Notes under the pieces: model-generated
What the model was told of the DNA's origin: nothing
The model's database searches: none
Seen by the model: only the letters and a program-made list of their open reading frames with translations
Source: Promethearchaeota archaeon
GTDB taxonomy: Archaea; Asgardarchaeota; Lokiarchaeia; Sigyniarchaeales; SOKP01
Assembly: GCA_048940605.1 (NCBI GenBank)
Contig: JBHLOJ010000001.1
Location: 9,185 to 73,184 of the forward strand
DNA: 64,000 nt
Direction of reading: 5' to 3'
Shown: in pieces, positions 1-64,000 of the stretch
Layout: each line of letters begins with the position of its first letter
How positions within the stretch are numbered: position 1 is the first letter of the stretch
Made by a program: the position numbers and the translations under genes

Positions 1-3000
1 CTCAGACTGGTCAAGATTCGTGCTGTTAATATCGATACCTTTTGGGATGATACTCTTCATTACACCTGTATATATGCCGGTTTTTGCAACCACTGAAACC
101 ACACCACCAGTATTTATACCTTCCTCTAACAATTCATTATATCTTAATGAGCTAATCACAATAGGCTGATATAATGATGAAGCAGGCTGGGTAAGCGAAT
201 ACCTATCATCTGTACCATCAATGAAAATATACGCAGGACGTCCGTTAACACAGTAAGGTCTTACGGTATCATATTTATTGCCTGAAACAACTTCCACTGC
301 ACTTTCCAAGAATCCAAGGGTATTATGGGGATACTTCGAATAAACTCGGGTACGAGTGGTATCCTTATAAGGTGTAAAGCCATAAAAGTTCATCCCGTTA
401 TATGCAGGTAGCTCACTGGTAACTAAGAAATAATCGAGGTTAGTGTAAGCAGAAAGGGATTTATCTAATACTTCTCTTATATTTGCCAAATCTTCAAAAT
501 TAGCAGCAGAACCTAGAAGTCCAAGTAACACCAACCTACCATAAAACTTAGAATAATCATCATAACTACCTTTAAACCTTAAAGCTTTTGGTGGAGTAAC
601 TATGGCTTGGGCTGTAAGTAGCCCCTCACTATCCCCAACCGGTATATATTTTGCATTTGGACTGCCATGATGATGTTCCCATAACCCATAAATTTCATCA
701 CTTCTTTTATCACTCATTATCGTAGGATCTGGAGATTCAATGGGATATCCTTCAGCATTAAGCGGCATATATATCTGAGAAGCAGCTCTCTCTCGTTGAA
801 TTTGCCGTTTTTGATCTTGAATCCAGACGGATGCACTGAAATAGACAACAGCAAAAGCAAAACCGGCAATCACCCCTATACCTGATGAAGAAAGACCTGC
901 AATGGTCCCCAGAATTGAAATTCCCGCAGCCACACCTCCTGCAACACCCATCGATAAGACTTGTTCATACAAATCGCTTTGCATGCCATCCTTATACATA
1001 TTCCAAGTTGAGCCATAGACTTGAGTATAAACTTCATAAAATAATCTTGGGGCATAAGCATTGATATTTTTTGCAGGGTTAAGCTTTGAAATATCAAAAA
1101 TATGATCCTTTGGAACAAATTTGTCAAATTCAGGCAATTCAAACTTAGCTTTTTCCATAAAAGCATCCATCTCTTCGATATCATTATGAAAGAGTGTACC
1201 CTCATGCTCTATCTCCCATTCAAACGATTTAGAAACAAATGAGAACCCAATTGGATCATTTTCATCTAAGACTTGATAAGGTGTGAGATCATGTTTCCCA
1301 TCATAATTATACGCAATGGAAATGACATCATAAATTTCATCATTATCCTCATCAGGAAGAAGTATAAAGATAGTTTCGTAAAAGCCATTTGAATCTGAAT
1401 CATAATATAGATAATGTCCTTGAGTTTTTGCTACGTCATATGTAAATGCATACTTATCGGAAGTGTAATACACCAGACCATCCGATGGTGTAACAAAAAT
1501 TCCTAGAAGTTTAAAATTGGTTGTCCCGACAATACTACCTGCCTTAGGACTGGGTTCTAGATAATCCCAGTATTGGCTAAATCGATTGTGAAGACTAATG
1601 GTGATGGTCCTTTCTAATGTGTTTTCTACTTCTGGTTCATTAGCATCATCTTGGGTAGTAACAGTTTCAAACTTGATAGGTGCGTTATCTATACCCCACG
1701 TTTCTGTACTCCAGTTTAGTTGTGAGAGATCAGCTACCACAAATAATGGAGCCTCTATTTCAAACTCTTGATCCGTGTCTTCATTGGTGACTGAGAGTGT
1801 TTTAATATCAGACTCAAGCCGAGTATCATCAAATGTATCAGCAAAATTATTTGCATAGCTACGGACTTCCACCAACTCACCATTTTCCCAATCGCTATAG
1901 GTAAGAGTTTCTTGAGTAATTTGGTCAGTATGATATATTGTCCGATTCACTTCACCAAATTTAGTATATGTTTTTTCAATCCAAGCGATAATTTTCTCTC
2001 TACTCAAGACATCTGGAAGGTTCGTATAATCTTGGGTTTCTATATCTTCTATGGTAAGATAATTGATAAAGGAAAGAAAGTCATTTTTGCCATAGTAATC
2101 AAGACTATCGTCTCCTTCATCTGGATCCTTAGATTTAATCTTCCGCGAAAATTTTACAAGACCCGTCCATTCATTTGCAATAGTTTCAACAGCGAATGAA
2201 TCTGTTACTTTTTCATAGGCCACATGCGTGTCTGTTAACCCATCGAAATCAATATCGAGAGTTACAGCGTAAAAGACCGTCCTTGTGGTACGGTTGGTAT
2301 AAAGTGTCTCTTGTACTCCTCTTTGTGCATATACGAGGTAAGCTTTACCTGTACTTCGATAGTCAAGACAAAACCATCGCGTTCTTTCCTCTGAAGTTAC
2401 CTCTTTGTCAAAAGTGTGTTCAATGAATTCAAAATCTTGAATAATGCGATACCAGATGATATCACCTGACGTAGAATTCATAATGCCGTATTTAGTAATA
2501 TCTATCCTTCCATCTTTTTCTATATCAATTTCTTGCTTATAATCAACTTCTCCATCGCCATATAGATCCGCTTCATAAATAGTATTATATGGATCTTCGA
2601 CAACCTCAAAATGGAGATAAGATTCACTTGTATCATACCCATTAAGGCTATTATTGACACTTAATTGAGCATTCCGAGTATAATCTATTGAAGCAAACGA
2701 TGTGTAATCAGAAACAATTGTTTGGGCATCTTCCGCAAAAAAAAATTCAGGACTATCTTCTGTGTAATAGAAAGAAATGACAAGATAATCGTAAAATGTC
2801 GCTTCGATATCAGTTAAATAGGTTTGATTGAAATAATCGGAAAGAATGATCTGAGTCCTTTCAGATACAGGTCCTGCGGTGAAATTTACAACTATAGTAA
2901 TAAGGTTAAATTGATTTAATAGCCCATCACCAGAATCTAAATCAGTGATGGTTATATTTTTACTTTGAATATCAAAATCGATGTCATAATTAACACTATC

Positions 3001-6000
3001 ATTTACAATTTCGGTTTTCGTAAGGTTTGGATATAACCCAACTATCTTAAATAATGAAAAATTAAGGAAATCTTCGATAAAATCATACTCAGTTTCAAAA
3101 ATATAGGAATAGGAACTTGAATTATCATAGACATTAAACGATTCCGTATAATACTGAACTACATCGTAATCAGAATTATTATTGACAATAATCTCGTCAT
3201 ACCACTCTTCATAATGGGCATCAAGTAAATATTCTTCATTATACACTAACTCAAGGGAATAAGCATCAAGATTTTCATAGTTAAGATCAATAATGGCGTT
3301 CCACGAAATATTTAGGCAATATTCGAAATAAAGGGTGCTATTTGGATCGACCATTGCAGGGAGTTCAATTTGCATTCCCCAATACTCTTGAAATTTGTCA
3401 AATCCGCTGTTCCACGTAAAGTCTCCTGTAGTGGTGTTATAGAGAAGCTGATACTCATCTCCTGAAATTCCTGCGGAATAGTAATTATAATTTTCATCAT
3501 AAATTTTCAGATATTCTAACCATTTTCCTTCATCGGCATCATCATAAAAGAGGGGAGTGTTCTCCAAAGTAAGTTGATACTCATCAGATTCAGGATTAGT
3601 ACTGGACATAACATTCTCGCTTTCTGTGTACTGCCATATTCTCGAATTGAAAAATTCAAAAGAATCAGCAGTTCCTTGAGCTTCTTGAAAGATAGCAACT
3701 TCATGGACGGTTAACTCATAGCCCGGATTTGGAACAGAAAAGAGGATATGAGAAAAATTTAGATATCCCTCTTCATCTGTAAAAGATTCAAGGGTAGTTA
3801 AGTTGATATCGATGAGTATGTTCATATATGATCCTAAGTATTCCGTATCAAATGGAGTAAGCTGAAGAGTGATATTGTAGCTGTATGGGGCGGTAAAGTT
3901 ATCATACGATTTGATATCCTCAGTATTTATTAACAAACATTCTGCTACACTTGGTAAGGAATCATAATCATATGGTTTCTTATGGAAATAGCATTTTTCA
4001 AATCCAATTTGGATTGCTTTTTCTACAGGAGTATTATAACGAAGGACAAACTCATCTCCACTCTCAAAGGTGCATACTTCATCAGGATTATCGGGGTTAA
4101 TATAGATGCTTGGGATATGTAGGATATACATATCTCTGTCAAATAGGTCTTGCTCTATCGTCCAGTCAAATGAAACATCGTCTGGAAGAGCTAAATACTC
4201 TAATTTATTATTGAAAAGGTAGGCAACCTCCAAAGAACTTTCGTTAATAAAGAGTGTATGGCTAAGGGGGAACTTCATTATTAATTGTCCATCTTCGTTT
4301 TCAACAGCTTTCAGGCTATCCCACTCTATAAACTCAAACTGAGGTATCCCAATTACATTATCAATACTATACTCATCATCTTCTCTAAACTCAGGGAGGA
4401 TGTGAATCGAATACAAATCCTTATTTTCTATGAGATCTATCTTGATATTGTAATCCCACTTCATTATATCTTCTACTGATATTGTCTGTTGAGCAAAACA
4501 GCTGGTAGCATCGTATAAATTAATGGTAATATTATCTAGGCACTGAATGTTTTCAAACACAGTGTTCATGTATAGCGACAAATATTCATCATTCCATAAC
4601 TTTGTCTTTATTTCATTAGGTAACTCATCTACTAAATCAAAAGCTACCACTTCATCAGGTTCTAAGAAAGCTGTAACCTGAGTAGCATAGCATACCGAAT
4701 CAGTTTCAGTACTTAGGCTTTCATCAATATAATAATATGCGTTAAAATTCGGAATCATGTCAAATTGTTCTCCATTAAGAACTTCCCAGTTTGTAAGAGC
4801 TAAATTATCTGTTATATCTTCATCCTCGGGATCAAAAGTATATCGATATGTGAATTGAGTATAATCTTCTGGCTGGATAATTACTGAAACATAGAACTCA
4901 GTAAAAGCATTAACAGTCACAATAATATTTCCGTCATTCTTCAGAGTAACTGTATGTTCATTTGGATCTACCGTATAACTGTCTCGATCTAAATATTGTT
5001 CAGTGCCAAATTGGTCATAATAATACACGAATACTGCTGGATCTTCCTCATCGTCGACAAATTCAGATACATACTTATCAAAATTATTTTCCATATAGGT
5101 AAACACGAAGTTTTGCTCATTATAATCAAATTCAAACTTTTCTTCATAGCATTCTCTCTGATTTAGGCGATAGCTTAAGTAAAGTTGATACGTATCGTTG
5201 ATGGAAAAAGAGTACTCAAATGGAGAAATGATAGCACTTCCCGATAGCTTCCTGAAACGGTCACGATGGACTCCATTATCAGTCACCGAAGTATCATAAA
5301 TGTTAGACGTGGTATCAAACACATTCGTCCACGGATAGATGCACATTAAGAAATGCTCTTCATCAAGAAGCCCTGGTTGAAGTTTAAATTTATAGGTAAG
5401 ATTAATAGATGTTTTATTTGCAATATAACCTTCTTCAGTAGAGTTTCTATCCTGGAAATAAATATAATTATCTTCGATTTTGAGCACATATTTATTAAAT
5501 TCTGAGGTATCATTCGAATAAATTGGATCTTTGCCTGGAATCAAAAGTGTGATATGGTATGCGTCATGTTCTACACCCACATAATCATAGTTGAAAGGTG
5601 TATGACTCAAAGCATATTTTAATTGATCCGAGATAAACTCGATTTCTACAAAGGTATATGAATCTTCTACAAGGTGCCATGTACTTCCCTTATATGTCTG
5701 AACATCCTTTTCAATCTCAGTGAAATTTAGCCAATAATAGAAACTTACATTTTCATCTTGGAAAATCTCATCCTTTGCAACCGGATATTGCAATTTATAG
5801 AGTTCAATGGTCTCCTCATCATTATTATTCCAAATTTCTACATAAATATTCTTAAACATAGCTGTATCATTAAATTGCTCATCGGGAACGATATTAAGAA
5901 TCGAAAATGATTCATTCTCATCCCCATAATACATTACCGTAATATTAGTCTGTATTTCTGGCTGGAAGGTAAACGCATCTTGTCCATTATGGATATAACT

Positions 6001-9000
6001 ATTATTGATTGAATTCCATTCTAAGGCAGAAAAGTCGATAGTGAAGCTGATACCGTTGGCAAAGTCAGGATGCATGGAATAGGAATCTATAGATGTGATG
6101 CTATAATCCCAATCAATAATTGAGACATATGGTTCTTCTGGATCTTCCACAATGTCATAGTCAAATCCTTCCGCAAAGGTATAATAAACCCAGTAATCCA
6201 CCATGATCTTATTACTTATATTATAATCTCCTGCGTCTTGTTCTGAAAGATAGAATACTAAATATTTACTGCCATTTGTGGCAAATTCAAGGGAATAATC
6301 GGTAGTACCATTCATTATTTGGGTATCTGCTCTGGTATCAAAATTATAAGACGTACCTGAAGTTAGCACTTGACAATAGGTTCCATCATAATACTTTCCT
6401 ATTGGAAATCCCTGTACAGAAAGATCATATTCATAGGGCGCTCCAATTGCCCTAATATGAGCTATACTTACCTCATCTGGTAATTGAATACCGAAATATG
6501 CACCCGTAATATTTCCCAAAATTTCCGAAAGACTACCATCATCAATTACATCACTTGTAAGGTCGAATAATTGATGATATAATATAGTACTTGACACATC
6601 TATCTCGTGGGTGGTCAAAAACTGATCAGTTACATTGAACGTATCTTCCCATGAGGTAGGCACTCCACTCGAAATGGAAGATTCATAATCGTCTACTTTT
6701 CCACTTTCATAGGTCATGTAGATCCTTTTATGGTAATCATATTCACCGCTCACTTCTGTGCCACTACCATAATAGAGGTTAACGGAACCATCCTGATACA
6801 ATACTTCATCTATGTCATACGCGTCAGTATATAATGCTAAGTTAGGAATCATGTAAAAATTCTCAGAAGATATTCCCAATGTTTCCATCGTACCGAGATA
6901 ATTGAAATTGTAATCACCAGACACTCCATCCAACGATACAAGGCTGGAATATGGTAAATCTTCAACTTCTACGGTAATTTCTGAATCCTCCAATAGATCA
7001 TAAGGAGATTCGCCATAATAATCATCGATAAATGGTCGGGATAGAATCTGGTAAAAGTGAGGGGTATTAATTACTGCATCTACATCAAGATTACCCTCAC
7101 TATCAAGGGGCATGGTCGAATACATCTCAACCAGATGTTCATCACAGAGATAGGTGAAATCTTCTATAATTACATAAGATATATAGTTGGAATTATTGCT
7201 CTCTTGGGAAATTGCAATATAGAGATCAAGCGAACCTGCACCAAAAGCCTCATAAAGCCCTTGTAGATCCTTATTATAGTGAATGGTATAGGTTTCTGAA
7301 ACTAAATCTGGTTCCATTGCAGTATAATTTAACATAAGCTCTATGGTATCAGTATAATAAGAACCATAACCACCAGTAGCTACATAATAAAATTTAACAA
7401 GGAGCATATTGTCTTCAGTTGGAAAACTATCAATTTGGTCCATGATAATAGGATCTAATTTGATCGAAAGATTAATCTCAGGTGCCCATAACAACGGAAG
7501 GCTGTATAACTCCAATACAGTTTCCGTCGATGAATTGTCCAATCCGATATACAAGGATGGATCATCTAATGTTAAGGAACTGATTGGTCCTGAACTACCT
7601 TTTATCTCATTAGCGCTTTGATTATTATAAATTAACCGAACTGAATCGCTATAGGCTTTTCCTACTTTCTGGAATCCGTATCCTAATTCGTATTGTGAAC
7701 GTACACCATAAATTACATACACTTTATCTCCACTAGCTATTATTGGTGAAAAGGTTAATTGAGGAATCCCATTAGATGCTCCTGTACTATAACCTTGACG
7801 GCTGCTATTATATATTGTGAAATAATTATCGTCCCACTCATCAATATCTACATTATTAATACCATAATCTAAAGAGAAAGTTGCGGTATCACCATCTCCA
7901 ATAATTGTCTGATTATATCGCACAAACATAGGAGAATAGAAGTCTTCGCTCGCAGGAAGGAATCCATCCTCCAAGTCAAATTCAATCCAACTGCTATTTA
8001 AATCATTTTCTAAACCTGGTCCTAAGGTGATATTTGCATAATTTTTAGAATCAAAATCAAAATCAAACTTATAGATAACAGTAAATGAGCTATAATTTTT
8101 AATTATCGGTGCGGGATCAAAATCATCAAATTGAACGGTTGATTGCGCTTGTAAGCTGTATTGAGAACCAGAGTATGGTATAGTCCAATCAGTAACCTCA
8201 TCTCCACTTTCATTTCTAACTTCTAAGGGCGTAATGGATTCAAGTTCTAGCAAGGTAAGTAACTCACTGCTATTATCAAGTGCATATTCATCAATTTCGG
8301 GATCATAGGTATATTCTACTTCAAGCCCATAATCAACCCCGTTTTCAGTACCTCCCAGTGATATTGCTCCAGTATCAGGTTCAATTGATTCATCTTCATA
8401 ATCTATAGAAAATTTAAGCTCTGAAGTATCGTAATCAAAATCATTTTCATAGAGCGACCAAATGGCATTAGGCGTATTCGATGAGGGATTTTCTTCTAAA
8501 CGTAAATCAAGTAAATGAATGACGACATCGCGATTATCACTAAAGATCTGATAAGCATTGTAATCAATGTTAAAGCTTAAATTAATAGAACATGCAAGCG
8601 ACATGAGATAGGCATCTTCTGGACCTAATCCGATGTCGAATTTTAGCAGTCCTTCTCTATTTACGGGGCGTAGCATCACACCTTCCCGTAGTGGGAATGG
8701 TTCCTCATCAGGTAAGGTGCACATTAAATTGATCTCAACATAATCTCCAATAGATAATTCTTTCTCCTCTTCAGTCCCAGTACCACTAAAGTTAGCATCC
8801 ACCCAGAGAGTCCCTATCAAGTGAGGATAGTTCGACTCGAAGGGAGCATAGTCTTCCCCATCAAACGCACTTCCATAGGCGCTAATAAACGGATCGATTA
8901 AGTCAATTTTGGTGTTTTTCTCTCCAAATTTAAGGTAGCTTGGTCCAATAACTTCGAGGGGTACGAATAAATATGGAGAAGCAAGATAATTATCAGATTC

Positions 9001-12000
9001 AGCTATTTGTATTCGTATCGAAGAAATACCAGGTCCTGTTTTATTAATTATTGATACCATTGTTTCATTATCTAAGGTAAAGTAGCCACTATTAATGGTC
9101 TCATGAAGTTCTTTATAGAGCGATTCTACCACATTTCCTGCCGGATTGATGAAATCAATGTAGGCATAATAGGTCCAATCATCTTCAAATACACTCTTTC
9201 CGGTAGATTCTAACTCAGCAATGTCGTGAATTGCGGTAATTGACTCAAGTGTGTGGTTCATGCCATCTGGTATGGGATTTGCTTCATGGACGTAAAGATG
9301 AAGGGTTAGAGGTTCATATTGGTCAATTATATCTTCATCAGGTAACCTATAGGTATAATAATCATTGGAAGCAACAGTTATATGATTTTTATGGAGATGG
9401 ATGAGTCCTTCAACATACGTACTATCCTGAAATTGCGATTTAGTATAGTTACTTGCTTGATACCTTCCATCATATACATCCCCATCTTTTGAACAGAGGT
9501 ATTGGTCGGGAGTATTAATTGCTAAATCATCCCAGTCAAAATCAAAACTATTGAATGCCCTAATGTAAAGCACCACATCCTCTACGGAATTAATACCCTC
9601 CACTAAACCGAAAATATCAATGAAATCTTCGATATAGTTCTGATCGAATTTTACAGAGAATTCTGCGATACCTTCACTATTAGTTTCGCTCCACATCCAT
9701 ATATAAGGCCCATAGGACGTATAATTGGTATCATAACCATCAATTTCGTAGGTGAGCGGCTTTCCAAACATTTTACTGGTACTGATTTCACTTGTTCCCG
9801 GACCTCTAAAGGTAATTTCTTCAGTTCCCAACGCTTCAAAATAGGGATGAATACCATATTCATTAATTATTGCTCGGGTATTTAAGAATTTAGACTTACT
9901 CTTAGGCATTAGCCCGATTTGAAGCCATACTACTTCATTCTCTATCTTTTCGATGGTTCCTTCAGTATCTCTTGTAAGTTGGAAGCTAAACGTATAATCT
10001 TCGTTTACCAATGCATCTATCATTACTCGAGTATACTCTTCACCTTGCTCAATCGCTTCCGCAGGATTATAATTGAAAATATAATCACGATCTTTATCAA
10101 ACTCCTGGTCAAATACAAAATCTTGGCGAATATCATCGACCATCATCAATTTAATCTTTTCGGGGATGGTAATAATGGTAAACGGTTTTACCCATTTGTT
10201 GCTTTCCATATGAGAGTATCGCTTTTCACCTGAATCAGCCTCATACTCAATAGTCACTAAAGAGTTAGAGGACTTATTATATACTGACAAGGGAAGATAA
10301 GCAAGAGCCATATGAACCAGCTTTCTTCCGCCACCTAATGGAAGGGAAAGCCCGGATTCCTTAAGGATTGCTTCGTAGGAAAACATCCCTATGCTCTCGA
10401 CATTAATTGTATCAATTGGGATATCATTTCCTTGTGAATCTTGCTGAAGGAGTAATAGATTCAACCCTAAATCAACTTTTCGGGTAAGTGGGGCATGATA
10501 ACTAATCAAAAATTCATCATATATGCTAAAATTTCCACTCTCGAGGATGGTATTATAAATATCATAGAAGTAAATGGAATATCCATCTTCAGAAAGGGTA
10601 TAATCTTGGTCTGCGACAAACTCATATTCATATCCCGTCCCGTTTATCACTTTTATCGAATAAATCTGTGAAACTGAATCGTCCAACGGATGGGGAATTG
10701 GAACTGGATAATAGGCTAGATAACACGCTTGATAGACATCTCCAGAAGAGTAATCTAGACCAGTAATATTTAATTCTCCGTTTTGATTGATTGACCATGT
10801 ATAATCAGAATTATTTACCCATTCAAATTCTTCAGAACTGCTTTTATTTACATAGATATTTACCAGATCAATTATTCCTGTCTGAATTATCTGCCCTTCG
10901 TCATATTCAGGTCCTTCAATTATAATACTCGAAGATTCAAATTCTTCATATAATACCCGTTTATCAATAATGAATTCTTCGATGAAATCATTTTCTACAA
11001 TCCAATTTTTTAAGGCCATATCATATTTTGCAAACGGGATCTCCACTAAATTCTCCTCACGATCATTTCCGTACGAATCAAGAGTGCTATATGATAAGGG
11101 GGTAATTGTTTTTCCTTTCACTGCTTTATAGGTAACAAGCAAATAGGTATCATAGTCGATAAAGTTATCAGCATTTTTCTTCCAATAAATATTTAATAAA
11201 AAGGCATTATCCACATAACTAATGGTTGGATGGTTAAGATAATCTAAAATATCTCCTTCATAATAAGAAGTTCCGTTAAGCGTCGAATAGAGGGGTACAA
11301 CCTCTAAGTTATTATTTAGATAATAGATCGCAAATTCTTCTCTGTCAATATAATCAGGATCTCCAAAAGGAGAGATTGCTTTTAAGCGGTGTACCGTTTG
11401 ACCATCCAGAGCTTCTTGGTATCTATATTCATACACTTCATCTTCAATGAGGTATCCATCATTATCTCTTATTGCGCCATCAAGTACGAGATCCTTCCCA
11501 TATTCTAATTCATAGGTAGTCTCTTGAAGATAAATCGGATCACTCTCAAAAACAGATTCTTGAGTAACGTTTATTATAAACGTAGGAGCATCAATAAACG
11601 AAATATTGAAAATAGGTGTACCATGGGAGCCAAATGTAACATTGAAGCTCGATAAAAGTATGGGAACCTTAAATCGAGAGTAATAGTATTTCGAATAGTA
11701 TCCTGATAATGAATCCACATCTCCCCTCGTTACCCAATAACCAATACCGTATGCAAGATCCTCTCCTGTACTGGTATTTATGAGCGTGACAGGGACTTCA
11801 TACAAACTATTAAGTAATACAGGGCTTAACGTATCGTTCCATCTATAATTCACTTCAATAAAGTCCGAATATTCGATATCTACGGTACTTTGAGGCGTTA
11901 TTTGTTTGCTATATGCAAAAGCCTTTACATTAGTGAACTCAATATCGAGTTTTGCGATATTAATAGTTGTTTCAGCATAGAAATCGTAATAATCTGGCGA

Positions 12001-15000
12001 GGTAAATCTGACAGTAGATTGGACATGACCATTCTCATCACAGGTGATCTCATCGCTAATTAAATTATATAATGTGAAATCTAAGATCCCTACCCTTTGA
12101 TAGGGTAAGTTCATAACAGAATATTCTGAACAATTTTGAATAAAGGATCCTGGCCATCGTTCCGAATCAGTTATAGTAATAGAAATCGATTCCAAGGCTC
12201 TCATATCAAATAAATCATAGGGATTTGACATTTGGATTCTATTTAAATCAATATATAATGGAATTGACATCATTTTACCTAATCCGAATATTTCTACTTC
12301 ATAATCAGCCTTTACACTATCTAAGAAATATTTACGGAGATCAACATCATAAAATCCAACAGGGAACGCATTATCATATATATCGTTAAAACTGATCGTT
12401 AACGTCTCAATAGTTGTATGGTCATAGTATACCGAGGGCATGGTGAAATTAATGAAAAATCCATCTGCGTTCGACAAACTAAGTTGGTTATATACTTCTG
12501 AAGCAGAATAATACTCAAAATAAATTGAATTATCCAATACATCCGTATTATTTTCATATAATTCGTGAACAATTGAAAATTCTGGAAACTCTACAATACC
12601 CTCTGTATCAACAATAAAATCAAGTTCAGAGGTATTTAAGTGTACAAGATTATTATTATCCGAGCTATTAAAATAAAATACCCTGTCTAAAAGGATATAA
12701 TCTTCCAACCCAAACTCCCTATCATATAAATGATCGAGATCTAAAGTTGCATATGATGTGTACGCGATAGGGTTCATAATAACGATATCTTCATCAACAA
12801 GCACATGTTGTACCGCAACAAACATACCATCTTCTTGGACTTCCCAAGATATGTGGTTAAGAGGATCAATGGAGGAATAAATATTTTCCGAAATAAGCGA
12901 ATCAGAATAGCCAATAAGGGTATCTACAGAATTCTCATTGCCAAAAGAAAGTTTATAATATCCATTATCCAAATAAGCAGTTCCATAATTAAATCCGTTA
13001 ATGGAGGCATCAAGATACTCGACATTATTAAATTGTTCTGTATTTTCAAACGAAATTTCCCGATTTCCACCCAAATTCAGGTCGATCGTATCATTAGCTA
13101 GGCTAATAGCTATCTTTCGTGAAAAATTGATATAAGAATACGTATCTCCGTTATAGGTCGTATTTACAGCCTCATTTCCTGCTATATCGATTACCTTATA
13201 TTCAATCGTAAAATTGGCAGGTATTTCTCCTAAATCGTCCAACATGGTATATTGGCTCGAGTCAAATTCTTCCCAACTAGAGGTAGAGCCCATAGTATTA
13301 TCAATTATTCTCACCAGTTCGGTGTACAATTTCTGTTCTCCATGGGAAAACGAGAGCGAAGTAGTCGGATCTGCGGTATTGCTTTCAAAACTTTCTGTAC
13401 CATTTCCTATTGATATTTCTGGAGTTGGTTTGGTAAAGTCAGCAATAAAGTTATAACGGTAACTACCGGTATTGTTTAATATATCCGTAAGGAAGAACAT
13501 CACCTCAACGGTATCATTCGTAGAAGCACCAGTATCCTCTATGGTATTGTTCCATGTGTACTCGAATACGTCTTTTAGATAAGGATGGTGAGTCATATTG
13601 CCTATAAACTCGTCTGCCGTACCATTATAATAGTAAAATTTTACAGAAGTAACTTCATTATCTGTGATAAACATAAAATAGGTGTTGTTGATTAAAAACG
13701 GTTTGAAGTGGTAAGAATGATTAAGACCTAATTTGTCAATCTCTAATTGAAATGGACTTGCAGCTAACCCTTGATATCGAATTCTCACTCCATTTGTAGA
13801 GTTGACATAAGAACTATCAATACCCAATTCAAATGATGTATCGTCAAACGCTACAGTATTCATAACACTTTCTACTTCATACCACGTGGATGACGTCCAA
13901 TTCCATATATCTAAATCTATAACAGCAGACTCATTTGTTTTGTATGAATATTTAAGGAAATCGACGGAGTCTTCGGTATCAACTTCCATATCTATTTGGA
14001 CATCTAAAAGATTCTCTGAATTATTATTATCACCAATAACATAAACAGAATCCCAAGTCATTCCGACCGCATCAATATAGGTATCAAATACAGTGGTTCC
14101 AGTAGGAGTACTTATACATATTTTATCTACAGTATCATTTTCAGCAAAATTAAAGGCTCCATATTCTTCCCCATCAATAAACACCCTACAAGAATATTGA
14201 GATAGTCCCATATATCCTCCCGTAGTCGTTTCAAAATCAACTCTCATATGATACCATGTACTTGCGGTAACAACGTCTGGTTCAATAGTATACCATCCCA
14301 AATCATCATATACTTGCCAATCATTGGTATATTGTCTAATGCAGAATAATGAGGTGTCAGAAGAATCTCTAAGGAACCAATAATGAGCTTGTCCTCCTAT
14401 TGATTGAGGTCCTGTTCCTAACCACCATTCAAAAGTACCATAGGATTGGTCGGGATCGATATCATGGGTTAAAGTAAGAGCACCATAACCGCCATCATGC
14501 ATTTCAATTACTTTATTGTGTCCCAGATAACTTCCTTCTATTTCAGCAGAAAATCCACCAGGGATAGATGCATCGTCAACAAAATCAATGTTAATTCCAG
14601 AAGTCCCATCTTCTTCATCTTTAAAACTATAGGTGGCAAAATAATGACCAGTATCTTCAACAGAGCTTATTTTCGAATAATTCGCATCAATAGTGTCTAG
14701 TTCTCCATAGGGCGTCTGAAAAGTTCCGTTAGTTAATATAAAGTCTTCTGGTTGCTCAGGGGATTCAAACATTTGTTCAGTTAAATTTTCTGGCTGTATT
14801 AGATTCCCTGGAGGGATTAAGAATCGTAAATTAGCATCAGTATATTCTTGGTCTAGTAAAATATTAAAATTCCCTGAAGTACTCTCATTAAACTCATAAA
14901 AGACTTGTTGGCGAACCATGAGTCTTTGACGAGTATCTGCATTTCGTAAATATCCCCCGAGGATACCAATATCAGCTTCAGTATCATCTTCTAGTACTGA

Positions 15001-18000
15001 AATACCGCTTTCAGTCTCAATATAATTAGGCCCAAATATCTCGGCAAGATCGTATGTAATATTTGTTTTTTGAGCTGAAATTCGGGTAGTCTCATAGGAC
15101 GTATAGGCAACTGAAAGGTCATATTTAACTAAGTTTAGTGTAGAGACAATCTCAAGCTTAGAACTGCTTCCCAAATTCATCTCGATTATACAATTCCAAT
15201 CGTATTCTAATTTGGCCCTAATGAAATATTTTTCATTTTCAATGTCATGATATAGAAGTTGATCAATTTGCTCACGAGAAAGGGTAAAAATATCGTTTTC
15301 TAAAGAAAATTCTTCAAAATCAAGATAATTATTTCGAATATAAAAATTATAATCTTCCTCTAATAAGGCATATTGAGAGAATAAAAAGGCGTCATCAAAT
15401 TCGATTTCACCTGAGTACATGAGATCGACTTCTATCTGTTCAAGATACACAGAATCATCAGTAAAATAGTCGGTAAGATCGATATCAAACTCAACTTCAG
15501 GATTAATCATATGTTCCGTATCGGGAGTATCATAATAGACGCTGGCATTAATGGAAGTAATATCAAAATGAGTTTTCGATACAAAACAATCACTTATGCC
15601 TTCTTCAACGGCAAACACAGCTATAATCTCAAATTGATCTCCGGTTGTCTCATTAAAATAATTTTCAAACACGATAAAATTTCTATCAACTACATAGGAA
15701 AAGCTATTTGTACCTGTATAATCGTCATATACCACAAACCTAACCTCATCCCATTTTTCCTCAACAAAGTTATACATATAAATTGTTAATAGAGCGGCAC
15801 TTTTTTCCTCATCACTTAATACCAAACGTCCTGTGGTTTTATCAATTTTATCTATTTCATAACCAGGAATGGCATCATATTGAACGACAAATTCTAAGAA
15901 TTTGGTAATATTTTCCTTATAATCTTTATTAAAGGTAAGAGTAATAGGATCTAGTGAGGATACAGAACCTTTCTTCCACTCAAACGCTTTATAGGTAATA
16001 TCTGCGAACAAAAATCCAGAATAATCCCTATAGGTATTAATTAGGGTAATAATTCCTTCACTCAAATCAAACTCATAATCACTACCTTCATATAAAACAT
16101 CCTTATCTGTGCGAACTTCGTCAATTTCAAAGCCAAAATCATAGATTAACTGACCAAATGAATAGGTTGAAGCATCTGTCTTGGTCAGCAATATACTTTC
16201 TTGAGAAATGGGCATATATGGAGTTTCTACCTCCTCACCATTAAGGGTAAGGTCGGACTCAGCAGTTTCGATCTCAAAATGAGCAGAAAGTAATTCATAA
16301 CCATATATTCCTTTAAACAGGTTCCCATCTACTTTGCAGTTACTAACAGAAGATTCGATTGTAATATAGAGATCATAGATGCTTCCACGAGAGATCGCCT
16401 CCACAAGCATCTCAAGTTCTGATGTATCAAATCCAAATTGATCCAAATCAATGGTAAGATCATAGTTATGAAATCCGAGTAATGACTTATCCAAACTAAT
16501 AGATGCGGTTCCGATTAGGTCTGTTGTTTCATCTGCTGGATTATATCTATTAATAGTAACAGTTAGTCTATAATCTGTACATGACACTTGAGATAATTCC
16601 GAATATATAACATCTTTAAATCCTGCATTCAAGTCTAAGTGTAAGGAACCTCCGGTGAAATTGGTAGTGCTTTCCAATATATTGTATTGGAATAATAACT
16701 CGTCTTGTAAGGCAAATCTATAGAGATTTTTGCTATTCACTTTCCCAAAATGGATATCACCTTTTACTAGTGCTAAAGGATCGACTGAACCGGTGAAATG
16801 AACAAACGTTCCGTCCTCATTCATTCCTACGGTATAGCCCACATCAACATTAGGATGGACATAGGTTCCATAGAGCGTAGTATTTACCCATAGATTCGAA
16901 ATGAAGAATGGTTTTGTATAATTTACTTCTCCACTAGCAAAACTTTCGGGTAAATACCAATTACCATCAACAGAACTGTAGTTAAGAGTCATTTGAGGGA
17001 TATAATCAATTGTTATATTGGTAAAGAAATATTTCATCGGAGAATTAAACACAAGCTCCTCTTCAGAAGTAATCCAGTACGAAAAGATGGGATATTCATA
17101 AAAAATACTATTACTGTCGATAAAACTCCCTTTTACGGCAACGATCTCGCCTAGATTCTCTATAGAGGAAACGTTTACCCTAAAATTCTCGTCAAGTGGC
17201 ATATTAACATTAAGAGTCGCCTGAGGGTACATAATTTCTTGTGATTCTGCGATTATCACGCTCTCAAGAACTTCTACGGTCTGACAAATAGTTATAGGAA
17301 CTTTCGGATCGGCTCTTTCATAGACAAAATAATTATTACTGTGATCAGAATCAATTGAAAAATTACTTGGAATTATATATGAAATTAAGGCCATTTGTAT
17401 AATTCCATTTTGGACGGTATGATTATCTAAGGTGGTAAAGGTAATTGGATTGCTAATTGAAATCTCATTTGTATTTGAGATGGGGATATATTCATTTTTA
17501 CTCACATTCTGTAAATACCAAATATGATTGTCTGAAAAAGTACCAGGGTTCCACACATCTTGAGAAACACCATCATTTTCAGCTCTAAGAATTCCGTTAA
17601 AATCTTGCCATTGTTGAGACGAATAATTATAATATACTAACCTAAATCGAGTACTCCATATCGCATCGGTTTTTCGGTTATCTAAGGCAATATCCAAGTC
17701 TAAAGCAAGTTCTAAACTTCCCCCTTCAAATTCTTCCATGTCTTGCAGTCCAAAATCCAAAACTATAGGTGTTAAAAGCGGGATTTGAATATCATCCATG
17801 GCACTGTTTCTAAAACGACTTGTGGCATATTCAGAATAATCTTCTAAGACTGAAGGCGGATATTTTGAGGCGTTATTACCCTCTATGTCAATATGGTCTA
17901 ATACAAATGAGGAAGGTGTTTGCGATTTACTAGGGTATACCTCAAAGTCGAGGTCTAACTCTAATAATTCCAAGTCCACGTAAGCGTTCGCGTTATTACG

Positions 18001-21000
18001 ACCAAAGACAGGTGTTTGCATGGTGTTTTTTAGGGTAAACTGAATGGTATTTTTCCCAAAGAATGGATCATCATACATTCCTGAATCGATATAGCTGGAG
18101 CTGTTTTGGTGATGTGAGAATGACGAATCTAATGAGATAGGCTCATTTATCACCGATATGTTTACCGGTTGATTTAACCATGTTACCACCAGATAATCCA
18201 ATATTAAATTCCTATCATCTAAAGAAGGATGGAAGATTTCTCCATCATCAGCAATCCACAATTCAACGGAATCAATGTTCCCTAGAAAATCAGACTCAAA
18301 ATTAGAATACGTGGAAGAAAAGGAAAGCTCATTATTGCCGTCTACAAGTAATTTTGAGGTAAACCCGTCTGTCTTTCCTCGGAAATATATGATAAAATCA
18401 TTGTTACCATCGAATAAATTATTAAAATTAAAATTAACTGTAGAAGTTTGAGCATTGGTTTTCTTGAAATCTAAATAGATATAATCGATCCGAGTTCCAA
18501 TAAGGTTCCAATAAGGACTAACAGAATCAGTACCTTGCGTTTCGATCTTGATTTTTACTTCATAGGCAGTAGAATTTCTTTCTAAATGTGAGCTTGAAAG
18601 AGAAATTGTTTCGGTTACCCATGAACCCCTCGATGTAATTTCTTTTACTTCTTCATAGGTATCATCACCATCTCCAGGATCTCCCCAATTCATCGCATAT
18701 ATCTTACACGAACCGCTGGATGTTTGCCATGCGTAATCCCAAAATATTTGTAGTTCAAGTTCTTTATCAACTGCAGTGGCAGTCCAATTTGGGAGGTTTG
18801 TAAAGGAATATTCTTCCGTTATTGTTAATTGTTGCGTGAGCGATCCAACTGTATAATTTCTCCATGCCAAATCGTCTCGAATATCAAAATTTGTAGCGGT
18901 GCTAGGAGTCCCAACCCCCGCCGATTTTGTCGCCGTCACATTATCATATCGTTCGGTAATCCAGGTGGTATTAAATTCCACATCATTACTATACATATCA
19001 TTTAAGTTTGATAGTGTACCAGTGATATTAATAGCATCTCCGGAGAAGGACGTCACTGTACTGTTTACTAATGATGATACCGTATTGATTAGAAGACTTG
19101 TCTCATTATAATGATAAGCACTAATATTATCATTGTAATCAGTAATATAGGTTGGAACCAATTCATAGCTAAAGATGTTGTCTTCTGTCATTTCATCATT
19201 AAAACTGTAAATAATATCCACATCAGCAGAAAGTTGGGTAAATAGATTCTCAGGAGTTAACATAGAATCGATACTGTTAGTTAGTACTTTATCAGCATGG
19301 CTTTCCTTGTTTTTATAGCTCAATACTAATGATTTATATTTTTCAAAATCAATCTCATCACTAATCTGCTTATAATAATGAGATTCTATTTTATGTACAC
19401 GAATTCCCTGATTTTCGTTGCTATATCGAGATTCAATTCGAGGTGCCATCGTAGGATCTATATCGGTAAGATTTAGTTTATCATCAATTTCATTGTTAAT
19501 AAACGCACTCCATTTTTGACTGCTATAATTATAATAGAAACAAACGATATTTTCTGTACCTGCGTTATTTAATGAGTTGTCAGAAATGTTAAGATAGATG
19601 TCATCACTTATGGCAACTGTAACGTTGTCATTTTGTTGGGCATCTCCTAAACGCTCAAAAGTAAACGCTGCTCGATAGAGGTCATGTTCTGCCGACCAAT
19701 CTTTACGTGTTATAAGACTTATTTTGTCAATCTGGAGTTGAAAACTAGAGCTCGCATCATGTTCTATTAAGAATGTAAAATAATACTTTCCCTCCTCTTT
19801 ATCATAAGCAGCACAATCGTCTTTTGAGACTGTAAATACGAGCATATCATCGTTTTGTACATAATTTATGGGTTTATAGGAAGTGCTTAAGACTGAAAAA
19901 CTCGCATCTTCTAAGATTGGATTACCAATAAGCATAACTTGAAGAGAATCGACATCATCCCAGTCAGCATCATCAATAATAAACTCAAACTCAACTGAAG
20001 CTCTATAATCCTCATTTGTAGAATCTATAATATAGTATTGATCATCTTTTATATGAGCGAAACTTGACGATGATCCTCCAATCCCGTTATAGATCCTTGG
20101 AAATACTCCCGCTTGTTCGGTAAATTGAACCTCTGAAAGCTTCACATCAACTATACTTGCCCCTTCCATCATAGTTATTGAATTTACCAAAAAGGATTCC
20201 TCACTATCTAGTTCTCCAACTATTTTCAGCTGGTCAAATGTTAATGAGGTATCGGTTTCTAATACGATAACTTGAGAAGAAAAGTCATCATTTCCGTTCT
20301 CAATAACCGTAAACTCGTGTGCAAGGATACTATTATCATAAAGAGCTAATTTAATTGAATCATTTGTATTTGCGGTACATACCAGTACCAATTGATCATT
20401 TGGAGTCATGGTTACATTATAGGCATAATGATTTTGGAGAGTAAGTGCTTCAGTTATGTTTGTTTGCATGTAAAGTATCCCTCCCCCCTGATGCATCTTT
20501 CCAATAGTATATTTTACCACAGGATCTTCATAATCATAACCGCCATACTCATTTATATCAATTTTGAAATATTGATTTTCAGAACTCATATCTCCTAAAT
20601 CCCACGAAATTGTATCACCACTAATTTGTTGAGTAGATATAAGCCCTCCCTCTGCGGGTCTCCCATTGTTCCAGGTAATGGTATTTTCTACAAAAGCCCC
20701 TGTTGAATATAAGGAAAGTGGAAGTCCATAACTTTGTCCTTTAGTTGCCTCCAATTCCCACTCATCATTATCTCCATGAACAAGATACCCAATCGAAGCG
20801 GTTTCGATAAAGGTCTCGAATTCTTCCATCACATCGTCTCCTGTAAGCAAATCGACATCAGTAGTATGACTATAACTCGACCGTGTTTCTACCCAGATAT
20901 ATGTATACCCGGGAGGGTTATTATCTTTTCGAGTCGTGCCCGATAATGAGTATCCAAAAGCAGATTCAATTTCCTCAAGAGGTCCATTAAGATCACCTAA

Positions 21001-24000
21001 GCTAATAGTAATAGTGGATAATTTGTCCACAGCTACGTCATAATGGTAGTCAGCAGTCTTAAATCCTGTATCAACATCATACCTAACCTTTGTTTTTTGA
21101 AAATATGGACCAGAAAGGACTGAGCTGACTCGATACATTTCACTATCATCTTCACGTGTATCATGTCTATCGCCAGACACATAGGAACCTATAAAGATAT
21201 TGGGTTCTTGGGAACAATAAAAATGATAACTATAATCGAGAAGATACGTGCTTAAATATTGATTATTTCCATAATTGGTATCAGGATAGAGTGATCGTAC
21301 ATACGCGTCGCTTGCCAACTGATTCTGGAAATAGATAGTATCTTCAGCCACCCCTTCTAAAGACCAAGAAGAGGATAAAAAGTTATCTTTAAATTTAATG
21401 GTTTGAGGATCTTCTACCAGATTAAATCCGCTATATCCGTATAATTCCACACCGCTGCTTGTAAAATCAATATTTTCACTTACATGCTCTCCGTTAATCG
21501 CTACTGACTCAAACTCATCGTAATTCAAGAAATTAGAAGAGGTATGGGTATACGTGTTAAAACTCCCAACACATAGATAGGCGTCATCATTATCATTTTG
21601 AGATGATTCTCTTTCGGTTATAATTTGTACCTTGAACTCGTGTAAATCATTCACAAAATAGTCATAAAAATAAGTGAGAGTAAAACTTTCAGCGGTATCA
21701 TAATCTGGAAAGATTTCTGATGTAGTTTTAAAACTACTAGTATTAATAATAATATTTTGAAGCTGGAATTTGTTAACATTATGCTCATCCCCGAGAAAGT
21801 CATTATCATCATGAAACATAACTTTCCCATCTTCAGTGAAAATTTGTACAATTTGGGGATCAGTATCATCATTCACTAGAAAAGAGCCTCCCTCGCTAAA
21901 AGAACTATCATAGGCGATATTCCCATTAGAATCTACTCCACCAGGGAAAGTAGCACCATAACTGATGGAATTTATTCTATTATGCCCTAATGTACCCCAT
22001 TCAGGTCTAAACGCATCGTCTGGGGGTGAAGAGCCGTCGGGATGCCACGTCCAGAAATCATAAAAGAGCTCATCTTCGATATAGGTAGAGGAGGAATCCA
22101 GCGATACTAAGGGGATAGACTCCCACTCTTCAGAAACAAAGTTCCACAGCTGAATAGACAAGGGATAATTGCCCCCTTCGAATGAAATAGAATTTATAGA
22201 AGCATCAAAAGAGAGCTGAATTGAATCTATACTTTCCCTGCTTACAACGGGTAGTTTATAGGTATATTGAAAGCCGAATACTCCATCCTCATCCTTTTCA
22301 CTGGTAATATATTGACTCCAGTTGAGCATCGTAATCTCAACCTCTGAAACAGAAGGGCTTTGCATAAGCGAACTATCCGTCGTTATCCTTTCTACCTCAA
22401 AGTAATATAAATACGCCTCGGAATATCCATATTCCCCACCGGAATAAAACGAGATACTAGTAATATCTTGAATTAGCTCTCGATTACAATCAATAGTTGC
22501 TCCTGTTTCGTAGGTCTGCCCATTTATTTTTAATTCTCCAGTTGCTTGTGGAACTTCCATTTCTAAATAAAAACTCAAATAGAAGTCATCACTGTTGTAT
22601 GAATCATTAATGTTAAAACTGAATATATTGATATAAGACGTTTGACCATTTCCACCAGGATGGAGAGTAACATAATTTGTATCATCAAAATAGGTATCAC
22701 TTATGGTTCCTGACATGTGTCCTCCTGAAAAAGGAACATAAACAAAAGATATACTCTTTAAATATTCCTCTGAAATAGATATCGGGATCGCACCAGATTT
22801 ATATACTTGAGTTGCTTCAGAATTATTTACTGAGAAGTCTGCTAAATCGTTTTTCACATATACATACTGTTCATTATTCGCACTACCTTCAGGGTCATAA
22901 TAATTATACAAACCGCTTGAATTTAACTCGTTATGAATGCCCGAATAATACATATCAGAGAAATTGTATGTTTCACTCATGTAGGGGTTTGAAGCAAACG
23001 CAGCATCAATGTAGTTGTTCATAAAATTATCTTCACGCGAATTATCGTCTTTTGAATTAAGGTATTGGGCAAGCTCTCCAGATTCATATGTATTCCCATA
23101 GGAAATTAAGCTATTTTCCAATTCAGGCATAGTAACATAATCTCCACTTAATTCATTTCTCACTTCTTCTGGATAGAATACTTTACTTCCGTACCCAGAG
23201 ATCACAGGGCTATAGTGATAGGTCATGAAATCTGGGAGAAGGCGCCAATTTGCTAAAGGGGAGGTATAACTGGTGCCTGGATTTAACCACATAAACGGGA
23301 GTTTGGCATCTTCAAAAAATATACCAGAAGCGGAAATCAGCTGCGTGTCAGAAGTACCTGAATAGGATTGAAAGGAAGGATCAATTGCAACTCGTTCTTC
23401 GCTTTCAAACGACTCAAATGCGAATGCAATTTTAATGTTTGTAAGAGTAGACCATAGTGATTGCAAATCAAGTTGAATTTCGTGTTGAGAATATTTTATT
23501 TTATTAAATTCTAACTCGTTCCATCCATTACTCCCTGCAAGTCTGTAATATACGTGGTTAACTATATATATTGGTGTTTTTTCAGGGACTATTACAGGAT
23601 AATAAGAAGGCGATAACTCTGCTTTATCGTATTCTTCGAAAACAAAGCATATAGGACTTACAATTTCGGTAGCATCTTCTGAATAGGATATGGTGGTCTG
23701 AAAAATTCCAGATTCAGAAGATATTACTAATTTTTCTAAAATATTATCTGCGATGGTAATTAAATCTATTATTTTGAACTTTGTATCATCAAATCCAGTT
23801 ATTTCAAAATCAGTCCATTCTTCTGTTCCTGATTTTCTCCTCAAGGCGTTAACTGCATCCATCTTTCCAATCGCAAGTCTTTCAATACCAAGGATAATCG
23901 TATCAATTCCGTTTAACTTATCATATTCAATCACCACTATTTTACCTAAAACTGAATCTGCTATCACATTTTTTAATTCTAACTTAAAATTATATTCAAA

Positions 24001-27000
24001 TATTTGAGAATAATAGGCATCTTCGATCAGACCTCCGACCAGTATTGCTTTTCTATCTGATGCTGAGAAGTAATTTTCAATTTCTACTGATGTTGGAAGG
24101 AAATTAAGGGGTGTATGGCGATCATCTAAATAGGTGAGGTCATAATCGGTATCAAAACAGTATTTCCAGATGGAATATACTTCTGACGTGTCTTTTTGGA
24201 TGGAGATCAACACGGAATTTGAGGTACTCCCATCATATTCCACATCAAATGTAATATAATTATAACCTGAAAGTTGCGTTACGTTTTCTTTTATAACCCA
24301 ATCTAAATTATCATTGAGATAGATTATATCAATTTGTGAAGCAGATACTCTTATGATTTCATATGATTTATCCTTGTTTACATCCCATAATTTGAATACT
24401 TGATCTTGGATTGAAGCGATGGTGCTTTCATTACTGAGCGAGGAATCAAGGTTCCATCCGGTTTGATTGTCAAATTTGTAGATAGAAATATCTATATTAG
24501 AGCTTACTTCGGATATAATGATTGGTTGCCATTCATTACTACTACGAAATAATCCCCATGAACCCCATAAGTCAGCGTTCTTTACCGGAGTGACCTGGAG
24601 GGGTAAATATTCATAGGAAAAGCCATACATGGAAGCCATAAATGAAGCATCTTCGGAAATATCCCATGTTATTGAATAACTTCCATTCGAAAGGATAGTT
24701 GCAGAATCAGTTTGCATTTCCACCCATTCTTTTTCAAGGGGATTATAATATTGAGCGATTATATCCCACAGCCCTTCATTGCCAAAAAAATTTTCAATGT
24801 ATCCCTCAATATCGTTTTCATTGGAAAGTGCTGAAGAGTTATATTCAAAAATATGACCAAATACTAGATCAGATATTAATTTAATTTGAGTGTAATCATA
24901 TAATTTTACACTATGGGAATGATTTAGATAATTTCCTGCTTTATCAAAAAGAAGAACTTTTAGACTATAATTTTCGGGAGGAAGTGCTTCTAGCAGATCA
25001 CCATCCCAATAATAGTTCCATATATCTTCTGCTCCAGAATAATAGGCTCTACCGATATAAGTATCATTAGAACCATAAATCATTATTCTACCTACATCTA
25101 CTTCTCCTAAAGCAGTAGGAAGCACTGAAGATACATTAACTTGGATGGTGCTATCGAGATACACATCAGAGCCGAATATAATGATACCCGCTCCCGTGGA
25201 ATTGGTACCGAGTGACCATTCAAATACATTTTGGTCGACAGGCTCTTGTTCCATAGTATTGTCGAAAACACCTGTCATTTTATGAGATATAAATACATTA
25301 TCAAGGCCATCCTCAACACCTAGCCAAAAGAGAAACTCATTTCCTTCTTCAAGTGAGAGATATTCTGAAATATTAAAATAATTCCCAGAAGATTTTAAAT
25401 CCCATTTTTTAGAATTATTATTGAATTGTAGCACAATTTCATTTTCAACTAACTCGTAAAATTGAGCATAAATCTGTCCTGTTAAGGCAGAAGATAAAGC
25501 ATATCTATATTGAGAGTCGATTTGTAATAACAAGGAGGTACCTTCAAGCAAAATGGTAAATTTATCGATGGTATAATTTCCAATCTTAATACTCTGAATA
25601 CTTTTGATATATTGGGTGCTAGTGAAGGGATCTCCATACCCGTCGATTTCATAGGTAAATTGCTCATAATCAAGAGATCCAACAATGCTAATATTATACC
25701 ACGCTAAGGGATTTGTATAATAGAAGGTGATATTTTTAATCCCTAACTGATCTTCGAGTGTTTGATCAATTTGAGACCAATCAAAATTGTCAAAAATCTC
25801 ATCAAACGCAGTTATTGTAAGATATTCTTCTTCATTAAAGTAAATAATCTCTGAAATGGTGTTATTATAGATAATTTTATCATCAGCATAGATGTGTTCT
25901 TCAAATAGTGTAATTTCAGAAAACACATTATCAAAATATATATCGTGAATAATGGTGTTATTACTATTTCCCGCACGATCTAAAGCATATAATGTTATGT
26001 CGTAATACCCATCCGATAATTGAGCACTATCAAGGATAATTTGCCATATGTTATTAGATATTTCAATTAAGGAATAGTCAATAGCAGTAGTAATGAGCCC
26101 AGATGCTTCATTTTTAAACTCAACCTCTAGGATACAATCTAAAGAATCGGATACTGTTACATTTATCTGTACTATATCGCTTACCACATTATTACTTATG
26201 CTCGTTCCAGAGAATACTGGAGGGGTCCTATCAAAATAAAGGGTAAAATTAAATTCGGTCTCAAATCCTAAGGTGTCATTAGAAAATAATTGAATATAGG
26301 TAAGACCTTCATTAATTACGGTATCGTTGAAGAAATAAGTATATGTAGTCCCTACAACGTCCCACCACCCTATTATTGAACTATTAAATGAATAACTATC
26401 AACTCCCGAAAAATCGTCAATAATAAAAGAAATAGAACCAGATTCGGGATTAATAGGATGAGCAACGTCAAATTGCTGATAAATTTCTGGACCTTGATAA
26501 TCAATGGTAAACACTTGAGGAATGGTATAAGCAGAAATCTCCCCCGAAATATCATAAAATTCCCCTATCATAGTATAATTATCTTGTGGTAAGGATTGGA
26601 ACGAATACGAACCGATAAACTGATTTACTGAATGAGTCGCATTTGATATCCCAAAATCGATGGTAAAATTGTGTACTCCATCTAAGTCTTGTTGGGAGAA
26701 AAGAGTTATGCAAATCTGATCATCTATGAAATAGGAAAATTCGTATGAAGAACCGTTTAATTTAACAGCTTCAATTGAACATACCTCATCCCCTCCAGGT
26801 AAGCTTGGTATACCTAAAGTAAATCTATACTCAGAAACCTGCACTTCAGTATAATTTACGCTTTCCACGTAGTCATATTCTGCAGACAGCTCAATAATCT
26901 CGACTAACTCCCCATAAGAATTATACACTTTAAGTACAGGAGGCAAGTTTTTTACCACAAAAGGAATTTTATGAGAATTATTATATGCATTAGAATTGTT

Positions 27001-30000
27001 GGCAAAACTCATCAAAATATTACTAGTCTCCGCTGAGATATTCACATCAATATTAGAAATCTCCACGATATCGCTAAATGATTCTGATGTGGCAATGATA
27101 TCTAATTTTTTCGAGGTGATAAATGTTGTTCCTTGGTAGAGCTTTATTTCTATAGGAATAATGGTAAAATCAGAGCCGAAGATATTATAGTAGGCAGAAT
27201 TTAATTTTATATCGGGATCATAAGCTCCATCATCTTCAAAATAAATATGATTTTGCTCACTTACAATATTGGTGAGAGTAAAAGTTTCATAACTAGTTGC
27301 TAGGGTAATTTTTGTAATATCATTATCAAACGGAATAACCTTTACATTAATATCAACCATATCTTCTTGATCAAGACCATATAATTTACTCATCTCAAGC
27401 TCTTCTATTGCAAAAAGTTCATGGTTATTGAAATCCTTCACAATCCAATAGGTTCCATCTGAGATGGTCTTTTCATTAAATAGGGTATCATATCCTGTAA
27501 ATCGAAAGGTGATATTATCATCTGCTAAATTAATTATATTGAACACAATCTCAGTTAGAGAATTATTATTGGCATAAAATGTTCCATAATTATTCCACGT
27601 AGCAGTTGTTGGCGTTTCATATTTATATTCAAATTTAACTTTACAGAAATCTAAACTAGTGGAATTAATAGCCATAGAAACTAAATTATTCTGGATATTA
27701 TCATAGGTGTTACCAAGGATGAGAGAGTAGGGATCATCAGAAAAGAGCGTCATTTGAGGAGGATTGATATCTAAGATAACCTGATCTAAGGTGTAATTAT
27801 GCGTATAATATGGAAATCCAGATCCGTAGATAAGATTTGCTTCAATAATAAAATTTACATCATAATCATCGGGATTTAATCCTTTAGTGGACACCCAATC
27901 TGATAAGGAATCTAGATATACTAGCCAATAGTCTGAAGCAAGTTCGGTAAAATTGATAGATGTTAAGAAGTCAATCTCATCAGATTCGTTAATATATACA
28001 TCTAAAGAGCTTATATGCCATTGGTATTCATCTTCAATATTTATACCTATCTGTGAGTTATGATTAATCCTTCCTTCCTTATCTGTATAGGTGAAATTAA
28101 TAAGATCTTCAAAATGATCAATCTCAAAATAGATATCATAATAATCATACACAAAGTTTGAGATATCATCCGTTGCTTTTGCCACAAAATACCAAGTGCC
28201 ATTATCAGGTAAATTATAACTCTCCTCAACATAGGAATACAGCCCATCATCATAGCTATAGGAAGCAAAGAGATTCCACTCTTCAGGAGTAGGGTTCTGT
28301 AAGTCAGGTTCCGTACCTGCTAAGTAAAATTCAAGCAACTCTATTGGCTTACCCGTGGAGTTACATTCATAATTCAACCACCCACTGATGGTTTCCCCTG
28401 ATACGGTAATTGGCGTCCATCCGCTTGCTCCATCTTCTCTAGAAACCGTCACATCAATGGCAAGGAATGGTCCACCTGAATGAGATTCAATCTCGGCATC
28501 AGACATTGAGGTATTAAATACTGAAAGATCATCCAAAATCCCTGTAAAGCAGGAGAAAGAGGAGGTTTCAGCTCCAATAATAAGATCTCCTCCTTCTTTA
28601 AGGGTACCACCACTATTCCACGGTTCTGCGGTTACACCTAAGGCTGATCGGCACCATGTATCTCCAATGAGCACGTCTACATCATTTCCAGAGTTATTAA
28701 ATCGCAAAGCAATGTAATTCCAAGAGTTAAGCGCCACAGCTCCAATATACCCATAAGTTGCACTTGCTTCTACGGAATTAGTATTGAGATAAATTTCCGC
28801 AAATCCTGTCTCATTTACGCCTATTTCTATAATCCCTGCTTTTGAGAAAAAGACATTTTTAATCCCATTATCACTTTCATTGGAGATAAAAGCTGTGGGA
28901 TAAAACCATCCAGAAATGACGAAATCATTATCGAGATCATTATCCAGCACATCACTCCAATTTACAAAATCAGTTCCTGTGCCATCGAATGATAATGCAG
29001 AACCACGCTTTCCAGTAGTCCATGTCGAATTACCTTCAATGGTTCCTTCTAAATCATTTATAAATTCTCTAGTAGTACTACCACTCCCCTCATCAAACTC
29101 AGCCATAAACGCGAGAGAAGAAGAAGGTGGTGCTTCAGAATAACTTGCAATAACTTTTAATAAATCATAAAGATCATAGTTCCAATCTGGATAATGATCG
29201 TCATCCTTATCTAGGAAGAAACGTTTTCCATGAATATCAGTTTCAAGTCCCGCATACTCAACATGAGACAAGGGATTATAAAATTCACTCTTACATGAAG
29301 ATTCAATTTTTACTAGTAAATTTTGTTCAATTGAACCATACACTATGTGGCTATAATAGAATTTGCCTTTTTTATCAGTACTAATATTCGAAATTTTTAT
29401 AAAACGATCACTTTCTTCAATGTAGAGATCGAGATTATCCAATGGAACGTTCTCATGGGCCGAATTTTGTATTTGTCCATCATATACTATTCTCCAGCAG
29501 AGCTTTCCCTCTATTTCATCTTCGAAGGTATATACTCCTGCATAATTAAACCCATCTTCAATTGGTTCTGGGAAAGGCTCATTAGAAACTACATGCAAGT
29601 CATCCCTTCCAAGGATTATTTCATATGTCTGAGGAGAAGCAGACCTGAACCCAAATCCAGTTAATTCACTATAATAAACTTCCACTTTATAAGTTCCAGG
29701 AGCGAGATCTAAAGTATTAAGTGGGACGTGAGTAATCATTTCATAATCATTTTTAGGACCGTTTACATACTCTGATGATACATCATAATATTTCTGTAGG
29801 CGAAATCCTTCTATTGGGGGGACTTTTTGGGGGATAAATCGCACTCGTATAAGCGAAGCCACCCCAAGTATTGGGGATATCTTACATTTAATAATAAATT
29901 CGTCATTTATCGATAGATCATCTAAATCTTCGAGATAAGAGGAATATTCTAATGATGAGAAGTCAATTGAAGCGGGGTGAAGTCTCTGGTCTTGTGAAAC

Positions 30001-32142
30001 TCTCGCAAACACGAGATCTGGGGAATTAATAGATGATATGGAATTTATCGAAAAAAATATGGTAAAAATATTAAAAAATATTACTATTAATAAAGCAGCA
30101 CGAACTACTTTTGGATTTAATAAGGTTTCTCGGATTGGGTTTTCTCTTTGCTCAGCTTTTTGTCGAGCCTTTAAATAACACCGAATATAAACCGAACTTT
30201 TGAAAGTAAAGAGAATAATAGAGCTAAAAATAAAAACATAACAGATAAGCTGAAACTGTGGTGCCAATACAAACACTCCTACAGAAGCAATTGAGATGAG
30301 AAATAAGAGTATCCATAATATCATAAACTTGTTTTTGTGATACGCTTTTGCTCCTTTATATCGTAGGTTATGTATAGCACTCTTAATCGTTATTTTTTCC
30401 ACGTCTTCTAGGAGATGAGTTTTTTTAGGAATAATCTCAGGAGAATTTTTACTCACGAGATAGCATATACAGATATTCATAAATGGAAGTATCTGAGCAT
30501 AGGTTATTATCCCTTCCGTAAATAAAAGATATCCTATCCATGGAAGCGGGATAAAACTCAATGGTAAGAATAATATCTGCCTTCTCCCTATTATCCGCCA
30601 CCCGTTAAAAAACAGATAAAAAAAGAAAGCAAGACCAACTTGTAAGAGAAAAAATAGAAATTTAATATCTTCAGGGAAGAAAATCGTAGTTGATGAGGTG
30701 AAAGAAAAGAATGCAAGTAAGACCATTCCTAGAATCGATAAAGCTAATCCTATATATTTTACCTTGTTTTGAAAAAATGAAGTTTTGAGATGCTGAAGTG
30801 TCTTTTTTTTAGTCTTATAGTGTTCTAACCTTTCCATTAAAATTGATTCTACAGTCTTCCTATGACGTGCTAAACTGAGAACATGTAATCCGTGCTTTAT
30901 TTTAATTGGAGCTATCTCATCATTAAGATCTTCTTTTAATTTGCTCCGAATCTTTGGATCTTCATTTTCTCCTTCTACTTTAAAGAACGCTTTCAATTTA
31001 TCTTTCTGTTCTCTTAGAAACTTATATTCCCCTTCTGACAAGGAATCTTCAAGGTGCTTGCTATATTCTATATATGTGAGCGTTTTATATTTCTTTTCTA
31101 TCTGTTTGAGCAGAGTCTGAAATTTCCTGATAACAGTAAGTGGATATCCTTTTTTTCTTAACAGTGAGTTATAGCCCTTCTCGTTCCTCATAAGATAGAA
31201 TACATTTGCAAGATTTTTCTTCTCAGATGCAATCTTCTCTATAATTTTTTGGAGATCACAAATAAATAAAGCAGAATATCTTTGCTTCTCTAACAACGTT
31301 ATGTGTTTAGATTTATTTTCTATAAATTCAGTAATATTAGTTGAGCCTGTAAATTCAAGTAGTTCTCTCACTTTCCTATTTCGTTTTATTTGGAATTGGG
31401 GAAGAAAAATTTCCTTTCCCTCGACCATGATAATACCTGAAAAGAATTTATCCAACTGTTCTCTCCAATGATTTTCAATAACAGCATAAAATTCTTTATA
31501 TGATATTGAGTGAACGTTTATAGATTGGGTACAGATATAATTATTATAATACTCTGCATATAACTCAAGGTCTCTAAGAGTTTTTTTGCTATATCCTAAT
31601 TTTTTAAAGATGTGTTTATATCCTTTTTTCAATTGGACAAATTCAACAATATCACCATCGTTGTTATAGCATAAGCAACTAGATTTAAGATGATCTTTAA
31701 TGAACTCTTCTAATTGAGAACCATAAATCTTTTTAACGCGCTCTCTGATTTTTTTATCTCTTTTTGCTAACTTTTTACGCCCTTCCCGGTCTAAAATGGA
31801 TAATCTTTGCAATTCTTTATACTGTCGAAGTTTCACTCTTTGTTGCCGTCGAACTGATGAAAGATCACGATAGGAATCAATTTTCTCTTGTTTGGTTCCC
31901 TCAAAGAGAGGAATACTTTTTATATCTGGTAAAGAGTCATTTTGTTTTATCGGTATTTGAGAGATATAATCTAGAAAGAATGAATTACTTTGGTGCTCAT
32001 ATTCCTTCCATACATTATTAAGGAGATAGATGAATTTTTTTATATCTTCATAATATAAATCTGCGAATGAAGATGTAACATTGGAATTTTGGTCTTTCGT
32101 TACCACTGTATAGACTTTTTTCTTTTCTTTATTTCTACTCAT
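1..32142 (-). CDS. Giant multi-pass-membrane-anchored surface/adhesin-like protein, >10,714 aa; 3' end runs off the window (partial)
   Basis: Absent from the supplied ORF track (no stop inside the window). The minus-strand frame whose codons start at plus coordinates = 1 mod 3 opens with ATG (plus-strand cat at 32140-32142; MSRNKEKKKVYTVVTKDQ...). I found no in-frame stop. I read 32142->~27950 and 1205->1 continuously, plus 14040-14760, 20701-21000 and 25981-26340. I also checked ~20 scattered 60-nt lines (2401, 4501, 6001, 7201, 9001, 10201, 12001, 13201, 15001-15240, 16801, 18901, 19801, 22801, 24001, 27001, 29401, 30601, 31501). All short minus ORFs listed in 1-32 kb lie in another frame (= 0 mod 3). 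The translation is protein-like throughout and includes Ig-like repeats such as DRTPPVFSGTSISNN...WQIILDSAQLSDGYYDITLYAL. About a quarter of the codons were read directly. Confidence 0.85.
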   Translation of the reverse strand, partial: MSRNKEKKKVYTVVTKDQNSNVTSSFADLYYEDIKKFIYLLNNVWKEYEHQSNSFFLDYISQIPIKQNDSLPDIKSIPLFEGTKQEKIDSYRDLSSVRRQQRVKLRQYKELQRLSILDREGRKKLAKRDKKIRERVKKIYGSQLEEFIKDHLKSSCLCYNNDGDIVEFVQLKKGYKHIFKKLGYSKKTLRDLELYAEYYNNYICTQSINVHSISYKEFYAVIENHWREQLDKFFSGIIMVEGKEIFLPQFQIKRNRKVRELLEFTGSTNITEFIENKSKHITLLEKQRYSALFICDLQKIIEKIASEKKNLANVFYLMRNEKGYNSLLRKKGYPLTVIRKFQTLLKQIEKKYKTLTYIEYSKHLEDSLSEGEYKFLREQKDKLKAFFKVEGENEDPKIRSKLKEDLNDEIAPIKIKHGLHVLSLARHRKTVESILMERLEHYKTKKKTLQHLKTSFFQNKVKYIGLALSILGMVLLAFFSFTSSTTIFFPEDIKFLFFLLQVGLAFFFYLFFNGWRIIGRRQILFLPLSFIPLPWIGYLLFTEGIITYAQILPFMNICICYLVSKNSPEIIPKKTHLLEDVEKITIKSAIHNLRYKGAKAYHKNKFMILWILLFLISIASVGVFVLAPQFQLICYVFIFSSIILFTFKSSVYIRCYLKARQKAEQRENPIRETLLNPKVVRAALLIVIFFNIFTIFFSINSISSINSPDLVFARVSQDQRLHPASIDFSSLEYSSYLEDLDDLSINDEFIIKCKISPILGVASLIRVRFIPQKVPPIEGFRLQKYYDVSSEYVNGPKNDYEMITHVPLNTLDLAPGTYKVEVYYSELTGFGFRSASPQTYEIILGRDDLHVVSNEPFPEPIEDGFNYAGVYTFEDEIEGKLCWRIVYDGQIQNSAHENVPLDNLDLYIEESDRFIKISNISTDKKGKFYYSHIVYGSIEQNLLVKIESSCKSEFYNPLSHVEYAGLETDIHGKRFFLDKDDDHYPDWNYDLYDLLKVIASYSEAPPSSSLAFMAEFDEGSGSTTREFINDLEGTIEGNSTWTTGKRGSALSFDGTGTDFVNWSDVLDNDLDNDFVISGWFYPTAFISNESDNGIKNVFFSKAGIIEIGVNETGFAEIYLNTNSVEASATYGYIGAVALNSWNYIALRFNNSGNDVDVLIGDTWCRSALGVTAEPWNSGGTLKEGGDLIIGAETSSFSCFTGILDDLSVFNTSMSDAEIESHSGGPFLAIDVTVSREDGASGWTPITVSGETISGWLNYECNSTGKPIELLEFYLAGTEPDLQNPTPEEWNLFASYSYDDGLYSYVEESYNLPDNGTWYFVAKATDDISNFVYDYYDIYFEIDHFEDLINFTYTDKEGRINHNSQIGINIEDEYQWHISSLDVYINESDEIDFLTSINFTELASDYWLVYLDSLSDWVSTKGLNPDDYDVNFIIEANLIYGSGFPYYTHNYTLDQVILDINPPQMTLFSDDPYSLILGNTYDNIQNNLVSMAINSTSLDFCKVKFEYKYETPTTATWNNYGTFYANNNSLTEIVFNIINLADDNITFRFTGYDTLFNEKTISDGTYWIVKDFNNHELFAIEELEMSKLYGLDQEDMVDINVKVIPFDNDITKITLATSYETFTLTNIVSEQNHIYFEDDGAYDPDIKLNSAYYNIFGSDFTIIPIEIKLYQGTTFITSKKLDIIATSESFSDIVEISNIDVNISAETSNILMSFANNSNAYNNSHKIPFVVKNLPPVLKVYNSYGELVEIIELSAEYDYVESVNYTEVQVSEYRFTLGIPSLPGGDEVCSIEAVKLNGSSYEFSYFIDDQICITLFSQQDLDGVHNFTIDFGISNATHSVNQFIGSYSFQSLPQDNYTMIGEFYDISGEISAYTIPQVFTIDYQGPEIYQQFDVAHPINPESGSISFIIDDFSGVDSYSFNSSIIGWWDVVGTTYTYFFNDTVINEGLTYIQLFSNDTLGFETEFNFTLYFDRTPPVFSGTSISNNVVSDIVQINVTVSDSLDCILEVEFKNEASGLITTAIDYSLIEISNNIWQIILDSAQLSDGYYDITLYALDRAGNSNNTIIHDIYFDNVFSEITLFEEHIYADDKIIYNNTISEIIYFNEEEYLTITAFDEIFDNFDWSQIDQTLEDQLGIKNITFYYTNPLAWYNISIVGSLDYEQFTYEIDGYGDPFTSTQYIKSIQSIKIGNYTIDKFTILLEGTSLLLQIDSQYRYALSSALTGQIYAQFYELVENEIVLQFNNNSKKWDLKSSGNYFNISEYLSLEEGNEFLFWLGVEDGLDNVFISHKMTGVFDNTMEQEPVDQNVFEWSLGTNSTGAGIIIFGSDVYLDSTIQVNVSSVLPTALGEVDVGRIMIYGSNDTYIGRAYYSGAEDIWNYYWDGDLLEALPPENYSLKVLLFDKAGNYLNHSHSVKLYDYTQIKLISDLVFGHIFEYNSSALSNENDIEGYIENFFGNEGLWDIIAQYYNPLEKEWVEMQTDSATILSNGSYSITWDISEDASFMASMYGFSYEYLPLQVTPVKNADLWGSWGLFRSSNEWQPIIISEVSSNIDISIYKFDNQTGWNLDSSLSNESTIASIQDQVFKLWDVNKDKSYEIIRVSASQIDIIYLNDNLDWVIKENVTQLSGYNYITFDVEYDGSTSNSVLISIQKDTSEVYSIWKYCFDTDYDLTYLDDRHTPLNFLPTSVEIENYFSASDRKAILVGGLIEDAYYSQIFEYNFKLELKNVIADSVLGKIVVIEYDKLNGIDTIILGIERLAIGKMDAVNALRRKSGTEEWTDFEITGFDDTKFKIIDLITIADNILEKLVISSESGIFQTTISYSEDATEIVSPICFVFEEYDKAELSPSYYPVIVPEKTPIYIVNHVYYRLAGSNGWNELEFNKIKYSQHEIQLDLQSLWSTLTNIKIAFAFESFESEERVAIDPSFQSYSGTSDTQLISASGIFFEDAKLPFMWLNPGTSYTSPLANWRLLPDFMTYHYSPVISGYGSKVFYPEEVRNELSGDYVTMPELENSLISYGNTYESGELAQYLNSKDDNSREDNFMNNYIDAAFASNPYMSETYNFSDMYYSGIHNELNSSGLYNYYDPEGSANNEQYVYVKNDLADFSVNNSEATQVYKSGAIPISISEEYLKSISFVYVPFSGGHMSGTISDTYFDDTNYVTLHPGGNGQTSYINIFSFNINDSYNSDDFYLSFYLEMEVPQATGELKINGQTYETGATIDCNRELIQDITSISFYSGGEYGYSEAYLYYFEVERITTDSSLMQSPSVSEVEITMLNWSQYITSEKDEDGVFGFQYTYKLPVVSRESIDSIQLSFDASINSISFEGGNYPLSIQLWNFVSEEWESIPLVSLDSSSTYIEDELFYDFWTWHPDGSSPPDDAFRPEWGTLGHNRINSISYGATFPGGVDSNGNIAYDSSFSEGGSFLVNDDTDPQIVQIFTEDGKVMFHDDNDFLGDEHNVNKFQLQNIIINTSSFKTTSEIFPDYDTAESFTLTYFYDYFVNDLHEFKVQIITERESSQNDNDDAYLCVGSFNTYTHTSSNFLNYDEFESVAINGEHVSENIDFTSSGVELYGYSGFNLVEDPQTIKFKDNFLSSSWSLEGVAEDTIYFQNQLASDAYVRSLYPDTNYGNNQYLSTYLLDYSYHFYCSQEPNIFIGSYVSGDRHDTREDDSEMYRVSSVLSGPYFQKTKVRYDVDTGFKTADYHYDVAVDKLSTITISLGDLNGPLEEIESAFGYSLSGTTRKDNNPPGYTYIWVETRSSYSHTTDVDLLTGDDVMEEFETFIETASIGYLVHGDNDEWELEATKGQSYGLPLSLYSTGAFVENTITWNNGRPAEGGLISTQQISGDTISWDLGDMSSENQYFKIDINEYGGYDYEDPVVKYTIGKMHQGGGILYMQTNITEALTLQNHYAYNVTMTPNDQLVLVCTANTNDSIKLALYDNSILAHEFTVIENGNDDFSSQVIVLETDTSLTFDQLKIVGELDSEESFLVNSITMMEGASIVDVKLSEVQFTEQAGVFPRIYNGIGGSSSSFAHIKDDQYYIIDSTNEDYRASVEFEFIIDDADWDDVDSLQVMLIGNPILEDASFSVLSTSYKPINYVQNDDMLVFTVSKDDCAAYDKEEGKYYFTFLIEHDASSSFQLQIDKISLITRKDWSAEHDLYRAAFTFERLGDAQQNDNVTVAISDDIYLNISDNSLNNAGTENIVCFYYNYSSQKWSAFINNEIDDKLNLTDIDPTMAPRIESRYSNENQGIRVHKIESHYYKQISDEIDFEKYKSLVLSYKNKESHADKVLTNSIDSMLTPENLFTQLSADVDIIYSFNDEMTEDNIFSYELVPTYITDYNDNISAYHYNETSLLINTVSSLVNSTVTSFSGDAINITGTLSNLNDMYSNDVEFNTTWITERYDNVTATKSAGVGTPSTATNFDIRDDLAWRNYTVGSLTQQLTITEEYSFTNLPNWTATAVDKELELQIFWDYAWQTSSGSCKIYAMNWGDPGDGDDTYEEVKEITSRGSWVTETISLSSSHLERNSTAYEVKIKIETQGTDSVSPYWNLIGTRIDYIYLDFKKTNAQTSTVNFNFNNLFDGNNDFIIYFRGKTDGFTSKLLVDGNNELSFSSTYSNFESDFLGNIDSVELWIADDGEIFHPSLDDRNLILDYLVVTWLNQPVNISVINEPISLDSSFSHHQNSSSYIDSGMYDDPFFGKNTIQFTLKNTMQTPVFGRNNANAYVDLELLELDLDFEVYPSKSQTPSSFVLDHIDIEGNNASKYPPSVLEDYSEYATSRFRNSAMDDIQIPLLTPIVLDFGLQDMEEFEGGSLELALDLDIALDNRKTDAIWSTRFRLVYYNYSSQQWQDFNGILRAENDGVSQDVWNPGTFSDNHIWYLQNVSKNEYIPISNTNEISISNPITFTTLDNHTVQNGIIQMALISYIIPSNFSIDSDHSNNYFVYERADPKVPITICQTVEVLESVIIAESQEIMYPQATLNVNMPLDENFRVNVSSIENLGEIVAVKGSFIDSNSIFYEYPIFSYWITSEEELVFNSPMKYFFTNITIDYIPQMTLNYSSVDGNWYLPESFASGEVNYTKPFFISNLWVNTTLYGTYVHPNVDVGYTVGMNEDGTFVHFTGSVDPLALVKGDIHFGKVNSKNLYRFALQDELLFQYNILESTTNFTGGSLHLDLNAGFKDVIYSELSQVSCTDYRLTVTINRYNPADETTDLIGTASISLDKSLLGFHNYDLTIDLDQFGFDTSELEMLVEAISRGSIYDLYITIESSVSNCKVDGNLFKGIYGYELLSAHFEIETAESDLTLNGEEVETPYMPISQESILLTKTDASTYSFGQLIYDFGFEIDEVRTDKDVLYEGSDYEFDLSEGIITLINTYRDYSGFLFADITYKAFEWKKGSVSSLDPITLTFNKDYKENITKFLEFVVQYDAIPGYEIDKIDKTTGRLVLSDEEKSAALLTIYMYNFVEEKWDEVRFVVYDDYTGTNSFSYVVDRNFIVFENYFNETTGDQFEIIAVFAVEEGISDCFVSKTHFDITSINASVYYDTPDTEHMINPEVEFDIDLTDYFTDDSVYLEQIEVDLMYSGEIEFDDAFLFSQYALLEEDYNFYIRNNYLDFEEFSLENDIFTLSREQIDQLLYHDIENEKYFIRAKLEYDWNCIIEMNLGSSSKLEIVSTLNLVKYDLSVAYTSYETTRISAQKTNITYDLAEIFGPNYIETESGISVLEDDTEADIGILGGYLRNADTRQRLMVRQQVFYEFNESTSGNFNILLDQEYTDANLRFLIPPGNLIQPENLTEQMFESPEQPEDFILTNGTFQTPYGELDTIDANYSKISSVEDTGHYFATYSFKDEEDGTSGINIDFVDDASIPGGFSAEIEGSYLGHNKVIEMHDGGYGALTLTHDIDPDQSYGTFEWWLGTGPQSIGGQAHYWFLRDSSDTSLFCIRQYTNDWQVYDDLGWYTIEPDVVTASTWYHMRVDFETTTGGYMGLSQYSCRVFIDGEEYGAFNFAENDTVDKICISTPTGTTVFDTYIDAVGMTWDSVYVIGDNNNSENLLDVQIDMEVDTEDSVDFLKYSYKTNESAVIDLDIWNWTSSTWYEVESVMNTVAFDDTSFELGIDSSYVNSTNGVRIRYQGLAASPFQLEIDKLGLNHSYHFKPFLINNTYFMFITDNEVTSVKFYYYNGTADEFIGNMTHHPYLKDVFEYTWNNTIEDTGASTNDTVEVMFFLTDILNNTGSYRYNFIADFTKPTPEISIGNGTESFESNTADPTTSLSFSHGEQKLYTELVRIIDNTMGSTSSWEEFDSSQYTMLDDLGEIPANFTIEYKVIDIAGNEAVNTTYNGDTYSYINFSRKIAISLANDTIDLNLGGNREISFENTEQFNNVEYLDASINGFNYGTAYLDNGYYKLSFGNENSVDTLIGYSDSLISENIYSSIDPLNHISWEVQEDGMFVAVQHVLVDEDIVIMNPIAYTSYATLDLDHLYDREFGLEDYILLDRVFYFNSSDNNNLVHLNTSELDFIVDTEGIVEFPEFSIVHELYENNTDVLDNSIYFEYYSASEVYNQLSLSNADGFFINFTMPSVYYDHTTIETLTISFNDIYDNAFPVGFYDVDLRKYFLDSVKADYEVEIFGLGKMMSIPLYIDLNRIQMSNPYDLFDMRALESISITITDSERWPGSFIQNCSEYSVMNLPYQRVGILDFTLYNLISDEITCDENGHVQSTVRFTSPDYYDFYAETTINIAKLDIEFTNVKAFAYSKQITPQSTVDIEYSDFIEVNYRWNDTLSPVLLNSLYEVPVTLINTSTGEDLAYGIGYWVTRGDVDSLSGYYSKYYYSRFKVPILLSSFNVTFGSHGTPIFNISFIDAPTFIINVTQESVFESDPIYLQETTYELEYGKDLVLDGAIRDNDGYLIEDEVYEYRYQEALDGQTVHRLKAISPFGDPDYIDREEFAIYYLNNNLEVVPLYSTLNGTSYYEGDILDYLNHPTISYVDNAFLLNIYWKKNADNFIDYDTYLLVTYKAVKGKTITPLSYSTLDSYGNDREENLVEIPFAKYDMALKNWIVENDFIEEFIIDKRVLYEEFESSSIIIEGPEYDEGQIIQTGIIDLVNIYVNKSSSEEFEWVNNSDYTWSINQNGELNITGLDYSSGDVYQACYLAYYPVPIPHPLDDSVSQIYSIKVINGTGYEYEFVADQDYTLSEDGYSIYFYDIYNTILESGNFSIYDEFLISYHAPLTRKVDLGLNLLLLQQDSQGNDIPIDTINVESIGMFSYEAILKESGLSLPLGGGRKLVHMALAYLPLSVYNKSSNSLVTIEYEADSGEKRYSHMESNKWVKPFTIITIPEKIKLMMVDDIRQDFVFDQEFDKDRDYIFNYNPAEAIEQGEEYTRVMIDALVNEDYTFSFQLTRDTEGTIEKIENEVVWLQIGLMPKSKSKFLNTRAIINEYGIHPYFEALGTEEITFRGPGTSEISTSKMFGKPLTYEIDGYDTNYTSYGPYIWMWSETNSEGIAEFSVKFDQNYIEDFIDIFGLVEGINSVEDVVLYIRAFNSFDFDWDDLAINTPDQYLCSKDGDVYDGRYQASNYTKSQFQDSTYVEGLIHLHKNHITVASNDYYTYRLPDEDIIDQYEPLTLHLYVHEANPIPDGMNHTLESITAIHDIAELESTGKSVFEDDWTYYAYIDFINPAGNVVESLYKELHETINSGYFTLDNETMVSIINKTGPGISSIRIQIAESDNYLASPYLFVPLEVIGPSYLKFGEKNTKIDLIDPFISAYGSAFDGEDYAPFESNYPHLIGTLWVDANFSGTGTEEEKELSIGDYVEINLMCTLPDEEPFPLREGVMLRPVNREGLLKFDIGLGPEDAYLMSLACSINLSFNIDYNAYQIFSDNRDVVIHLLDLRLEENPSSNTPNAIWSLYENDFDYDTSELKFSIDYEDESIEPDTGAISLGGTENGVDYGLEVEYTYDPEIDEYALDNSSELLTLLELESITPLEVRNESGDEVTDWTIPYSGSQYSLQAQSTVQFDDFDPAPIIKNYSSFTVIYKFDFDFDSKNYANITLGPGLENDLNSSWIEFDLEDGFLPASEDFYSPMFVRYNQTIIGDGDTATFSLDYGINNVDIDEWDDNYFTIYNSSRQGYSTGASNGIPQLTFSPIIASGDKVYVIYGVRSQYELGYGFQKVGKAYSDSVRLIYNNQSANEIKGSSGPISSLTLDDPSLYIGLDNSSTETVLELYSLPLLWAPEINLSIKLDPIIMDQIDSFPTEDNMLLVKFYYVATGGYGSYYTDTIELMLNYTAMEPDLVSETYTIHYNKDLQGLYEAFGAGSLDLYIAISQESNNSNYISYVIIEDFTYLCDEHLVEMYSTMPLDSEGNLDVDAVINTPHFYQILSRPFIDDYYGESPYDLLEDSEITVEVEDLPYSSLVSLDGVSGDYNFNYLGTMETLGISSENFYMIPNLALYTDAYDIDEVLYQDGSVNLYYGSGTEVSGEYDYHKRIYMTYESGKVDDYESSISSGVPTSWEDTFNVTDQFLTTHEIDVSSTILYHQLFDLTSDVIDDGSLSEILGNITGAYFGIQLPDEVSIAHIRAIGAPYEYDLSVQGFPIGKYYDGTYCQVLTSGTSYNFDTRADTQIMNGTTDYSLEFATNGSKYLVFYLSEQDAGDYNISNKIMVDYWVYYTFAEGFDYDIVEDPEEPYVSIIDWDYSITSIDSYSMHPDFANGISFTIDFSALEWNSINNSYIHNGQDAFTFQPEIQTNITVMYYGDENESFSILNIVPDEQFNDTAMFKNIYVEIWNNNDEETIELYKLQYPVAKDEIFQDENVSFYYWLNFTEIEKDVQTYKGSTWHLVEDSYTFVEIEFISDQLKYALSHTPFNYDYVGVEHDAYHITLLIPGKDPIYSNDTSEFNKYVLKIEDNYIYFQDRNSTEEGYIANKTSINLTYKFKLQPGLLDEEHFLMCIYPWTNVFDTTSNIYDTSVTDNGVHRDRFRKLSGSAIISPFEYSFSINDTYQLYLSYRLNQRECYEEKFEFDYNEQNFVFTYMENNFDKYVSEFVDDEEDPAVFVYYYDQFGTEQYLDRDSYTVDPNEHTVTLKNDGNIIVTVNAFTEFYVSVIIQPEDYTQFTYRYTFDPEDEDITDNLALTNWEVLNGEQFDMIPNFNAYYYIDESLSTETDSVCYATQVTAFLEPDEVVAFDLVDELPNEIKTKLWNDEYLSLYMNTVFENIQCLDNITINLYDATSCFAQQTISVEDIMKWDYNIKIDLIENKDLYSIHILPEFREDDEYSIDNVIGIPQFEFIEWDSLKAVENEDGQLIMKFPLSHTLFINESSLEVAYLFNNKLEYLALPDDVSFDWTIEQDLFDRDMYILHIPSIYINPDNPDEVCTFESGDEFVLRYNTPVEKAIQIGFEKCYFHKKPYDYDSLPSVAECLLINTEDIKSYDNFTAPYSYNITLQLTPFDTEYLGSYMNILIDINLTTLESFTDEEGYLNFSHILFSVPNPGYELTVHEVAIFQEAQGTADSFEFFNSRIWQYTESENVMSSTNPESDEYQLTLENTPLFYDDADEGKWLEYLKIYDENYNYYSAGISGDEYQLLYNTTTGDFTWNSGFDKFQEYWGMQIELPAMVDPNSTLYFEYCLNISWNAIIDLNYENLDAYSLELVYNEEYLLDAHYEEWYDEIIVNNNSDYDVVQYYTESFNVYDNSSSYSYIFETEYDFIEDFLNFSLFKIVGLYPNLTKTEIVNDSVNYDIDFDIQSKNITITDLDSGDGLLNQFNLITIVVNFTAGPVSERTQIILSDYFNQTYLTDIEATFYDYLVISFYYTEDSPEFFFAEDAQTIVSDYTSFASIDYTRNAQLSVNNSLNGYDTSESYLHFEVVEDPYNTIYEADLYGDGEVDYKQEIDIEKDGRIDITKYGIMNSTSGDIIWYRIIQDFEFIEHTFDKEVTSEERTRWFCLDYRSTGKAYLVYAQRGVQETLYTNRTTRTVFYAVTLDIDFDGLTDTHVAYEKVTDSFAVETIANEWTGLVKFSRKIKSKDPDEGDDSLDYYGKNDFLSFINYLTIEDIETQDYTNLPDVLSREKIIAWIEKTYTKFGEVNRTIYHTDQITQETLTYSDWENGELVEVRSYANNFADTFDDTRLESDIKTLSVTNEDTDQEFEIEAPLFVVADLSQLNWSTETWGIDNAPIKFETVTTQDDANEPEVENTLERTITISLHNRFSQYWDYLEPSPKAGSIVGTTNFKLLGIFVTPSDGLVYYTSDKYAFTYDVAKTQGHYLYYDSDSNGFYETIFILLPDEDNDEIYDVISIAYNYDGKHDLTPYQVLDENDPIGFSFVSKSFEWEIEHEGTLFHNDIEEMDAFMEKAKFELPEFDKFVPKDHIFDISKLNPAKNINAYAPRLFYEVYTQVYGSTWNMYKDGMQSDLYEQVLSMGVAGGVAAGISILGTIAGLSSSGIGVIAGFAFAVVYFSASVWIQDQKRQIQRERAASQIYMPLNAEGYPIESPDPTIMSDKRSDEIYGLWEHHHGSPNAKYIPVGDSEGLLTAQAIVTPPKALRFKGSYDDYSKFYGRLVLLGLLGSAANFEDLANIREVLDKSLSAYTNLDYFLVTSELPAYNGMNFYGFTPYKDTTRTRVYSKYPHNTLGFLESAVEVVSGNKYDTVRPYCVNGRPAYIFIDGTDDRYSLTQPASSLYQPIVISSLRYNELLEEGINTGGVVSVVAKTGIYTGVMKSIIPKGIDINSTNLDQSE
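841..960 (-). other. Glycine-zipper hydrophobic segment (probable TM hairpin) about 10,400 residues into the giant protein
   Basis: Translation: VLSMGVAGGVAAGISILGTIAGLSSSGIGVIAGFAFAVVY, with G-x3-G spacing (G5/G9/G13, G18/G22, G29/G33). Polar sequence flanks it on both sides (...DGMQSDLYEQ | FSASVWIQDQKRQIQRERAA...). Confidence 0.6.
14040..14640 (-). other. Second LamG-like jelly-roll module in the giant protein (approx residues 5834-6034), same type as in the two clan-CD paralogs
   Basis: Translation: GHYFATYSFKDEEDGTSGINIDFVDDASIPGGFSAEIEGSYLGHNKVIEMHDGG...TFEWWL...TWYHMRVDFETTTGG...CRVFIDGEEYG...TYIDAVGMTWDSVYVIGDN. It is colinear with YPGTYGFEDEIDGTSGTAIDFID...HNKVLHVED...WYHIRIYF...YFDAFGFDWEPGYTIG in ORF 42541..44538. 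Confidence 0.6.
28480..29110 (-). other. LamG / concanavalin-A-like lectin domain inside the giant protein (approx residues 1014-1217)
   Basis: Translation: ...FMAEFDEGSGSTTREFINDLEGTIEGNSTWTTGKRGSALSFDGTGTDFVNWSD...FVISGWFYP...WNYIALRFNNSGNDVDVLIGD...FTGILDDLSVFNTSMSDAEIESH. This matches the remembered Laminin_G_3 pattern (G.ALSFDG...D.V, W.H.A, F.G.iDev.i.n.aLs..EI). Confidence 0.65.
30040..30757 (-). other. Cluster of about 6-7 predicted transmembrane helices in the giant protein (approx residues 462-700)
   Basis: Translated hydrophobic runs: YIGLALSILGMVLLAFFSF, FLFFLLQVGLAFFFYLFF, ILFLPLSFIPLPWIGYLLF, IITYAQILPFMNICICYLV, FMILWILLFLISIASVGVFVLA, LICYVFIFSSIILFTF, VVRAALLIVIFFNIFTIFFSI. 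A ~460-aa K/E-rich non-hydrophobic N-terminus precedes them. Confidence 0.7.
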
Positions 32143-32413
32143 TCTTAACACCTTTCATTTCTAATTTGATGAGTTGCTTAATTTTTTTAATATAAATTGA
32201 AATCCTTTCAGGATGATACTTAATTTGATTAAAATAATGATTTAGCTGATTTTTAGCTATAGTACTAAACTTAGGATTTATCTTTACAACAATTAAGTGA
32301 AAAAATTCTTTATCGGAAAGAGTATCTACTTCTATAACAAGGTCGTTTTCTACTTTATTTTTAGTAGGGAGCTCAAAATTTGGGTGAATGCCATCAATAG
32401 CCACTGTACTCAC
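32135..32413 (-). CDS. Hypothetical 92-aa protein, overlaps the giant-gene start by 8 nt
   Basis: ORF track entry with a GTG start preceded by AAAAAGGTG. Its stop TAG (32135-32137) overlaps the giant ORF ATG (32140-32142) in the sequence ATGAGTAG. No motif recognised. Confidence 0.5.
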   Translation of the reverse strand: MSTVAIDGIHPNFELPTKNKVENDLVIEVDTLSDKEFFHLIVVKINPKFSTIAKNQLNHYFNQIKYHPERISIYIKKIKQLIKLEMKGVKNE

Positions 32414-32593
32414 CTTTTTGGCTGAATCCAGAAATCATCCTTTTGGCGATGATAATGGGTATTTTCAACTTTTTTCCGATTTTTGAATTATGATTAAAAT
32501 TTACTATGTCGTATTGATATTTAAATCATTCTACGGAATCTACAAGATTGTATTTTTTACCAAAAAAGCGGTATGAATAAATTCAGGTGATAG

Positions 32594-32619
32594 TTTTTGC
32601 ACACCTCTGTGTACAAAAA
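32594..32619. promoter_or_regulatory. Imperfect palindrome (11-nt arms, 4-nt spacer) in the divergent intergenic region; candidate operator
   Basis: TTTTTGCACAC-CTCT-GTGTACAAAAA, arms 10/11 complementary. It lies between the minus-strand 92-aa/giant operon and the plus-strand wHTH gene. Confidence 0.3.
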
Positions 32620-32736
32620 AGAACAAAGTAACTTACTCATTTTTCAATTTTTTCTTTAAATAGGTTGAGTTTATTAGGATCTAAATTAGCTAAATTGTAA
32701 GCAAAGAAAAAAACTAATAAAAAGAGGTAGATGTAA

Positions 32737-33051
32737 ATGACTATTATCTCACAAGATGTTAATGTTTCCCTAGTTTTGAGTAGGCTTTTCAAAAGAAATT
32801 ATGCTATTATGGTAATTATATACTATCGAGAACTAAATAATAAAAAATCAACAGTTATTCACTTATCTAAGGAATCTGGGTTAAGAACCCAAAATACTTA
32901 CCAAGTATTACGTCGATTAAGAAAGATGGGTTTGGTTTGTAGAGGTGCAAAAGTATCTGTAGAAGGGGAAATGCGTTCAAATTATATCTTAACAGAAAAA
33001 GGGAAGGAGGAGTTAGAAGTTTTATTATTGATCTTAAACGGGGAGCTTTAA
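32737..33051 (+). CDS. Winged helix-turn-helix transcriptional regulator (MarR/ArsR/PadR-like)
   Basis: STVIHLSKESGLRTQNTYQVLRRLRKMGLVCRG...SNYILTEKGKEELE fits helix-turn-helix followed by a beta-wing and a C-terminal helix. GAGGT lies 8 nt upstream of the ATG. Confidence 0.6.
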   Translation: MTIISQDVNVSLVLSRLFKRNYAIMVIIYYRELNNKKSTVIHLSKESGLRTQNTYQVLRRLRKMGLVCRGAKVSVEGEMRSNYILTEKGKEELEVLLLILNGEL

Positions 33052-33135
33052 ATGATCAAGATTTGGGAAACTTTTTGTGGTAAAAACCAATTGGGTTTTG
33101 GTAAATTCTACAACAATGTTGATTGCGTAAAAATG

Positions 33136-33143
33136 TTTATATA
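33136..33143 (+). promoter_or_regulatory. TATA-box-like element upstream of ATG 33178
   Basis: TTTATATA lies ~35 nt upstream of ATG 33178. That geometry fits an archaeal short-leader transcript. Confidence 0.3.
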
Positions 33144-33246
33144 TGGGTAAAATATAATTTCTCTTTAAGCAAATAAAATGAAAAAATTCAGGTGAATAAA
33201 AATAAATAAGAGGATAAGAAATTGCACGGTAGTTCTGATTATAGGG

Positions 33247-34968
33247 TTGTTAAGTGTTTTTTCTCCCGTTTTAATGGTTCAGGCCTCATTACAGATCTCA
33301 GCTCCAAAACCGAAGGTAAAATATTCATGGCAGGAGACCACCTTTAATTATCCAAATGTGCTAGTATGGGAAGATGAGTCATTCATACTGAATTATTCTG
33401 GAAGCTATTCAGATGTCTACAATACAGTCCATACTATCGAATATAACTTGGTGGAAGGATACAAGATTAAAAGGTACAGTACAGTTCAATTTGATGCAAA
33501 CTATACGAGTTTCGCAAACATGACGAATTCTGGAAATACGACAATAGATTTTAATTATAACGTATTCCGTGTTAATATAGATTACGGATCTGGAGTAAAA
33601 TTAATGTGGTTTGCTCTCAAAAAAGGTGTGGTTGAATATGAATGTTATCTTATCAAACAATTTGAGCATTATGAGTATTATGAGGAAAATCGTCGTTCTA
33701 CTGAGAGTACGTTCGAAAAAATAAACCTCACTACAGGACAAGTTATCGATACATGGACCGATTCAGACGTTTTATTCGATGAGATCAATACTACCTATAA
33801 CAATACCGAGGAAGAGTATCCCTTTATCTATAGACTTTACTGGTCTGCAGAATATGTCGCCCCTCTTTTCCTCACAATTCAGATGTATACTACAGAAAAG
33901 AACGATAGAGTCGCTTGGGCAAACTTGTTTCATAACTTTTTTATCTATAAAGATAATGATAATAATTCAATATACACTGTAGGAGATAAGCCGCAGATCA
34001 ATCAATATCCTCGATTATCTTCGAGTACAGAGTGGGCTGGTACAGTTGATCCCATGGCAATACATCAATATCAAGAAGTGGAATCAAGTATAATGACCAT
34101 TCAAGAATGGGCATATAGACCCTATGATAAAACTATTGATGAAGTGGCATCTACTATTATATTTTCTCCACCAACAGAGATTTCTGAAGCAGATGTGTCA
34201 TGGGGCATAGAATATCCTGACCTCCCACTCTCTATCAACGTTCCTGAAGAGAATTTTTATACCTCCTCCAATGCTACTTATGCAGAGTCTTGTCCGACCA
34301 ATTTATCCTATAATTTTGATTTCAACCTTACCAATACCCAAGCAGATTTTGATATCACCTGGGGTATTGGAAAGCTTACTAATGCTTCAGCCTATAATGC
34401 AGTTCAAGGATATGGACTATTGATCCCTCAGTATAATTTCTTCTTATCGTCATTTGATATAGATGAAGTCGATCAAGTGGCATTGAGTGTTCCACGTGAT
34501 AAATTTACGTTTGAATCAAATTCTGCCATTGTTGCTGAGATTAATATGGGAAAACCCGAAAAGAAAAATTATACCCTTTACGATTTCCCCAGTTCTGGAG
34601 TTGATTCAGAATTTACTTCTCGAGGGAGCAGTATCCATAAAAATGTTGTTGGTTATGCGGGAGTTAATTCATACTTTGATAACCCCTTGACGACACCTGT
34701 TTTCTCATTAGCTGATTATGTCGCTGCTGATACGTCATTTGAGGTAAGAGATGACCTTTTCAGTATGGAAACTCAAAATTATCCCGAATGGAGTGGGGAG
34801 AAATTGGTCCATGATCCTTCTCTGACAATCTTTTATGCTGAAATCTCAGATGGTGTATCGGATGAATCTATCCCAGGTTATCACATGGCTCTTATTATGG
34901 GAGTAATTAGTATATTGATGATTTTTATTATGTCGAATTACAGAAAACGGTCAAGATATCTCTTTTAA
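33247..34968 (+). CDS. Secreted, sequon-rich surface protein with C-terminal IPGY + TM + basic tail anchor (5' end uncertain; see in-frame TGA finding)
   Basis: 573-aa ORF with a TTG start in the track. It has many N-x-S/T sequons. The C-terminus is ESIPGYHMALIMGVISILMIFIMSNYRKRSRYLF. In-frame sequence upstream (33196-33246) encodes the missing n- and h-region of a signal peptide. Confidence 0.75.
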   Translation: MLSVFSPVLMVQASLQISAPKPKVKYSWQETTFNYPNVLVWEDESFILNYSGSYSDVYNTVHTIEYNLVEGYKIKRYSTVQFDANYTSFANMTNSGNTTIDFNYNVFRVNIDYGSGVKLMWFALKKGVVEYECYLIKQFEHYEYYEENRRSTESTFEKINLTTGQVIDTWTDSDVLFDEINTTYNNTEEEYPFIYRLYWSAEYVAPLFLTIQMYTTEKNDRVAWANLFHNFFIYKDNDNNSIYTVGDKPQINQYPRLSSSTEWAGTVDPMAIHQYQEVESSIMTIQEWAYRPYDKTIDEVASTIIFSPPTEISEADVSWGIEYPDLPLSINVPEENFYTSSNATYAESCPTNLSYNFDFNLTNTQADFDITWGIGKLTNASAYNAVQGYGLLIPQYNFFLSSFDIDEVDQVALSVPRDKFTFESNSAIVAEINMGKPEKKNYTLYDFPSSGVDSEFTSRGSSIHKNVVGYAGVNSYFDNPLTTPVFSLADYVAADTSFEVRDDLFSMETQNYPEWSGEKLVHDPSLTIFYAEISDGVSDESIPGYHMALIMGVISILMIFIMSNYRKRSRYLF

Positions 34969-35000
34969 ATATTTCTAAAAGATCTGGATAAATAGGTTGC

Positions 35001-35008
35001 TTTTTTTT
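35001..35008 (+). terminator. T8 tract downstream of the 33247..34968 stop
   Basis: ggttgcTTTTTTTTga lies 33 nt after the TAA. This is archaeal-type oligo-T termination (inference). Confidence 0.35.
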
Positions 35009-35086
35009 GATAAAAGCTTTTATAAAATCGAACTATTTTCATGGATCCTTAAAATTGTAAGAGCCCTCGGGAAAATATGTAAGCAT

Positions 35087-35257
35087 CTAATCCTTTTTAA
35101 ATAAGAAGATTCCCTTTTTCCCATTTTTTGTTTCAAAAAGCATATTTATTTCATCTCCATCTTTCCAATTTAGCGCTTGTGCTATGGATATGGGAATTAT
35201 GATCTCTCCTGAACCTTTACGTTCATATTTTCGGTATTTTGTGGTTTTTCCATTCAT
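35087..35257 (-). CDS. AbrB/MazE/SpoVT-family (swapped-hairpin) small DNA-binding protein, 56 aa
   Basis: Below the track's 60-aa cutoff. Translation: MNGKTTKYRKYERKGSGEIIIPISIAQALNWKDGDEINMLFETKNGKKGIFLFKKD*. The GEIIIPISIAQALNWKDGDEI...G.IFLFK stretch matches the AbrB-type signature (v.IPk.i...lgl..GD.v....g.i.l.k). Confidence 0.6.
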   Translation of the reverse strand: MNGKTTKYRKYERKGSGEIIIPISIAQALNWKDGDEINMLFETKNGKKGIFLFKKD

Positions 35258-35314
35258 AAAATTCAGCTTATACCTTTTATATTTTATTTTTATACTTACT
35301 AATATTATAATATT

Positions 35315-35390
35315 TGTAATAATATTTAAATATGATACTGACCATATTTCAATTGTAATAATATTTATAATAATATTTGTAATAACATTT
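35315..35390. promoter_or_regulatory. Three direct copies of TGTAATAA(T/C)ATTT upstream of the AbrB-like gene; candidate operator/promoter repeats
   Basis: TGTAATAATATTT occurs at 35315-35327 and 35354-35366, and TGTAATAACATTT at 35378-35390. All lie in the divergent region between the AbrB-like gene (start 35257) and the plus-strand genes starting at 35429. Confidence 0.35.
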
Positions 35391-35428
35391 GGTGGAAGAA
35401 TATTAACAAAGTCGAAACAAGTTTTTAT

Positions 35429-35614
35429 ATGGATGATTTCTATGATAGGGTAATAATTGGGTTTACAGATAACTCCGGTAATGAGGGAAGCCAGTATTTA
35501 TTGTTGTATAGGGCGATTCTCGAATTCTTAAAGCTAACAGAAGATTTTCCAGAAGCTTTTGTATCAGGTCTTTTGTATTTAGTAGGATTATTCAGTATTC
35601 TTAATGGGCATTAA
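35429..35614 (+). CDS. Hypothetical small protein (61 aa)
   Basis: ORF track entry with non-repetitive composition (MDDFYDRVIIGFTDNSGNEGSQYLLLYRAILEFLKLTEDFPEAF...). No motif recognised. Confidence 0.35.
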   Translation: MDDFYDRVIIGFTDNSGNEGSQYLLLYRAILEFLKLTEDFPEAFVSGLLYLVGLFSILNGH

Positions 35615-35651
35615 TATAATGAAGATTCTAAATTAGAGGGTTTTATTAACC

Positions 35652-35915
35652 ATGGTAAAGATAAATTTATGTGACAAAACCAGGAAGACATTACTCACAC
35701 TCAAGAAGTGCTATCCCCTTACTTCTACCACGATTGAAGATGTGATTGATGAGCTATGCCACATTGTACTGAGAAATTTAGAAATTCGCGAAGATCTTCT
35801 GAAGTTAAATAAATTACTCAATAATTGCTGTTATACCGAAAAGGAACTCACATCTCACGTATTATGTATTTTTAGCAAGCTCTATTTAAGACAAACTACT
35901 AAGGTAATAGATTAA
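35652..35915 (+). CDS. Hypothetical protein (87 aa)
   Basis: ORF track entry. GAGGG lies ~13 nt upstream of the ATG. The ORF is co-oriented with and 24 nt upstream of the NERD gene. Confidence 0.45.
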   Translation: MVKINLCDKTRKTLLTLKKCYPLTSTTIEDVIDELCHIVLRNLEIREDLLKLNKLLNNCCYTEKELTSHVLCIFSKLYLRQTTKVID

Positions 35916-35939
35916 AAATAATAATCTCAGGGTAAGAAA

Positions 35940-36425
35940 ATGTGTGCCAAAGCGTATCTTAAGAAAAATGGAAAAAGAGACACTATATTAGAAGAGCTCC
36001 ATAAATTACCCTCTCAGTTTATCATCCTAAAGAATAAGTTTTTACGCTTACCTTATAAGGTTACCCATCATAAGACCTCAGAATCGATTAAATCATGTCA
36101 TATTGATTATGTAGTAATTGGGCCCACCGGAATATTCATTATTGAAGCGAAAGACTGGGAAGATGAGTTATTTAGCTTAAAGATTCCTCATATAGAAACT
36201 GATAGAGCGGGACTCATTGTATATATCCTCCTTCATAAACATTTTACAAAGTATATCCCCATTTACAATATCGTAGCAACTCCACAACAGCTCCCTGTAA
36301 TTCGATATAATCGTGTTAGGCAGCTTACGGTATGGAGGCTCACTACATTTATCCATGGGCAAGAGGATCAACTATCAAAATCTGATATTCGCAAGATAAA
36401 AAAAGTATTTATGAAACGACTGTAG
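35940..36425 (+). CDS. NERD (nuclease-related domain) protein
   Basis: SCHIDYVVIGPTGIFIIEAKDWEDE matches the NERD core (D..vi...gifviE.K.w). Confidence 0.65.
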   Translation: MCAKAYLKKNGKRDTILEELHKLPSQFIILKNKFLRLPYKVTHHKTSESIKSCHIDYVVIGPTGIFIIEAKDWEDELFSLKIPHIETDRAGLIVYILLHKHFTKYIPIYNIVATPQQLPVIRYNRVRQLTVWRLTTFIHGQEDQLSKSDIRKIKKVFMKRL

Positions 36426-36578
36426 TATCTCGATAGGTTCAAACCCCATCATATGTACAAAAATAAGTTTTTATCCCCACAAAAATAAGTAAGATCATCT
36501 TGAAGACGAATACTATAAATAAAACCAAATAATATTACAATCTTAACAAAAGGTAAAGAATATACAATCCATCGTGGT

Positions 36579-39500
36579 ATGTTTTCAGACACCTTATACG
36601 AAAGACTAAAGAATTTATCCAAAGGGATAGGCATAAAGGAGATACCGCATATTTTTAGTTCCCTTATTTCTGAAGTAGGAGACTATCTTCACCTTAAGCC
36701 TTTATATAAAAATATTACCCTAACGGTAGGGCGGAAAGAACAACTACCTGCTATAAAAAATATTTTCAATATCGGGGTTACAAGAGAAATTACAGATGAT
36801 ATTTTGTTCATAAAAGTAAATGAGGATAGCCATAAGTATTTACCCTTCATTTTACTAAGAGAAATATACAATCTTTTTGTTCCTGAACAATTAGTAGACT
36901 ATGAATCTGTACAGATGGTAATTAATCAAATAATAATGACTGATCTCTCCAAACATAAGCTCGTAAATGAATGGAGAGCTCTCATTAGAGAAAATCTTGA
37001 ACAATCTGATTCAATATCATTTGGATTCGATAGATTAAGCGAGTTTGATCGGTTAGCTAGATTTTTTAAGCTTCAAGAGAAGAGAACATCACATACTCCA
37101 ACACAGTTCTTCTTTACATATCTCCAGGAAAATGTTTCCTTAATTCATGAGAAGATGGAATATTTTCATGATATATTTTTCAGCGAATACGAGGAATATT
37201 TCTTACACCAGATGGTTGATGATATGCTTATCGAAACCATAAGATGTATAGCTAAAATCTTTTACGAAGTAAAGGAATATAAGAATTTGTTAAGCTTTAA
37301 AAAAACTTTTCAAGAATTTAAAGACAGTGGTAAATTACAAACTAAATTAAGTCTTAAAAAGTTTTCTGAATATATGGATTGGATTAAAACTGAAACGTTT
37401 ATAGCACCTAATTACCAGTTAAATTATAAAACTATCAATATTTCAGTTATTACCTTTTTCTTCCGCTTTAATCCACGACTGACAAAACCACAGATTCAGA
37501 AATTTATAGATCTATTTCCATTTTTAGTTGCTCTAAAAGTTGCCTATAATGGATTTGCAGTTGATACTATAGGACAACTTGTTATCCCAAATGTCTATTT
37601 ACATGATCTTTTAAAATTTATTGAGAGATTGAAGAATAGTGGATATCTGATTAAACACCAGATCTTTTCAATTAAGTATTTGAATTTTTATATGAATTTA
37701 AACTACTTTCGTGAATATTCTCAAACGCAACGGATCATTAATCCAAATCATCGTGAATATAATGAACAATTTGAAATTGAATTCCATACAGATTATGGAA
37801 AGAAGAATACTACTACAGAACTCTCGATTCTCGATTTTTTAATTCTCGATCAAATACGGTTTTATAGCTCAACTGGGTTTGGATTTGAAAGAAGAGCAGA
37901 TACCCTACAGACTCTAAAGATTGAATTACTAAATACGATTACCACCCAAAGGGCTATCATTAAAACATTAAAGACCACCGTGAAGAGGTTATATTCTTCA
38001 AATGAATTAAAAAAAGATTTGATTCGGATAATAGAAAATAATCAAACATCTGGATTCTTCTATATTAAATCGTTTCTTGAAGATGTGCTACTGGTGGTAA
38101 AAAAAATAGAGAAAGTAAAAACTCAGCATCACACGATAAAAAACATTGATCAGTTGAGAAATTTCATAGAAACGTATTCTATTTCTCCTCTCATTGAAGT
38201 AAATACCCAATTGAAAAATACCGAATTAAAGAAAATAGTTTATGGACACCTTCTTCCCCTTTTGTTCCAGTCTCGGCAAAATTATGATGAGATGATAGAG
38301 AGATATACTCTGTTCTATGATCTATTTAATTCCTGTTATAATTTGAAACTATTTAACGTACAGCAACTATTAGAGATTCTTGAGGAAGAACCCTTGATTG
38401 AACAGATTTTTCAGGAGAAAGACAAGAAATTTAAAGAAATTTACATGAACTACAAACCCTACAAAATAACAAGTAAAGAAGTAGATGGTATTATACATGG
38501 ATTTTTATATACTATACCCCCAATTATACAACCAAAATTCATCGGAACCCTCCCCACCACAGTACATACGGAAGATTTTCTTGAATTGCTTTTAGTTGAT
38601 TCACCAGAAAGTAAGAATGTAATAACAACTCTAAAACAATATTTTCCAAATTTATCTATACTTCATTCTGAAAGCTATATCTCTAATACTAACTATATAT
38701 ATTTGGAAATCTATGTTCCCTATTTAACCGTTAGAGAAAAAGCCCTTTTACTCTCGATTTTATATAATTCATTTAAGGAAAACATTATTTACGGAAAGCC
38801 TTATTTCTGGAGTGGAAAATTCGAAGCATTAACCTCTAGAAACTTCTATGACTTTGATACAAGACAGTTCTTTTATACAGAAGATCTATTTGAGCAACTT
38901 TTTAGATTTACCCGAACAAATTTTGGTGGCAAATTGAAGTATGTTGAAGAGGAGAGTCATAAATCTAAAGCAATCTTGTGGTCAAAAGAAAAGAATATGG
39001 CAAATTTTGTAAGTACTGTCAATGCCCGTGTATTTCAAGAGAATACTGATTTTTCTATTACTCATCTTACTAAATTATTGAATTTTCATTTAAACCTCAA
39101 TACTATACTTCAAGATACAGACAAATTCAAGAAATATAAGCAAGAATATTTCTTTACTAATTTTATTAAATCAATAAAACTAATACCTACCTTCCAAGAC
39201 TTTGGATTTAGTCAATATTTCCTTTATGTTCATCCAACAGATATAAGCGAAGTTGATTTCAAAGTTCTTTTGCATAATACCTTTCTTAAGGTTAAACACC
39301 CTGTATGTATTGAAGACTCGATCTCGATGTTCATACAATATATCATACCCTATCGCGTTCCAAACACCATTCGCTATCTCCACTGGTTAGCAAAATCCAA
39401 AAAAATCATCCGAGAATATTGCGGGTTTTTTGTGAAAAAAGTTTACCAAATCCTCCATTTTGACTATAACCTTAGTCCTGAAGGGTGGAGGTATGACAAG

Positions 39501-40223
39501 GATCGATTTAAAATCTATGTGCAAAACATCCTTTTTAATCCTGATTATGACGTTCAAATTCCTAAGTTACGAGAGCTTGGCCTTACAAATGTATCAAGCT
39601 CATCAGTTTATGGTCCCGATTCTCAGGAATATAAAGCTCTAACCTCTATATATAATTGGAATTCGCTTGATGTAAAATCGTATTTAGGAACACGACAGTA
39701 TTCAATTATAAATTCCATTATCTCTCTATTAAAGAAGAATTTGATCTTTCCCTACCTCTCCTTAAAAAATTTAGATCTCCATCACAAGATATATATACTA
39801 TTACCAAACGTAGACCCAAAAAACAACAAAACTATAATCAAAATAGTGAGTTGGTTCAACTATGGATATATCTATGTAATCGAGGGTGAATATTTTATAC
39901 ATGGGTTTTCTGAAGAGAAATTATTTGAAAATGGACTCATGATCAAATTATACTTGCCGAGATGTGATATTCACGAACTTATAAAAATCTTTAAATTATT
40001 ATTCGAGTATTTAGAAATTAAGGATTATTGCATTCTAAATGATTTAATAGATGGCTCTCAATTAATAGAATCTATTTATGGTGGGTTAGACTTTTTGAAA
40101 GAGTATAATCCTCTAAAGAATCTCAAATGGAACTCTAAAGACAAGAAGTGGATGAATCAGAAACTTTTTACTCAACAATTTAAACCACTATATTACGATT
40201 TAGTATCTCAAGACAATGAATAG
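36579..40223 (+). CDS. Large (1214 aa) cytoplasmic protein of unknown function
   Basis: Uninterrupted ORF with no signal peptide or TM. I found no P-loop, HNH or PD-(D/E)xK motif. At least four internally similar alpha/beta modules are present (see findings). Confidence 0.85.
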   Translation: MFSDTLYERLKNLSKGIGIKEIPHIFSSLISEVGDYLHLKPLYKNITLTVGRKEQLPAIKNIFNIGVTREITDDILFIKVNEDSHKYLPFILLREIYNLFVPEQLVDYESVQMVINQIIMTDLSKHKLVNEWRALIRENLEQSDSISFGFDRLSEFDRLARFFKLQEKRTSHTPTQFFFTYLQENVSLIHEKMEYFHDIFFSEYEEYFLHQMVDDMLIETIRCIAKIFYEVKEYKNLLSFKKTFQEFKDSGKLQTKLSLKKFSEYMDWIKTETFIAPNYQLNYKTINISVITFFFRFNPRLTKPQIQKFIDLFPFLVALKVAYNGFAVDTIGQLVIPNVYLHDLLKFIERLKNSGYLIKHQIFSIKYLNFYMNLNYFREYSQTQRIINPNHREYNEQFEIEFHTDYGKKNTTTELSILDFLILDQIRFYSSTGFGFERRADTLQTLKIELLNTITTQRAIIKTLKTTVKRLYSSNELKKDLIRIIENNQTSGFFYIKSFLEDVLLVVKKIEKVKTQHHTIKNIDQLRNFIETYSISPLIEVNTQLKNTELKKIVYGHLLPLLFQSRQNYDEMIERYTLFYDLFNSCYNLKLFNVQQLLEILEEEPLIEQIFQEKDKKFKEIYMNYKPYKITSKEVDGIIHGFLYTIPPIIQPKFIGTLPTTVHTEDFLELLLVDSPESKNVITTLKQYFPNLSILHSESYISNTNYIYLEIYVPYLTVREKALLLSILYNSFKENIIYGKPYFWSGKFEALTSRNFYDFDTRQFFYTEDLFEQLFRFTRTNFGGKLKYVEEESHKSKAILWSKEKNMANFVSTVNARVFQENTDFSITHLTKLLNFHLNLNTILQDTDKFKKYKQEYFFTNFIKSIKLIPTFQDFGFSQYFLYVHPTDISEVDFKVLLHNTFLKVKHPVCIEDSISMFIQYIIPYRVPNTIRYLHWLAKSKKIIREYCGFFVKKVYQILHFDYNLSPEGWRYDKDRFKIYVQNILFNPDYDVQIPKLRELGLTNVSSSSVYGPDSQEYKALTSIYNWNSLDVKSYLGTRQYSIINSIISLLKKNLIFPYLSLKNLDLHHKIYILLPNVDPKNNKTIIKIVSWFNYGYIYVIEGEYFIHGFSEEKLFENGLMIKLYLPRCDIHELIKIFKLLFEYLEIKDYCILNDLIDGSQLIESIYGGLDFLKEYNPLKNLKWNSKDKKWMNQKLFTQQFKPLYYDLVSQDNE

Positions 40224-40426
40224 TAAGTTTTTTGTTTAAATATAAATAGGATATATGAATCAATAATCATGTTATCAGCCAAAGATAAAATAAAAGCTAA
40301 AAAAATGAATGATACTACCATCAAAATACTTTAGAGCGCGTATTGTAAAATTTCTGAGTTTGAAAGCACTTTCATGAAAAAGATTGGCGATCTCTTCGAG
40401 AAATTGGCAGAAATAAAAACAGAAAA

Positions 40427-40509
40427 TCCTTCATAAGCATTTTACGAAGTATATTCCCATTTACAACATCGTGGTAACTCCAAAGCAGCCCCCTGTGATC
40501 CTTATTATC
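40427..40509 (+). pseudogene. Remnant of a NERD-gene 3' portion (copy of 36229-36311)
   Basis: About 84% nt identity over ~83 nt to 36229-36311. The remnant encodes HFTKYIPIYNIVVTPKQPPVI versus HFTKYIPIYNIVATPQQLPVI in the intact gene. It has no intact upstream reading frame. Confidence 0.55.
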
Positions 40510-40631
40510 TCTTATTCGCTCTCTTTTTTTTAGCACAATTTTTCTTAACTTTATCTTTAAATATAAAGAATAATTACAGAGGGTAACAAAAATTTCAGTA
40601 ATCATGTATTACTCACAACAAGAGTATTTCT

Positions 40632-40823
40632 ATGAACAAAATAACCAAAGTAGGTCTCTTTATAATTTTTGTAGCATTAATATCACCTATTATCACCTTT
40701 ATGTTAAATCCTTCCAGTTCTTATGTGTGGATTATTTTATTCCCAATTGAACTTGTGATTGGAGTGATAGTACTAATAGTTGGTTTAATAATAGGGGCGT
40801 CGGGTAAGCCAGAAAAGTTATAG
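40632..40823 (+). CDS. Small membrane protein (63 aa, two predicted TM helices)
   Basis: VGLFIIFVALISPIITFML and VWIILFPIELVIGVIVLIVGLIIGA. Confidence 0.5.
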   Translation: MNKITKVGLFIIFVALISPIITFMLNPSSSYVWIILFPIELVIGVIVLIVGLIIGASGKPEKL

Positions 40824-40902
40824 GAGAAAAACAGAAGCTATTGATGTAGAAAAAATAATCACGTTCGTAAAAAAGGAACGAACAGGTTTAAATAGGGACT
40901 AA

Positions 40903-42060
40903 TTATGGGGTAAAATCTTTACATTTATTTGTAAATTTTATTTCATTCCCTTTAGAACACTTTAGAGTCGAACAGTTCTTTTCACATTTTAAACAACGTG
41001 TGATGCGTACATGTGAGCAATAATAGCAACACAATTTTGTATCTTTTTCCTTGAGCTGTGTTATTGTTAATTCGTCCTTATCTTTGCTACAGCTAATATT
41101 CTTAGTTTGCATCTTACTTGATTTTTGAGATTCCTGTTTTACAGAGTCAAGTCTACATTTTTGTTTCATTTTTTTCATATAGTTCTTTCCTGCTTCCATA
41201 AATTGCTTACCACTCTCTTCTTTTATGGTGTTTTCAACTGTCTTTATTTTATTATGGACATTTTCAATTTGCTGTAATTCTGTAGCTAGTAGACTTGTAT
41301 CATTTTTGTCTGCATCCTCGATAGAATTCGTAGATATATCAAAGCGCCCTTTTAGCTTTTTCTTAATTATCATTCTGTTTTCTATTTTTCTTAAACGGTC
41401 TAATAATTCAGTTTGAGTTATTTTTCCTTCCTTAATTAAATGTATTGACTGCTCGTCAAGTTTATTATCTAAAATGGCTTCGGCTATACGAGTTTTAACA
41501 AACATTGTTCGTTTAGCAATTCCGAAGTCTTTATAATATTTCTCTACGAATGCATCGGGAGATGAAAACATAAGTGCATCCGATGCATTTATGGTTTTGT
41601 GATCTGGAATTTCTGGGTTTTTACGGATATACTTTCCTTTTTTTGTAACAGGATACGTCTTTTCATATTTCCTTTTTAACTTGCCTAGACCTAGATAAAA
41701 TTCATAGGAAGTAAAATTCTTACGATTGTTATTTTCTATAAATTCGATATATAATTCATCAAACTCAGATAGGTTAGAATAGATTTTTGCCCTTATTGAT
41801 TCCCACCCACTGTCGTAAGCTACTAGGAATCTTATATACCCAGCCAGGAGTTTATAATTATCATTTAAGGTTATTGGATGGAGTTGTCCGATTTTACCCA
41901 TAGATTCTTTGGTAGCAATAAATCCTGGATCCAACTTATAATTTCCCGTTTCTTGACGAATTCTTTGTTGTGGATTTAGTTTAACCTTGTTAAGAGGAAC
42001 ATCTTCATCTCTTGTTGTATATGTAGGCGTTGACTCAGAAACATGATTCTCTTTAATCAT
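40903..42060 (-). CDS. ParB/Srx-fold N-terminal domain protein with Cys-rich C-terminal tail
   Basis: VPLNKVKLNPQQRIR...SMGKIGQLHPITLNDNYKLLAGYIRFLVAYDSGWESIRAKIY...IEFIENNNRKNFTSYEF follows the ParB N-terminal pattern (Q.R, G.l.Pi.v, G.rR..A, EN..R..l...E). The C-terminus is CCYYCSHVRITRCLKCEKNCSTLKCSKG...KCKDF. Confidence 0.7.
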   Translation of the reverse strand: MIKENHVSESTPTYTTRDEDVPLNKVKLNPQQRIRQETGNYKLDPGFIATKESMGKIGQLHPITLNDNYKLLAGYIRFLVAYDSGWESIRAKIYSNLSEFDELYIEFIENNNRKNFTSYEFYLGLGKLKRKYEKTYPVTKKGKYIRKNPEIPDHKTINASDALMFSSPDAFVEKYYKDFGIAKRTMFVKTRIAEAILDNKLDEQSIHLIKEGKITQTELLDRLRKIENRMIIKKKLKGRFDISTNSIEDADKNDTSLLATELQQIENVHNKIKTVENTIKEESGKQFMEAGKNYMKKMKQKCRLDSVKQESQKSSKMQTKNISCSKDKDELTITQLKEKDTKLCCYYCSHVRITRCLKCEKNCSTLKCSKGNEIKFTNKCKDFTP

Positions 42061-42064
42061 CTTC

Positions 42065-42226
42065 TTACCCTATCTCCTCATCATACTCTTGATTTAAATA
42101 CTCACAATTGTTATGTAGTAGCATAGGTAACCCTGTTAAATATCCTCCACTGTAAAATTTATTACATTTAATAAATCTTTTGAACTCCATATTAGTTCTT
42201 CTAACACGAACAATATTAACTCCCAT
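42065..42226 (-). CDS. Possible small protein (53 aa) immediately upstream of the ParB-like gene
   Basis: Below the track cutoff. Translation: MGVNIVRVRRTNMEFKRFIKCNKFYSGGYLTGLPMLLHNNCEYLNQEYDEEIG*. The stop lies 4 nt before the ParB-like ATG. Confidence 0.25.
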   Translation of the reverse strand: MGVNIVRVRRTNMEFKRFIKCNKFYSGGYLTGLPMLLHNNCEYLNQEYDEEIG

Positions 42227-42540
42227 AATTTGACTCACTGTTCGAAGGGTTACCCCCTAAATTTATGCCTTTTTACGGTATCCTATATAATTACCTTTTT
42301 CTATACCAATATAGATCTTTATTCGCTGTATTTAAACTTTTATACTATATCGGTATAGCATGGGATCTAGCTCTTTCGGATTGAGTAAAGGAATGACATT
42401 TTTCACGAGAATCTCAAGTTAGGGCATCTTATAAAATTTTCAAGCTTTTTCTATCCCTAAATCTTTAACATATATATTTAAAAACTATCCTACATAATTG
42501 TTAAACTGAAATTCGAAAATCTATTTACAACATATATAAT

Positions 42541-44538
42541 GTGATAAAATTGAGAAAAAAACATTTTTTGATTTTGATAACTTTACTACTAACAACTCTA
42601 ATTGGACTAATTGGGATTGCTCCTCAACAAGTACATGCGGATGATCCTATATCCTATGTCCCGACTAGTTACCAAGGTAAAAAAGGATCATACAGTGGCG
42701 GCAGTCTCGACAATTTATGGGAAAAAGACTCATTATATTTTGAATGGGATGTTGAGTCTACCTATATACCACCGTTTTTTACCATATATGAATTTAAAGT
42801 AGTATTCTTTTTTGATGAGAATGTTGGCCCTGTGAATGAAATCCGCATAGAACTAAGTTTCCACCAGCAAGTCAGCATTCAAGTTCATTATGAAGATGGA
42901 AGTGCTGAAGGTGGTACTACATGGCAAGGATCGTGGAGCGTAAGTCCTAATGGAAAAGAAGTAGTTAAAATAATAGCGTCATGCATATATTTTTATCCGG
43001 CAAATCCAACATGTAGATTTAACCTGATTCGCTTATATCCAATCGCGATAGCATCCCCAGCTGATGGAGCAAGTTATTCGGAGCCAATGGAAGGATACTA
43101 TCCTGGAACATATGGTTTTGAAGATGAAATTGATGGAACCTCTGGAACAGCGATTGATTTCATTGACAGTGCATCCGCCTACTCATGGTGTAAAATCCAA
43201 GGATCTTATACAGACACTAATAATGTCATCCATAACAAAGTATTACATGTAGAAGATATGTATAGAAATTATTATACAAAAGTTAGCCATACCTTTGATT
43301 CTCCACAATACCTAGCTACTATAGATTTCTGGTTTTTGATGACAAATAAATATACTGGACCAGTTGATAAAATTCTATTTTATGCTACAGATGACCAAAA
43401 TAATATTATCTTTCGATTAAATATGGGAGATGGAAAAATCATAGATTCAGGCGAAAATGAAGCGCCTATGTCGTATAATAAGTGGTATCATATTAGAATT
43501 TACTTTGTTTCAATTTTACCTGAGGGGTATTATGATTGGTATCTAAATGATGAGTTACAATATTCCGATGTTCCCTGCGAGACTTCTTATGTATATACGT
43601 CAAAACTAGTCATCGCATCATATGATGATTATTTAACTAAAGGAGAAGCGTACTTTGACGCATTTGGGTTTGATTGGGAACCTGGTTATACTATTGGTCT
43701 TAATCGCAAAGAAGGTATATTTGTTGATATTAAACATACTAATATAGATAATCTGAATTATAGTATAGATGATGGTGAATCTATAGATATTAGAGGAGAT
43801 TTTGTTATCCCTTTCCCATTTACGAGAGATCATACCATTAAAGTAGGGGGAACGTCTGATGGTATTCCGGTAGAAAGCCCACCGACTACATTTTCATTTG
43901 ATTATGGAGAAAAATATGCCGTCCTCATTTGGAATGGACATATGAGTGGTGAGTGGCGTACAGAATATTATTCAATATTATGGGCTGAAGGATTTCATTA
44001 TATATTTCAGGATGAGAACCCAAGGAAAGAGGACGTTGCGTATCTATTATCGGATGTAGCAGATATTGCAAATGAAAATGACATTATTTTTATCTACCTG
44101 TTTGGTTGGGGATACCACACGGGGGGGATTTCTTCCATAATTTTTTTTGGTTTGCATCCAGACCATTGGATTACTTCTACACAATTGAAATATTATATAG
44201 ACCAAATTCCATCCTCGAGAAAAATGGTCTTGGTAGGGAGCTCTTTTTCAGGTCAATTTATCGAAGCTTTTGATGAAGATGGTTATATCATTATGACTTG
44301 CACCGATACAGAGTCCCATGGACATATATTTGATGAATATATTCCACCCACTGATTTTTACCATGAGGAGATTTTTGTTGATGCATTCTTTGATGAAATA
44401 ACGAATGGTGCTACTTCATATGAGGCATTCGCTATAGCTCAACCTTATATAAAGGATATGTATGAAAATGAACCTTACGATGAAAGACAAAATCCTCAAA
44501 TGTCTGATCGGTGCGATATTGATTTCTTTGGATATTAA
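42541..44538 (+). CDS. Secreted LamG-like + clan CD (caspase/legumain-like) domain protein with the catalytic dyad replaced (probable pseudo-peptidase)
   Basis: Signal peptide: IKLRKKHFLILITLLLTTLIGLIGIAPQQVHA. The LamG-like module contains WYHIRIYF...YFDAFGFDW. The C-terminal domain aligns with the paralog at 45105..47132 but reads IIFIYLFGWGYHTGG and KMVLVGSSFSGQF where the paralog has LHGHG and AHCCHAGGF. Confidence 0.8.
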   Translation: MIKLRKKHFLILITLLLTTLIGLIGIAPQQVHADDPISYVPTSYQGKKGSYSGGSLDNLWEKDSLYFEWDVESTYIPPFFTIYEFKVVFFFDENVGPVNEIRIELSFHQQVSIQVHYEDGSAEGGTTWQGSWSVSPNGKEVVKIIASCIYFYPANPTCRFNLIRLYPIAIASPADGASYSEPMEGYYPGTYGFEDEIDGTSGTAIDFIDSASAYSWCKIQGSYTDTNNVIHNKVLHVEDMYRNYYTKVSHTFDSPQYLATIDFWFLMTNKYTGPVDKILFYATDDQNNIIFRLNMGDGKIIDSGENEAPMSYNKWYHIRIYFVSILPEGYYDWYLNDELQYSDVPCETSYVYTSKLVIASYDDYLTKGEAYFDAFGFDWEPGYTIGLNRKEGIFVDIKHTNIDNLNYSIDDGESIDIRGDFVIPFPFTRDHTIKVGGTSDGIPVESPPTTFSFDYGEKYAVLIWNGHMSGEWRTEYYSILWAEGFHYIFQDENPRKEDVAYLLSDVADIANENDIIFIYLFGWGYHTGGISSIIFFGLHPDHWITSTQLKYYIDQIPSSRKMVLVGSSFSGQFIEAFDEDGYIIMTCTDTESHGHIFDEYIPPTDFYHEEIFVDAFFDEITNGATSYEAFAIAQPYIKDMYENEPYDERQNPQMSDRCDIDFFGY

Positions 44539-44732
44539 TTAATCTTAACTCCTTTTTTTTTTATTTTTTGTATTTCAGCTTTAAATTCATTAAGACCATT
44601 GATTGTTAATGATTTACCTGCATAGAAATCTACGGACTTTAGCCTTAACTGTTGAATTCTACCTATTACTCCTTCATATACTTGGTCATTTGGAAAGCCA
44701 TGAAGAAGATCAGAATGGAAGAATGTTTGCAT
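44535..44732 (-). CDS. Doubtful 65-aa ORF or gene fragment
   Basis: ORF track entry. Its C-terminal KIKKKGVKIN is the reverse complement of the neighbour's T-tract terminator. The frame stays open upstream to 44840 without a start codon, so it may be a 3' fragment. Confidence 0.25.
   Translation of the reverse strand: MQTFFHSDLLHGFPNDQVYEGVIGRIQQLRLKSVDFYAGKSLTINGLNEFKAEIQKIKKKGVKIN
44553..44569 (+). terminator. Oligo-T terminator after 42541..44538
   Basis: T10-A-T6 starts 15 nt after the TAA. A conserved TTAATCTTAACTCC precedes it. Confidence 0.45.
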
Positions 44733-45104
44733 TAAATGATATTTCCATTTATCTGAGGAGATATTAGTTCGTAACTTGAAACTACCTTGACTTTCGCTAC
44801 TAAGTTTATAATTAACTCTTATGCTTATTCTGATTAATTTCTAACTGTTCATAAATACTTGATTAATACATAAAAATTTAAATCTAGAACTCCCTAATAC
44901 TCAAAGAGTTCCATTTTTTAACCTGTAATTTCATCTTTTTTATTACCTTATTTTATTTTTTATATTTTTTTTTGGAGGATCAGTTTATTCCTCTTTTTTC
45001 ATAAGTCCTAAAGATATTTAAATATTCAAAATTCTTAAAAAGCATATCTACAAAAAAATCCAAGTTTTAAAAATTCAATAAATAATTCATAAAGTGTTAT
45101 AAAT

Positions 45105-47132
45105 ATGAGAATTAAAAACAAAAACATAATGATTTTCTTCTTTTTGTGTTCAATAATACTTTCGACCTTGTTTTTTCTCAACACATTTGCCACTGTCAAT
45201 TTGAATGAACCTAATGATCCCAAAGTAGCAACAACGTCCACTGGTGTTATCAGACCAGACGGAAATATTCAAAATCAATGGGGCACCTCAGATTACTCTA
45301 GAATAGACGATGAAGTAAATAAACCAAATCCAGGGGATGGAGTTTCTAATGCTCACTCAGGTAATAACGAAATTGTCGTAGATATTTTCAGCATGGGAGA
45401 ATTCGAAGACTACGATTGTTATGATGTGTTTTCTATTAAAATACATTTAAGGTGTATGGCCATTGTTCTCCATGGCGGTTATGCAAGAATCCAGGTAACT
45501 TATAGGTTTGGTGATGAGGGAATGTGGAAAAGCCCTCTACGCACAGTAACATCTCCTTTCGGCTGGGACTGGATAACATTTACATGGGGTGCCTCGGGAG
45601 CAGATGAGTTAGATATAGATGAGTTACAGGTAAAGTTAATTGCGGATATAAGTGCTAGCGGAGAAGGGGGCGGTGTTTCTGTTGATGTTATGTATGCCGA
45701 ATTTGAATATGAACCTACAATTCGTATAATAAGTCCTGAAGATGGAGCAAGTTTCTCGGAACCAATGGAGGGATATTATCCGGCAAGTTTCGGATTTGAA
45801 AATGATATAGTTGGTCAAAATCCCTCTGGATGGGGTATTAATGAATATATAAATGTAGAAGCAGAAATTGATGGACATAAAAAAGTAGTTAAAGCAATGC
45901 CAGAAGCCGCTTTTGATTATGCCATAATGGGAAATACTTTCACAGGGCAGACATCAGGAAAGATTGAGATGTGGTATAGATGTGAAGTCGTAGAAGACTT
46001 CGATTTGTTCTATTTATATGACACTTACCAAAATGTGGCAATTAAGATAGAAAGAACAAATATTGGGAATTGGAGATATCATGGCAGAGACGGTTGGGTT
46101 GTTTTTTCGAGTGGTGAAGTCTCAGCAGATACATGGTATCATCTTCGAATCGATTTTGATTGTGAACTAGACAGGTTCGATTTTTATATTGATGGAGATT
46201 TAAAAGTAGATCATGGTCTTTTTTTCGATTGGAGAAATTCAATTGGGGAAATACGGTTAGCATCATTTAGTTTTGATGCTTTTGCATATGGATGTTATTT
46301 TGATGCAATCGGATATTCTTGGGATCCTAAATATAACATTGGAGATAATCTTAAGGAAGGTCTGTTTTTTGATATTGAACCTACTGATGCAGATGATATG
46401 TGGTATAGTTTAGATGATGGCGATCCTGTAAGCATTACAGGTGATTTTGTAATCCCATTTCCATTTACTAGACACCACACGATTAAAGTAGGCGGAACGA
46501 TTGATGGTACGGAAGTAGAAACCCCCACTACTGCTTTTTCGTTTGATTTCGGAGAAAAGATAGCAATTCTCTTTTGGCTTGATGAGGTGAATGGAACACA
46601 TATAGAAGACTATATAGAAATCTTGGAAAACGAAGGGTTTACTAAATTCTATTGTGATATGAATCTCGAACTAGGTGAGTTTTATAGTATATTTGACCAG
46701 GTGGATGCTTATGAAGATGAGAATGATATTATTTTCCTCTACTTGCATGGACATGGTGCTAGATCGGGTGATGATACAATTATACAACTTCATCCTGAAA
46801 TTACTTGGAAGTATCGTGCTACGGAGTTTATGATAGAGATGGCTCAATTGGAATCCAAACGGAAAATGGTATTAGCCCATTGCTGTCATGCGGGAGGTTT
46901 TGTTAATTATTTTGATTTTGAACCATACACTGTTATCTCATCTTGTAAAATTAATGAACTTAGCCGCCATTATCCATCGGGTGAGGGTTATTTTAATCGC
47001 CCTTTCTTTGATGCTATTGAAAATGGGGCTAATGCATACCAAGCGTTTTCAATTGCATCTGCGGAAGTGGCTAGTAGTGGTATGACACCGCAGATCTCTG
47101 ATTTATGCGATATTACCTTCTTTGCATATTAA
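45105..47132 (+). CDS. Secreted LamG-like + clan CD (caspase/legumain-like) cysteine peptidase domain protein, catalytic His/Cys present
   Basis: Signal peptide: MRIKNKNIMIFFFLCSIILSTLFFLNTFA. LamG-like module: WYHLRIDFDCELDRFDFYIDGDLKV...YFDAIGYSWDPKYNIGDN. The C-terminal domain has NDIIFLYLHGHGARSG (His-Gly, nt 46743-46757) and RKMVLAHCCHAGGF (Cys, nt 46881-46886), as in C13/C14-type peptidases. Confidence 0.8.
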   Translation: MRIKNKNIMIFFFLCSIILSTLFFLNTFATVNLNEPNDPKVATTSTGVIRPDGNIQNQWGTSDYSRIDDEVNKPNPGDGVSNAHSGNNEIVVDIFSMGEFEDYDCYDVFSIKIHLRCMAIVLHGGYARIQVTYRFGDEGMWKSPLRTVTSPFGWDWITFTWGASGADELDIDELQVKLIADISASGEGGGVSVDVMYAEFEYEPTIRIISPEDGASFSEPMEGYYPASFGFENDIVGQNPSGWGINEYINVEAEIDGHKKVVKAMPEAAFDYAIMGNTFTGQTSGKIEMWYRCEVVEDFDLFYLYDTYQNVAIKIERTNIGNWRYHGRDGWVVFSSGEVSADTWYHLRIDFDCELDRFDFYIDGDLKVDHGLFFDWRNSIGEIRLASFSFDAFAYGCYFDAIGYSWDPKYNIGDNLKEGLFFDIEPTDADDMWYSLDDGDPVSITGDFVIPFPFTRHHTIKVGGTIDGTEVETPTTAFSFDFGEKIAILFWLDEVNGTHIEDYIEILENEGFTKFYCDMNLELGEFYSIFDQVDAYEDENDIIFLYLHGHGARSGDDTIIQLHPEITWKYRATEFMIEMAQLESKRKMVLAHCCHAGGFVNYFDFEPYTVISSCKINELSRHYPSGEGYFNRPFFDAIENGANAYQAFSIASAEVASSGMTPQISDLCDITFFAY

Positions 47133-47149
47133 CTAATCTTAACTCCCAC

Positions 47150-47169
47150 TTTTTTTTTTATTTTTTTTT
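47150..47169 (+). terminator. Oligo-T terminator after 45105..47132 (between convergent genes)
   Basis: T10-A-T9 starts 18 nt after the TAA. CTAATCTTAACTCC precedes it, 13/14 identical to the sequence after the paralog. Confidence 0.45.
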
Positions 47170-47205
47170 ATCTTATGTGGTGATTGTAGTATTTGAAAGA
47201 TCAGT

Positions 47206-47406
47206 TTATTCCTCTTTTTTCGTAAGTTTTAACTGCTGTTTTTTATAGATGAGCTCGATCAACTCTTTAATTGCTTTACGACCTCCCGCAATGAATAATT
47301 CAGTAGCAGATCGATAAAATGGACACGCTTCGATAAGTTCTAGGGCTTCTTGTACCAAATAGTCTGGAATTGCGACACTATGATATTTTGATTTCTTTTT
47401 TGCCAT
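47206..47406 (-). CDS. Ribbon-helix-helix (CopG/Arc-like) DNA-binding protein
   Basis: HSVAIPDYLVQEALELIEACPFYRSATELFIAGGRKAIKELI fits beta-strand, helix, helix. GAGGTGA lies 7 nt upstream of the ATG. Confidence 0.55.
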   Translation of the reverse strand: MAKKKSKYHSVAIPDYLVQEALELIEACPFYRSATELFIAGGRKAIKELIELIYKKQQLKLTKKEE

Positions 47407-47417
47407 GTTTTTTCACC

Positions 47418-48056
47418 TCAGATTGTATAGAGCATTAGCCATCGTCTTTTAAAAATAATACTCTCATTTACCAAGCAATTCTGGTTATGAACCACTATCT
47501 CCCCATATTTACAGGCATAAAAAAGTTGATCGACTAAGCGATTATTTCGAAATAAGGCATCACCCGTTATTTTCATCTCGGGATTGATAGAGTAGAGGGC
47601 TTCTAGGAGGGATTCAAAGACACCGAGTTGAAGATTAATGATGGGGATCTCTTCAATATGAGTATACTTGGATAGCTCGATATCTTGACATTCTAAATAG
47701 TGATAAATCTTCTTTATCTCTATTTTTTCGTGGTCACTAAAGGTAAAAAAAACTAGACACTCAAAACTACTTAGAATTTTCATCAGAAGTAAGTACAGTT
47801 CTACCTTATACTCATAATCCTCGATATAAAAAGAAAATAAGGTGTCAAATACCATGAGTCCCACCATGAAAACAGGGTTGCCTTCAAAATCTAAGATTGC
47901 TGCTTGATGGATAATCGGAGTAGATAAAGATTTAAGTACAAGCTTCACATGGTCTCCTCTATCGATGGATTTCAATTCTTTAATAATTTTTTCATAATCA
48001 AAAGTTCGGGTGATTGTATAGGCATAATTCCATTTTTTCAACTCATTCATCCCCAT
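47418..48056 (-). CDS. Hypothetical protein (212 aa); weak resemblance to an RNase H-fold/DEDD-type exonuclease
   Basis: Overlaps the upstream gene by 14 nt (ATGGGGATGAATGA). AAILDFEGNP...LVFFTFSDHEKIEI is a loose D-x-E ... (N/S)-x2-(F/S)-D pattern only. Confidence 0.6.
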   Translation of the reverse strand: MGMNELKKWNYAYTITRTFDYEKIIKELKSIDRGDHVKLVLKSLSTPIIHQAAILDFEGNPVFMVGLMVFDTLFSFYIEDYEYKVELYLLLMKILSSFECLVFFTFSDHEKIEIKKIYHYLECQDIELSKYTHIEEIPIINLQLGVFESLLEALYSINPEMKITGDALFRNNRLVDQLFYACKYGEIVVHNQNCLVNESIIFKRRWLMLYTI

Positions 48057-50340
48057 CCCTGAGAGTAAATTCTTTTAGGAACTTTACAATGGAAAAATAC
48101 ATTAAACTCACAAAATACATCGCATTAATGAGCTTCTCTTCTTTATCATCGCTCTCATTTCTAACCTCTCCGATGGAGTGACGGGCGATATCGAGGAGAG
48201 CAGACACTTCCTTTTTTAATAGTTCGAGTGAATTTTTCTGATTCTGAGGTAAGATTAGAGATTTTTCATTTATCAATGTAATGTCAATGATTAAATACAC
48301 TGCAATACTGTACATATTTTCAGTTTGAGTAAGAAAATTGGAAAATTCCCATTGGTTTTTGAATAATTCGAGTAAATACTCTTGATTTTCTTGAATAAAG
48401 ACCGGTGATTTGGTATTAAAGAAAAACTCATGGTAATATAGAGTAGTCAGGCAATTGTAGAAAACTGGAAAGCTAATAGTATCTGTAAGTAGATGTAATC
48501 TCAGCAAATCAAGTATTTTATTCTTATTTTCTATCTCTATATCTTGTAATAATCTGTTAATTTCAATAGATAGTTTTCTCTCCTCTATCCCATTCTTATT
48601 AAGAACTCGTTTATAAATATAGTTATAGACTCCTCGTAGTTCATAGAAGTGATGCCAAAAATGAAATGAATTGGGTGTCCTTCTCATCGCGTAGGTAGTG
48701 CCAAATCTCAACAAGGTGGCAAAACTGGGATACAATTTATCAGGACGTAAGAGCATCTGGACATGGTCTCGAGTGATGGTATTTGGTTTCTGTAAGAACA
48801 GGTCTGCGTCATTTGTATCAAATTTATCTAGCACAGCTTTGATTTTCGCATCCTCTAGTACATTACTATACGTTAAATATCGCTCAGAAATCCCTTCTCC
48901 TTTTCCATCGGAAATAGGAATTGAGACCAATCGACTTAGAGGATGAGGAGAGAAGAGGCGAAATACACCTTTATTCACGCTTGAAGTATCTAACAATATC
49001 GCTATTAAATCCTTCGAATCGACTGCTAACCGAAAAAGCTGTTGCCCATGAAGAATCTTTAATTTTCTGCGGATTTCGGGAGGGACGACAATGGTTTCCT
49101 TGTATACCGTATAAAGGAGTAGCGATTGTAAGAGAGACTTTATAAACTTGAATTTATCGTTCAAACTACTAATTTTTTCTTTTTTCAATGTGGTGATCCC
49201 TGGAAGTAACGAATTATCTGCTAACTCGGGTAAATTGACATGATGTTCAATGTCGGTAATCGTATCATAGTCCATCGCATATAACAGATGGATTCCTCTG
49301 GAACCGCTGAAAATCATCTTAAAAGACGGAAGTCCTAAACCTTGAGCGGTAGTATTTATTGCCTGTGCGATATTGGTAGTGAGTTCCCAAATAGTCTGTC
49401 GCGAAAACATACTGGAAAGGAGTGAAGGGATATCAATATCAATAAGCAGGTAAAGGATATCATTGTTGGTACTTCTTACGCTTAAATAAATTCCTCCAAT
49501 ATCGTTCTCTTGTACAATTTCCTTATATTTTTCATAGGGGGTATTCTTTGAGAGTAATTGGTGAAACTTCATCTTGGTATCTTTTAATGATACAGTTCTT
49601 CGTTTTGCTGGAAATTTATCTTCCTTAACAATATCTAAGGTGATCTCCGCATTCCCTTGAAAGTTATCAGGGAACATGTACGTTTTTAGGATTTCATAGA
49701 ATTTGGGATGTTGAAGATACTCGGTGTCGTCCGTTGATAAAAAATCGTGCAATTCGTCATATTCTTTGCGTTCCAAGTTATGCTCTAAGACTTGATCATA
49801 TTCCTCTGTTCCTTTCCTTTGGATATAGACCTTTCCGATGATTTGTTGAGCAAAGGTAAACTCGTCAAGAGCCCACATCTTTATAAAAGCAACTATATCT
49901 CGGAGTTTTACTAATCGCAAGTTAAATTCCATTGAGATAATATCCATGCGATTACTTTCTCTGGTGTACTCGTTTTTTACCAGATATTCTAATCTCTGGA
50001 GTTTTATACCATCTTTAAACACATAATAGCGATCAATAGTGAAGTTGAGTTTATTCATTAAATTTGAGATGGCATACTTAATCATATCTTTGGTCTTATC
50101 GAAGGTAGCTTCCGTTTCATGGCTTTTAATCACTCCTTCTTCATAGAGAGTGTTGATAACATCAATATCAGGGCTAAGGATTTCCAGTTGCACTTTTACT
50201 TTTTGAATTCGATTATAAATGTCATCTTTTCCTTTGGTAAATTCAGTTCGTAATATATCAATAAACTGCCTGAAGTCAAAGGTGGACGTGGAGATATCTT
50301 CCAGTAAGTAGTCAATCTTCGAAGCATAATAGAGACTCAT
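48043..50340 (-). CDS. Archaeo-eukaryotic primase (AEP) superfamily primase-polymerase-like protein (765 aa from Met-20 of the track ORF)
   Basis: Motif I: YLLIDIDIP (about nt 49430-49445). Motif II: MIFSGSRGIHLLY (about nt 49287-49310). Motif III: ILLDTSSVNKGVFRLFSPHPLSRLVSIPI (about nt 48938-48996). These correspond to DxD, sGxGxH and D...R..S.H of PriS/PrimPol. The start was moved to ATG 50338-50340, which sits 1 nt after the upstream stop at 50342-50344. Confidence 0.75.
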   Translation of the reverse strand: MSLYYASKIDYLLEDISTSTFDFRQFIDILRTEFTKGKDDIYNRIQKVKVQLEILSPDIDVINTLYEEGVIKSHETEATFDKTKDMIKYAISNLMNKLNFTIDRYYVFKDGIKLQRLEYLVKNEYTRESNRMDIISMEFNLRLVKLRDIVAFIKMWALDEFTFAQQIIGKVYIQRKGTEEYDQVLEHNLERKEYDELHDFLSTDDTEYLQHPKFYEILKTYMFPDNFQGNAEITLDIVKEDKFPAKRRTVSLKDTKMKFHQLLSKNTPYEKYKEIVQENDIGGIYLSVRSTNNDILYLLIDIDIPSLLSSMFSRQTIWELTTNIAQAINTTAQGLGLPSFKMIFSGSRGIHLLYAMDYDTITDIEHHVNLPELADNSLLPGITTLKKEKISSLNDKFKFIKSLLQSLLLYTVYKETIVVPPEIRRKLKILHGQQLFRLAVDSKDLIAILLDTSSVNKGVFRLFSPHPLSRLVSIPISDGKGEGISERYLTYSNVLEDAKIKAVLDKFDTNDADLFLQKPNTITRDHVQMLLRPDKLYPSFATLLRFGTTYAMRRTPNSFHFWHHFYELRGVYNYIYKRVLNKNGIEERKLSIEINRLLQDIEIENKNKILDLLRLHLLTDTISFPVFYNCLTTLYYHEFFFNTKSPVFIQENQEYLLELFKNQWEFSNFLTQTENMYSIAVYLIIDITLINEKSLILPQNQKNSLELLKKEVSALLDIARHSIGEVRNESDDKEEKLINAMYFVSLMYFSIVKFLKEFTLRDGDE

Positions 50341-50341
50341 C

Positions 50342-51115
50342 CTAGACCACCCCCTCCACTTTTTTGTTTTCTGCCATGCTGTGTTGTAAAAAGGCATTTA
50401 AATCCTCTTGGAAGTCATTGTCCACTAGTACGTTAAAATATTTTACTAACAATAGCAATTTACATAAAAGCGATATGCCGAAACTCTTCATGTTAAATTC
50501 AAAAGTGCCTTGCTTGGATTTGAGTAAATCAAGTACAGTTGAGTTCTGGAGATCGGCTTGAAATTTTTTGTAAGAATCTTCAAAAAGGAGTTTTAGCTCT
50601 TCTTTGGTGGTCAATACTGGAGAAATTGGATTGTGAGGGGGAGATATGCCTTGAGAAGGAGTAGTACCACTGGTGGAAAGCACCCCTTCTTGAAGATTCT
50701 TGTGTGCCATTCCCTGATTTTTATCTATGGTAGTGTTTTCTGGAGTGGTTTCAATGCCATTTTTCTGAAGCTCGGAGAAGGTGTAGGTCTCCTCTAGGGG
50801 AACAATTACTTTAGGGTGATTTTTACAATAGAATGTTAAAGAGCGAATGGTAATTTGGCTCTCATGAGGATGAAGTATATTCTCAAGCGGAAAAAAAAGA
50901 GTAAAATAATGGGAATTATATTCAATATTTCTGTTATAAATCCTACATTGTTCTTTCACCTTCTTGAGAGGATCATTTATTAAACTAATTTCATAATTGA
51001 CAGTTACACTTTTCAGATGCTCAGGAGTGATATACTGGTCCTTATCTACTCCATTTCTTTCACAAAAAATCGAAATACCACTGTCTATATGAAACTTAAT
51101 ATTTAACACGTTCAT
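50342..51115 (-). CDS. Hypothetical protein (257 aa), first gene of the AEP operon
   Basis: ORF track entry. It has two domains joined by a low-complexity linker (TSGTTPSQGISPPHNPISP). No motif recognised. Confidence 0.65.
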   Translation of the reverse strand: MNVLNIKFHIDSGISIFCERNGVDKDQYITPEHLKSVTVNYEISLINDPLKKVKEQCRIYNRNIEYNSHYFTLFFPLENILHPHESQITIRSLTFYCKNHPKVIVPLEETYTFSELQKNGIETTPENTTIDKNQGMAHKNLQEGVLSTSGTTPSQGISPPHNPISPVLTTKEELKLLFEDSYKKFQADLQNSTVLDLLKSKQGTFEFNMKSFGISLLCKLLLLVKYFNVLVDNDFQEDLNAFLQHSMAENKKVEGVV

Positions 51116-51294
51116 TTTTTTTAACCTATGAATTGTAGCAATTATCTTAATTTCTTAAGATAGCTAAAATTCTAAAATTGGCTTTTTAAAGTACGAGAAT
51201 AATTTCTAATGAAGATGGTAACCCATTAAAAATAGAGAGAAGAAACTATAAGGTACCATACTGTAAAAGATTAAGAGATAAAAAGGAGGGGAGA

Positions 51295-51384
51295 ATGGCA
51301 CAGAGTCAAGAAAGAAAAATGAATTTGCTACAATTCATAACGCGCCACAAACCCCCCGTAGTTGAGTATAAAAATAGTGTATAG
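51295..51384 (+). CDS. Possible small ORF (29 aa) with a strong SD
   Basis: AAAAGGAGGGGAGA-ATG. Translation: MAQSQERKMNLLQFITRHKPPVVEYKNSV*. The patch is locally GC-richer in the divergent region upstream of the AEP operon. Confidence 0.2.
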   Translation: MAQSQERKMNLLQFITRHKPPVVEYKNSV

Positions 51385-51688
51385 GCATGATACGATCTCA
51401 TTCCCTAAGATAGAAAATAAATAATTAATGTTAGTATATCCATATAGTATTTATGGAGATATTTAAACTACGAAAGTTTGCCAGATTAGAAATTTGTTAT
51501 TTCAGTCCTATGTGGTTTAATTAAGTTAAAATAAAGAGTCAGTTTCTTTATCTATTATGAGAGAGACATATTTTAATAGAATTTCAATTGGTTATCTGAC
51601 TGGGTAGGATTTCCCAGATTCTTGAATTAAAGAAAAATCCTCCATTGGAATCACTGATTATGGAAATACTTACTACAAAATCATATTG

Positions 51689-52315
51689 ATGAGCAGAAAA
51701 ATGGCAGAATTATCTACGGAATATATTAAAGCTATTGAAAAGATAATCTTCAAGGGAGACGATATTGAGGATAGAACCGAACGACACGAATATATTCAGA
51801 AGAGCTTAGCTGAATTTTTTCGCTTATTAGACTTTGAGGTATTCATTGAATATCCTGTTGGATGTATTCATTTTGATCATACAAGCGACCATAACCGAGA
51901 TAGTCAATTTAGAGCCTACTTTGGTAAAGTAGATATATATGTTAAGGCTCCAAGTAAAATTGAAATCGCAATTGAGTTTGACAATGCTGCCACCTTAAAG
52001 CGATCTTCTATTCGAAAATTTTTGCAAAGTAAAGCTAATATTTGTATAGGTGTTATACAAGGTTCGATTTCTAAAAAAAAATCTAATCTTCCTTATGACC
52101 AGTTAATGAATAATAACGTGACCAAATTTAAACCAGTAATCGAGGAAACAATGTATTTTTATGATGTAATACAAGATCAGGAAAAACATCAATTTTTAAA
52201 AAGAAAAATTTTTTATCTAGGAATAATCAATCGGAAAATTTTTGAAGATATAACCCCATTTGTCTTAGACTTCATAAAAAAAAATAAAAGGGATTCATTT
52301 TATTATTCGCTCTAA
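51689..52315 (+). CDS. Hypothetical protein; possible PD-(D/E)xK-like nuclease fold
   Basis: The track ORF starts TTG-ATG, and I take the ATG at 51689. GKVDIYVKAPSKIEIAIEFDNAATLKRSSIRKF gives a loose D ... E-x-D/K arrangement only. Confidence 0.6.
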   Translation: MSRKMAELSTEYIKAIEKIIFKGDDIEDRTERHEYIQKSLAEFFRLLDFEVFIEYPVGCIHFDHTSDHNRDSQFRAYFGKVDIYVKAPSKIEIAIEFDNAATLKRSSIRKFLQSKANICIGVIQGSISKKKSNLPYDQLMNNNVTKFKPVIEETMYFYDVIQDQEKHQFLKRKIFYLGIINRKIFEDITPFVLDFIKKNKRDSFYYSL

Positions 52316-52429
52316 GTTTTATATAAAACTTGTCTAGGTTATCTATTTTATAATAAGAATAAGTCGGCAATATAACTGAAATCAATCTTTATTCTGGATA
52401 TAGTGAAAATTAGAAATTTGTTATTAACA

Positions 52430-53881
52430 TCATTTTTCGTGCCCACACCATATGCAGATATTTTGACCTATATCTAGAACAGCTCTTCCACAGTATGAAC
52501 ATCTCCAAAAACCAGGTATGGTTGGCTGCTTTAATCTCAGATTTTTAAGCTCCTCCTTTAATTGTAAGTACTTTCTCTCTAGTCCACTTGGGATAGTAGG
52601 AACACACCTAGGAAAATAATAACATTTAAGTCTAAAATCAATAAGTTTAAGGCAACTTAGAATAAATTTACTTTTTTCTTCATTAAACCGGTTAGAAATA
52701 TTCTCTAAAGCTTTTTTTAGAGTGGATAAATATTTCAAGTTATCTCTCGAAATCTTCGAAAAAAATATTTCGTCACGAGATGTGTCACGAGATGGAATGT
52801 GCAGCCTAATTATAAGATCATAAATTGAAGAAAAGTTTTTTTCATTCTCAGGAAGCCTTAGAATTTTAACTAAAATATCTTCCAGTAAAGTGGGAAACTG
52901 CACCAGACAAGATCCTAAAAGCTGAACCAGCATGTTAGATTCAGAAATGTGCTTAACAAGGTTCGTCGTTTCTAAAATAGTTTTTAATTCATTGGGACTG
53001 AAAATTTCTATATATCTTTGGTGGAGGAGATATTGAATTACAGAAGGATAACCGCTTTCGATCCTGAGCACAATCTCTTCTTTATAAACTTTTTTTGCTT
53101 TTGCATCTCCTGCTCTTGTCAATGCTCTTAGCAATGGAAATGAAACATTACTCATTAGAATCCTCGTGTCGTAGTCATACTCAACCCACGTTTGGATGTT
53201 TGAACAATGTCCCCAGAATTCCTGCTCTGGAGTAATATCATGGGTTTGGTTTGGTAAAGGTACAGCCTGTGGTCCTTCTACGATTCTATTTTGAAACAGA
53301 TGTTTATTATATAATTTAGCCGCTTCGTCTATAGACTCAACTTCGTCATATAGAGGGACTTCTTCCTTTGGAATGTCTAAAGCTAACCGAATACACTGGA
53401 GGAATCTCATTCCATCAACATAAATAAATGTTTTTCCATCTATTAGCTTGAGTGTGATATAAGGATTTATCTCTTTTTCAATTGAAATTACACGTTTCTT
53501 CCATCTATCAAGCTTTGAGTCTTGTTTTTGAGGTCTTAAAATTGGAAATTGAAAATCTTTTGGAAATAGTTCCATCTCCATTTTTAAAAGTTTTATTTCA
53601 TCTTCCATTACCTTTATTTCTCGTTCTCGATCGACCTTAGATCTCCTTATACTGAATCTTTCTTTCCGTTTCTGCTTAATCAAATCGTCAACATCATCGC
53701 CTGCTTCCTTCCGTTTATAGAGTATTTCTAATTCCTTTGATATCCTTAATGTCTCTTTATGATGTTCTTTTTGTTTTTGCCAACTCTTTTCACGATAATC
53801 ATCAAGGCGTTTGGACAACGTTCTATGTTCCTCCCAACGAATCTTTAATTCTTTAAGATCTTTCTTTTTCATTTCAACCAT
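52430..53881 (-). CDS. Coiled-coil protein with alpha-helical repeat region and C-terminal zinc ribbon
   Basis: The K/E-rich N-terminal ~130 aa suggest a coiled coil. The C-terminus is WRCSYCGRAVLDIGQNICIWCGHEK (CxxC...CxxC). Confidence 0.7.
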   Translation of the reverse strand: MVEMKKKDLKELKIRWEEHRTLSKRLDDYREKSWQKQKEHHKETLRISKELEILYKRKEAGDDVDDLIKQKRKERFSIRRSKVDREREIKVMEDEIKLLKMEMELFPKDFQFPILRPQKQDSKLDRWKKRVISIEKEINPYITLKLIDGKTFIYVDGMRFLQCIRLALDIPKEEVPLYDEVESIDEAAKLYNKHLFQNRIVEGPQAVPLPNQTHDITPEQEFWGHCSNIQTWVEYDYDTRILMSNVSFPLLRALTRAGDAKAKKVYKEEIVLRIESGYPSVIQYLLHQRYIEIFSPNELKTILETTNLVKHISESNMLVQLLGSCLVQFPTLLEDILVKILRLPENEKNFSSIYDLIIRLHIPSRDTSRDEIFFSKISRDNLKYLSTLKKALENISNRFNEEKSKFILSCLKLIDFRLKCYYFPRCVPTIPSGLERKYLQLKEELKNLRLKQPTIPGFWRCSYCGRAVLDIGQNICIWCGHEK

Positions 53882-54043
53882 TTATGGTTTTTGTTAATAT
53901 CCAAAATTTCTCTTTATTGATGATAGAAAATACAGTCTTCGCCAAAAGTGTATAGATTATTATATAAAATATAAAATGAGCTCTATTTAAAATTAATCAA
54001 CCCTTAATAAAACAAAGTTGAAAATACTTTTCATTCGTACTCT

Positions 54044-54499
54044 TTACTGATTGTCCATTTTTTTCCTTAGTAATGAAATGGCGATGGCACTGCTTACCTG
54101 CTGTTTCTGAATAAAGTCAATAAGGAGTTCATTGTCAATGGCGCTCACATCGATGTTCTCGACCACTTTCTCAATCTCATTCTCAATCTCGAGCACCTGC
54201 TTTTCGATTGCCTTCCCGATTTTCCGATGGATGCCCCACGTTCCCAAGAATCTCTGCTCTATAGGGTTAGTAGGGATGATAACTTTCTTGATTTTTTCGC
54301 GAACGGTCTTTCGCACTAAATCCGAGATGCTCTTATATTCGGTGAGGTCTACGTAATGCTGATATAATGCCAACTCTTCGGGAAGCATGCGGATGGTGAG
54401 GGTTTCGCCTTTCGGTTTTTTGGCATTCTCTTTTTCCAAGACCTCCTCCAGCTTCTCCAAGACCTCATCATCGATGGCCACAATATTTTTCACTACCAT
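54044..54499 (-). CDS. Hypothetical protein with a probable ribbon-helix-helix segment
   Basis: GETLTIRMLPEELALYQHYVDLTEYKSISDLVRKTVREKI fits beta-strand, helix, helix. Confidence 0.55.
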   Translation of the reverse strand: MVVKNIVAIDDEVLEKLEEVLEKENAKKPKGETLTIRMLPEELALYQHYVDLTEYKSISDLVRKTVREKIKKVIIPTNPIEQRFLGTWGIHRKIGKAIEKQVLEIENEIEKVVENIDVSAIDNELLIDFIQKQQVSSAIAISLLRKKMDNQ

Positions 54500-54609
54500 A
54501 GGAAATTATTTGGGTTTAAAAGATTTAAAATTTATCAGAGAATGAATTGCTTCAATTATTAAAAAAAAAGGTTAGGATTTCTTTAAATGTGTTCTATTGG
54601 TACTTAATT

Positions 54610-55581
54610 TCACGAATCTAAGGCTACAACAGCGCATTTTAAGGTCCCACCCGGAATATAAGGTGGAGTATGAGGACCACCAGCTATTTCCAGACCATAT
54701 AAATCTGCAGCAGCTTGTGCCCCACTCCACAGATAAAAATTATCGAAATCGTCACTATCTACACAAATTGGATTAATTTCATAATTATTAGAACTAGAAG
54801 CTGAACCCATAGCATAACCTTTATAAAGAACACGACATCCTGTCGGAGGAGTCCAAGAACCCCATAATATAAAAGTTGGTTCAAGTGCATAGCAAACAGC
54901 TGCAAATACAAGGTAGTCCATATAGAAAAATAATTCTGTAGGAAGATTTCCATGAAGTCTAAGCGGATAAAATGCTGGATTTGTGATTATGTCATCACCC
55001 CCAGGTTCAGGTGGTGGATCATATGTAAGTACTATAGGATCGGAAGGTGCCCCTGGGAGACCTGTATAAACACCTGCACAACCAAGTCCCCAGTATAAAA
55101 GAGTGGTTCCTTCAGGTGCTGTTCTGTTCCCCCAACGAATAAAAACACTTCCTCCCTGTGGCGTTGGGAGCGGATTATTGTTTACCAATATCCAGATTTC
55201 ATCCTTAACTACATTATTTAAGATATCAGTAGCTATCACAGTTAAATTATGCCACCCATCTAGAACCACACTTGAATTCCAAGTTAATGTTGAAGACGAT
55301 CCAATCTCAAATCCGTCGAAAAGGATTGAGAGAGAATAATCAGAACTTGCCCACACCATGACTCTAATAGTTATATTCCCTGATACCGTCTCCCCTTCGT
55401 CGGGATCTAATATTCCCACTTGTAATCCTACCATATCTAGACCGTCTTCTCCATCTTGTCCTGGAAGTCCTTGAGGGCCTTCTACTGTCTGAAAATTGAC
55501 CATTGAGTATGCTCCAATTCCTAATCCAGACGCCCCAATAATAAGTGCGATGATTCCAAATACTGAACTTTTATTTTCCAT
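54610..55581 (-). CDS. Membrane-anchored protein with a short collagen-like G-X-Y run, an Ig-like region and a bipartite C-terminal domain resembling collagen IV NC1 / spongin C4
   Basis: N-terminal TM: VFGIIALIIGASGLGIGAY. GPQGLPGQDGEDGLD gives 5 G-X-Y triplets (nt 55435-55479). The C-terminal 181 aa (nt 54613-55155) form two halves. One runs VFIRWGNRTAPEGTTLLYWG...FAAVCYA and the other FILWGSWTPPTGCRVLYKGYAMG...ICVD...LKCAVVAL. Confidence 0.7.
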   Translation of the reverse strand: MENKSSVFGIIALIIGASGLGIGAYSMVNFQTVEGPQGLPGQDGEDGLDMVGLQVGILDPDEGETVSGNITIRVMVWASSDYSLSILFDGFEIGSSSTLTWNSSVVLDGWHNLTVIATDILNNVVKDEIWILVNNNPLPTPQGGSVFIRWGNRTAPEGTTLLYWGLGCAGVYTGLPGAPSDPIVLTYDPPPEPGGDDIITNPAFYPLRLHGNLPTELFFYMDYLVFAAVCYALEPTFILWGSWTPPTGCRVLYKGYAMGSASSSNNYEINPICVDSDDFDNFYLWSGAQAAADLYGLEIAGGPHTPPYIPGGTLKCAVVALDS

Positions 55582-55898
55582 AATAATTTCACACCTCTAT
55601 TTTGTAAATAAAAATGATTATGATAAAAGTAGACTCTTTTGTATATAAACCTTTTAGGTCTGAAATTACACATTTAGATCATTCCAAAAGTAGAAAATTT
55701 TTCAAGTTGTGTCAGCACAAAATAGGAAAAATGTATAAACACTTTCACAAAACCATCAACCTAATATTTTATTTTAGACCGAATTTTTGTGTAACACCTT
55801 GAGTAATTGAGCATGATACTGAAGTGAGGGGTTCTTTTTTAGGGTTCAGGTGGCGAACGTTGCCTACTCTCGGATTGCCACATGAACGGCATTTTATT

Positions 55899-56214
55899 TA
55901 ATTAGGGGAATAAGTAATGTCATTCCTCTCATAGTGATATCATGCCAGTTACTTCTTTGACACCTTTTAGTTGTTTTTTACGTTAATTTCGATTATACCA
56001 ACACCTTGTTAGAAAATCGTATGAGTTTAAATAAGCCATTATATACTACTAATTAGGATTTCGAGATATCTCTATTATTCGATGGAAACATTTACCGCAT
56101 TGTGATGTTACACACAAATTATGGGTACCATCAATGACCTCAACGATAAATCATTACTGTCATCCCATTTTTATTGGTAATAGTTCTCATAAAACACAAT
56201 AATTCCCCTAATTA
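55899..56214. repeat. Perfect 13-nt inverted repeat pair bracketing ~290 nt of non-coding DNA
   Basis: TAATTAGGGGAAT lies at 55899-55911 and its exact reverse complement ATTCCCCTAATTA at 56202-56214. Confidence 0.4.
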
Positions 56215-56251
56215 CGAAGGTAAAAAAATAAGACAAAAAGTAGGATTGTAC

Positions 56252-56782
56252 GTGAGTTTAAATAAAAAAAAGTTAAAAGCGGCGGTCTTTATTGACCACT
56301 CTAATATTGCCTCACCGCTATTAGAACCTAATTGTAGAAAGCATGAACGGATTGATTATAAAAAGTTAAAGGACATCCTATTCCGAGGATATAGAGAAGG
56401 AATAGCCATCATGTTTTTGGGAGTGATGGATCCGATGAGAGCTGAAAAGGAAAAATTTATGAGATACTTAGAAAAAATCGAATTCGTGCTCATGCGGGTG
56501 CCTCTTATGAAAAGAAAGGACGGCACTCTTGAACAAAAACAGCTTGATATTTTAATGCATGAGATGATGGTATCTTATGCAGAAGCTAATGAGTTTGATG
56601 TCGCCATTCTGGTAAGCGGAGATGCTGATTTTGTGTTGTCAGTACAGATAATAAAGAACATGAATAAAGATGTAGTGGTATGGAGTTGGAAGCAATCCAT
56701 GTCGTTACAGTTATTAGAAGTAGTAGGAGAAGGTAATGTGTTTTATATTGACGATGTCTGGAACTCGATTCGGAAAGAATAA
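56252..56782 (+). CDS. NYN-domain (LabA/DUF88-like) protein
   Basis: AAVFIDHSNI...KQLDILMHEMMVSYAEANEFDVAILVSGDADFVLSVQIIKNMNKDVVVWSW follows the NYN/LabA pattern (FIDg.N ... D..l..D ... vLvSgDsDF.p.v..l...g..V). The track ORF starts at TTG 56174. I prefer GTG 56252, with AGGA 6 nt upstream, because 56174-56251 overlaps the inverted repeat. Confidence 0.7.
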   Translation: MSLNKKKLKAAVFIDHSNIASPLLEPNCRKHERIDYKKLKDILFRGYREGIAIMFLGVMDPMRAEKEKFMRYLEKIEFVLMRVPLMKRKDGTLEQKQLDILMHEMMVSYAEANEFDVAILVSGDADFVLSVQIIKNMNKDVVVWSWKQSMSLQLLEVVGEGNVFYIDDVWNSIRKE

Positions 56783-56837
56783 GCCAAAAAGCAATTTTAA
56801 ATTTATTAACATCTCTAAACTTAGGAGTTATTGCGTC

Positions 56838-57854
56838 TTAAAATTTCAGTAAAAGGGGAAAGCCACCAAAATATCTGGTGAAGTAAAGCCTTAATTCCTC
56901 ATCGTCCATTTTTCTATGGAGTACCCCGTTTTTTAACATATCGATAATAAAGAGAATAAGATCATGTTGTAAAGCAAGGAAATCTGTCTTAAACTTACCT
57001 TCTACTCTAAAATTCTTTGCTTCTTCAAAAAAATCGTTAGCTTTCTTAATACTAGTAACTATTGAACTAATATCGTTGAGTTTCCTCTCAATTTCGATGA
57101 TAGAAGTAGAACGGAATGTCTCCGAAAAATAAACGCATAGATAAAAACTAACCTTAAATATGGCTTTGGTTAATTCTGCCATAACCTTTTTAGTATCCTT
57201 TATTTCTTTCAAGCTTTTCTCTATATGGTATAACCCTCGCGCTAAAATGTCATCATAATCGAAGTCAAGGGTGGTAATATCAGGTAACTTCGCTCGGATA
57301 TCTTCTCCGTAGAGCAATTTTGAGTTTTCGGGATTTTTAAGTTCAAGAAGAGCCCATTCATGATTTGCTCCAGAAAAATCCTTAAACGTTTTCTTATTTT
57401 GATACATTTCAAGGGTATTATATCCGATAAATACTTGAAAGCCTTCCACATTTCGAGAATAAAATCGCTTATCCCACTTTTCTTTGGGAATATCCTCTAT
57501 TGATTTTACTATCAAAATCAGATCGATATCATTTTTTAACCACAGCTCAGGGAGATTCTTGTCAAAGAAACTACCGATTCCATATATCGCAATAAGATTA
57601 TCTGAATGAATCTCCACTAGCTGATTAATGAGGTTTTTTACCAGAAGATCTTCATCGATAACGATGTTATTTTTTTCTAATAGCCAGGTATCGATTAAAA
57701 AGGGCTGAATAATCGTCTTATCGGAAGAAAATTCCGAGTGGATTGTGGATTTTGGAATCCAATTCTCCCGCCCTGACCGGAACCTGATAAGTACTGCCTT
57801 TTCTGTTTCAACAATTATTCCGCCGTGTATTTTTGTTTGAACGGGTTTATTCAC
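56838..57854 (-). CDS. Pol-beta-superfamily nucleotidyltransferase (MNT/KNTase-like) with extra N-terminal domain and helical C-terminal domain
   Basis: LIAIYGIGSFFDKNLPELWLKNDIDLILIV matches the minimal NTase signature (hG.GS ... sDiDl.v.v). GTG start. Confidence 0.7.
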   Translation of the reverse strand: MNKPVQTKIHGGIIVETEKAVLIRFRSGRENWIPKSTIHSEFSSDKTIIQPFLIDTWLLEKNNIVIDEDLLVKNLINQLVEIHSDNLIAIYGIGSFFDKNLPELWLKNDIDLILIVKSIEDIPKEKWDKRFYSRNVEGFQVFIGYNTLEMYQNKKTFKDFSGANHEWALLELKNPENSKLLYGEDIRAKLPDITTLDFDYDDILARGLYHIEKSLKEIKDTKKVMAELTKAIFKVSFYLCVYFSETFRSTSIIEIERKLNDISSIVTSIKKANDFFEEAKNFRVEGKFKTDFLALQHDLILFIIDMLKNGVLHRKMDDEELRLYFTRYFGGFPLLLKF

Positions 57855-58080
57855 AGTAATCCTTTATTTGAGAAATTATGTCATAGTATTCTATTATTTA
57901 GCCTTATTTATATTTATTGTAATCCTGACTACATTCTTTACTAGAGAGGAGATTATTTTACATTTTTTATTTAAATAGGATGGATACCATAACTAGAGAT
58001 GACTCCTACCAGTTCTCCTGGATTTTTGTCTTTTGGTAGTGTGATACGTTGCACTGTTAACTTTATCTTCTTCTTTTCAA

Positions 58081-58101
58081 TGGATTTGACCTTGAAATAA
58101 G
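58081..58101 (+). repeat. Copy 1 of a perfect 21-nt direct repeat flanking the NosD-like gene
   Basis: TGGATTTGACCTTGAAATAAG, identical to 60482-60502. Confidence 0.8.
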
Positions 58102-58195
58102 GTCCTACTGGTAGGTGTCGCGTTTTCCAAAACTTTTATATAAGATTCTATATAATTTTCTACATGATTGTCTACACATTTTTGGCGAAAACAAT

Positions 58196-60370
58196 ATGAA
58201 AAAACCTTCAAAAAAGAAGATAATAACAATTCTTGTAAATATTATTCTTGGTTTCTCGATATTTATCAATGTCAGTTCTTATTACTGCCAGAATTTTAAT
58301 AATGGATATGTAAAAGAAGATAATGAAAACTCACTGAAACAGGCAGGATTCTGGGAAATTGAACCGTTTGAAATTTATGATGATGATCCTACAAGAAATT
58401 GGTTAATTACAAAAGCTACCTATGATTGGTGTTCTGGTTCTGGAACTCTAAATGATCCCTATGTAATCGAAAATGTGACGATTGACGGTTCTGGTTCTGG
58501 TATGAATCATTGTATTCGGATTCAAAATTCCATTGCTTATTTCATCATTAATAATTGTACTTTGTATAATGGTTTTGATTACGGAATCGTTTTATCTTCT
58601 GTTAGCAATGGATTATTAAAAGAAAATAATTGTTCTAATAATGGGCGTTCTGGAATTTTACTTGAATTTTCTGATAATAACACTATCTTGAATAATACTG
58701 CAAATAATCATCGATCTTTAACACTTGATCATACCGGAATACGTGTGGAAAGTGGGAGTGATAATAATACAATAAAAGGAAATATCGTTAACAATAATGA
58801 TTTTGGAATCTATTTAAGAAGCGACTATGATTCTGGGATAAAGGATAATATAATTCAAAACAATTGTGTTAATGGTAATCGAAGAGATGGTATTCGCATT
58901 TACTCAAGTGGTGAGGATGATAGTTGTACAAATAATGTGCTTCTCAATAATGTTATTAATAATAATGGGTATACAGCGATCCACCTTACAAGTAATGGAA
59001 TTATTGACGACAATGAGATTAAGAGAAATATCATTAAGAATAATGACGGTGGGATATCCTTGATTCATGCTTCTTCAGCATATGGATCATGTAAAAATAA
59101 CATAATATTAGGAAATTTTATTAATAATTGTACAGAAAACGGAATTAAATTAGGACAATTTACAGAGAATAACAATATTTCAGGTAATAATATTACTGAC
59201 CATGATTTGTATGGTTTATTAATTGAATCTAATTCAAATAGTAATGTTATTTATAATAATACTTTTATCGAAAATACTATAAATGCATTAGACAGTGGTA
59301 TAGGAAACCAATGGGATTTTGGTTCATTGGGAAATTGTTGGGATGATTATCCAGGTGTGGATGCAAATGACGATGGTATTGGAGATACATCATACGATGT
59401 GCCCCCTGCGGGTGGGAGTGTAGATAATTATCCAATATGGGATGATGGGGATGATCTTGCTCCAGAGATAATAATTAATTCCCCTTCTATGAATGATGCC
59501 TTTGGATTAACTGCTCCTGATTTTGAAATAGCTATTAATGATGCATCTCCTATAAATACAACATGGTATACTATTGATGGTGGTATGAATAATTATACAT
59601 TTTATGGATTAACAGGAACGATAAACCAGACCGCATGGGATAATAAAGGGACTGAAGAGCTAATGACATTACGATTTTATGCGAATGACTCTTTAGGACA
59701 TTTAGGGTTTAAAGATGTTTCTATTTGGAAAGATATAGTTGCTCCCCAAATTACCATTAACGCCCCTACGTCAAATCAATTATGCGGAGTTGATGCGCCG
59801 ACTTTTTCCCTTACGATAATTGAGCCAAATATTCTTTCGACACTATATTCCTTTAACGGAAGACCCAATATTACCTCGGATATTCAAGCAGAATGGGAGA
59901 ATATTGGGAATGGTACGGTCTTAATAACTATTTCTGTTTTAGATAAAGCGGGAAATGTGAATTCAAGTGAGGTAACTGTGAGAAAAGATGCATATATACC
60001 AGATGTTATAGTTCACTCCCCAATTTCCGGTGAGACGTTTGGAAAAACCCCTCCGACGTTTAATATTTCTATCATTGAAGAAGATCTCGACTCAATGTGG
60101 TATACTGTAGAACATATCGCAGGAACATTTCCGCTTTCAGAACTAACTGGAACTATAGACCAAGATGCGTGGAGTGATGTTCCTGAAGAAGAAATCACTT
60201 TTATTTTCTATGCCCAAGATCGAGCAGGAAATATTGGAACTGAAACCATAACAGTTATCAAAGCCATTCCAAAATCGACACCAGTGATTCCAAGCTATAA
60301 TCTATTCTTTTTATTGGGAATTCTCTCAGTTGTGTTCGTCATAGTAAGTAAAAAAACAATGAAAAAATGA
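58196..60370 (+). CDS. NosD-like right-handed parallel beta-helix surface protein with Ig-like repeats and C-terminal IPSY + TM + basic tail anchor
   Basis: Start taken at ATG 58196 (MKKPSKKKIITILVNIILGFSIFINV signal/anchor); the track starts at GTG 58115. PbH1-type repeats: NNGRSGILLEFSDNNTILNNTANN, GIRVESGSDNNTIKGNIVNNNDFGIYL, and more. The NosD-like C-terminal motif is GNCWDDYPGVDANDDGIGDTSYDV...DNYPIW. Ig-like repeats begin at DLAPEIIINSP and DIVAPQITINAP. The protein ends VIPSYNLFFLLGILSVVFVIVSKKTMKK. Confidence 0.8.
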   Translation: MKKPSKKKIITILVNIILGFSIFINVSSYYCQNFNNGYVKEDNENSLKQAGFWEIEPFEIYDDDPTRNWLITKATYDWCSGSGTLNDPYVIENVTIDGSGSGMNHCIRIQNSIAYFIINNCTLYNGFDYGIVLSSVSNGLLKENNCSNNGRSGILLEFSDNNTILNNTANNHRSLTLDHTGIRVESGSDNNTIKGNIVNNNDFGIYLRSDYDSGIKDNIIQNNCVNGNRRDGIRIYSSGEDDSCTNNVLLNNVINNNGYTAIHLTSNGIIDDNEIKRNIIKNNDGGISLIHASSAYGSCKNNIILGNFINNCTENGIKLGQFTENNNISGNNITDHDLYGLLIESNSNSNVIYNNTFIENTINALDSGIGNQWDFGSLGNCWDDYPGVDANDDGIGDTSYDVPPAGGSVDNYPIWDDGDDLAPEIIINSPSMNDAFGLTAPDFEIAINDASPINTTWYTIDGGMNNYTFYGLTGTINQTAWDNKGTEELMTLRFYANDSLGHLGFKDVSIWKDIVAPQITINAPTSNQLCGVDAPTFSLTIIEPNILSTLYSFNGRPNITSDIQAEWENIGNGTVLITISVLDKAGNVNSSEVTVRKDAYIPDVIVHSPISGETFGKTPPTFNISIIEEDLDSMWYTVEHIAGTFPLSELTGTIDQDAWSDVPEEEITFIFYAQDRAGNIGTETITVIKAIPKSTPVIPSYNLFFLLGILSVVFVIVSKKTMKK

Positions 60371-60395
60371 AAAGTTAAAGTGCTAATAAATCTAA

Positions 60396-60416
60396 TTTTT
60401 TTATTTTTTTTTCTTT
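60396..60416 (+). terminator. Oligo-T terminator after the NosD-like gene
   Basis: T7-A-T9-C-T3 starts 26 nt after the TGA. Confidence 0.4.
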
Positions 60417-60481
60417 AGGCATATTCCCTTCGTTCTCTTGATTTTTAAAAACTTCTTAAAATTATTGTAAAAGGGGAAAGC

Positions 60482-60502
60482 TGGATTTGACCTTGAAATA
60501 AG
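60482..60502 (+). repeat. Copy 2 of the perfect 21-nt direct repeat, directly abutting a copy of the NTase gene 3' end
   Basis: TGGATTTGACCTTGAAATAAG. GTAAAAGGGGAAAGC (60467-60481) immediately precedes it and is identical to 56849-56863, inside the last codons of the NTase gene. Confidence 0.8.
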
Positions 60503-60546
60503 AGTACTCATCGTTAGTAAAACATTAAGGAATCATAAGATTTAAG

Positions 60547-60858
60547 TCAAAGACTTGAAAGCATGAGAAACATTATTCCAGCAATTACCAAAATGATTAC
60601 TACCAGAATGAATACCCAATAATAAGACACTTTTGCTAACTTCTCTACATAGGAGGTTGGTCTTGTTGGGCTTGTCGCTCTTAACTGTATTCCACAGTGG
60701 ATACATACGACTTGATCCCTATGAATAGGATTCCTACAATTAGGGCACGTATACCCAGTAGGTCTTACCGCTATTATCTTTTGCCCACAGTGAGGACACG
60801 ATTTCCAGCTAGGATCCAATTGAGCCCCACATTTAGAACAGTATGCTATATTAGTCAC
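60547..60858 (-). CDS. Double zinc-ribbon protein with C-terminal TM anchor
   Basis: CSKCGAQLDPSWKSCPHCG and CPNCRNPIHRDQVVCIHCG, then YYWVFILVVIILVIAGIMFLML. Confidence 0.7.
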   Translation of the reverse strand: MTNIAYCSKCGAQLDPSWKSCPHCGQKIIAVRPTGYTCPNCRNPIHRDQVVCIHCGIQLRATSPTRPTSYVEKLAKVSYYWVFILVVIILVIAGIMFLMLSSL

Positions 60859-61227
60859 CCCAAGAAAATTGTTGATTGTTAAGGTATATGTACGTCAAAT
60901 ACTATTTAAATTTGGGTGTCTTGATCGACGATTTTTTATTTAAATATAATGGACCGAATATAATAGCATGGCTCCTACCACTCACCATGTATAGTGTTGG
61001 ATCTCTGATTCATATTATCACCTCCGGGTAGGAGTCATCTTAAACCTGTATTATAGTGAACTCTCTCATCATAGTTTCAAAGTCCCTTTAAAATGAAATT
61101 GACAAAAAATTATATAAATTAAAAAAAGATATAGGTTCATAATAAAGATGAAAGCTTTGGTGATAATACCTATATCAAGGTTATATCATTAAGAAATAAG
61201 CTCCCAATAAATAGATGATTCCTTACT

Positions 61228-61914
61228 ATGGCTGAAGAAGCAAAAATGAAAAATACAATTCTCATAGTGAACTACGAACCGGATATCGTTAATCTTACAG
61301 AGAAATTTTTAAGATTGGGGCAATTTGATACGATAACCAGCAATAATGTAAAAGAAGCTATGAAGATGGTTGAAGAAAATTATGATAAAATCGCGCTAAT
61401 ACTCTCGGATATTATGTTACCTGGTGAATCTGGGTATGATCTCTTGAAGGAGATCAAAAAAAACGAAAGATATAAAGACATACTCGTTGTATTTTATACT
61501 ATTAAAAGGTTTAATGAGGACATACAAAAAGCAAAAAATCTAGGTGTGGATGATTATATCGTTAGACCTATTTCCGTTAAAGAGCTTTTAGAGAGAATTA
61601 AAGTAGCTTTAGGAAAAGAAACACAAATTACATCCAATGGTATAAACATTCCAAAAATTCCAAAAATTTCTTTCGAGTTGGTGAGTGAGGCAATTACCCA
61701 AATTAAATCTAAAATGAAAGAAGAATCTGTGGATGAATTAACTATTTCTAAAGAAACTATTTCAGATATGTTTAATCACAAGTTATTAATAGGATCTAAA
61801 ATTGATGGATACTCATCATTTAAACCAGAAGTATTAGCTTGCTTCGAGTTTATGGAAATTTTTACAATAGTAAAAGATTATTTTATAAAGTTCCTTAAAA
61901 TTAGTCAGGAATAA
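61228..61914 (+). CDS. Response-regulator receiver (CheY-like) domain protein with degenerate active-site residues and an uncharacterised C-terminal domain
   Basis: ILIVNYEPDIV...ALILSDIMLPGESGYDLLKEIK...ILVVFYTIKR...GVDDYIVRPISVKELLERI. The phospho-acceptor Asp and the Thr are present. The acidic pair is N-Y instead of D-D, and the conserved Lys is Arg. Confidence 0.75.
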   Translation: MAEEAKMKNTILIVNYEPDIVNLTEKFLRLGQFDTITSNNVKEAMKMVEENYDKIALILSDIMLPGESGYDLLKEIKKNERYKDILVVFYTIKRFNEDIQKAKNLGVDDYIVRPISVKELLERIKVALGKETQITSNGINIPKIPKISFELVSEAITQIKSKMKEESVDELTISKETISDMFNHKLLIGSKIDGYSSFKPEVLACFEFMEIFTIVKDYFIKFLKISQE

Positions 61915-61918
61915 CTAC

Positions 61919-62509
61919 ATGAAGGTTAACCTATTAATGATAGATTCTGATGAGATGAAAAGAAAGAGATCATTTTTAATGAATTTGAAAATGATTAAGA
62001 AAGTTTGGGAACATAAAATTTATAATTATCAAGATGAGGTTAAAGCTCTTTCTTACGATATTACCATGAATCAAGACTTCTTTAATGAGGAAACATTCCT
62101 TAAAATGATACGAAAATTAGAATCTCAACTCCTCTTTTATAGGAACAAGCTTAATCAAGAAGAAAAGACACCTGGAATTTTTGAAAGATCCAGAAATAAT
62201 CTATTAAAACTCTATGGATACAATCCCGCTGACTGGGAACGTTTAAAATACTCAGGGTTATTTATGATTGAGGCTCCATCTCTTTCTAAAGAGGAATGTG
62301 AAAAAAAAGTCGCTGATCTGGAAATAGGAATTGAAAAATCGTTTGAGAAACGAGAACGATTGAGAGCTGAAGAGTTAAAGTTAGAAAAGTTGAAGAGAAG
62401 GTATAACAAACTAATAAACAAAATTAGAAAATTAGATGACTTTTTAGATGAGGAATATAAGAAACTCCGTCAAGAAAGGAATGAAAATTTGATTTCTCTA
62501 TTCAAATAA
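61919..62509 (+). CDS. Hypothetical K/E-rich coiled-coil protein
   Basis: ORF track entry, starting 5 nt after the receiver gene stop. Heptad-like K/E/L-rich C-terminus. Confidence 0.55.
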   Translation: MKVNLLMIDSDEMKRKRSFLMNLKMIKKVWEHKIYNYQDEVKALSYDITMNQDFFNEETFLKMIRKLESQLLFYRNKLNQEEKTPGIFERSRNNLLKLYGYNPADWERLKYSGLFMIEAPSLSKEECEKKVADLEIGIEKSFEKRERLRAEELKLEKLKRRYNKLINKIRKLDDFLDEEYKKLRQERNENLISLFK

Positions 62510-62611
62510 AACCAATAAATTATATTATTAATGGATAAAAGAAGTGAAGAAAACACAAGACACCCCGAATGAAAAGTTTACTCTTTTCATTAATAAAAAG
62601 ATGGGAAGTGA

Positions 62612-63241
62612 GTGAAATTGGATGAGAAAATCAAGAACTTATTAAAATCTATGATAGAACTTGGAAATAAATTAAGAAATGAATCCTTAAAGAAGAAAGA
62701 GAGATTAAAACTCGAAAGAGAATGGAAAATATATCATCAAGAGATAGAGAAGTATTTGGGGACACTTATAGATAAAATAATAAATTCACAACCAAAAATT
62801 GGAGAAGAAGAGGAAAAGAAACTCGAAAAGGAATGGAAAACTGTATTTAAAATATCATGGGATTCGAATCCTAATATAGACCATAGTTGGAATCCTTTAA
62901 AAATACAACGTATCATTGAAAGTGTCCGTGAGAAAGCTCTTGAAAAAAGATTGGATAAAAACGATCTAAAGAAAGAAAGTTCCATACCAAAAAAGAAAAG
63001 AAAAAGGATATGGTTTTTAGATTTTAGATGGACTATTCTAATAAAAGAATTAGCAAGGGAGAATTTTGATCCAAAGGTAGTAAGACCTGTACTATTGGCA
63101 TTGAAAGATTATGATGAGGGGAAAATTGATATGGAAAAAGTAAGAGAACTTTTTCAAGAGGCTTCACATCCCCCCTTTGACAAGAAGAAGTTTTTAGACA
63201 AATACCCTATATTAAAACCCCGTTACCCTAGTAACAATTAA
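62612..63241 (+). CDS. Hypothetical K/E-rich protein
   Basis: ORF track entry (GTG start). No motif recognised. Confidence 0.55.
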   Translation: MKLDEKIKNLLKSMIELGNKLRNESLKKKERLKLEREWKIYHQEIEKYLGTLIDKIINSQPKIGEEEEKKLEKEWKTVFKISWDSNPNIDHSWNPLKIQRIIESVREKALEKRLDKNDLKKESSIPKKKRKRIWFLDFRWTILIKELARENFDPKVVRPVLLALKDYDEGKIDMEKVRELFQEASHPPFDKKKFLDKYPILKPRYPSNN

Positions 63242-63251
63242 AGAGAGTGAT

Positions 63252-63764
63252 TTGAGAGTGAATGATGATTTTAATGAGGATGAAGGGAAGTTAATCGATA
63301 AACATATTGAAAATCTTAATCCAAAAGTTAGACAATATTTAATTAGGAAAGCTTTTGAAGAATATATGCGAATACTTTGGATGGAAAGAGACGGTGATAA
63401 ATGGCATGATTGTTCTAAATGTCAATATTTCAATGCTTTAAAAAGTGATAAAAAAGGAACTAAGATATTCATGAAGAAAGGATTTTTCGGTTATTGTTTA
63501 AATTCTAATCATACTAACGTAAAAAGTAAAAAAGGGGGTCCTCTTAATCATCTTATTTATAAAGATCATACTGGTATTGAATTTCCTCACGTGATTATTG
63601 AAAATTGCTCTACACCTAAATCTCAAAAAAAAGAAAATTTCTTGGCTTTAATGTTAAAACAAGAAGAGGATGCTATAACGAAATTATTAATGGAAACTTC
63701 CTTAAAAGAGGAAGAAAGAAACTACTTCGAGGACTTAAAGAAAAAATATCAAGAACAACTATAA
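63252..63764 (+). CDS. Hypothetical protein with a possible Cys/His metal-binding cluster
   Basis: ORF track entry (TTG start; alternatives GTG 63258 and ATG 63264). Contains HDCSKCQYF...FGYCLNSNH. Confidence 0.55.
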   Translation: MRVNDDFNEDEGKLIDKHIENLNPKVRQYLIRKAFEEYMRILWMERDGDKWHDCSKCQYFNALKSDKKGTKIFMKKGFFGYCLNSNHTNVKSKKGGPLNHLIYKDHTGIEFPHVIIENCSTPKSQKKENFLALMLKQEEDAITKLLMETSLKEEERNYFEDLKKKYQEQL

Positions 63765-63852
63765 TTACCACTTGAGGTCTCCTTATTTTATAAAATAATT
63801 TGATATTTATCATTATTTTCAAAGTCTCTTGGAGTTAAAATAAGAAAAAAGA

Positions 63853-64000
63853 GATGTTACTACCAATGACTAGTACCGAACAAGAACAAAAACGAAAAGA
63901 TTTTCTCAAGGAAGTGGTAGATGAGATTCGCAACGTGCCCCTCCATGATGACTTTTACCTCCAAGCATTCTATACGATCGCGAAGTTCGGGCTACAACTC
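63853..64000 (+). CDS. 5' part of a CDS running off the window
   Basis: The frame from ATG 63853 stays open to the window end. Translation: MLLPMTSTEQEQKRKDFLKEVVDEIRNVPLHDDFYLQAFYTIAKFGLQL. Confidence 0.4.

Follow-up and report, generated by a model that had tools for sequence, protein, structure and literature searches.

Positions 1–32,142 on the minus strand of the window (the whole stretch of 64,000 nt analysed here) almost certainly hold the first 84% (codons 1–10,714 of 12,775) of a single functional Promethearchaeota (Asgard) gene, whose 12,775-aa product is a member of a family of giant membrane proteins found in Asgard archaea. Our best reading of this product, a tentative one, is a contact-dependent effector-delivery fibre, with a doubly anchored adhesin as its main rival.

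The reading frame starts at an ATG at position 32,142, with an in-frame TGA just upstream (32,155–32,157), and the computed translation runs through 10,714 codons without a stop and is still open at position 1, confirming the frame that the first-pass annotation had proposed. Base composition predicts ~793 stops in as many codons (log10 P of none, about −358), and the two other minus-strand frames contain 53–74 and 108–149 stops per 1,000 codons throughout, counted in full blocks of 1,000 codons. The GC1 > GC2 > GC3 periodicity is even throughout the gene. The list of open reading frames shows nothing longer than 109 aa in 1–32,100 because frames that run off the source are omitted from it. 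The first-pass annotation had seen the frame leave the window, and the end is supplied by an independent Logan assembly contig, SRR30758825_5158 (52,879 nt), which agrees with the window in every one of the 18,358 overlapping bases compared, including those of the first 5.5 kb of the giant gene. The gene call on this contig is 12,775 residues long, so that the stop falls 6,186 nt (2,061 codons) past position 1 of the window; these 6,186 nt are known from the gene call, not from sequence. The same neighbouring proteins occur on two NCBI MAG contigs, and when genome and metagenome contigs were scanned with the last 714 aa, the window's own locus did not turn up among them.

Giant surface-protein genes are a known assembly hazard and the sequence comes from metagenome assemblies, both of which would favour an assembly chimera, or a decaying pseudogene, that fuses several smaller adhesin genes. 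This reading is strongly disfavoured and, in our view, extremely unlikely. The 34%-GC DNA of the gene stays free of stops for 32 kb, and searches for tandem, direct and protein repeats found none in the gene or its product, leaving no site for a collapse or false join. The Logan assembly agrees over the shared 18 kb and carries the full-length gene call, while orthologs on other contigs keep the same order across the places where a join might be suspected. Against the orthologs, pN is 0.21–0.45 and pS 0.64–0.81, with pN well below pS in every segment of the gene, and purifying selection acts over its entire length. The first-pass view of one single giant gene is therefore well supported.

The collinear orthologs are 51–60% identical to the giant protein. 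P0008 aligns with aa 2–2702 at 46–59% identity, and P0001 aligns with aa 5437–10,686 at ~51%, with the stretch of LamG cassettes rearranged, before continuing for 1,379 aa to a real stop. In the closest relative, L007, identity over the last 774 aa is 60%, and the protein extends for another 1,869 aa. The last 1,200 aa in the window (aa 9,515–10,714) match ~120 cluster representatives, 58 of them at E < 1e-30. The relatives found come from metagenomes or MAGs, one source being the LCGC14 marine sediment metagenome.

The N-terminal domain (aa 1–463; 30,754–32,142, minus strand) is rich in K+R (20.5%), has a normal number of sequons (four observed versus 2.5 expected) and appears to be cytoplasmic. 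It has no Pfam match even at E ≤ 5, and is 46–60% identical to its counterpart in the ortholog P0008 (locus L003), which has extra inserted modules. A hydrophobicity scan places a seven-helix membrane anchor directly after it (aa 464–699; 30,046–30,753, minus strand), which is ~65–70% identical to that of the ortholog. Its K/R-rich loops 566–606 and 653–678 both fall on the cytoplasmic side, consistent with a positive-inside arrangement. The predicted topology is N-in and C-out, in which helix 7 would launch the export of everything downstream. A cytoplasmic N-terminus followed by a multi-TM block had been described in the first-pass annotation, and both are recovered here.

The ectodomain that follows (aa 700–10,398, ~9,700 aa; 949–30,045, minus strand) is acidic (D+E 16.8%, K+R 5.0%), carries 1.7-fold more N-x-S/T sequons than expected (180 versus 106) and is free of internal repeats (best non-self E 1.7e-4). 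Over the 10,714 residues, tiled searches of Pfam and NCBIfam found almost nothing beyond one Laminin_G_3 (ConA-like) domain at aa 1056–1218 (PF13385; 28,489–28,977, minus strand; E 1.1e-10, 42.4 bits versus a cut-off of 27.6), and a PDB sequence search with residues 1–5,000 gave no match. An AlphaFold model of aa 5437–6636, informative only where the alignment is deep, consists mainly of beta strands. It contains a second ConA/LamG-like jelly-roll at aa ~5836–6040 (14,023–14,637, minus strand; pLDDT 65–92) that Pfam does not detect. The best Foldseek match of this domain in the PDB is the lectin domain of a sialidase (5mqr, E 2.7e-7), and other matches include lectin-like domains of botulinum toxins, PL7 lyases and galectins, with TM ~0.5 to ConA-like lectin or glycanase domains on 230-aa targets. 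The cassette recurs in the Asgard PKD/LamG giants P0002–P0008. Adjoining it at aa ~6044–6146 (13,705–14,013, minus strand) is a beta-sandwich domain, modelled as all-beta with pLDDT ~57–71, which is a conserved unit of ~100 aa in P0001 and P0005–P0007. The LamG/ConA domains proposed for the long extracellular-type middle are thus found, one above the Pfam threshold and one by AlphaFold and Foldseek. The accompanying Ig-like array is not visible: in the tiled searches the only such match in Pfam is a sub-threshold Big_13 (20.1 bits versus a cut-off of 27), besides a weak NCBIfam match to Ca_tandemer (E 0.0066). Divergent beta-sandwiches may lie elsewhere in the ectodomain, beyond the reach of sequence searches.

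The ectodomain ends at a conserved C-terminal module that begins with a hydrophobic helical hairpin, TM-A (aa 10,399–10,439; 826–948, minus strand), recognized in a hydrophobicity scan. Its hydrophobic span averages ~40 aa over 26 family members and reaches 49–61 aa in several, and in the model of an ortholog it forms the tip of a long two-helix hairpin. A single-pass 'stop-transfer' segment was set aside as the default reading on account of this model and of the span, which exceeds 45 residues in several members. After TM-A comes the start of a conserved alpha/beta domain (aa 10,440–10,714; 1–825, minus strand), cut at the window edge, with the motifs NLDYFL.TSELP at aa 10,568 and NTLGFLE. 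The window protein carries the motifs that define the family of the module (the TM-A hairpin, NLDY.L.TSEL and NTLGYLE among them); the position of the GHPGAYYT-type motif is divergent in this protein, L007 and P0017 (HHGSPNAKY or ERHPSAKY). The ortholog model of the module (pTM 0.67, pLDDT 80–97) shows long helical hairpins with hydrophobic tips. No match to its fold in the PDB or a viral library was better than E 0.03, the best Foldseek hit in the PDB had E 0.35, and Pfam returned nothing useful for six homologs of the module. As modelled, the C-terminal module consists of hydrophobic helical hairpins and an alpha/beta domain without a known fold. The proposal of an N-anchored extracellular array therefore holds for the anchor, but not for the far end, where the module starts at aa 10,399 and is followed beyond the window by a different tail of ~2,000 aa.

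As the window's own tail and its LRR gene lie outside the window, what follows on both is drawn from the 60%-identical relative and the family. Tails in the family are 1,000–2,200 aa long with a cytoplasm-like composition (K+R 12–13%, more than the stalk), and they avoid glycosylation sites. Asgard AglB glycosylates N-X-S/T, where X is not P (PMC11284389). In 38 dereplicated tails of relatives (43,793 aa), only two N-x-S/T sites are found where ~334 are expected (N-x(not P)-S, one versus 194; N-x(not P)-T, one versus 140), and both lie no more than 14 residues from the C-terminus. The non-glycosylatable N-P-[ST] is enriched (29 versus 11.3 expected), while Q-x-[ST], D-x-[ST], [ST]-x-N and N-[ST]-x are about as frequent as expected. 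Shuffles, the reversed and shifted motifs, the Q and D substitutes and N-P-[ST] together rule out that a bias in composition caused the loss. Neither the neighbouring proteins in the window nor the LRR partners contain a sequon-free stretch, and their counts are near expectation.

In the family, the drop to zero sequons falls at the second hairpin, and L007 has none in its last 2,408 aa, where 17 are expected. The window protein has one sequon in aa 10,144–10,714, and its count after the hairpin (one versus 2.0 expected) is weak evidence for the switch. The part of the alpha/beta domain at +100 to +200 retains sequons at a near-normal 0.81 of expectation, and a plain two-state pattern therefore does not hold. 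The avoidance shows selection against glycosylation, which is short of delivery into another cell; the sequon-free tail of the relatives suggests a cargo that is handed to other cells.

At least three homology classes of tail stand behind the one conserved module. The classes are few, large and internally conserved, with tails of 1,000–1,800 aa, and the analogy with classic short hypervariable toxins is weakened, as the tails form only ~3 large classes. Some relatives' tails end in a RecB-like PD-(D/E)xK nuclease motif, whereas many carry no such signature. In seven aligned tail ends, all from relatives, the signature D...D-x-K-P...P-Q-x3-Y is invariant, with D96, D111, K113 and Q132...Y136 corresponding to motifs II, III and IV. 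Four of the seven match Pfam PDDEXK_1 slightly below threshold (best 20.1–20.3 bits versus a cut-off of 22), and the nuclease-like end has no PDB sequence match. Among the toxins of polymorphic toxin systems, PD-(D/E)xK domains are common (PMC6393860, citing Zhang et al. 2012).

Directly downstream of the giant gene, 20 of ~26 loci of relatives carry a gene for a leucine-rich-repeat (LRR) protein, all of one homologous family that is the same across all tail classes; 12 of the 20 are convergent with the giant gene. The LRR protein, recognized through matches to Pfam LRR families, lacks both a signal peptide and TM segments and seems to be cytoplasmic. Stand-alone genes of the form 'module + tail + LRR' also exist, for example L004.

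In a delivery fibre, the N-terminal anchor would hold the protein in the producer's membrane, and the glycosylated stalk, which would measure a few hundred nm if made of ~100-aa sandwich domains, would present the C-terminal module far off. Upon contact, the hairpins would insert into the membrane of another cell and the tail would pass through as cargo, with the terminal RecB-type PD-(D/E)xK nuclease aboard in some family members. The tail would be exported past the oligosaccharyltransferase and would need to stay glycan-free for translocation; this would explain the loss of every N-x-S/T site. The neighbouring cytoplasmic LRR protein could be a neutralising (immunity) or holding partner of the tail. 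Besides the sequon loss, the alternative tail classes, the nuclease signature, the stand-alone cassettes and the LRR neighbour favour this reading. However, the tails are long, few and conserved, unlike the many short hypervariable toxins of polymorphic systems, and a single LRR family paired with all tail classes, whose gene is often convergent and not co-transcribed, is atypical for immunity. The sub-threshold nuclease match also counts against it, and no trafficking, pre-toxin or processing domains of known type were found in the giant protein. In its full form, the proposal would give Asgard archaea a self-contained and previously undescribed means of contact-dependent delivery, in which one polypeptide of up to ~12,800 aa combines new-fold hairpins, a glycan-free cargo and an LRR antidote or chaperone, which we regard as possible and put forward with still more reserve.

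The cytoplasmic look of the LRR partner, together with the cytoplasm-like charge of the tail, would fit a tail that stays inside the producer. This is the arrangement of a doubly anchored adhesin or tether, with both ends in the producer's membrane, a ~9,700-aa loop or fibre that attaches to partners or minerals or serves as an envelope scaffold, and an LRR protein that binds the cytoplasmic tail for signalling or as a link to the cytoskeleton. The hydrophobic segments at both ends of the protein are as this reading predicts, lectin-type ConA/LamG domains in the ectodomain suit glycan binding, and the tails are long, conserved multi-domain regions rather than short toxins. Yet a cytoplasmic tail gives no reason to lose N-x-S/T and to enrich N-P-S/T, an avoidance seen neither in the protein's own N-terminal domain nor in the LRR partner or the neighbours. 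The hydrophobic elements model as hairpins, with an even number of passes that would return the chain to the outside, and the terminal nuclease signature and alternative tail classes would be left unexplained. We therefore regard the doubly anchored adhesin as a serious but doubtful alternative.

Export without glycosylation, as implied by the sequon avoidance, would also be expected of an extracellular capture or degradation device, in which a glycan-free nucleic-acid-binding or nuclease tail is held outside on a long tether and harvests extracellular DNA or other polymers in sediment, where glycans would mask its binding surfaces. The RecB-like signature at some tail ends, the higher K/R content of the tail compared to the stalk and the origin of the relatives, marine sediment included, are in line with this. 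We consider it improbable, as total avoidance over 1,000–2,200 aa exceeds what the shielding of a binding surface requires, the nuclease signature is absent from many tails, and neither the hairpin module nor the conserved cytoplasmic LRR partner finds an explanation.

The delivery fibre, which we continue to prefer, resembles CdiA, Rhs and MafB in having a very long surface stalk, a conserved region and alternative C-termini, some with a PD-(D/E)xK signature, and it shares with polymorphic toxins a neighbouring gene that could neutralise the tail as well as stand-alone C-terminal cassettes. In contrast to these systems, Pfam, NCBIfam and repeat searches detected no FHA, RHS/YD or other known repeats, and the N-terminus has no TPS, PAAR, LXG, signal peptide or T5SS, T6SS or T7SS trafficking domain. 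The protein instead has its own seven-TM anchor in a single-membrane archaeon, its relatives' tails measure 1,000–2,200 aa and fall into few classes, its partners form one, often convergent, LRR family, and no sequence or fold homology to those systems was detected. With MARTX, large clostridial and botulinum- or diphtheria-type toxins the likeness is one of logic only, in that hydrophobic or amphipathic helical hairpins and very long helices come before or flank a cargo that has to cross a membrane unfolded; there is no sequence or structural match, and the botulinum hits mentioned above concern the lectin-like jelly-roll, not the translocation domain.

Halomucin of Haloquadratum walsbyi is a secreted mucin-like protein with repeats and is not known to have an anchor or C-terminal module of this kind. 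The first-pass annotation had expected an archaeal source to make the present protein the longer of the two, and this is the case: the source is a Promethearchaeota/Asgard MAG, and the product has 12,775 aa versus 9,159 aa. Both are giant extracellular archaeal glycoproteins, but the present one is non-repetitive and membrane-anchored. The rarity claimed for such lengths was overstated, since archaeal proteins of >10,000 aa, mostly Asgard, are already published (bioRxiv 10.1101/2023.11.21.568195; PMC11573180; PMC8813620), and the bare size record matters less for that reason. West-Roberts et al. 2023 counted Asgard proteins of >10,000 aa in the bioRxiv report, and the survey in PMC11573180 recognizes, among the 'huge proteins' of archaea, a class that has one Laminin_G_3 towards the N-terminus; both list such giants and call their function not understood. 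Ours is alike in being an Asgard protein of >10,000 aa with one Pfam Laminin_G_3 near its N-terminus and otherwise unannotated, while a seven-TM anchor, a hairpin module, a sequon-free tail and an LRR partner are absent from the accessible parts of those descriptions. Both the size class and the layout with one LamG towards the N-terminus are thus already published, whereas the features in the relatives' tails and the LRR partner appear to be new.

No closer relatives of eukaryotes are known than the Asgard archaea, and those in culture depend on a physical partnership with other microbes. To our knowledge, almost nothing is known of the Asgard surface molecules that mediate contact. The present locus offers a concrete candidate family, with a self-anchoring stalk, a hairpin module, a glycosylation-averse tail and a fixed LRR partner. 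Should the tail be delivered, this would be the first archaeal analogue of the bacterial contact-dependent effector systems, and sequon avoidance would provide a new way of reading the fate of a protein from its sequence, with loss of N-x-S/T and gain of N-P-S/T as a general signature, in N-glycosylating organisms, of exported domains that must cross a second membrane. Without delivery, the 'single LamG' archaeal giants would still have in this family their largest and most clearly delimited example.

In the vicinity of the giant gene are genes for a ParB/RepB-like protein, a NERD nuclease-related protein and an HTH regulator, and several neighbours share 90% identity or more with proteins from a MAG labelled Thorarchaeota; PADLOC found nothing in ten neighbours. 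These genes and identities would suit cargo of a mobile element like the Heimdallarchaeia 'aloposons', in which the giant gene serves the element and not the host, and Wu et al. 2022 pointed out that some giant genes of Asgard archaea may be part of mobile elements (PMC8813620). The giants Otus and Ephialtes of the Heimdallarchaeum aloposon, also of largely unknown function and with partition-type genes nearby, come as tandem pairs of 3,000–6,000 aa beside tRNA integration sites, with a MinD/ParA-like ATPase upstream (PMC8813620). Compared by gene layout, the present locus differs: it has one giant gene rather than a tandem pair, no tRNA gene or Rfam match was found in the 64-kb window, and no MinD/ParA-like ATPase was matched by Pfam among the larger ORFs scanned. 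The gene region is also without long repeats, and the orthologs and the LRR partner are conserved on many different contigs. We consider a mobile element decidedly improbable; this reading is in any case compatible with every functional model.

Upstream of the giant gene lies a conserved gene for a 92-aa protein (32,135–32,413, minus strand), whose stop overlaps the giant ATG by 8 nt (ATGAGTAG). The ortholog locus L003 has an identical 8-nt overlap between its small upstream gene and the giant gene, and the small proteins of the two loci share 38% identity (E 2e-16). Finally, the divergently oriented gene at 32,737–33,051 (plus strand) encodes a winged-helix, PadR/TrmB-like protein (Pfam PadR, E 1e-6, 29 bits versus a cut-off of 27), named HTH transcriptional regulator by NCBI, which from its position is a candidate regulator of the giant operon.

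Translation of the minus strand from the ATG at window position 32142 to position 1 gave 10,714 codons with 0 stops, bearing out the proposal of a 32-kb open frame in the first-pass annotation, and the frame runs off the window edge at position 1 still open. For the base composition of this frame ~793 stops would be expected (log10 P ~ −358), and each full block of the other two minus-strand frames contains 53–149 stops per 1,000 codons. An in-frame TGA lies four codons upstream of the start (32155–32157), and the codon-position periodicity GC1 > GC2 > GC3 is uniform over the gene. The ORF list indeed shows nothing longer than 109 aa here, as had been remarked, because ORFs running off the source are omitted from it. 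A Logan contig, SRR30758825_5158 (52,879 nt), found by exact match of a neighbouring protein, is identical to the window at 18,358 of 18,358 bases of the fetched overlap; its gene call for the giant ORF is 12,775 residues, and contig geometry together with this call places the stop within the contig, 6,186 nt (2,061 codons) past position 1. Proteins of the window's neighbouring genes are also present in two NCBI 'Promethearchaeota archaeon' MAG assemblies, on contigs of 110.9 and 108.3 kb. The gene has no tandem repeats and no direct DNA repeats longer than 36 nt, and the protein has no internal repeats (best non-self BLASTP E 1.7e-4); therefore there is nothing for an assembler to collapse or mis-join, and we regard an assembly artefact as highly improbable.

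Comparison with collinear orthologs gave the same picture. The partial protein P0008 (3,626 aa) spans giant residues 2–2702 at 46–59% identity, and P0001 (6,917 aa, 5′ end cut, real stop), from the Loki's Castle LCGC14 metagenome, spans residues 5437–10686 at ~51%, barring a rearranged LamG-like cassette stretch, and then continues for 1,379 residues. At locus L007, the identity is 60% across the last 774 window residues of the giant, followed by 1,869 more residues to the stop. In 10 of 10 segments compared with orthologs, pN (0.21–0.45) is far below pS (0.64–0.81, saturated), with dN/dS of ~0.16–0.2 where dS could be estimated. The giant is almost certainly a real gene, with its bases read to position 1 and its last 6.2 kb taken from the contig gene call. 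The LamG-like cassette is inserted or rearranged at differing places among the orthologs: P0008 has a ~210-aa cassette (aa 3120–3326) where the giant has none at aa 2407/2412 (window ~24900–24925), and P0001 has ~717 aa (aa 362–1079) against ~477 aa in the giant (aa 5794–6271, window ~13330–14760).

The protein begins with a cytoplasmic domain (aa 1–463) with 20.5% K/R and no family match. A ~65-aa module, LRRY.F.WL...L......L..LATI.YGTNPY...L..L..D, occurs twice in the corresponding domain of the ortholog at locus L003 (407–3406), and the window protein lacks it; thus this N-terminal domain is modular and variable in length. An anchor of seven hydrophobic helices follows (aa 464–699, ~65–70% identity to the ortholog). 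By hydrophobicity scan and topology, both of its K/R-rich loops, 566–606 and 653–678, are on the cytoplasmic side, so the anchor is N-in, C-out, and its last helix is predicted to start export of all downstream sequence. The ectodomain (aa 700–10,398) is acidic (D+E 16.8%, K+R 5.0%) and carries 180 N-x-S/T sequons (x not P) compared to 106 expected, a 1.7-fold enrichment. The only above-threshold match in tiled Pfam and NCBIfam searches is Laminin_G_3 at aa 1056–1218. An AlphaFold model of aa 5437–6636, confident only where a deep alignment was supplied, shows a ConA/LamG-like jelly-roll at aa ~5836–6040, which in Foldseek (best E 2.7e-7) resembles sialidase lectin domains, botulinum-toxin lectin-like domains, PL7 lyases and galectins; a second beta-sandwich (aa ~6044–6146) comes directly after it, and the remainder of the model is of low confidence and mainly strands. 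Hence the LamG part of the array described in the first-pass annotation holds at two places, whereas its Ig-like part could not be demonstrated, with a sub-threshold Big_13 match in Pfam and a weak Ca_tandemer match near aa 2023–2067 in NCBIfam. No ectodomain match to PDB sequences was found over the residues searched (1–5,000). A LamG-like cassette, G.Y..TYSF...TWYH.RIDF...DA.GYSWD..Y.IGDN, is common to the giant and the Asgard giants P0002–P0008.

From aa 10,399 the sequence changes to a conserved C-terminal module, which starts with a G/A/S-rich hydrophobic stretch (aa 10,399–10,439). In exhaustive HMMER searches the last 1,200 window residues match ~120 cluster representatives, 58 of them at E<1e-30, including proteins of 3,900–7,400 aa and many contig-limited fragments, and a metagenome scan added 24 further loci, seven of them from LCGC14. 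The hydrophobic span averages ~40 aa and reaches 49–61 aa in several members, which in those leaves room for a two-helix hairpin. It is followed by an alpha/beta domain of ~350 aa with the strongly conserved motifs NLDY.L.TSEL (at aa 10,568 in the window protein) and NTLGYLE; a GHPGAYYT-type motif is kept in most members and divergent in the window's subgroup. Further hydrophobic helices come after ALAQ.T.Y.I.DYFNQ, then an acidic helix, EEI..DG.IE, with TS.RE, beyond which family members carry a tail of 1,000–1,800 aa. In the AlphaFold model of the module of P0001 (aa 5200–6000, 39-sequence alignment, pTM 0.67) the hydrophobic stretch forms the tip of a long helical hairpin; other long helices are present, and the alpha/beta domain is modelled confidently (pLDDT 80–97). 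Foldseek gave no significant match to this fold, the best E being 0.35 against the PDB and 0.03 against viral models. The giant is a self-anchored glycoprotein with a conserved C-terminal module that looks membrane-active.

The tails of the relatives fall into at least three homology classes. Several end in an invariant D...D-x-K-P...P-Q-x3-Y, a RecB/Cas4-type PD-(D/E)xK signature; Pfam PDDEXK_1 is matched by four of seven such ends at 20.1–20.3 bits, just below the cut-off of 22, and these ends have no PDB sequence match. The window protein, with 2,209 residues after the probe start compared to 2,022–2,250 in the long-tail relatives L007–L013, belongs on length with this group, in which the nuclease pattern was not found. 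An extracellular tether for harvesting nucleic acids, to which nuclease-like ends would be relevant, is improbable as an account of the family. Genes of 0.9–2 kaa that start inside the module, just before the second hairpin, were also seen (L004 10001–15820, encoding P0012; L006 104–3013, encoding P0011; and P0013–P0016). They have the full sequon-free tail, usually an LRR neighbour and no giant gene upstream, and may represent orphan-like cassettes or membrane proteins in their own right.

The tails are almost devoid of glycosylation sites. Among 38 dereplicated tails of relatives (43,793 aa, expectations from shuffles), N-x(not P)-S occurs once compared to 194 expected and N-x(not P)-T once compared to 140, the two sole sites lying 4 and 14 residues from the C-terminus (in P0024 and L008). 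In eukaryotes, sequons at the extreme C-terminus are poorly glycosylated co-translationally, and this may be the reason that these two are tolerated. The non-acceptor N-P-[ST] is enriched (29 versus 11.3), and Q-x-[ST], D-x-[ST], [ST]-x-N and N-[ST]-x are at expectation. Neither the giant's cytoplasmic N-domain (4 versus 2.5 expected) nor the proteins of the window's neighbouring genes (e.g. 10 versus 8.9) show avoidance. With the family members aligned on NLDY, the ratio of observed to expected sequons is 0.5–0.95 in the distal stalk, 0.00–0.25 over the ~400 aa preceding the motif, first hairpin included, 0.26–0.81 within part of the alpha/beta domain, and exactly 0 between the second hairpin region (+300) and +1,400 aa; the last bin counted holds a single site. 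The closest relative, L007, has 0 sequons in its last 2,408 residues compared to 17 expected; the window protein has one between aa 10,144 and 10,714, so that the in-window evidence for sequon loss is only suggestive. The archaeal oligosaccharyltransferase acts on the outer face of the membrane. Since the tail pattern follows the acceptor rule of this enzyme, we infer that the tail would be exported and under strong selection to stay glycan-free. For AglB of an Asgard archaeon this rule, N-X-S/T with X not P, was shown experimentally (PMC11284389).

Of ~26 loci examined, 20 have a member of one homologous gene family directly downstream of the giant or module gene; both orientations occur, and 12 of these 20 genes are convergent. 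Precomputed Pfam matches identify these as LRR proteins (e.g. L001 20747–21607, L004 15924–16910, L007 8046–9026, L009 16236–17717, and 16 more loci), with a common N-terminal motif, FKVN..L.LKL..GKT.IYV....F.QCK.LLL. They have no signal peptide or TM segment, are K/R-rich and have normal sequon counts, and therefore look cytoplasmic. The 1.7 kb after the giant stop on SRR30758825_5158 would have room for an LRR gene. The main rival reading, an adhesin anchored at both ends, with a tail that remains cytoplasmic and binds to the LRR protein, accounts for this partner and for the charge of the tail; however, it leaves the sequon avoidance unexplained, and we consider it rather unlikely. At the other end, a 92-aa ORF (32135–32413 (−)) has a stop that overlaps the giant ATG by 8 nt, and L003 has a matching small ORF (154–414) with the identical overlap, the small proteins being 38% identical (E 2e-16). 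This ORF is conserved as a partner of the giant and probably coupled to it in translation. A PadR/TrmB-like regulator (32737–33051 (+)) is divergently transcribed from the giant.

Contact-dependent delivery is the reading that unites most of these facts, and we hold it tentatively, as something short of an even bet. In its favour are the anchor at the N-terminus, a glycosylated stalk of great length with the hairpin module at its far end, and the sequon-free, cytoplasm-like tail, as well as the existence of alternative tail classes, some of whose ends are nuclease-like, of stand-alone genes for 'module + tail + LRR' (such as L004) and of an adjacent cytoplasmic partner. The stalk would present the module to another cell, the hairpins would insert, the glycan-free tail would be threaded across the membrane, and the LRR protein would serve as an antidote or holding factor. 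Against delivery, the tails are long and of few classes, and one LRR family, often convergent, accompanies all tail classes; the transfer itself would be a proposal, and the tail features on which it builds come from relatives, as the window ends before the giant's own tail. Bacterial CDI and polymorphic toxin proteins would work somewhat alike, but the giant has no known trafficking domain and no known repeats, and the tails and neighbour of its family are atypical for them. That the family represents a new archaeal delivery system is possible, though we lean against it; if true, it would be of high interest.

Wu et al. [quoted passage not shown] 2023 (bioRxiv 10.1101/2023.11.21.568195) describe archaeal proteins >10,000 aa as rare and mostly Asgard. 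In a UniProt survey, a single Laminin_G_3 near the N-terminus is the commonest architecture of archaeal proteins >5,000 aa, with function 'not understood' (PMC11573180). Because these giants and this class are already published, the size and bare architecture of the present protein are not new, and a database entry for it presumably exists too, as GenBank accessions are assigned to its neighbours in the MAG records. In the literature searched we found no description of the C-terminal module that defines the family and has no known fold, of strict sequon avoidance with N-P-S/T enrichment, of the conserved LRR neighbour or of the coupled small upstream gene.

Other genes near the giant encode a ParB/RepB/Spo0J-like protein (40903–42060 (−), named after a cluster-mate at least 90% identical), a NERD nuclease-related protein (35940–36425 (+)), the HTH regulator at 32737–33051 (+) and a response regulator (61228–61914 (+)). 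Several of them have an identity of at least 90% to proteins from a MAG labelled Thorarchaeota; a mobile element in common could explain this, as could an error of binning or labelling. That the giant is cargo of a mobile element, a reading compatible with the others, seems to us quite improbable. The paralogs at 42541–44538 (+) and 45105–47132 (+) (38% identical, E 2e-79), whose products look secreted, both carry the giant's LamG-like cassette (GYYPGTYGFE..WYH.RIDF..DA.GYSWDP.YNIGDN); they have no Pfam match, and their C-terminal domain, with H-G and C-C-H-A-G-G motifs, looks like a caspase/legumain-type (clan CD) peptidase. Finally, a 573-aa protein with an N-terminal signal-like segment and a C-terminal TM anchor (33247–34968 (+), 13 sequons versus 6.8 expected) and a 751-aa NosD/right-handed beta-helix protein (58115–60370 (+), 19 versus 13.8) are likely further surface glycoproteins.

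What the first reader, a model, noticed from the sequence alone, without database searches (positions are those of the whole stretch)
42541..47132. Tandem secreted paralogs: one clan-CD peptidase with an intact His/Cys dyad next to a copy with both catalytic residues replaced
The two 665/675-aa proteins share architecture: signal peptide, N-terminal beta domain, LamG-like module, a conserved linker (FVIPFPFTR-HTIKVGGT-DG) and a C-terminal caspase/legumain-like domain. The downstream copy keeps LYLHGHG and LAHCCHAGGF. The upstream copy has IYLFGWG (His to Trp) and LVGSSFSGQF (Cys-Cys-His to Ser-Ser-Phe). It nevertheless keeps an intact 665-aa frame, a signal peptide and the surrounding fold motifs. 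Active-enzyme plus pseudo-enzyme pairs often act as regulator, substrate-adaptor or decoy. Here both copies also carry the lectin-like module shared with the giant surface protein.
Basis: partly seen in the sequence, partly recalled or inferred. Interest (0 to 1): 0.6.

Follow-up and report, generated by a model that had tools for sequence, protein, structure and literature searches.

The report
Active and dead caspase-fold peptidase paralogs
Two neighbouring genes of an Asgard archaeon encode secreted lectin-plus-peptidase proteins; one keeps the catalytic His/Cys pair of caspase/legumain-type enzymes and the other has lost both yet is kept by selection, a familiar pseudoenzyme pattern seen here in an archaeon.

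Summary
ORFs 42541-44538 (A, 665 aa) and 45105-47132 (B, 675 aa) are paralogs: 38% identity over 515 aa, E 2e-79. Their C-terminal ~200 aa belong to a large uncharacterised family, 2,336 relatives in 1.84 billion representatives. Most members tested hit Pfam Peptidase_C13.

AlphaFold models of both domains are confident (pLDDT 93 and 90). Both match MALT1, caspases and metacaspase-9 in the PDB (Foldseek E ~5e-9).

They align with the catalytic His/Cys motifs of GPI8 and legumain-type enzymes. B has His550/Cys594. A has Trp523/Ser568.

A is not a decaying pseudogene:
- A same-genus genome encodes a relative with Tyr/Ser at the same positions.
- The two dead domains form a well-supported clade, sister to the clade containing B.
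- Their dN/dS (~0.22) is like that of active pairs (~0.18).

The pair is tandem only in this genome. The genes look separately transcribed. A has also lost two acidic positions that I infer line the specificity pocket.

Whether A acts with B is untested. This is a new archaeal variant of a known kind, of moderate interest.

The parts
42541..44538 (+). Gene A: 665-aa secreted pseudo-peptidase. GTG start; the database calls a TTG start at 42550, giving 662 aa.
   Evidence: ORF. Paralog of B, E 2e-79. Identical in contigs of two runs.
42541..42639 (+). A: predicted Sec-type signal peptide (residues 1-33, cleavage after VHA)
   Evidence: Read from the sequence. Inference; no predictor was run.
42640..43041 (+). 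A: N-terminal domain (residues 34-167) with no detectable relatives
   Evidence: No Pfam hit. No BLAST similarity to B's N-domain or to 214 collected relatives.
43042..43875 (+). A: concanavalin/LamG-like module plus conserved beta-rich linker (residues 168-445)
   Evidence: Aligns to B206-472. In module alignment A4, 7/18 members hit Laminin_G_3 and 6/18 hit Sialidase-like_CBM.
43903..44535 (+). A: caspase-fold domain without the catalytic dyad (residues 455-665)
   Evidence: AF2 pLDDT 90.3. Foldseek hits MALT1 and caspases at E ~8e-9. Profile hit E 3e-92.
44107..44109 (+). A: Trp523 (TGG) at the catalytic His position
   Evidence: This column is His in 28/28 active-type relatives.
44242..44244 (+). 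A: Ser568 (TCT) at the catalytic Cys position
   Evidence: This column is Cys in 28/28 active-type relatives.
44539..44570 (+). Conserved post-stop block TTAATCTTAACTCC plus T-tract after gene A, terminator-like
   Evidence: Sequence. The same block follows gene B.
45105..47132 (+). Gene B: 675-aa secreted clan-CD peptidase with an intact dyad
   Evidence: ORF. Peptidase_C14 hit at E 1.4e-3 for the whole protein, and 22.5 bits (above the 21.4 cut-off) for the domain alone.
45105..45191 (+). B: predicted signal peptide (residues 1-29, cleavage after TFA)
   Evidence: Read from the sequence. Inference.
45192..45719 (+). B: N-terminal accessory domain (residues 30-205) that recurs in other members of the peptidase family
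   Evidence: BLASTP to P0097 (49% identity, E 6e-49), P0092, P0184, P0121, P0109 and others.
45720..46520 (+). B: concanavalin/LamG-like module plus linker (residues 206-472)
   Evidence: Laminin_G_3 hit, E 3.4e-4, below cut-off. Most of the 66 homologs cover only about 31-48% of B.
46551..47129 (+). B: caspase-fold peptidase domain (residues 483-675)
   Evidence: AF2 pLDDT 93.2, pTM 0.89. Foldseek hits MALT1, caspase-7 and metacaspase-9. Family profile vs PDB: GPI8 at E 4.8e-8.
46752..46754 (+). B: catalytic His550 (CAT) in the G-H-G motif
46884..46886 (+). B: catalytic Cys594 (TGT), the second Cys of HCC
47133..47170 (+). Conserved post-stop block CTAATCTTAACTCC plus T-tract after gene B

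Best explanation
B is a secreted cysteine peptidase, or possibly a transpeptidase, of the caspase/legumain superfamily (clan CD). Its catalytic domain sits at the C-terminus. It is preceded by a signal peptide, a family-associated accessory domain and a concanavalin/LamG-type carbohydrate-binding-like module. That module probably tethers the enzyme to a glycosylated surface or polymer.

A arose from the same LamG-linked lineage by duplication. It lost the catalytic His (now Trp) and Cys (now Ser). It also lost two of three acidic positions that I infer line the S1 pocket. It swapped its N-terminal domain, but kept the fold and most conserved core residues.

A is therefore a catalytically dead pseudo-peptidase. 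Selection maintains it for a non-catalytic job, most likely binding through the remodelled cleft together with its own diverged lectin module.

Shown in silico: homology, fold, position of the dyad, its loss in A, purifying selection on A's lineage, and co-occurrence of a dead and a live copy in two genomes.

Inferred: secretion, activity of B, and a non-catalytic role for A.

Speculative (my estimate ~25-30%): A works together with B as regulator, partner or decoy.
For: Paralogy: E 2e-79.

Family:
- 2,336 relatives at E<=1e-3.
- The dyad columns are His and Cys in 160 of 190 aligned domains, and in 28/28 of the active-type set.
- 24/30 members hit Pfam Peptidase_C13, best E 8e-11, and 7/30 hit C14.
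- In the profile-to-PDB search, GPI8 scores E 4.8e-8, followed by legumains, asparaginyl ligases and metacaspases. GHG aligns on the catalytic His and SC on the catalytic Cys.

Fold: AF2 pLDDT 93.2 and 90.3. Foldseek finds MALT1, caspases and metacaspase-9 for both domains.

Maintenance of A:
- A same-genus genome encodes a 1,074-aa relative with Tyr/Ser at the dyad, 46% identical in the domain.
- A and this relative form a 100/99 clade, sister to B+P0004+P0068. A's terminal branch is 0.98, against 0.91-1.45 for the active ones.
- pN 0.37 vs pS 0.72, dN/dS ~0.22, against 0.18 for an active pair.
- Among 29 strongly conserved columns, both pseudo domains differ from the active consensus at only 4.

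That same genome also has an active-type LamG-linked copy.

LamG module.
Against: - There is no biochemical or expression evidence of any kind.
- Full-length B scores below Pfam cut-offs for both C13 and C14.
- B departs from the family consensus at two of the three acidic pocket columns (His at Cys-2, Lys after beta5). Its specificity, and even its activity, are uncertain.
- The dead clade is known from only two species-level genomes.
- In the other genome the dead and live copies lie on different contigs and are not adjacent.
- A and B each have their own TATA-like box and T-tract terminator, so nothing ties their expression together.
- dS is saturated, so dN/dS values are rough.
- The alignment used to model A is dominated by active members. 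That may inflate confidence that the fold is retained.
Confidence: 0.75

Rival explanations
1. A and B act as a functional pair. The dead domain would heterodimerise with or regulate the live one, as c-FLIP does with caspase-8. Alternatively A would be a processed substrate or partner of B, as the T. brucei pseudopeptidase MCA4 is of MCA3. A could also be a decoy that competes for B's substrates or inhibitors.
For: - The genes lie in tandem, 566 nt apart on the same strand.
- A dead and a live LamG-linked copy co-occur in both genomes that carry the dead clade.
- The linker region has unusually low synonymous divergence (pS 0.34-0.46 against ~0.7 elsewhere), and the 3' flanks are conserved. 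This suggests continuing sequence exchange between the two genes.
- Precedents exist: the caspase-8:c-FLIP complex 3h11 is among the Foldseek hits, and MCA4/MCA3 is described in PMC3220528.
Against: - The genes are not adjacent in the second genome.
- The close active relative P0068 has no dead neighbour on its 9.5-kb contig. P0004's 2.6-kb contig holds only the gene itself, so it says nothing either way.
- A's pocket residues and N-terminal domain have diverged from B's. A simple substrate-mimicking decoy is therefore unlikely.
- Legumain and metacaspases are monomeric (background knowledge).
- No complex prediction could be run.
Confidence: 0.27
2. A and B are independent secreted proteins that are neighbours only because of the duplication history. 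A's caspase-fold domain has been repurposed as a binding or structural module unrelated to B.
For: - Each gene has its own promoter-like and terminator-like signals.
- The N-domains differ and the LamG modules have diverged to ~40% identity.
- A's LamG module resembles that of P0068 by eye. No pairwise comparison with B's module was run.
- The dead and live copies are unlinked in the other genome.
- Dead domains arise repeatedly in this family, for example P0120 with Trp/Gly and P0131 with His/Ser.
Against: The two types co-occur in both genomes that carry the dead clade. The linker and 3' flank similarity hints at ongoing exchange.
Confidence: 0.4
3. A is still an enzyme. It would use Ser568, or another residue such as the clade-specific Cys/His in MTCTD..SHGH, as the nucleophile or as a metal site.
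For: - Cys-to-Ser keeps a potential nucleophile.
- The motifs GHMSGEW and MTCTDxxSHGH are identical in both dead-clade members and contain Cys, Asp and His.
- Purifying selection acts on the domain.
Against: - The general-base His is replaced by Trp or Tyr.
- Known clan-CD variants with Ser or Tyr/Ser are presumed or shown to be inactive (PMC3220528; PMC6426788).
- The geometry of the model could not be inspected.
Confidence: 0.07
4. A is a decaying pseudogene, or the substitutions are assembly errors.
For: Both catalytic residues are gone, and no Pfam family is detected for A.
Against: - The frame is intact over 665 codons.
- The sequence is identical in contigs of two runs.
- A conserved relative has the same type of replacements.
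- dN/dS is ~0.22.
- The fold prediction is confident.
Confidence: 0.03

Closest known systems
MEROPS family C13 (legumain, GPI8/PIGK transamidase, plant asparaginyl ligases), clan CD
   Same: - His-Gly ... (Ser/Ala)-Cys order.
- Best sequence-profile matches in the PDB (GPI8 at E 4.8e-8).
- 24/30 family members hit Pfam Peptidase_C13.
- The proteins are secreted or extracytoplasmic.
   Different: - B alone does not reach the C13 cut-off (12.5 bits against 22.8).
- There is no legumain-type C-terminal prodomain. The peptidase domain is the C-terminal end of the protein.
- Family pocket columns are acidic (D/E, E/D, D). I infer this fits basic rather than Asn P1 specificity.
- The domain is fused to a LamG module.
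Family C14 (caspases, metacaspases, orthocaspases, MALT1 paracaspase)
   Same: - Best structural matches: MALT1, caspase-7 and metacaspase-9, TM 0.63-0.72.
- The xSCHSGG motif of close relatives resembles the metacaspase DxCHSG motif.
- B's domain alone scores 22.5 bits, above the 21.4 cut-off.
   Different: - Only 7/30 family members hit C14, against 24/30 for C13.
- No p10 subunit or linker was identified.
- The proteins are extracellular rather than cytosolic.
Bacterial pseudo-orthocaspases (Klemencic et al. 2019, PMC6426788)
   Same: These are dead clan-CD domains with Tyr and Ser in place of His and Cys, and the fold is predicted to be unchanged. The G228 relative of A has exactly Tyr/Ser.
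   Different: - That survey found none among 93 archaeal sequences.
- Those proteins belong to C14 and keep an acidic specificity pocket (section heading). A has lost two of three acidic columns.
- A is C13-like, apparently secreted and LamG-fused.
- The origin is independent.
Trypanosoma brucei MCA4 pseudopeptidase with active MCA3 (PMC3220528)
   Same: A catalytically inactive metacaspase homologue that is released from the cell and interacts with an active paralog (abstract). From memory, its catalytic Cys is replaced by Ser.
   Different: MCA4 is a eukaryotic C14 protein. From memory, it retains the catalytic His. No interaction between A and B has been shown here.
c-FLIP / caspase-8
   Same: A dead paralog lies next to a live protease gene and regulates it through protease-domain heterodimers. 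Complex 3h11 is among the fold hits.
   Different: That system is an intracellular animal signalling system. Dimerisation of the archaeal domains is untested.

Membership tests
Clan CD (caspase/hemoglobinase fold cysteine peptidases) | Alpha/beta/alpha sandwich with the caspase-type central sheet | tested here: met
   AF2 models have pLDDT 93.2 (B) and 90.3 (A). Foldseek gives probability 1.00 to MALT1, caspases and metacaspase-9, with 220 and 183 PDB hits at E<=1e-3.
Clan CD (caspase/hemoglobinase fold cysteine peptidases) | Catalytic dyad with His (followed by Gly) before Cys in the sequence, each just after a core beta-strand | tested here: met
   For B: His550 follows strand 73-79 and Cys594 follows strand 117-123 of the model. 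Both are invariant in 28/28 relatives and align to the catalytic motifs of GPI8 and the legumain-type ligases.
Clan CD, applied to protein A as an active enzyme | Presence of the His/Cys dyad | tested here: not met
   A has Trp523 and Ser568 at the two columns. A is a homolog of the clan but is not filed as a peptidase.
MEROPS/Pfam family C13 (PF01650) | Score above the Pfam gathering cut-off | tested here: inconclusive
   B scores 12.5 bits against 22.8, so it does not pass on its own. 24/30 close family members match at E<=0.01, best 8.2e-11. MEROPS itself was not available.
MEROPS/Pfam family C14 (PF00656) | Score above the Pfam gathering cut-off | tested here: inconclusive
   Whole-protein B scores 18.8 bits, below 21.4. 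The domain alone scores 22.5 bits, above 21.4. Only 7/30 relatives match.
Concanavalin A-like lectin/glucanase superfamily (Laminin_G_3 / Sialidase-like CBM) | Profile match of the middle module | tested here: inconclusive
   B's module scores 21.2 bits, below 27.6. Of 18 module homologs, 7 match Laminin_G_3 (best 1.5e-8) and 6 match Sialidase-like_CBM (best 6.9e-9). PDB profile hits are weak (S-layer domain protein at E 4e-3, pentraxins). No structure was predicted for this part.
Pseudoenzyme (dead homolog maintained by selection) | Catalytic residues lost, fold kept, purifying selection, conservation across species | tested here: met
   The caveats are that only two species carry the clade and that dS is saturated.
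Active-enzyme / pseudoenzyme working pair | Physical or regulatory interaction between the two proteins | not testable with these tools
   No multimer prediction, expression data or biochemistry was available. The only evidence is tandem position in one genome and co-occurrence in two genomes.

The most novel reading that the evidence does not exclude
The dead copy is a dedicated partner of the live one on the Asgard cell surface. It could be a c-FLIP-like heterodimeric regulator or an MCA4-like processed cofactor. Pseudo-protease control of clan-CD peptidases would then exist in the archaeal lineage closest to eukaryotes.

Alternatively, the clade-specific conserved Cys/Asp/His motifs (GHMSGEW, MTCTDxxSHGH) could form a new ligand- or metal-binding site on a caspase scaffold.
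Probability: 0.15. Interest if true: 0.6.

Novelty: new variant of a known kind. Interest (0 to 1): 0.38.

Why it matters
Dead paralogs of clan-CD proteases are important regulators in eukaryotes, for example c-FLIP and trypanosome MCA4. They are widespread in bacteria as pseudo-orthocaspases. A 2019 survey found none among 93 archaeal caspase homologs (PMC6426788).

This locus gives a clean archaeal example in an Asgard genome. It lies in an uncharacterised, C13-like, apparently secreted family, with a live paralog next door for direct comparison.

It also shows how Asgard archaea build surface or secreted proteins. A reusable LamG-plus-linker cassette is fused to interchangeable enzyme heads.

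The practical value is modest. The locus offers a defined pair of ~200-aa domains that could be expressed and compared. It does not open a long-standing question.

Tried and rejected
- Word-index homolog searches restricted to the C-terminal domains of B and of A returned only the queries themselves. The exhaustive HMM search was needed.
- A single-sequence search of B against PDB sequences found nothing relevant. Only the 30-sequence profile did.
- P0004's contig has no DNA available.
- The first read-laying run was blocked by the T-tract filter.
- Pfam finds nothing for either N-terminal domain, for the 64-aa minus-strand ORF in the spacer, or for the small gene at 47206-47406.
- A metagenome-wide scan for more members of the dead clade found none. 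The GTDB scan found only the G228 locus.
- I considered that A and B form an operon. I rejected this because of the 566-nt spacer, a T-tract after A and a TATA-like box before B.
- I considered that the pair belongs to conserved synteny with the adjacent primase-polymerase operon. That operon occurs in 10 of 54 genus genomes. Among the genomes searched for the peptidase domain, none that carries the operon has a LamG-linked homolog of A or B.
- A paper search for Asgard caspase or pseudo-caspase work gave nothing relevant. The search for Lokiarchaeota plus legumain gave one unrelated paper.

Full report
**What is there.** The window is contig C95 of a 3.48-Mb, 85%-complete genome. Homologs are named Promethearchaeota or Hodarchaeota, that is, Asgard archaea. 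G+C is about 33%. ORF A (42541-44538, +, 665 aa) and ORF B (45105-47132, +, 675 aa) exist as described. They are paralogs: 38% identity over 515 residues, E 2e-79, from A168/B206 to the C-termini. Gene A reads identically in contigs of two sediment-metagenome runs.

**Architecture.** Both proteins start with a basic stretch, a hydrophobic run of about 18 residues and a small-residue site (VHA|DD in A, TFA|TV in B). I read these as Sec signal peptides by eye. Neither protein has a C-terminal anchor.

The middle ~270 residues are a cassette found in at least 60 other Asgard proteins. It carries the motifs PMxGYYPATYGFE, WYHxRIDF, DAIGYSWDPNYNIGDN and a beta-rich tail. There it is fused to varied heads: S8 peptidase, alpha/beta-hydrolase, beta-helix, FG-GAP and TIR. 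Of 18 cassette sequences, 7 match Laminin_G_3 (best 1.5e-8) and 6 match Sialidase-like_CBM (best 6.9e-9). The LamG-like reading therefore holds at superfamily level. One stretch of the giant ORF (residues 5835-6081 of more than 10,717) is weakly similar: 27% identity, E 1e-9.

The N-terminal domains are not shared. B's (residues 30-205) recurs in many members of the peptidase family, for example P0097 at 49% identity and E 6e-49. A's has no detectable relative and no similarity to B's.

**The C-terminal domain is a clan-CD fold.** A three-sequence profile of the last ~205 residues found 2,336 proteins at E<=1e-3 among 1.84 billion representatives. In related genomes the same domain follows Ig-like or other N-terminal parts.

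- Of 30 active-type members, 24 hit Pfam Peptidase_C13 (best 8.2e-11) and 7 hit Peptidase_C14. B's domain alone scores 22.5 bits on C14, against a cut-off of 21.4. Full-length B is below the cut-off for both families.
- The 30-sequence profile matches PDB sequences of GPI8/PIGK transamidase (E 4.8e-8), asparaginyl ligases, legumains and metacaspases-4/9.
- AlphaFold2 gives pLDDT 93.2 and pTM 0.89 for B's domain, and 90.3 and 0.88 for A's. The order of strands and helices is the same in both.
- Foldseek against the PDB returns MALT1 paracaspase, caspases-3/7/8/9/11, metacaspase-9 and a plant ligase for both models. E is ~5e-9, probability 1.00 and TM 0.63-0.72.

**Catalytic positions.**
- In the family alignment His (G-H-G) and Cys ((E/D)-S-C) are invariant in 28/28 active-type domains. 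They are His and Cys in 160 of 190 aligned domains.
- In the PDB alignments GHG lies on YMTGHG of GPI8 and on HG of the ligases. SC lies on IDTC and VEAC. From established knowledge of C13, these are the catalytic His and Cys motifs.
- In the model the His follows strand 73-79 and the Cys follows strand 117-123.
- B has His550 (CAT) and Cys594 (TGT, the second Cys of HCC). A has Trp523 (TGG) and Ser568 (TCT).

**A is maintained, not decaying.**
- Among 400 genomes of the phylum, one same-genus genome (G228, Promethearchaeota archaeon DZ2S.368) encodes a 1,074-aa protein. Its C-terminal domain is 46% identical to A's and has Tyr/Ser at the dyad: HGYG and CSSFSG.
- The two share clade-specific motifs: GHMSGEW, SSFSG, MTCTDxxSHGH, Y(I)xDxxEN and QNPQxSDRCDIxFFG.
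- In a maximum-likelihood tree they form a 100/99 clade on a long stem (0.97). This clade is sister to B+P0004+P0068 (96/82), and all five form a 99/92 clade. Terminal branches of the dead pair (0.98, 0.65) are no longer than those of the live ones (0.91-1.45).
- Nei-Gojobori counts for the domain give pN 0.37, pS 0.72 and dN/dS ~0.22 for the dead pair. An active pair gives 0.18. dS is saturated, so these values are rough.
- Among 29 columns conserved at >=80% in active members, both dead domains differ from the active consensus at only four, including the dyad.

**Beyond the dyad.**
- Three columns are mostly acidic in active members: D/E after beta1 (22/28), E/D two residues before the Cys (24/28), and D after beta5 (20/28). 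I infer that these are the S1-pocket positions and that they fit basic P1 residues, by analogy with metacaspases.
- The dead clade has His, Gly/Cys and Asp at these columns. B itself has Glu, His and Lys.
- A's cleft is therefore remodelled, unlike cyanobacterial pseudo-orthocaspases, which keep an acidic pocket (PMC6426788). B's specificity may also be atypical.
- A's Ser codon is TCT and G228's is AGT. Each is one step from TGT (Cys), but the two are two steps from each other. The Cys may therefore have been lost twice, or the codon may have passed through Cys or Thr.
- CAT to TAT is one step. TGG needs more steps, which is consistent with Tyr as an intermediate state.

**Is it a pair?**
- G228 also has an active-type LamG-linked copy (SAHG, SACHSGG), but on another contig. 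The dead gene there has unrelated neighbours on both sides.
- The active relative P0068 has no dead neighbour on its 9.5-kb contig. P0004's contig is only 2.6 kb and holds just the gene.
- In the window the genes are 566 nt apart. A is followed by a T-tract, and a TATA-like TTTTAAAAA lies ~35 nt before B's ATG. I infer separate transcripts.
- Both stops are followed by (T/C)TAATCTTAACTCC and a T-run. A 29-nt block at 44978-45006 repeats at 47199-47227 (also noted in earlier finding e1-3241979).
- Synonymous divergence is saturated along the genes except in the linker (A382-441, pS 0.34-0.46, 72-77% nucleotide identity). This points to local gene conversion or nucleotide-level constraint.
- In short, a dead and a live copy co-occur in both genomes that carry the dead clade. 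Linkage and coupling are not established.

**Comparison with known systems.**
- The domain is a clan-CD member, closest in sequence to C13 and in structure to C14. The family is uncharacterised.
- Dead clan-CD paralogs are known. Bacterial pseudo-orthocaspases carry Tyr/Ser and were reported absent from 93 archaeal sequences (PMC6426788). T. brucei MCA4 is released from the cell and interacts with an active metacaspase (PMC3220528). c-FLIP pairs with caspase-8.
- Dead domains also arise repeatedly within this family, for example P0120 (Trp/Gly), P0131 (His/Ser), and second domains of large multi-domain proteins.

**Verdict.** The observation and the core interpretation are correct. The finding is a new archaeal, secreted, LamG-fused variant of a known phenomenon. 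Its function is unproven and its interest is moderate.

Noticed in passing
window 1-32151 (- strand): A single open frame of at least 10,717 aa runs off the window start. It is a giant protein gene with a GTG start at 32151. One internal stretch (aa 5835-6081) weakly resembles the LamG cassette of A and B (27% identity, E 1e-9).
   Followed up: partly
window 44539-44570 and 47133-47170; 44978-45006 and 47199-47227: Both paralogs are followed by the same 14-nt block (T/C)TAATCTTAACTCC plus a split T-tract. A 29-nt block in the A-B spacer repeats the 3' end of the small minus-strand gene 47206-47406. This nucleotide conservation is far higher than the 38% protein identity of the genes would predict.
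   Followed up: partly
window 44566-44760 (- strand): The A-B spacer holds a 100-codon stop-to-stop frame on the minus strand, 64 aa from the first Met (MQTFFHSDLLHGFPNDQ...). It has no Pfam hit. It may be a remnant of a small gene duplicated along with the flank.
   Followed up: partly
window 43684-43863 (A residues 382-441) vs 46329-46508 (B residues 409-468): The linker between the LamG module and the peptidase domain has much lower synonymous divergence (pS 0.34-0.46) than the rest of the gene pair (~0.7). This suggests local gene conversion or a nucleotide-level constraint.
   Followed up: no
relatives' loci, e.g. G003:C7:8320-10665, G018:C8:14022-16298, G205:C23:5069-7396, G014:C45:1127-3454, G210:C19:37746-39656: Homologs of the window's 783-aa primase-polymerase-like protein (48043-50397) carry one or two in-frame TGA codons in five same-genus genomes. 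The window's own copy has none. Possible explanations are recoding or selenocysteine, or repeated decay.
   Followed up: no
L035 (G228:C139:25000-41077): The dead-clade relative in G228 lies in a cluster of secreted proteins. Its upstream neighbour is a secreted alpha/beta-hydrolase, and a LamG cassette fused to an alpha/beta-hydrolase head lies a few genes downstream, with an LRR protein between them. The LamG-plus-linker cassette looks like a general Asgard module for displaying interchangeable enzyme heads.
   Followed up: partly
G000:C68:5288-5914 (outside the window): This is a third, distant clan-CD homolog in the same genome: a 512-aa open frame, E 6e-13 to the family profile. Similar ~500-aa proteins occur in most same-genus genomes.
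   Followed up: no
window 44242-44244 vs L035 (G228 pseudo gene): The Ser that replaces the catalytic Cys is TCT in A but AGT in the G228 relative. Both are single-step neighbours of TGT (Cys) but not of each other. This hints at parallel loss of the Cys, or passage through Cys or Thr.
   Followed up: partly

Follow-up and report, generated by a model that had tools for sequence, protein, structure and literature searches.

A divergent primase-polymerase operon with a structured leader in Asgard archaea, possibly derived from a plasmid-type replication cassette

Loki-group Asgard lineages have canonical PriS and PriL (PMC12770985), so the 765-amino-acid (aa) AEP protein encoded in the 64-kb stretch of DNA analyzed here (the window) would be an extra AEP. 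What does such an enzyme do, and with which partners? A first-pass annotation of the sequence had suggested a four-gene, self-contained replication-initiation or repair module of a mobile element or a defense-associated AEP.

RESULTS

Four tightly coupled genes

We found that the four minus-strand open reading frames (ORFs) have the arrangement that the annotation had claimed (Table 1). A single nucleotide (50341) separates the stop of gene 1 (C1) from the AEP start, the 212-aa gene (C2) starts over the AEP stop with a 14-nt overlap (48043-48056), and 11 nt (47407-47417) separate C2 from the RHH gene. The longest AEP frame in the ORF listing has 784 aa (48043..50397, minus strand); we preferred the 765-aa start because aligned homologues begin at the equivalent MSxYY. 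The order 257 aa, AEP, 212 aa was kept wherever flanks were available (24 to 26 loci), and order and overlaps alike were repeated in about 25 to 37 loci. In relatives, the spacing before the AEP gene was 0 to 1 nt or a 4-nt overlap; of eight distinct loci measured, six had a 212-aa gene that overlapped the AEP stop by 10 to 16 nt. We concluded that the four genes are a real, single, tightly coupled operon.

Table 1. Positions of the operon, leader and array features in the window
Feature	Position	Strand	Remarks
Gene 1, C1	50342..51115	-	257 aa; ORF listing
Gene 2, AEP	48043..50340	-	765 aa; internal ATG at 50340
Gene 3, C2	47418..48056	-	212 aa; ORF listing
Gene 4, probable RHH	47206..47406	-	66 aa; ORF listing
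AEP catalytic core	48781..49500	-	residues ~281-520
AEP motif I, D301/D303	49432-49440	-	invariant alignment columns
AEP motif II, S345..H351	49288-49308	-	invariant alignment columns
AEP motif III, D451	48988-48990	-	then R461 and H466; invariant columns
Predicted structured transcript/leader, ~160 nt	51280..51441	-	P1 to C-run and T-run
Leader C-run CTCCCCTCC	51285-51293	-	end of predicted transcript
Leader T-run TTTTT	51280-51284	-	end of predicted transcript
G-run, start of leader 3' hairpin	51352-51357	-	hairpin encloses arm 1
P1 TATA box TTTAAATA	51460..51467	-	BRE-like CTTTCGTAG before it
Imperfect palindrome ATACTATATGGATATACTA	51432..51450	-	conserved block, alignment columns 444-463
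Arm 1 UAUGAAUUGUAGCAA	51325..51339	-	core of longer 5'UTR-complementary segment
P2 TATA box TTTAAAAA	51183..51190	-	CTCGTAC before it; between the two arms
Arm 2 UUGCUACAAUUCAUA	51127..51141	-	in 5'UTR
ParB-like protein, 385 aa	40903..42060	-	PHROG 4715 ParB-like, E 2e-13
NYN-domain (PIN-like RNase) protein	56174..56782	+	Pfam NYN, E 2.9e-14
Nucleotidyltransferase-like protein, 338 aa	56838..57854	-	GIGS...DIDL motif; recurrent pairing with NYN

The 765-aa protein is a very divergent AEP

The 765-aa protein carries the three motifs that the annotation had recognized, in the order LIDIDIP, FSGSRGIHLLY and LLDTSSVNKGVFRLFSPHP. The annotation had staked the assignment on conservation of the motif residues, and we found that D301, D303, S345, G349, H351, D451, R461 and H466 were invariant in an alignment of 22 sequences with identity down to 23%. 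In the AF2 model (pLDDT 84, pTM 0.85), the motifs sit on strands 297-303, 341-356 and 448-461. Residues 1-280 are mixed alpha/beta and residues 524-759 form an all-helical domain, in agreement with the unassigned N-terminal and helical C-terminal regions described earlier.

The Pfam check on AEP identity was marginal (DNA_primase_S, E 0.086), and the sequence hints from Pfam and PDB were weak and to PriS only. Profile-linked distant relatives exceeded the Pfam LigD_Prim-Pol cut-off. The predicted-structure check was significant. With the model as the Foldseek query against PDB, all 12 of the 12 best matches were AEPs, and the significant matches were restricted to AEP enzymes (Prim-PolC, CAPP and PriS), led by Prim-PolC (6sa0, E 7e-5). 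For the C-terminal domain, Foldseek gave no PriL, PriX or PriCT match.

Archaeal PriS (Pyrococcus horikoshii 1v33, P. abyssi 9f28) has the AEP fold in common with the 765-aa protein (E 1e-3). PriS has a Zn-binding module and a PriL partner with an Fe-S cluster, whereas the 765-aa protein has a single Cys, and therefore no Fe-S or Zn site, falls below the Pfam threshold, and has no PriL gene in sight nearby. The organization is thus unlike the PriS/PriL pair, as had been noted. A scan of all open frames of at least 80 aa, on both strands of the whole window, gave no Walker A pattern ([AG]xxxxGK[ST]), which upholds the claim that no P-loop helicase is nearby.

The family is small, with 88 representatives in a set of 1.8 billion proteins. 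It has no match among curated family models and is Asgard in every member with a source name. Among the GTDB species representatives scanned, seven had a match, all Promethearchaeota. The 765-aa protein belongs to the AEP superfamily and, judged from residue conservation, its catalytic center is intact; it is an undescribed, very divergent primase-polymerase-type enzyme of a new, Asgard-restricted family. Conservation and fold suggest that two metal ions would be coordinated by D301, D303 and D451 and the incoming nucleotide bound by S345, H351, R461 and H466. Working without its own helicase, the enzyme would initiate template-directed DNA or RNA strands, elongate them, or both. A role like that of PriL-CTD, PriX and PriCT in other AEPs, which hold the initiating nucleotide and template, is probable for the helical C-terminal domain.

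Two partner proteins

The AEP would act with two translationally coupled partners, C1 and C2. In C1, a linker rich in Pro and Ser joins an N-terminal domain of mainly beta structure to a conserved C-terminal domain that is helical (FGISLLCKLLLLVKY.N.LVDNDFQ.DL; alignment A3). We found 46 homologues of C1, Asgard in every source name giving an organism, and one lies immediately 5' of the AEP gene in 26 loci. C1 had no Pfam, PDB, NCBIfam or PHROG match, and none of the 46 homologues had a Pfam domain. C1 is a putative accessory subunit.

C2 has 31 homologues, likewise Asgard wherever the source name gives an organism and without a Pfam domain among them. Its predicted secondary structure is beta-beta-beta-alpha-beta-alpha-beta-alpha, and its invariant residues include D56, E58, S107, E110, D166, H190 and N191 (alignment A2). 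C2 had been called DEDD-like; the conserved acidic pattern stood (D56, E58, E110, D166, H190), and the fold assignment did not reach significance. The AF2 model (pLDDT 85) gave weak RNase H-like matches (Nibbler EXO, E 0.18; Pol gamma exo; RNase HI), and hhalign against the DnaQ epsilon subunit gave a probability of 0.2%. C2 is a candidate RNase H-fold nuclease, still unproven. As a predicted, weakly supported metal-dependent nuclease, it would probably trim or remove primers.

A longer conserved array

The four genes make up the center of a conserved array that is longer, ordered NYN, 257 aa, AEP, 212 aa, RHH, small cyclin-like and ParB-like. The description of a self-contained four-gene unit was therefore too short, because NYN lies upstream, the cyclin-like and ParB-like genes lie downstream, and a leader stands in front.

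An RHH homologue lies immediately 3' of the 212-aa gene in 13 loci, and these homologues have the common pattern KY.SVQIP..L....YRSHHEFI. No RHH model, Pfam RHH included, matched the 66-aa protein, so its fold is assigned from the pattern. The label given to it earlier fits in pattern and gene conservation and lacks a model match; the protein is probably a ribbon-helix-helix DNA-binding protein. In 10 loci, the array includes a protein of ~110 to 130 aa with a weak ORC6 cyclin-like match. The ParB-like protein has a Cys-rich, zinc-ribbon-like C-terminal tail (conservation from alignment A4), and its homologue in locus L005 passes the Pfam ParB_N cut-off (30.9 bits). Its gene lies within the array in 12 loci; it is the array end in other loci and is displaced by two inserted genes in the window.

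In most loci, NYN is just 5' of the leader element on the operon strand; in the window, it is inverted and 5 kb away. It lies within 10 kb in 11 loci and directly upstream of the array in L016 and L017 (loci with DNA) and one JGI contig. The nucleotidyltransferase-like gene is convergent with NYN, and the pair was found in seven loci. The homologue in L001 has a weak NTP_transf_2 match (E 0.009), and Pfam gave no match for the window copy.

A leader with two predicted promoters

An ORF-free stretch of 440 to 630 bp is always 5' of the array, with an element at the same spot in every locus. Its features are a pair of TATA boxes, both invariant, a palindrome, a hairpin that covaries and has a T-run, and a 5'UTR-complementary segment. 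The first-pass annotation had missed this structured element.

The P1 TATA box is 352 nt 5' of the gene 1 ATG and invariant in 14/14 loci of alignment A5; it lies at -331 to -412 in the loci whose sequence extends far enough. Just 3' of it, around the expected transcription start, is the palindrome (ATAxTATAT-nn-ATATAxTAT), a candidate operator that may serve the RHH protein. The P2 TATA box is ~70 nt 5' of the ATG, falls between -58 and -78 in almost every locus, and has invariant T/A columns. Arm 2 is immediately 5' of the GG of the likely Shine-Dalgarno site and the ATG (51113-51115). The same P1-to-T-run leader design was found in 14 of 20 loci, namely, those in which our script located both P1 and the T-run.

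The arms form an inverted repeat (I11; 15/15 complementary) and recur at the same position with different sequence in at least 12 loci, varying between lineages. In the window, the arm duplex has -29.1 kcal/mol, compared with -13.6 +/- 2.8 for shuffles. In 20 of 21 loci, pairing of the upstream segment with the 5'UTR has -25 to -35 kcal/mol, where shuffles have -12 to -21. In the basal stem of the leader hairpin, 13/13 pairs covary with 88% of cells paired, and 0 of 500 shuffles were as good. The window leader folds at -32.3 kcal/mol (z -2.0) and has no Rfam match. The arms score equally well on the two strands, and this lack of strand asymmetry means that they do not prove RNA pairing over an inverted repeat at the DNA level. 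In locus L002, the whole leader cassette is duplicated along with copies of the 257-aa and RHH genes, and no AEP adjoins the second copy.

From these sequence features, expression of the operon appears to be doubly controlled, by the RHH protein and by the P1 leader RNA. The first control would be the small RHH protein, with the P1 palindrome as its probable binding site. In the P1 transcript, a 15- to 40-nt segment within the terminator-like hairpin would pair with the 5'UTR of the P2 mRNA. Pairing beside the ribosome-binding site would reduce translation of that mRNA.

A dispensable chromosomal resident

One AEP locus adjoins genes for S27ae, Kae1, Bud32, S28e and L7Ae, and the cassette is chromosomal on the evidence of these ribosomal-protein neighbors. 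In a close relative with flanking proteins 92 to 98% identical, only a 148-aa remnant is retained, so the cassette is dispensable. A remnant is surrounded by S6e, Fae-Hps and further core genes. Another locus is a deletion variant. The flanks are variable, with many surface-protein and defense-like genes. Synteny spans tens of kb, up to a giant gene, between lineages with AEPs ~45% identical, which looks like long vertical inheritance. Searches of phage (50,697 records), plasmid (72,556 records) and IMG/VR (2.9 million contigs) collections gave no homologues, the window has no integrase, helicase, ParA or tRNA gene, and no free or recently mobile form is known. These results, with the core-gene locus, do not bear out assignment to a mobile element. 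We concluded that the cassette is a dispensable resident of the chromosome of some Lokiarchaeia and relatives.

DISCUSSION

We tentatively favor a plasmid-style AEP replication-initiation cassette that is now chromosomal. It would most likely descend from a plasmid-type replication-initiation and copy-control element and would rely on the host MCM helicase and replicative polymerases. We read it as a plasmid-type module because the AEP occurs with an RHH repressor, a leader-complementary regulatory RNA and cyclin-like and ParB-like proteins. Plasmid Prim-Pols of archaea (pRN1 ORF904 with the CopG-like ORF56; PolpTN2) are alike in operon logic, in which an AEP, a helical accessory domain and a small RHH regulator share one transcription unit. 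Apart from PriS, almost all AEPs of archaea and bacteria are reported to be encoded by MGEs, and many are fused to helical domains of the PriCT type (PMC5862659). Unlike the 765-aa AEP, ORF904 has a helicase domain and PolpTN2 a PriL-like Fe-S domain, and both are on plasmids; neither appeared in its sequence or fold search results. Plasmids of the pMV158 type combine the RHH repressor CopG with a small RNA that is complementary to the rep mRNA where translation begins. The Asgard operon would resemble them in an RHH repressor and a leader-complementary RNA acting together. The pMV158 RNA is a true antisense RNA from the opposite strand, whereas the predicted Asgard segment is upstream on the same strand, in a terminator-like hairpin.

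The invariant motifs, confident AF2 model, AEP-only top folds, recurring gene order, RHH/cyclin-like/ParB-like array, two-TATA leader and L002 duplication count for the replication cassette. The patchy GTDB matches, remnant, deletion variant and variable flanks count for its accessory status. Against it count the missing integrase, helicase, ParA and tRNA genes; the lack of phage, plasmid and IMG/VR homologues; core-gene neighbors and long synteny; a repair enzyme as the best fold match; a C-terminal domain without a PriL, PriX or PriCT match; the nonsignificant C2 assignment; and arms without strand asymmetry.

A close rival, which we consider doubtful, is a lineage-specific chromosomal module for DNA repair or damage tolerance. 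The AEP would fill gaps, re-prime stalled forks or extend broken ends, the 212-aa nuclease would process ends, and RHH and leader RNA would hold an error-prone enzyme low. The top folds are of Prim-PolC, a LigD-PolDom-like repair enzyme (6sa0, 6sa1, 5op0; E 7e-5 to 2e-4), distant relatives match LigD_Prim-Pol, the helicase-free locus is chromosomal, and a nuclease-like partner is translationally coupled to the AEP. Prim-PolC of Mycobacterium smegmatis (TM 0.50 over target) also has the same catalytic triad layout and is likewise a stand-alone AEP without a helicase. However, it is 12% identical, has ~330 aa and lacks the 280-aa N-terminal region and 240-aa helical C-terminal domain; PolDom-type enzymes are less than half as large as our AEP. 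Prim-PolC is bacterial and works in excision repair with a ligase, and neither Ku nor a ligase was recognized in the gene annotations of the window and the looked-up loci. The ParB-like, RHH and cyclin-like DNA-binding genes and RNA control circuit are atypical of repair genes, and the distribution is patchy, with a decayed cassette in a close relative.

Defense against viruses or plasmids, which the first-pass annotation had raised, is unlikely. AEP-driven nucleic acid synthesis would be effector or sensor, by analogy with CRISPR-associated Prim-Pols or defense reverse transcriptases. NYN, nucleotidyltransferase, TIR and NERD genes adjoin the array in several lineages, the flanks are hypervariable, the cassette is easily lost, and tight double regulation fits a toxic activity. 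These neighbors vary by lineage, however, and lie outside the invariant core, and the four proteins had no meaningful match to 5,027 PADLOC models (best E 0.013, 257-aa protein). The CRISPR-associated Prim-Pol CAPP (7nqf) is among the fold matches (E 1e-3, TM 0.55), but at 10% identity and with another domain architecture, and no CRISPR array or cas gene was found near the Asgard locus.

It is very improbable that the upstream element is also an AEP substrate, a structured RNA or DNA hairpin serving as primer, template or origin (for RNA-templated or RNA-primed DNA synthesis or as a captured origin fired by the AEP), even with its fixed position, its duplication with the 257-aa and RHH genes, arms that allow a DNA-level structure, and reverse transcriptase activity in some MGE-encoded AEPs such as PolpTN2 (PMC5862659), since the second L002 copy has no adjoining AEP, the most invariant features, a T-run and a pair of archaeal promoter boxes, suggest transcription and termination, and the position of arm 2, right at the ribosome-binding region, suggests control of translation.

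The AEP operon and its predicted catalytic center

The first-pass annotation had described four consecutive minus-strand ORFs, the first pair 1 nt apart, the middle pair overlapping by 14 nt, and the last pair 11 nt apart, and the coordinates confirm this layout. We preferred the 765-aa model of the AEP protein over the 784-aa ORF call because its homologues start at the position of the internal ATG, with the pattern MSxYY. We also found the three AEP motifs in the order previously reported: LIDIDIP (motif I, hhhDhD), FSGSRGIH (motif II, sGxGxH), and LLDTSS (motif III, hD). In an alignment of 22 full-length homologues, with identity down to 23%, residues D301, D303, S345, G349, H351, D451, R461, and H466 are invariant. 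We take these to be the metal- and nucleotide-binding positions of AEPs.

Positions of the operon genes, leader features, and nearby genes in the window
Feature	Position	Strand	Basis or match
257-aa gene	50342-51115	minus	ORF call
Large AEP gene	48043-50397	minus	ORF call, 784 aa; internal ATG at 50340 gives 765 aa
212-aa gene	47418-48056	minus	ORF call
66-aa gene	47206-47406	minus	ORF call
Promoter P1, invariant TTTAAATA	51467-51460	minus	alignment
Imperfect palindrome	51450-51432	minus	alignment
Long hairpin (G-run opening; 3' side, C-run then T-run)	51357-51280	minus	alignment
Promoter P2, second invariant box	51190-51183	minus	alignment
Short 5'UTR after P2		minus	alignment
209-aa protein, divergently transcribed	51686-52315	plus	no match
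483-aa coiled-coil protein, C-terminal zinc ribbon	52430-53881	minus	homologue in locus L005
151-aa protein	54044-54499	minus	weak DUF6290/RHH_1 matches

The AlphaFold2 model of the 765-aa protein has a pLDDT of 84 and a pTM of 0.85. When this model was compared with PDB using Foldseek, the best 12 matches were all AEPs (E values, 7e-5 to 3e-2; probability, 0.96 to 1.0), with Prim-PolC at 7e-5 to 2e-4 and both CAPP Prim-Pol and Pyrococcus PriS at 1e-3. Pfam DNA_primase_S matched residues 301 to 355 at an E value of 0.086 (13.6 bits, under the cut-off of 26.8), the family profile found the yeast and human PriS chains in PDB at E values of about 0.2, and searches of NCBIfam, PHROGs, and PADLOC gave no match to the AEP protein. 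When 1.84 billion representative proteins were searched exhaustively with a profile, only 88 relatives came to light. Distant relatives of 425 to 630 aa match Pfam LigD_Prim-Pol, and the profile-linked relative P0208 does so above the cut-off. At the level of sequence profiles, the sole link of the 765-aa protein to a curated AEP model is a transitive one, via P0208. The earlier AEP call had been staked on an HMM or structural match at residues ~300 to 520 and on conservation of the motif residues; a match was found there, and the residues are conserved. We assign the protein to the AEPs because motif conservation, fold search, and distant relatives agree, and the predicted nucleotidyl transfer by its AEP center is well supported by the residues and the fold.

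The N-terminal 280 residues and the helical region at residues 524 to 759 have no assignment, and no match to PriL, PriX, or PriCT was obtained. A polybromo-1 profile match (E value, 0.15) raised the question of a bromodomain at the N terminus, which we rejected; the AlphaFold2 model has a strand at residues 45 to 56 and no four-helix bundle there.

Comparison with known AEP systems

We compared the operon with three known kinds of AEP system and found that it differs from each. In PriS/PriL, PriL is an Fe-S partner and PriS has a Zn-binding element, whereas the AEP here has a single cysteine, none of its partner genes has a PriL match, and no PriL-like gene is present among the window proteins scanned. 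The PolDom of LigD and Prim-PolC are about 300 aa long and associate with Ku and/or an ATP-dependent ligase. In contrast, the AEP here has 765 aa, and neither the scanned proteins of the window nor the annotated genes at the loci consulted showed a ligase or Ku domain. Plasmid and viral primase-helicase fusions (pRN1 ORF904, D5-like) have a P-loop helicase fused or adjacent; here, as the first reading had noted, there is none nearby, and Walker A is absent from all open frames of at least 80 aa across the 64-kb window.

A distant short subfamily, represented at loci L011 to L013 by the 564-aa AEP relative P0180, lacks the C-terminal helical domain and has a different context, with a Rad51/RadA-like gene upstream, a 660- to 830-aa gene directly downstream, and none of the operon's partner genes.

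The operon is part of a longer conserved array

We clustered the ORFs from 37 loci and found that the array is longer than the four-gene unit originally proposed. The order 257-aa gene, AEP, 212-aa gene is kept wherever sequence exists (24 to 26 loci), with a gap of 0 to 1 nt or a 4-nt overlap before the AEP gene, and in 6 of the 8 distinct loci measured there is an overlap of 10 to 16 nt between the AEP stop and the 212-aa gene. Next comes a small RHH-like gene (13 loci), then a gene for a 105- to 140-aa protein with a weak ORC6 cyclin-like match (E value, 0.002), and then a ParB-like gene (12 loci). The last two are replaced in some lineages by the gene for a 205-aa zinc-ribbon protein. Usually, an NYN RNase gene lies just upstream of the array, and some lineages add nucleotidyltransferase-like and TIR genes. 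Two LamG/caspase-like genes, a tandem duplication, displace the ParB-like gene (40903-42060) in the window, where the NYN/NTase pair is inverted and lies 5 kb from the operon. The 385-aa ParB-like protein belongs to the ParB/Srx superfamily by its match to PHROG 4715 (E value, 2e-13), and its homologue in locus L005 matches Pfam ParB_N at 30.9 bits (cut-off, 26.3); the window copy has GYIRF in place of the GFRRF of its relatives.

One lineage has a gene for a TIR-domain protein (Pfam TIR_2; E value, 3e-22) directly upstream of the leader (L001, 3253-3930; L027, 2812-3855), and its position next to the NYN and nucleotidyltransferase pair makes this part of the locus look like a defense island. 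The genes for the 483-, 151-, and 209-aa proteins, which lie between the operon and the NYN gene in the window, are not conserved across loci.

Partner proteins

The 212-aa family has 31 homologues, and every source name that bears an organism is Asgard. Its invariant residues include D56 and E58 (in DFEG), S107, E110, D166, H190, and N191. The AlphaFold2 model (pLDDT, 85) has the element order beta-beta-beta-alpha-beta-alpha-beta-alpha, which in our judgment, from the order alone, would fit an RNase H-like fold. Foldseek returned the Nibbler EXO domain, the Pol gamma exonuclease, and RNase HI, all nonsignificant (E value, 0.18 or worse), and hhalign against the epsilon subunit, whose sequence was verified, gave a probability of 0.2%. 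DEDD 3'-5' exonucleases are characterized by ExoI (DxE), ExoII, and ExoIII motifs on an RNase H-like fold. For an assignment of the 212-aa protein to them, a Pfam scan of all 23 members, a profile search of the PDB, Foldseek, and hhalign all gave nonsignificant results. A nuclease role for the 212-aa protein is no more than a reasonable guess. We detected no relatives of the 257-aa family outside the operon context. The 66-aa protein, a candidate ribbon-helix-helix (RHH) regulator, has the family pattern KY.SVQIP..L....YRSHHEFI, which fits the beta-alpha-alpha order of such regulators (an N-terminal strand and then two helices), and it has no Pfam match at an E value of ≤1. PADLOC returned nothing for the four operon proteins.

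A conserved leader element precedes the 257-aa gene

In most loci, an ORF-free region of 440 to 630 bp lies before the 257-aa gene, whichever gene lies upstream. We read its features from alignments of 14 to 22 loci (see the table). The basal 13-bp stem shows compensatory changes in 13 of 13 pairs in the model-fitted alignment, and 88% of the basal-stem cells are paired, compared with 68.5% after shuffling (none of 500 shuffles reached 88%) and 45 to 62% in slid controls. Enclosed in the hairpin is a stretch whose complement lies in the 5'UTR, immediately ahead of the GG and ATG; in the window, the two arms are perfectly complementary 15-mers (51339-51325 with 51141-51127). In 20 of 21 loci, the energies of the arm duplexes lie between −25 and −35 kcal/mol, compared with −12 to −21 kcal/mol for dinucleotide shuffles (z, −2.8 to −5.6). 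The positions of the arms are constant, and their sequences are lineage specific.

Rfam gave no covariance-model match at an E value of ≤1 in window positions 40000 to 58000. RNAalifold found nothing in a plain MAFFT alignment of the hairpin from all lineages because the 3' arm was misaligned; the covariation was found via a subgroup alignment and a covariance model. A scan for bacterial promoters and terminators did not detect the element, since its promoters are of the archaeal type and its hairpin loop is too long for the scanner.

We favor a regulatory RNA on the basis of the promoter boxes, the T-run, and the location at the ribosome-binding region. Alternatively, the inverted repeat may act at the DNA level, which would agree with the equal stability of the sense and antisense arm duplexes (−28.3 and −28.0 kcal/mol, respectively; P = 0.47); because these energies are equal, the strand test is uninformative as to RNA or DNA. 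Either way, the element, be it an RNA or an inverted repeat, is new and conserved, and it covaries clearly. A second full leader copy (92 bits with R1, the covariance model of the element) is present in locus L002, in a mini-module (1218-2334) that has no AEP gene and encodes, downstream of this leader copy, a 211-aa paralogue of the 257-aa protein and an RHH paralogue. The arm sequences of the mini-module are those of the main copy, and therefore, the two copies could cross-regulate.

Distribution and chromosomal setting

All AEP homologues with an organism in the source name are Asgard, with Promethearchaeota (Loki), Thor, and Odin labels and a Sigynarchaeota label for the distant subfamily; none of them contains a Pfam domain or has been named for a function. 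The window lies in a 108-kb contig of a Promethearchaeota metagenome-assembled genome. The suggestion that the operon belongs to a mobile element was not borne out. The window has no integrase domain, tRNA gene, or long flanking repeats, and we found no homologue by tblastn of 50,697 phage and 72,556 plasmid records or by a pattern scan of IMG/VR; a BFVD fold search gave nothing significant. In one genome, represented by two independent assemblies, the array directly adjoins the genes for S27ae, Kae1, Bud32, S28e, and L7Ae and is therefore chromosomal.

We also found decayed copies. Locus L010, a close relative of L017 (flank proteins 92 to 98% identical), retains a 148-aa AEP remnant (9971-10450; 79% identity) amid S6e, Fae-Hps, and other core genes. 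In L037 (2406-3827), a deletion has joined the leader directly to AEP residue ~190, and L038 carries its AEP as two separate ORFs. The L010 remnant and the L037 deletion indicate that the cassette is dispensable and decays.

Possible roles and significance

We tentatively favor, at somewhat less than even confidence, an element-derived replication-initiation module that is now fixed in the chromosome. We do so because the cassette resembles a plasmid replication and copy-control cassette and because, in published surveys, AEPs other than PriS are almost always on mobile elements (PMC5862659). The resemblance lies in the combination of an AEP that has a large helical domain with an RHH gene, a putative RNA complementary to the leader, DNA-binding proteins of the cyclin-like and ParB-like kinds, flanks that vary, and ready loss. 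A domesticated plasmid replicon, if that is what the cassette is, would be informative about the capture of replication modules by archaeal chromosomes.

A role in repair or damage tolerance is a close rival, possible though on the doubtful side; the Prim-PolC and LigD-type affinities of the AEP and the chromosomal setting speak for it, and the cassette would then add a pathway to Asgard genome maintenance. A defense role, to which only lineage-specific neighbors point, is improbable. The least probable reading, a long shot, is that the structured leader does more than regulate and serves as a substrate or an origin, with the AEP complex copying or extending leader RNA or firing a captured plasmid-derived origin embedded in Asgard chromosomes. 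The copying or extension of leader RNA would be the AEP-based equivalent of the RNA-templated DNA synthesis of retrons or DRTs, and each of the two forms would represent a novel type of AEP system in the archaea nearest to eukaryotes. GC skew in the window tracks gene orientation and carries no information on an origin.

Interest in the replication proteins of Asgard archaea comes from their standing as the closest relatives of eukaryotes known so far. AEPs form a known superfamily; this AEP family, its architecture, its partners, and its leader match no curated model. We found no mention of the family, architecture, partners, or leader in the literature searched, in which the one paper on the primases of Asgard archaea is confined to PriS and PriL (PMC12770985). 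Some Lokiarchaeia and their relatives carry a second AEP enzyme besides PriS/PriL. For biochemistry, the operon offers a set of genes and motifs: a primase-polymerase predicted to work without helicase, Zn, or Fe-S and a possible nuclease partner.

Surroundings of the operon in the window

Across positions 1 to 64000, we found no tRNA gene, Walker A motif, or recognizable housekeeping gene. Besides a response regulator, a PadR-like regulator, and zinc-ribbon proteins, most of the ORFs could be placed in no family. Positions 1 to 32154 (minus strand) hold an uninterrupted frame of at least 10,718 codons with a LamG-like domain, which runs off the left end. Loci L001, L003, L016, and L017 likewise have giant PKD/LamG genes (2,600 to >6,000 aa), each a few genes away from the AEP array on its downstream side. 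We considered a DGR-like link of the AEP to the neighboring giant surface-protein genes and dropped it, the window having no template/variable repeat pair.

Two plus-strand genes (42541-44538 and 45105-47132) encode paralogous secreted proteins of 665 and 675 aa that are 38% identical and have weak LamG-like and caspase-like (Peptidase_C14) matches. They form a tandem duplication of ~2.6 kb inserted between the RHH and ParB-like genes, with repeats at 44971-45011/47192-47232 and 44494-44575/47088-47169, and the 3' end of the RHH gene is copied within the duplicated unit. Direct repeats of 73 nt (86% identical; 36229-36301 and 40427-40499) flank the gene for a 1,214-aa protein (36579-40223). 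One copy of the repeat lies inside a NERD-domain gene (35940-36425), which suggests that this gene either received an insertion or was partially duplicated.
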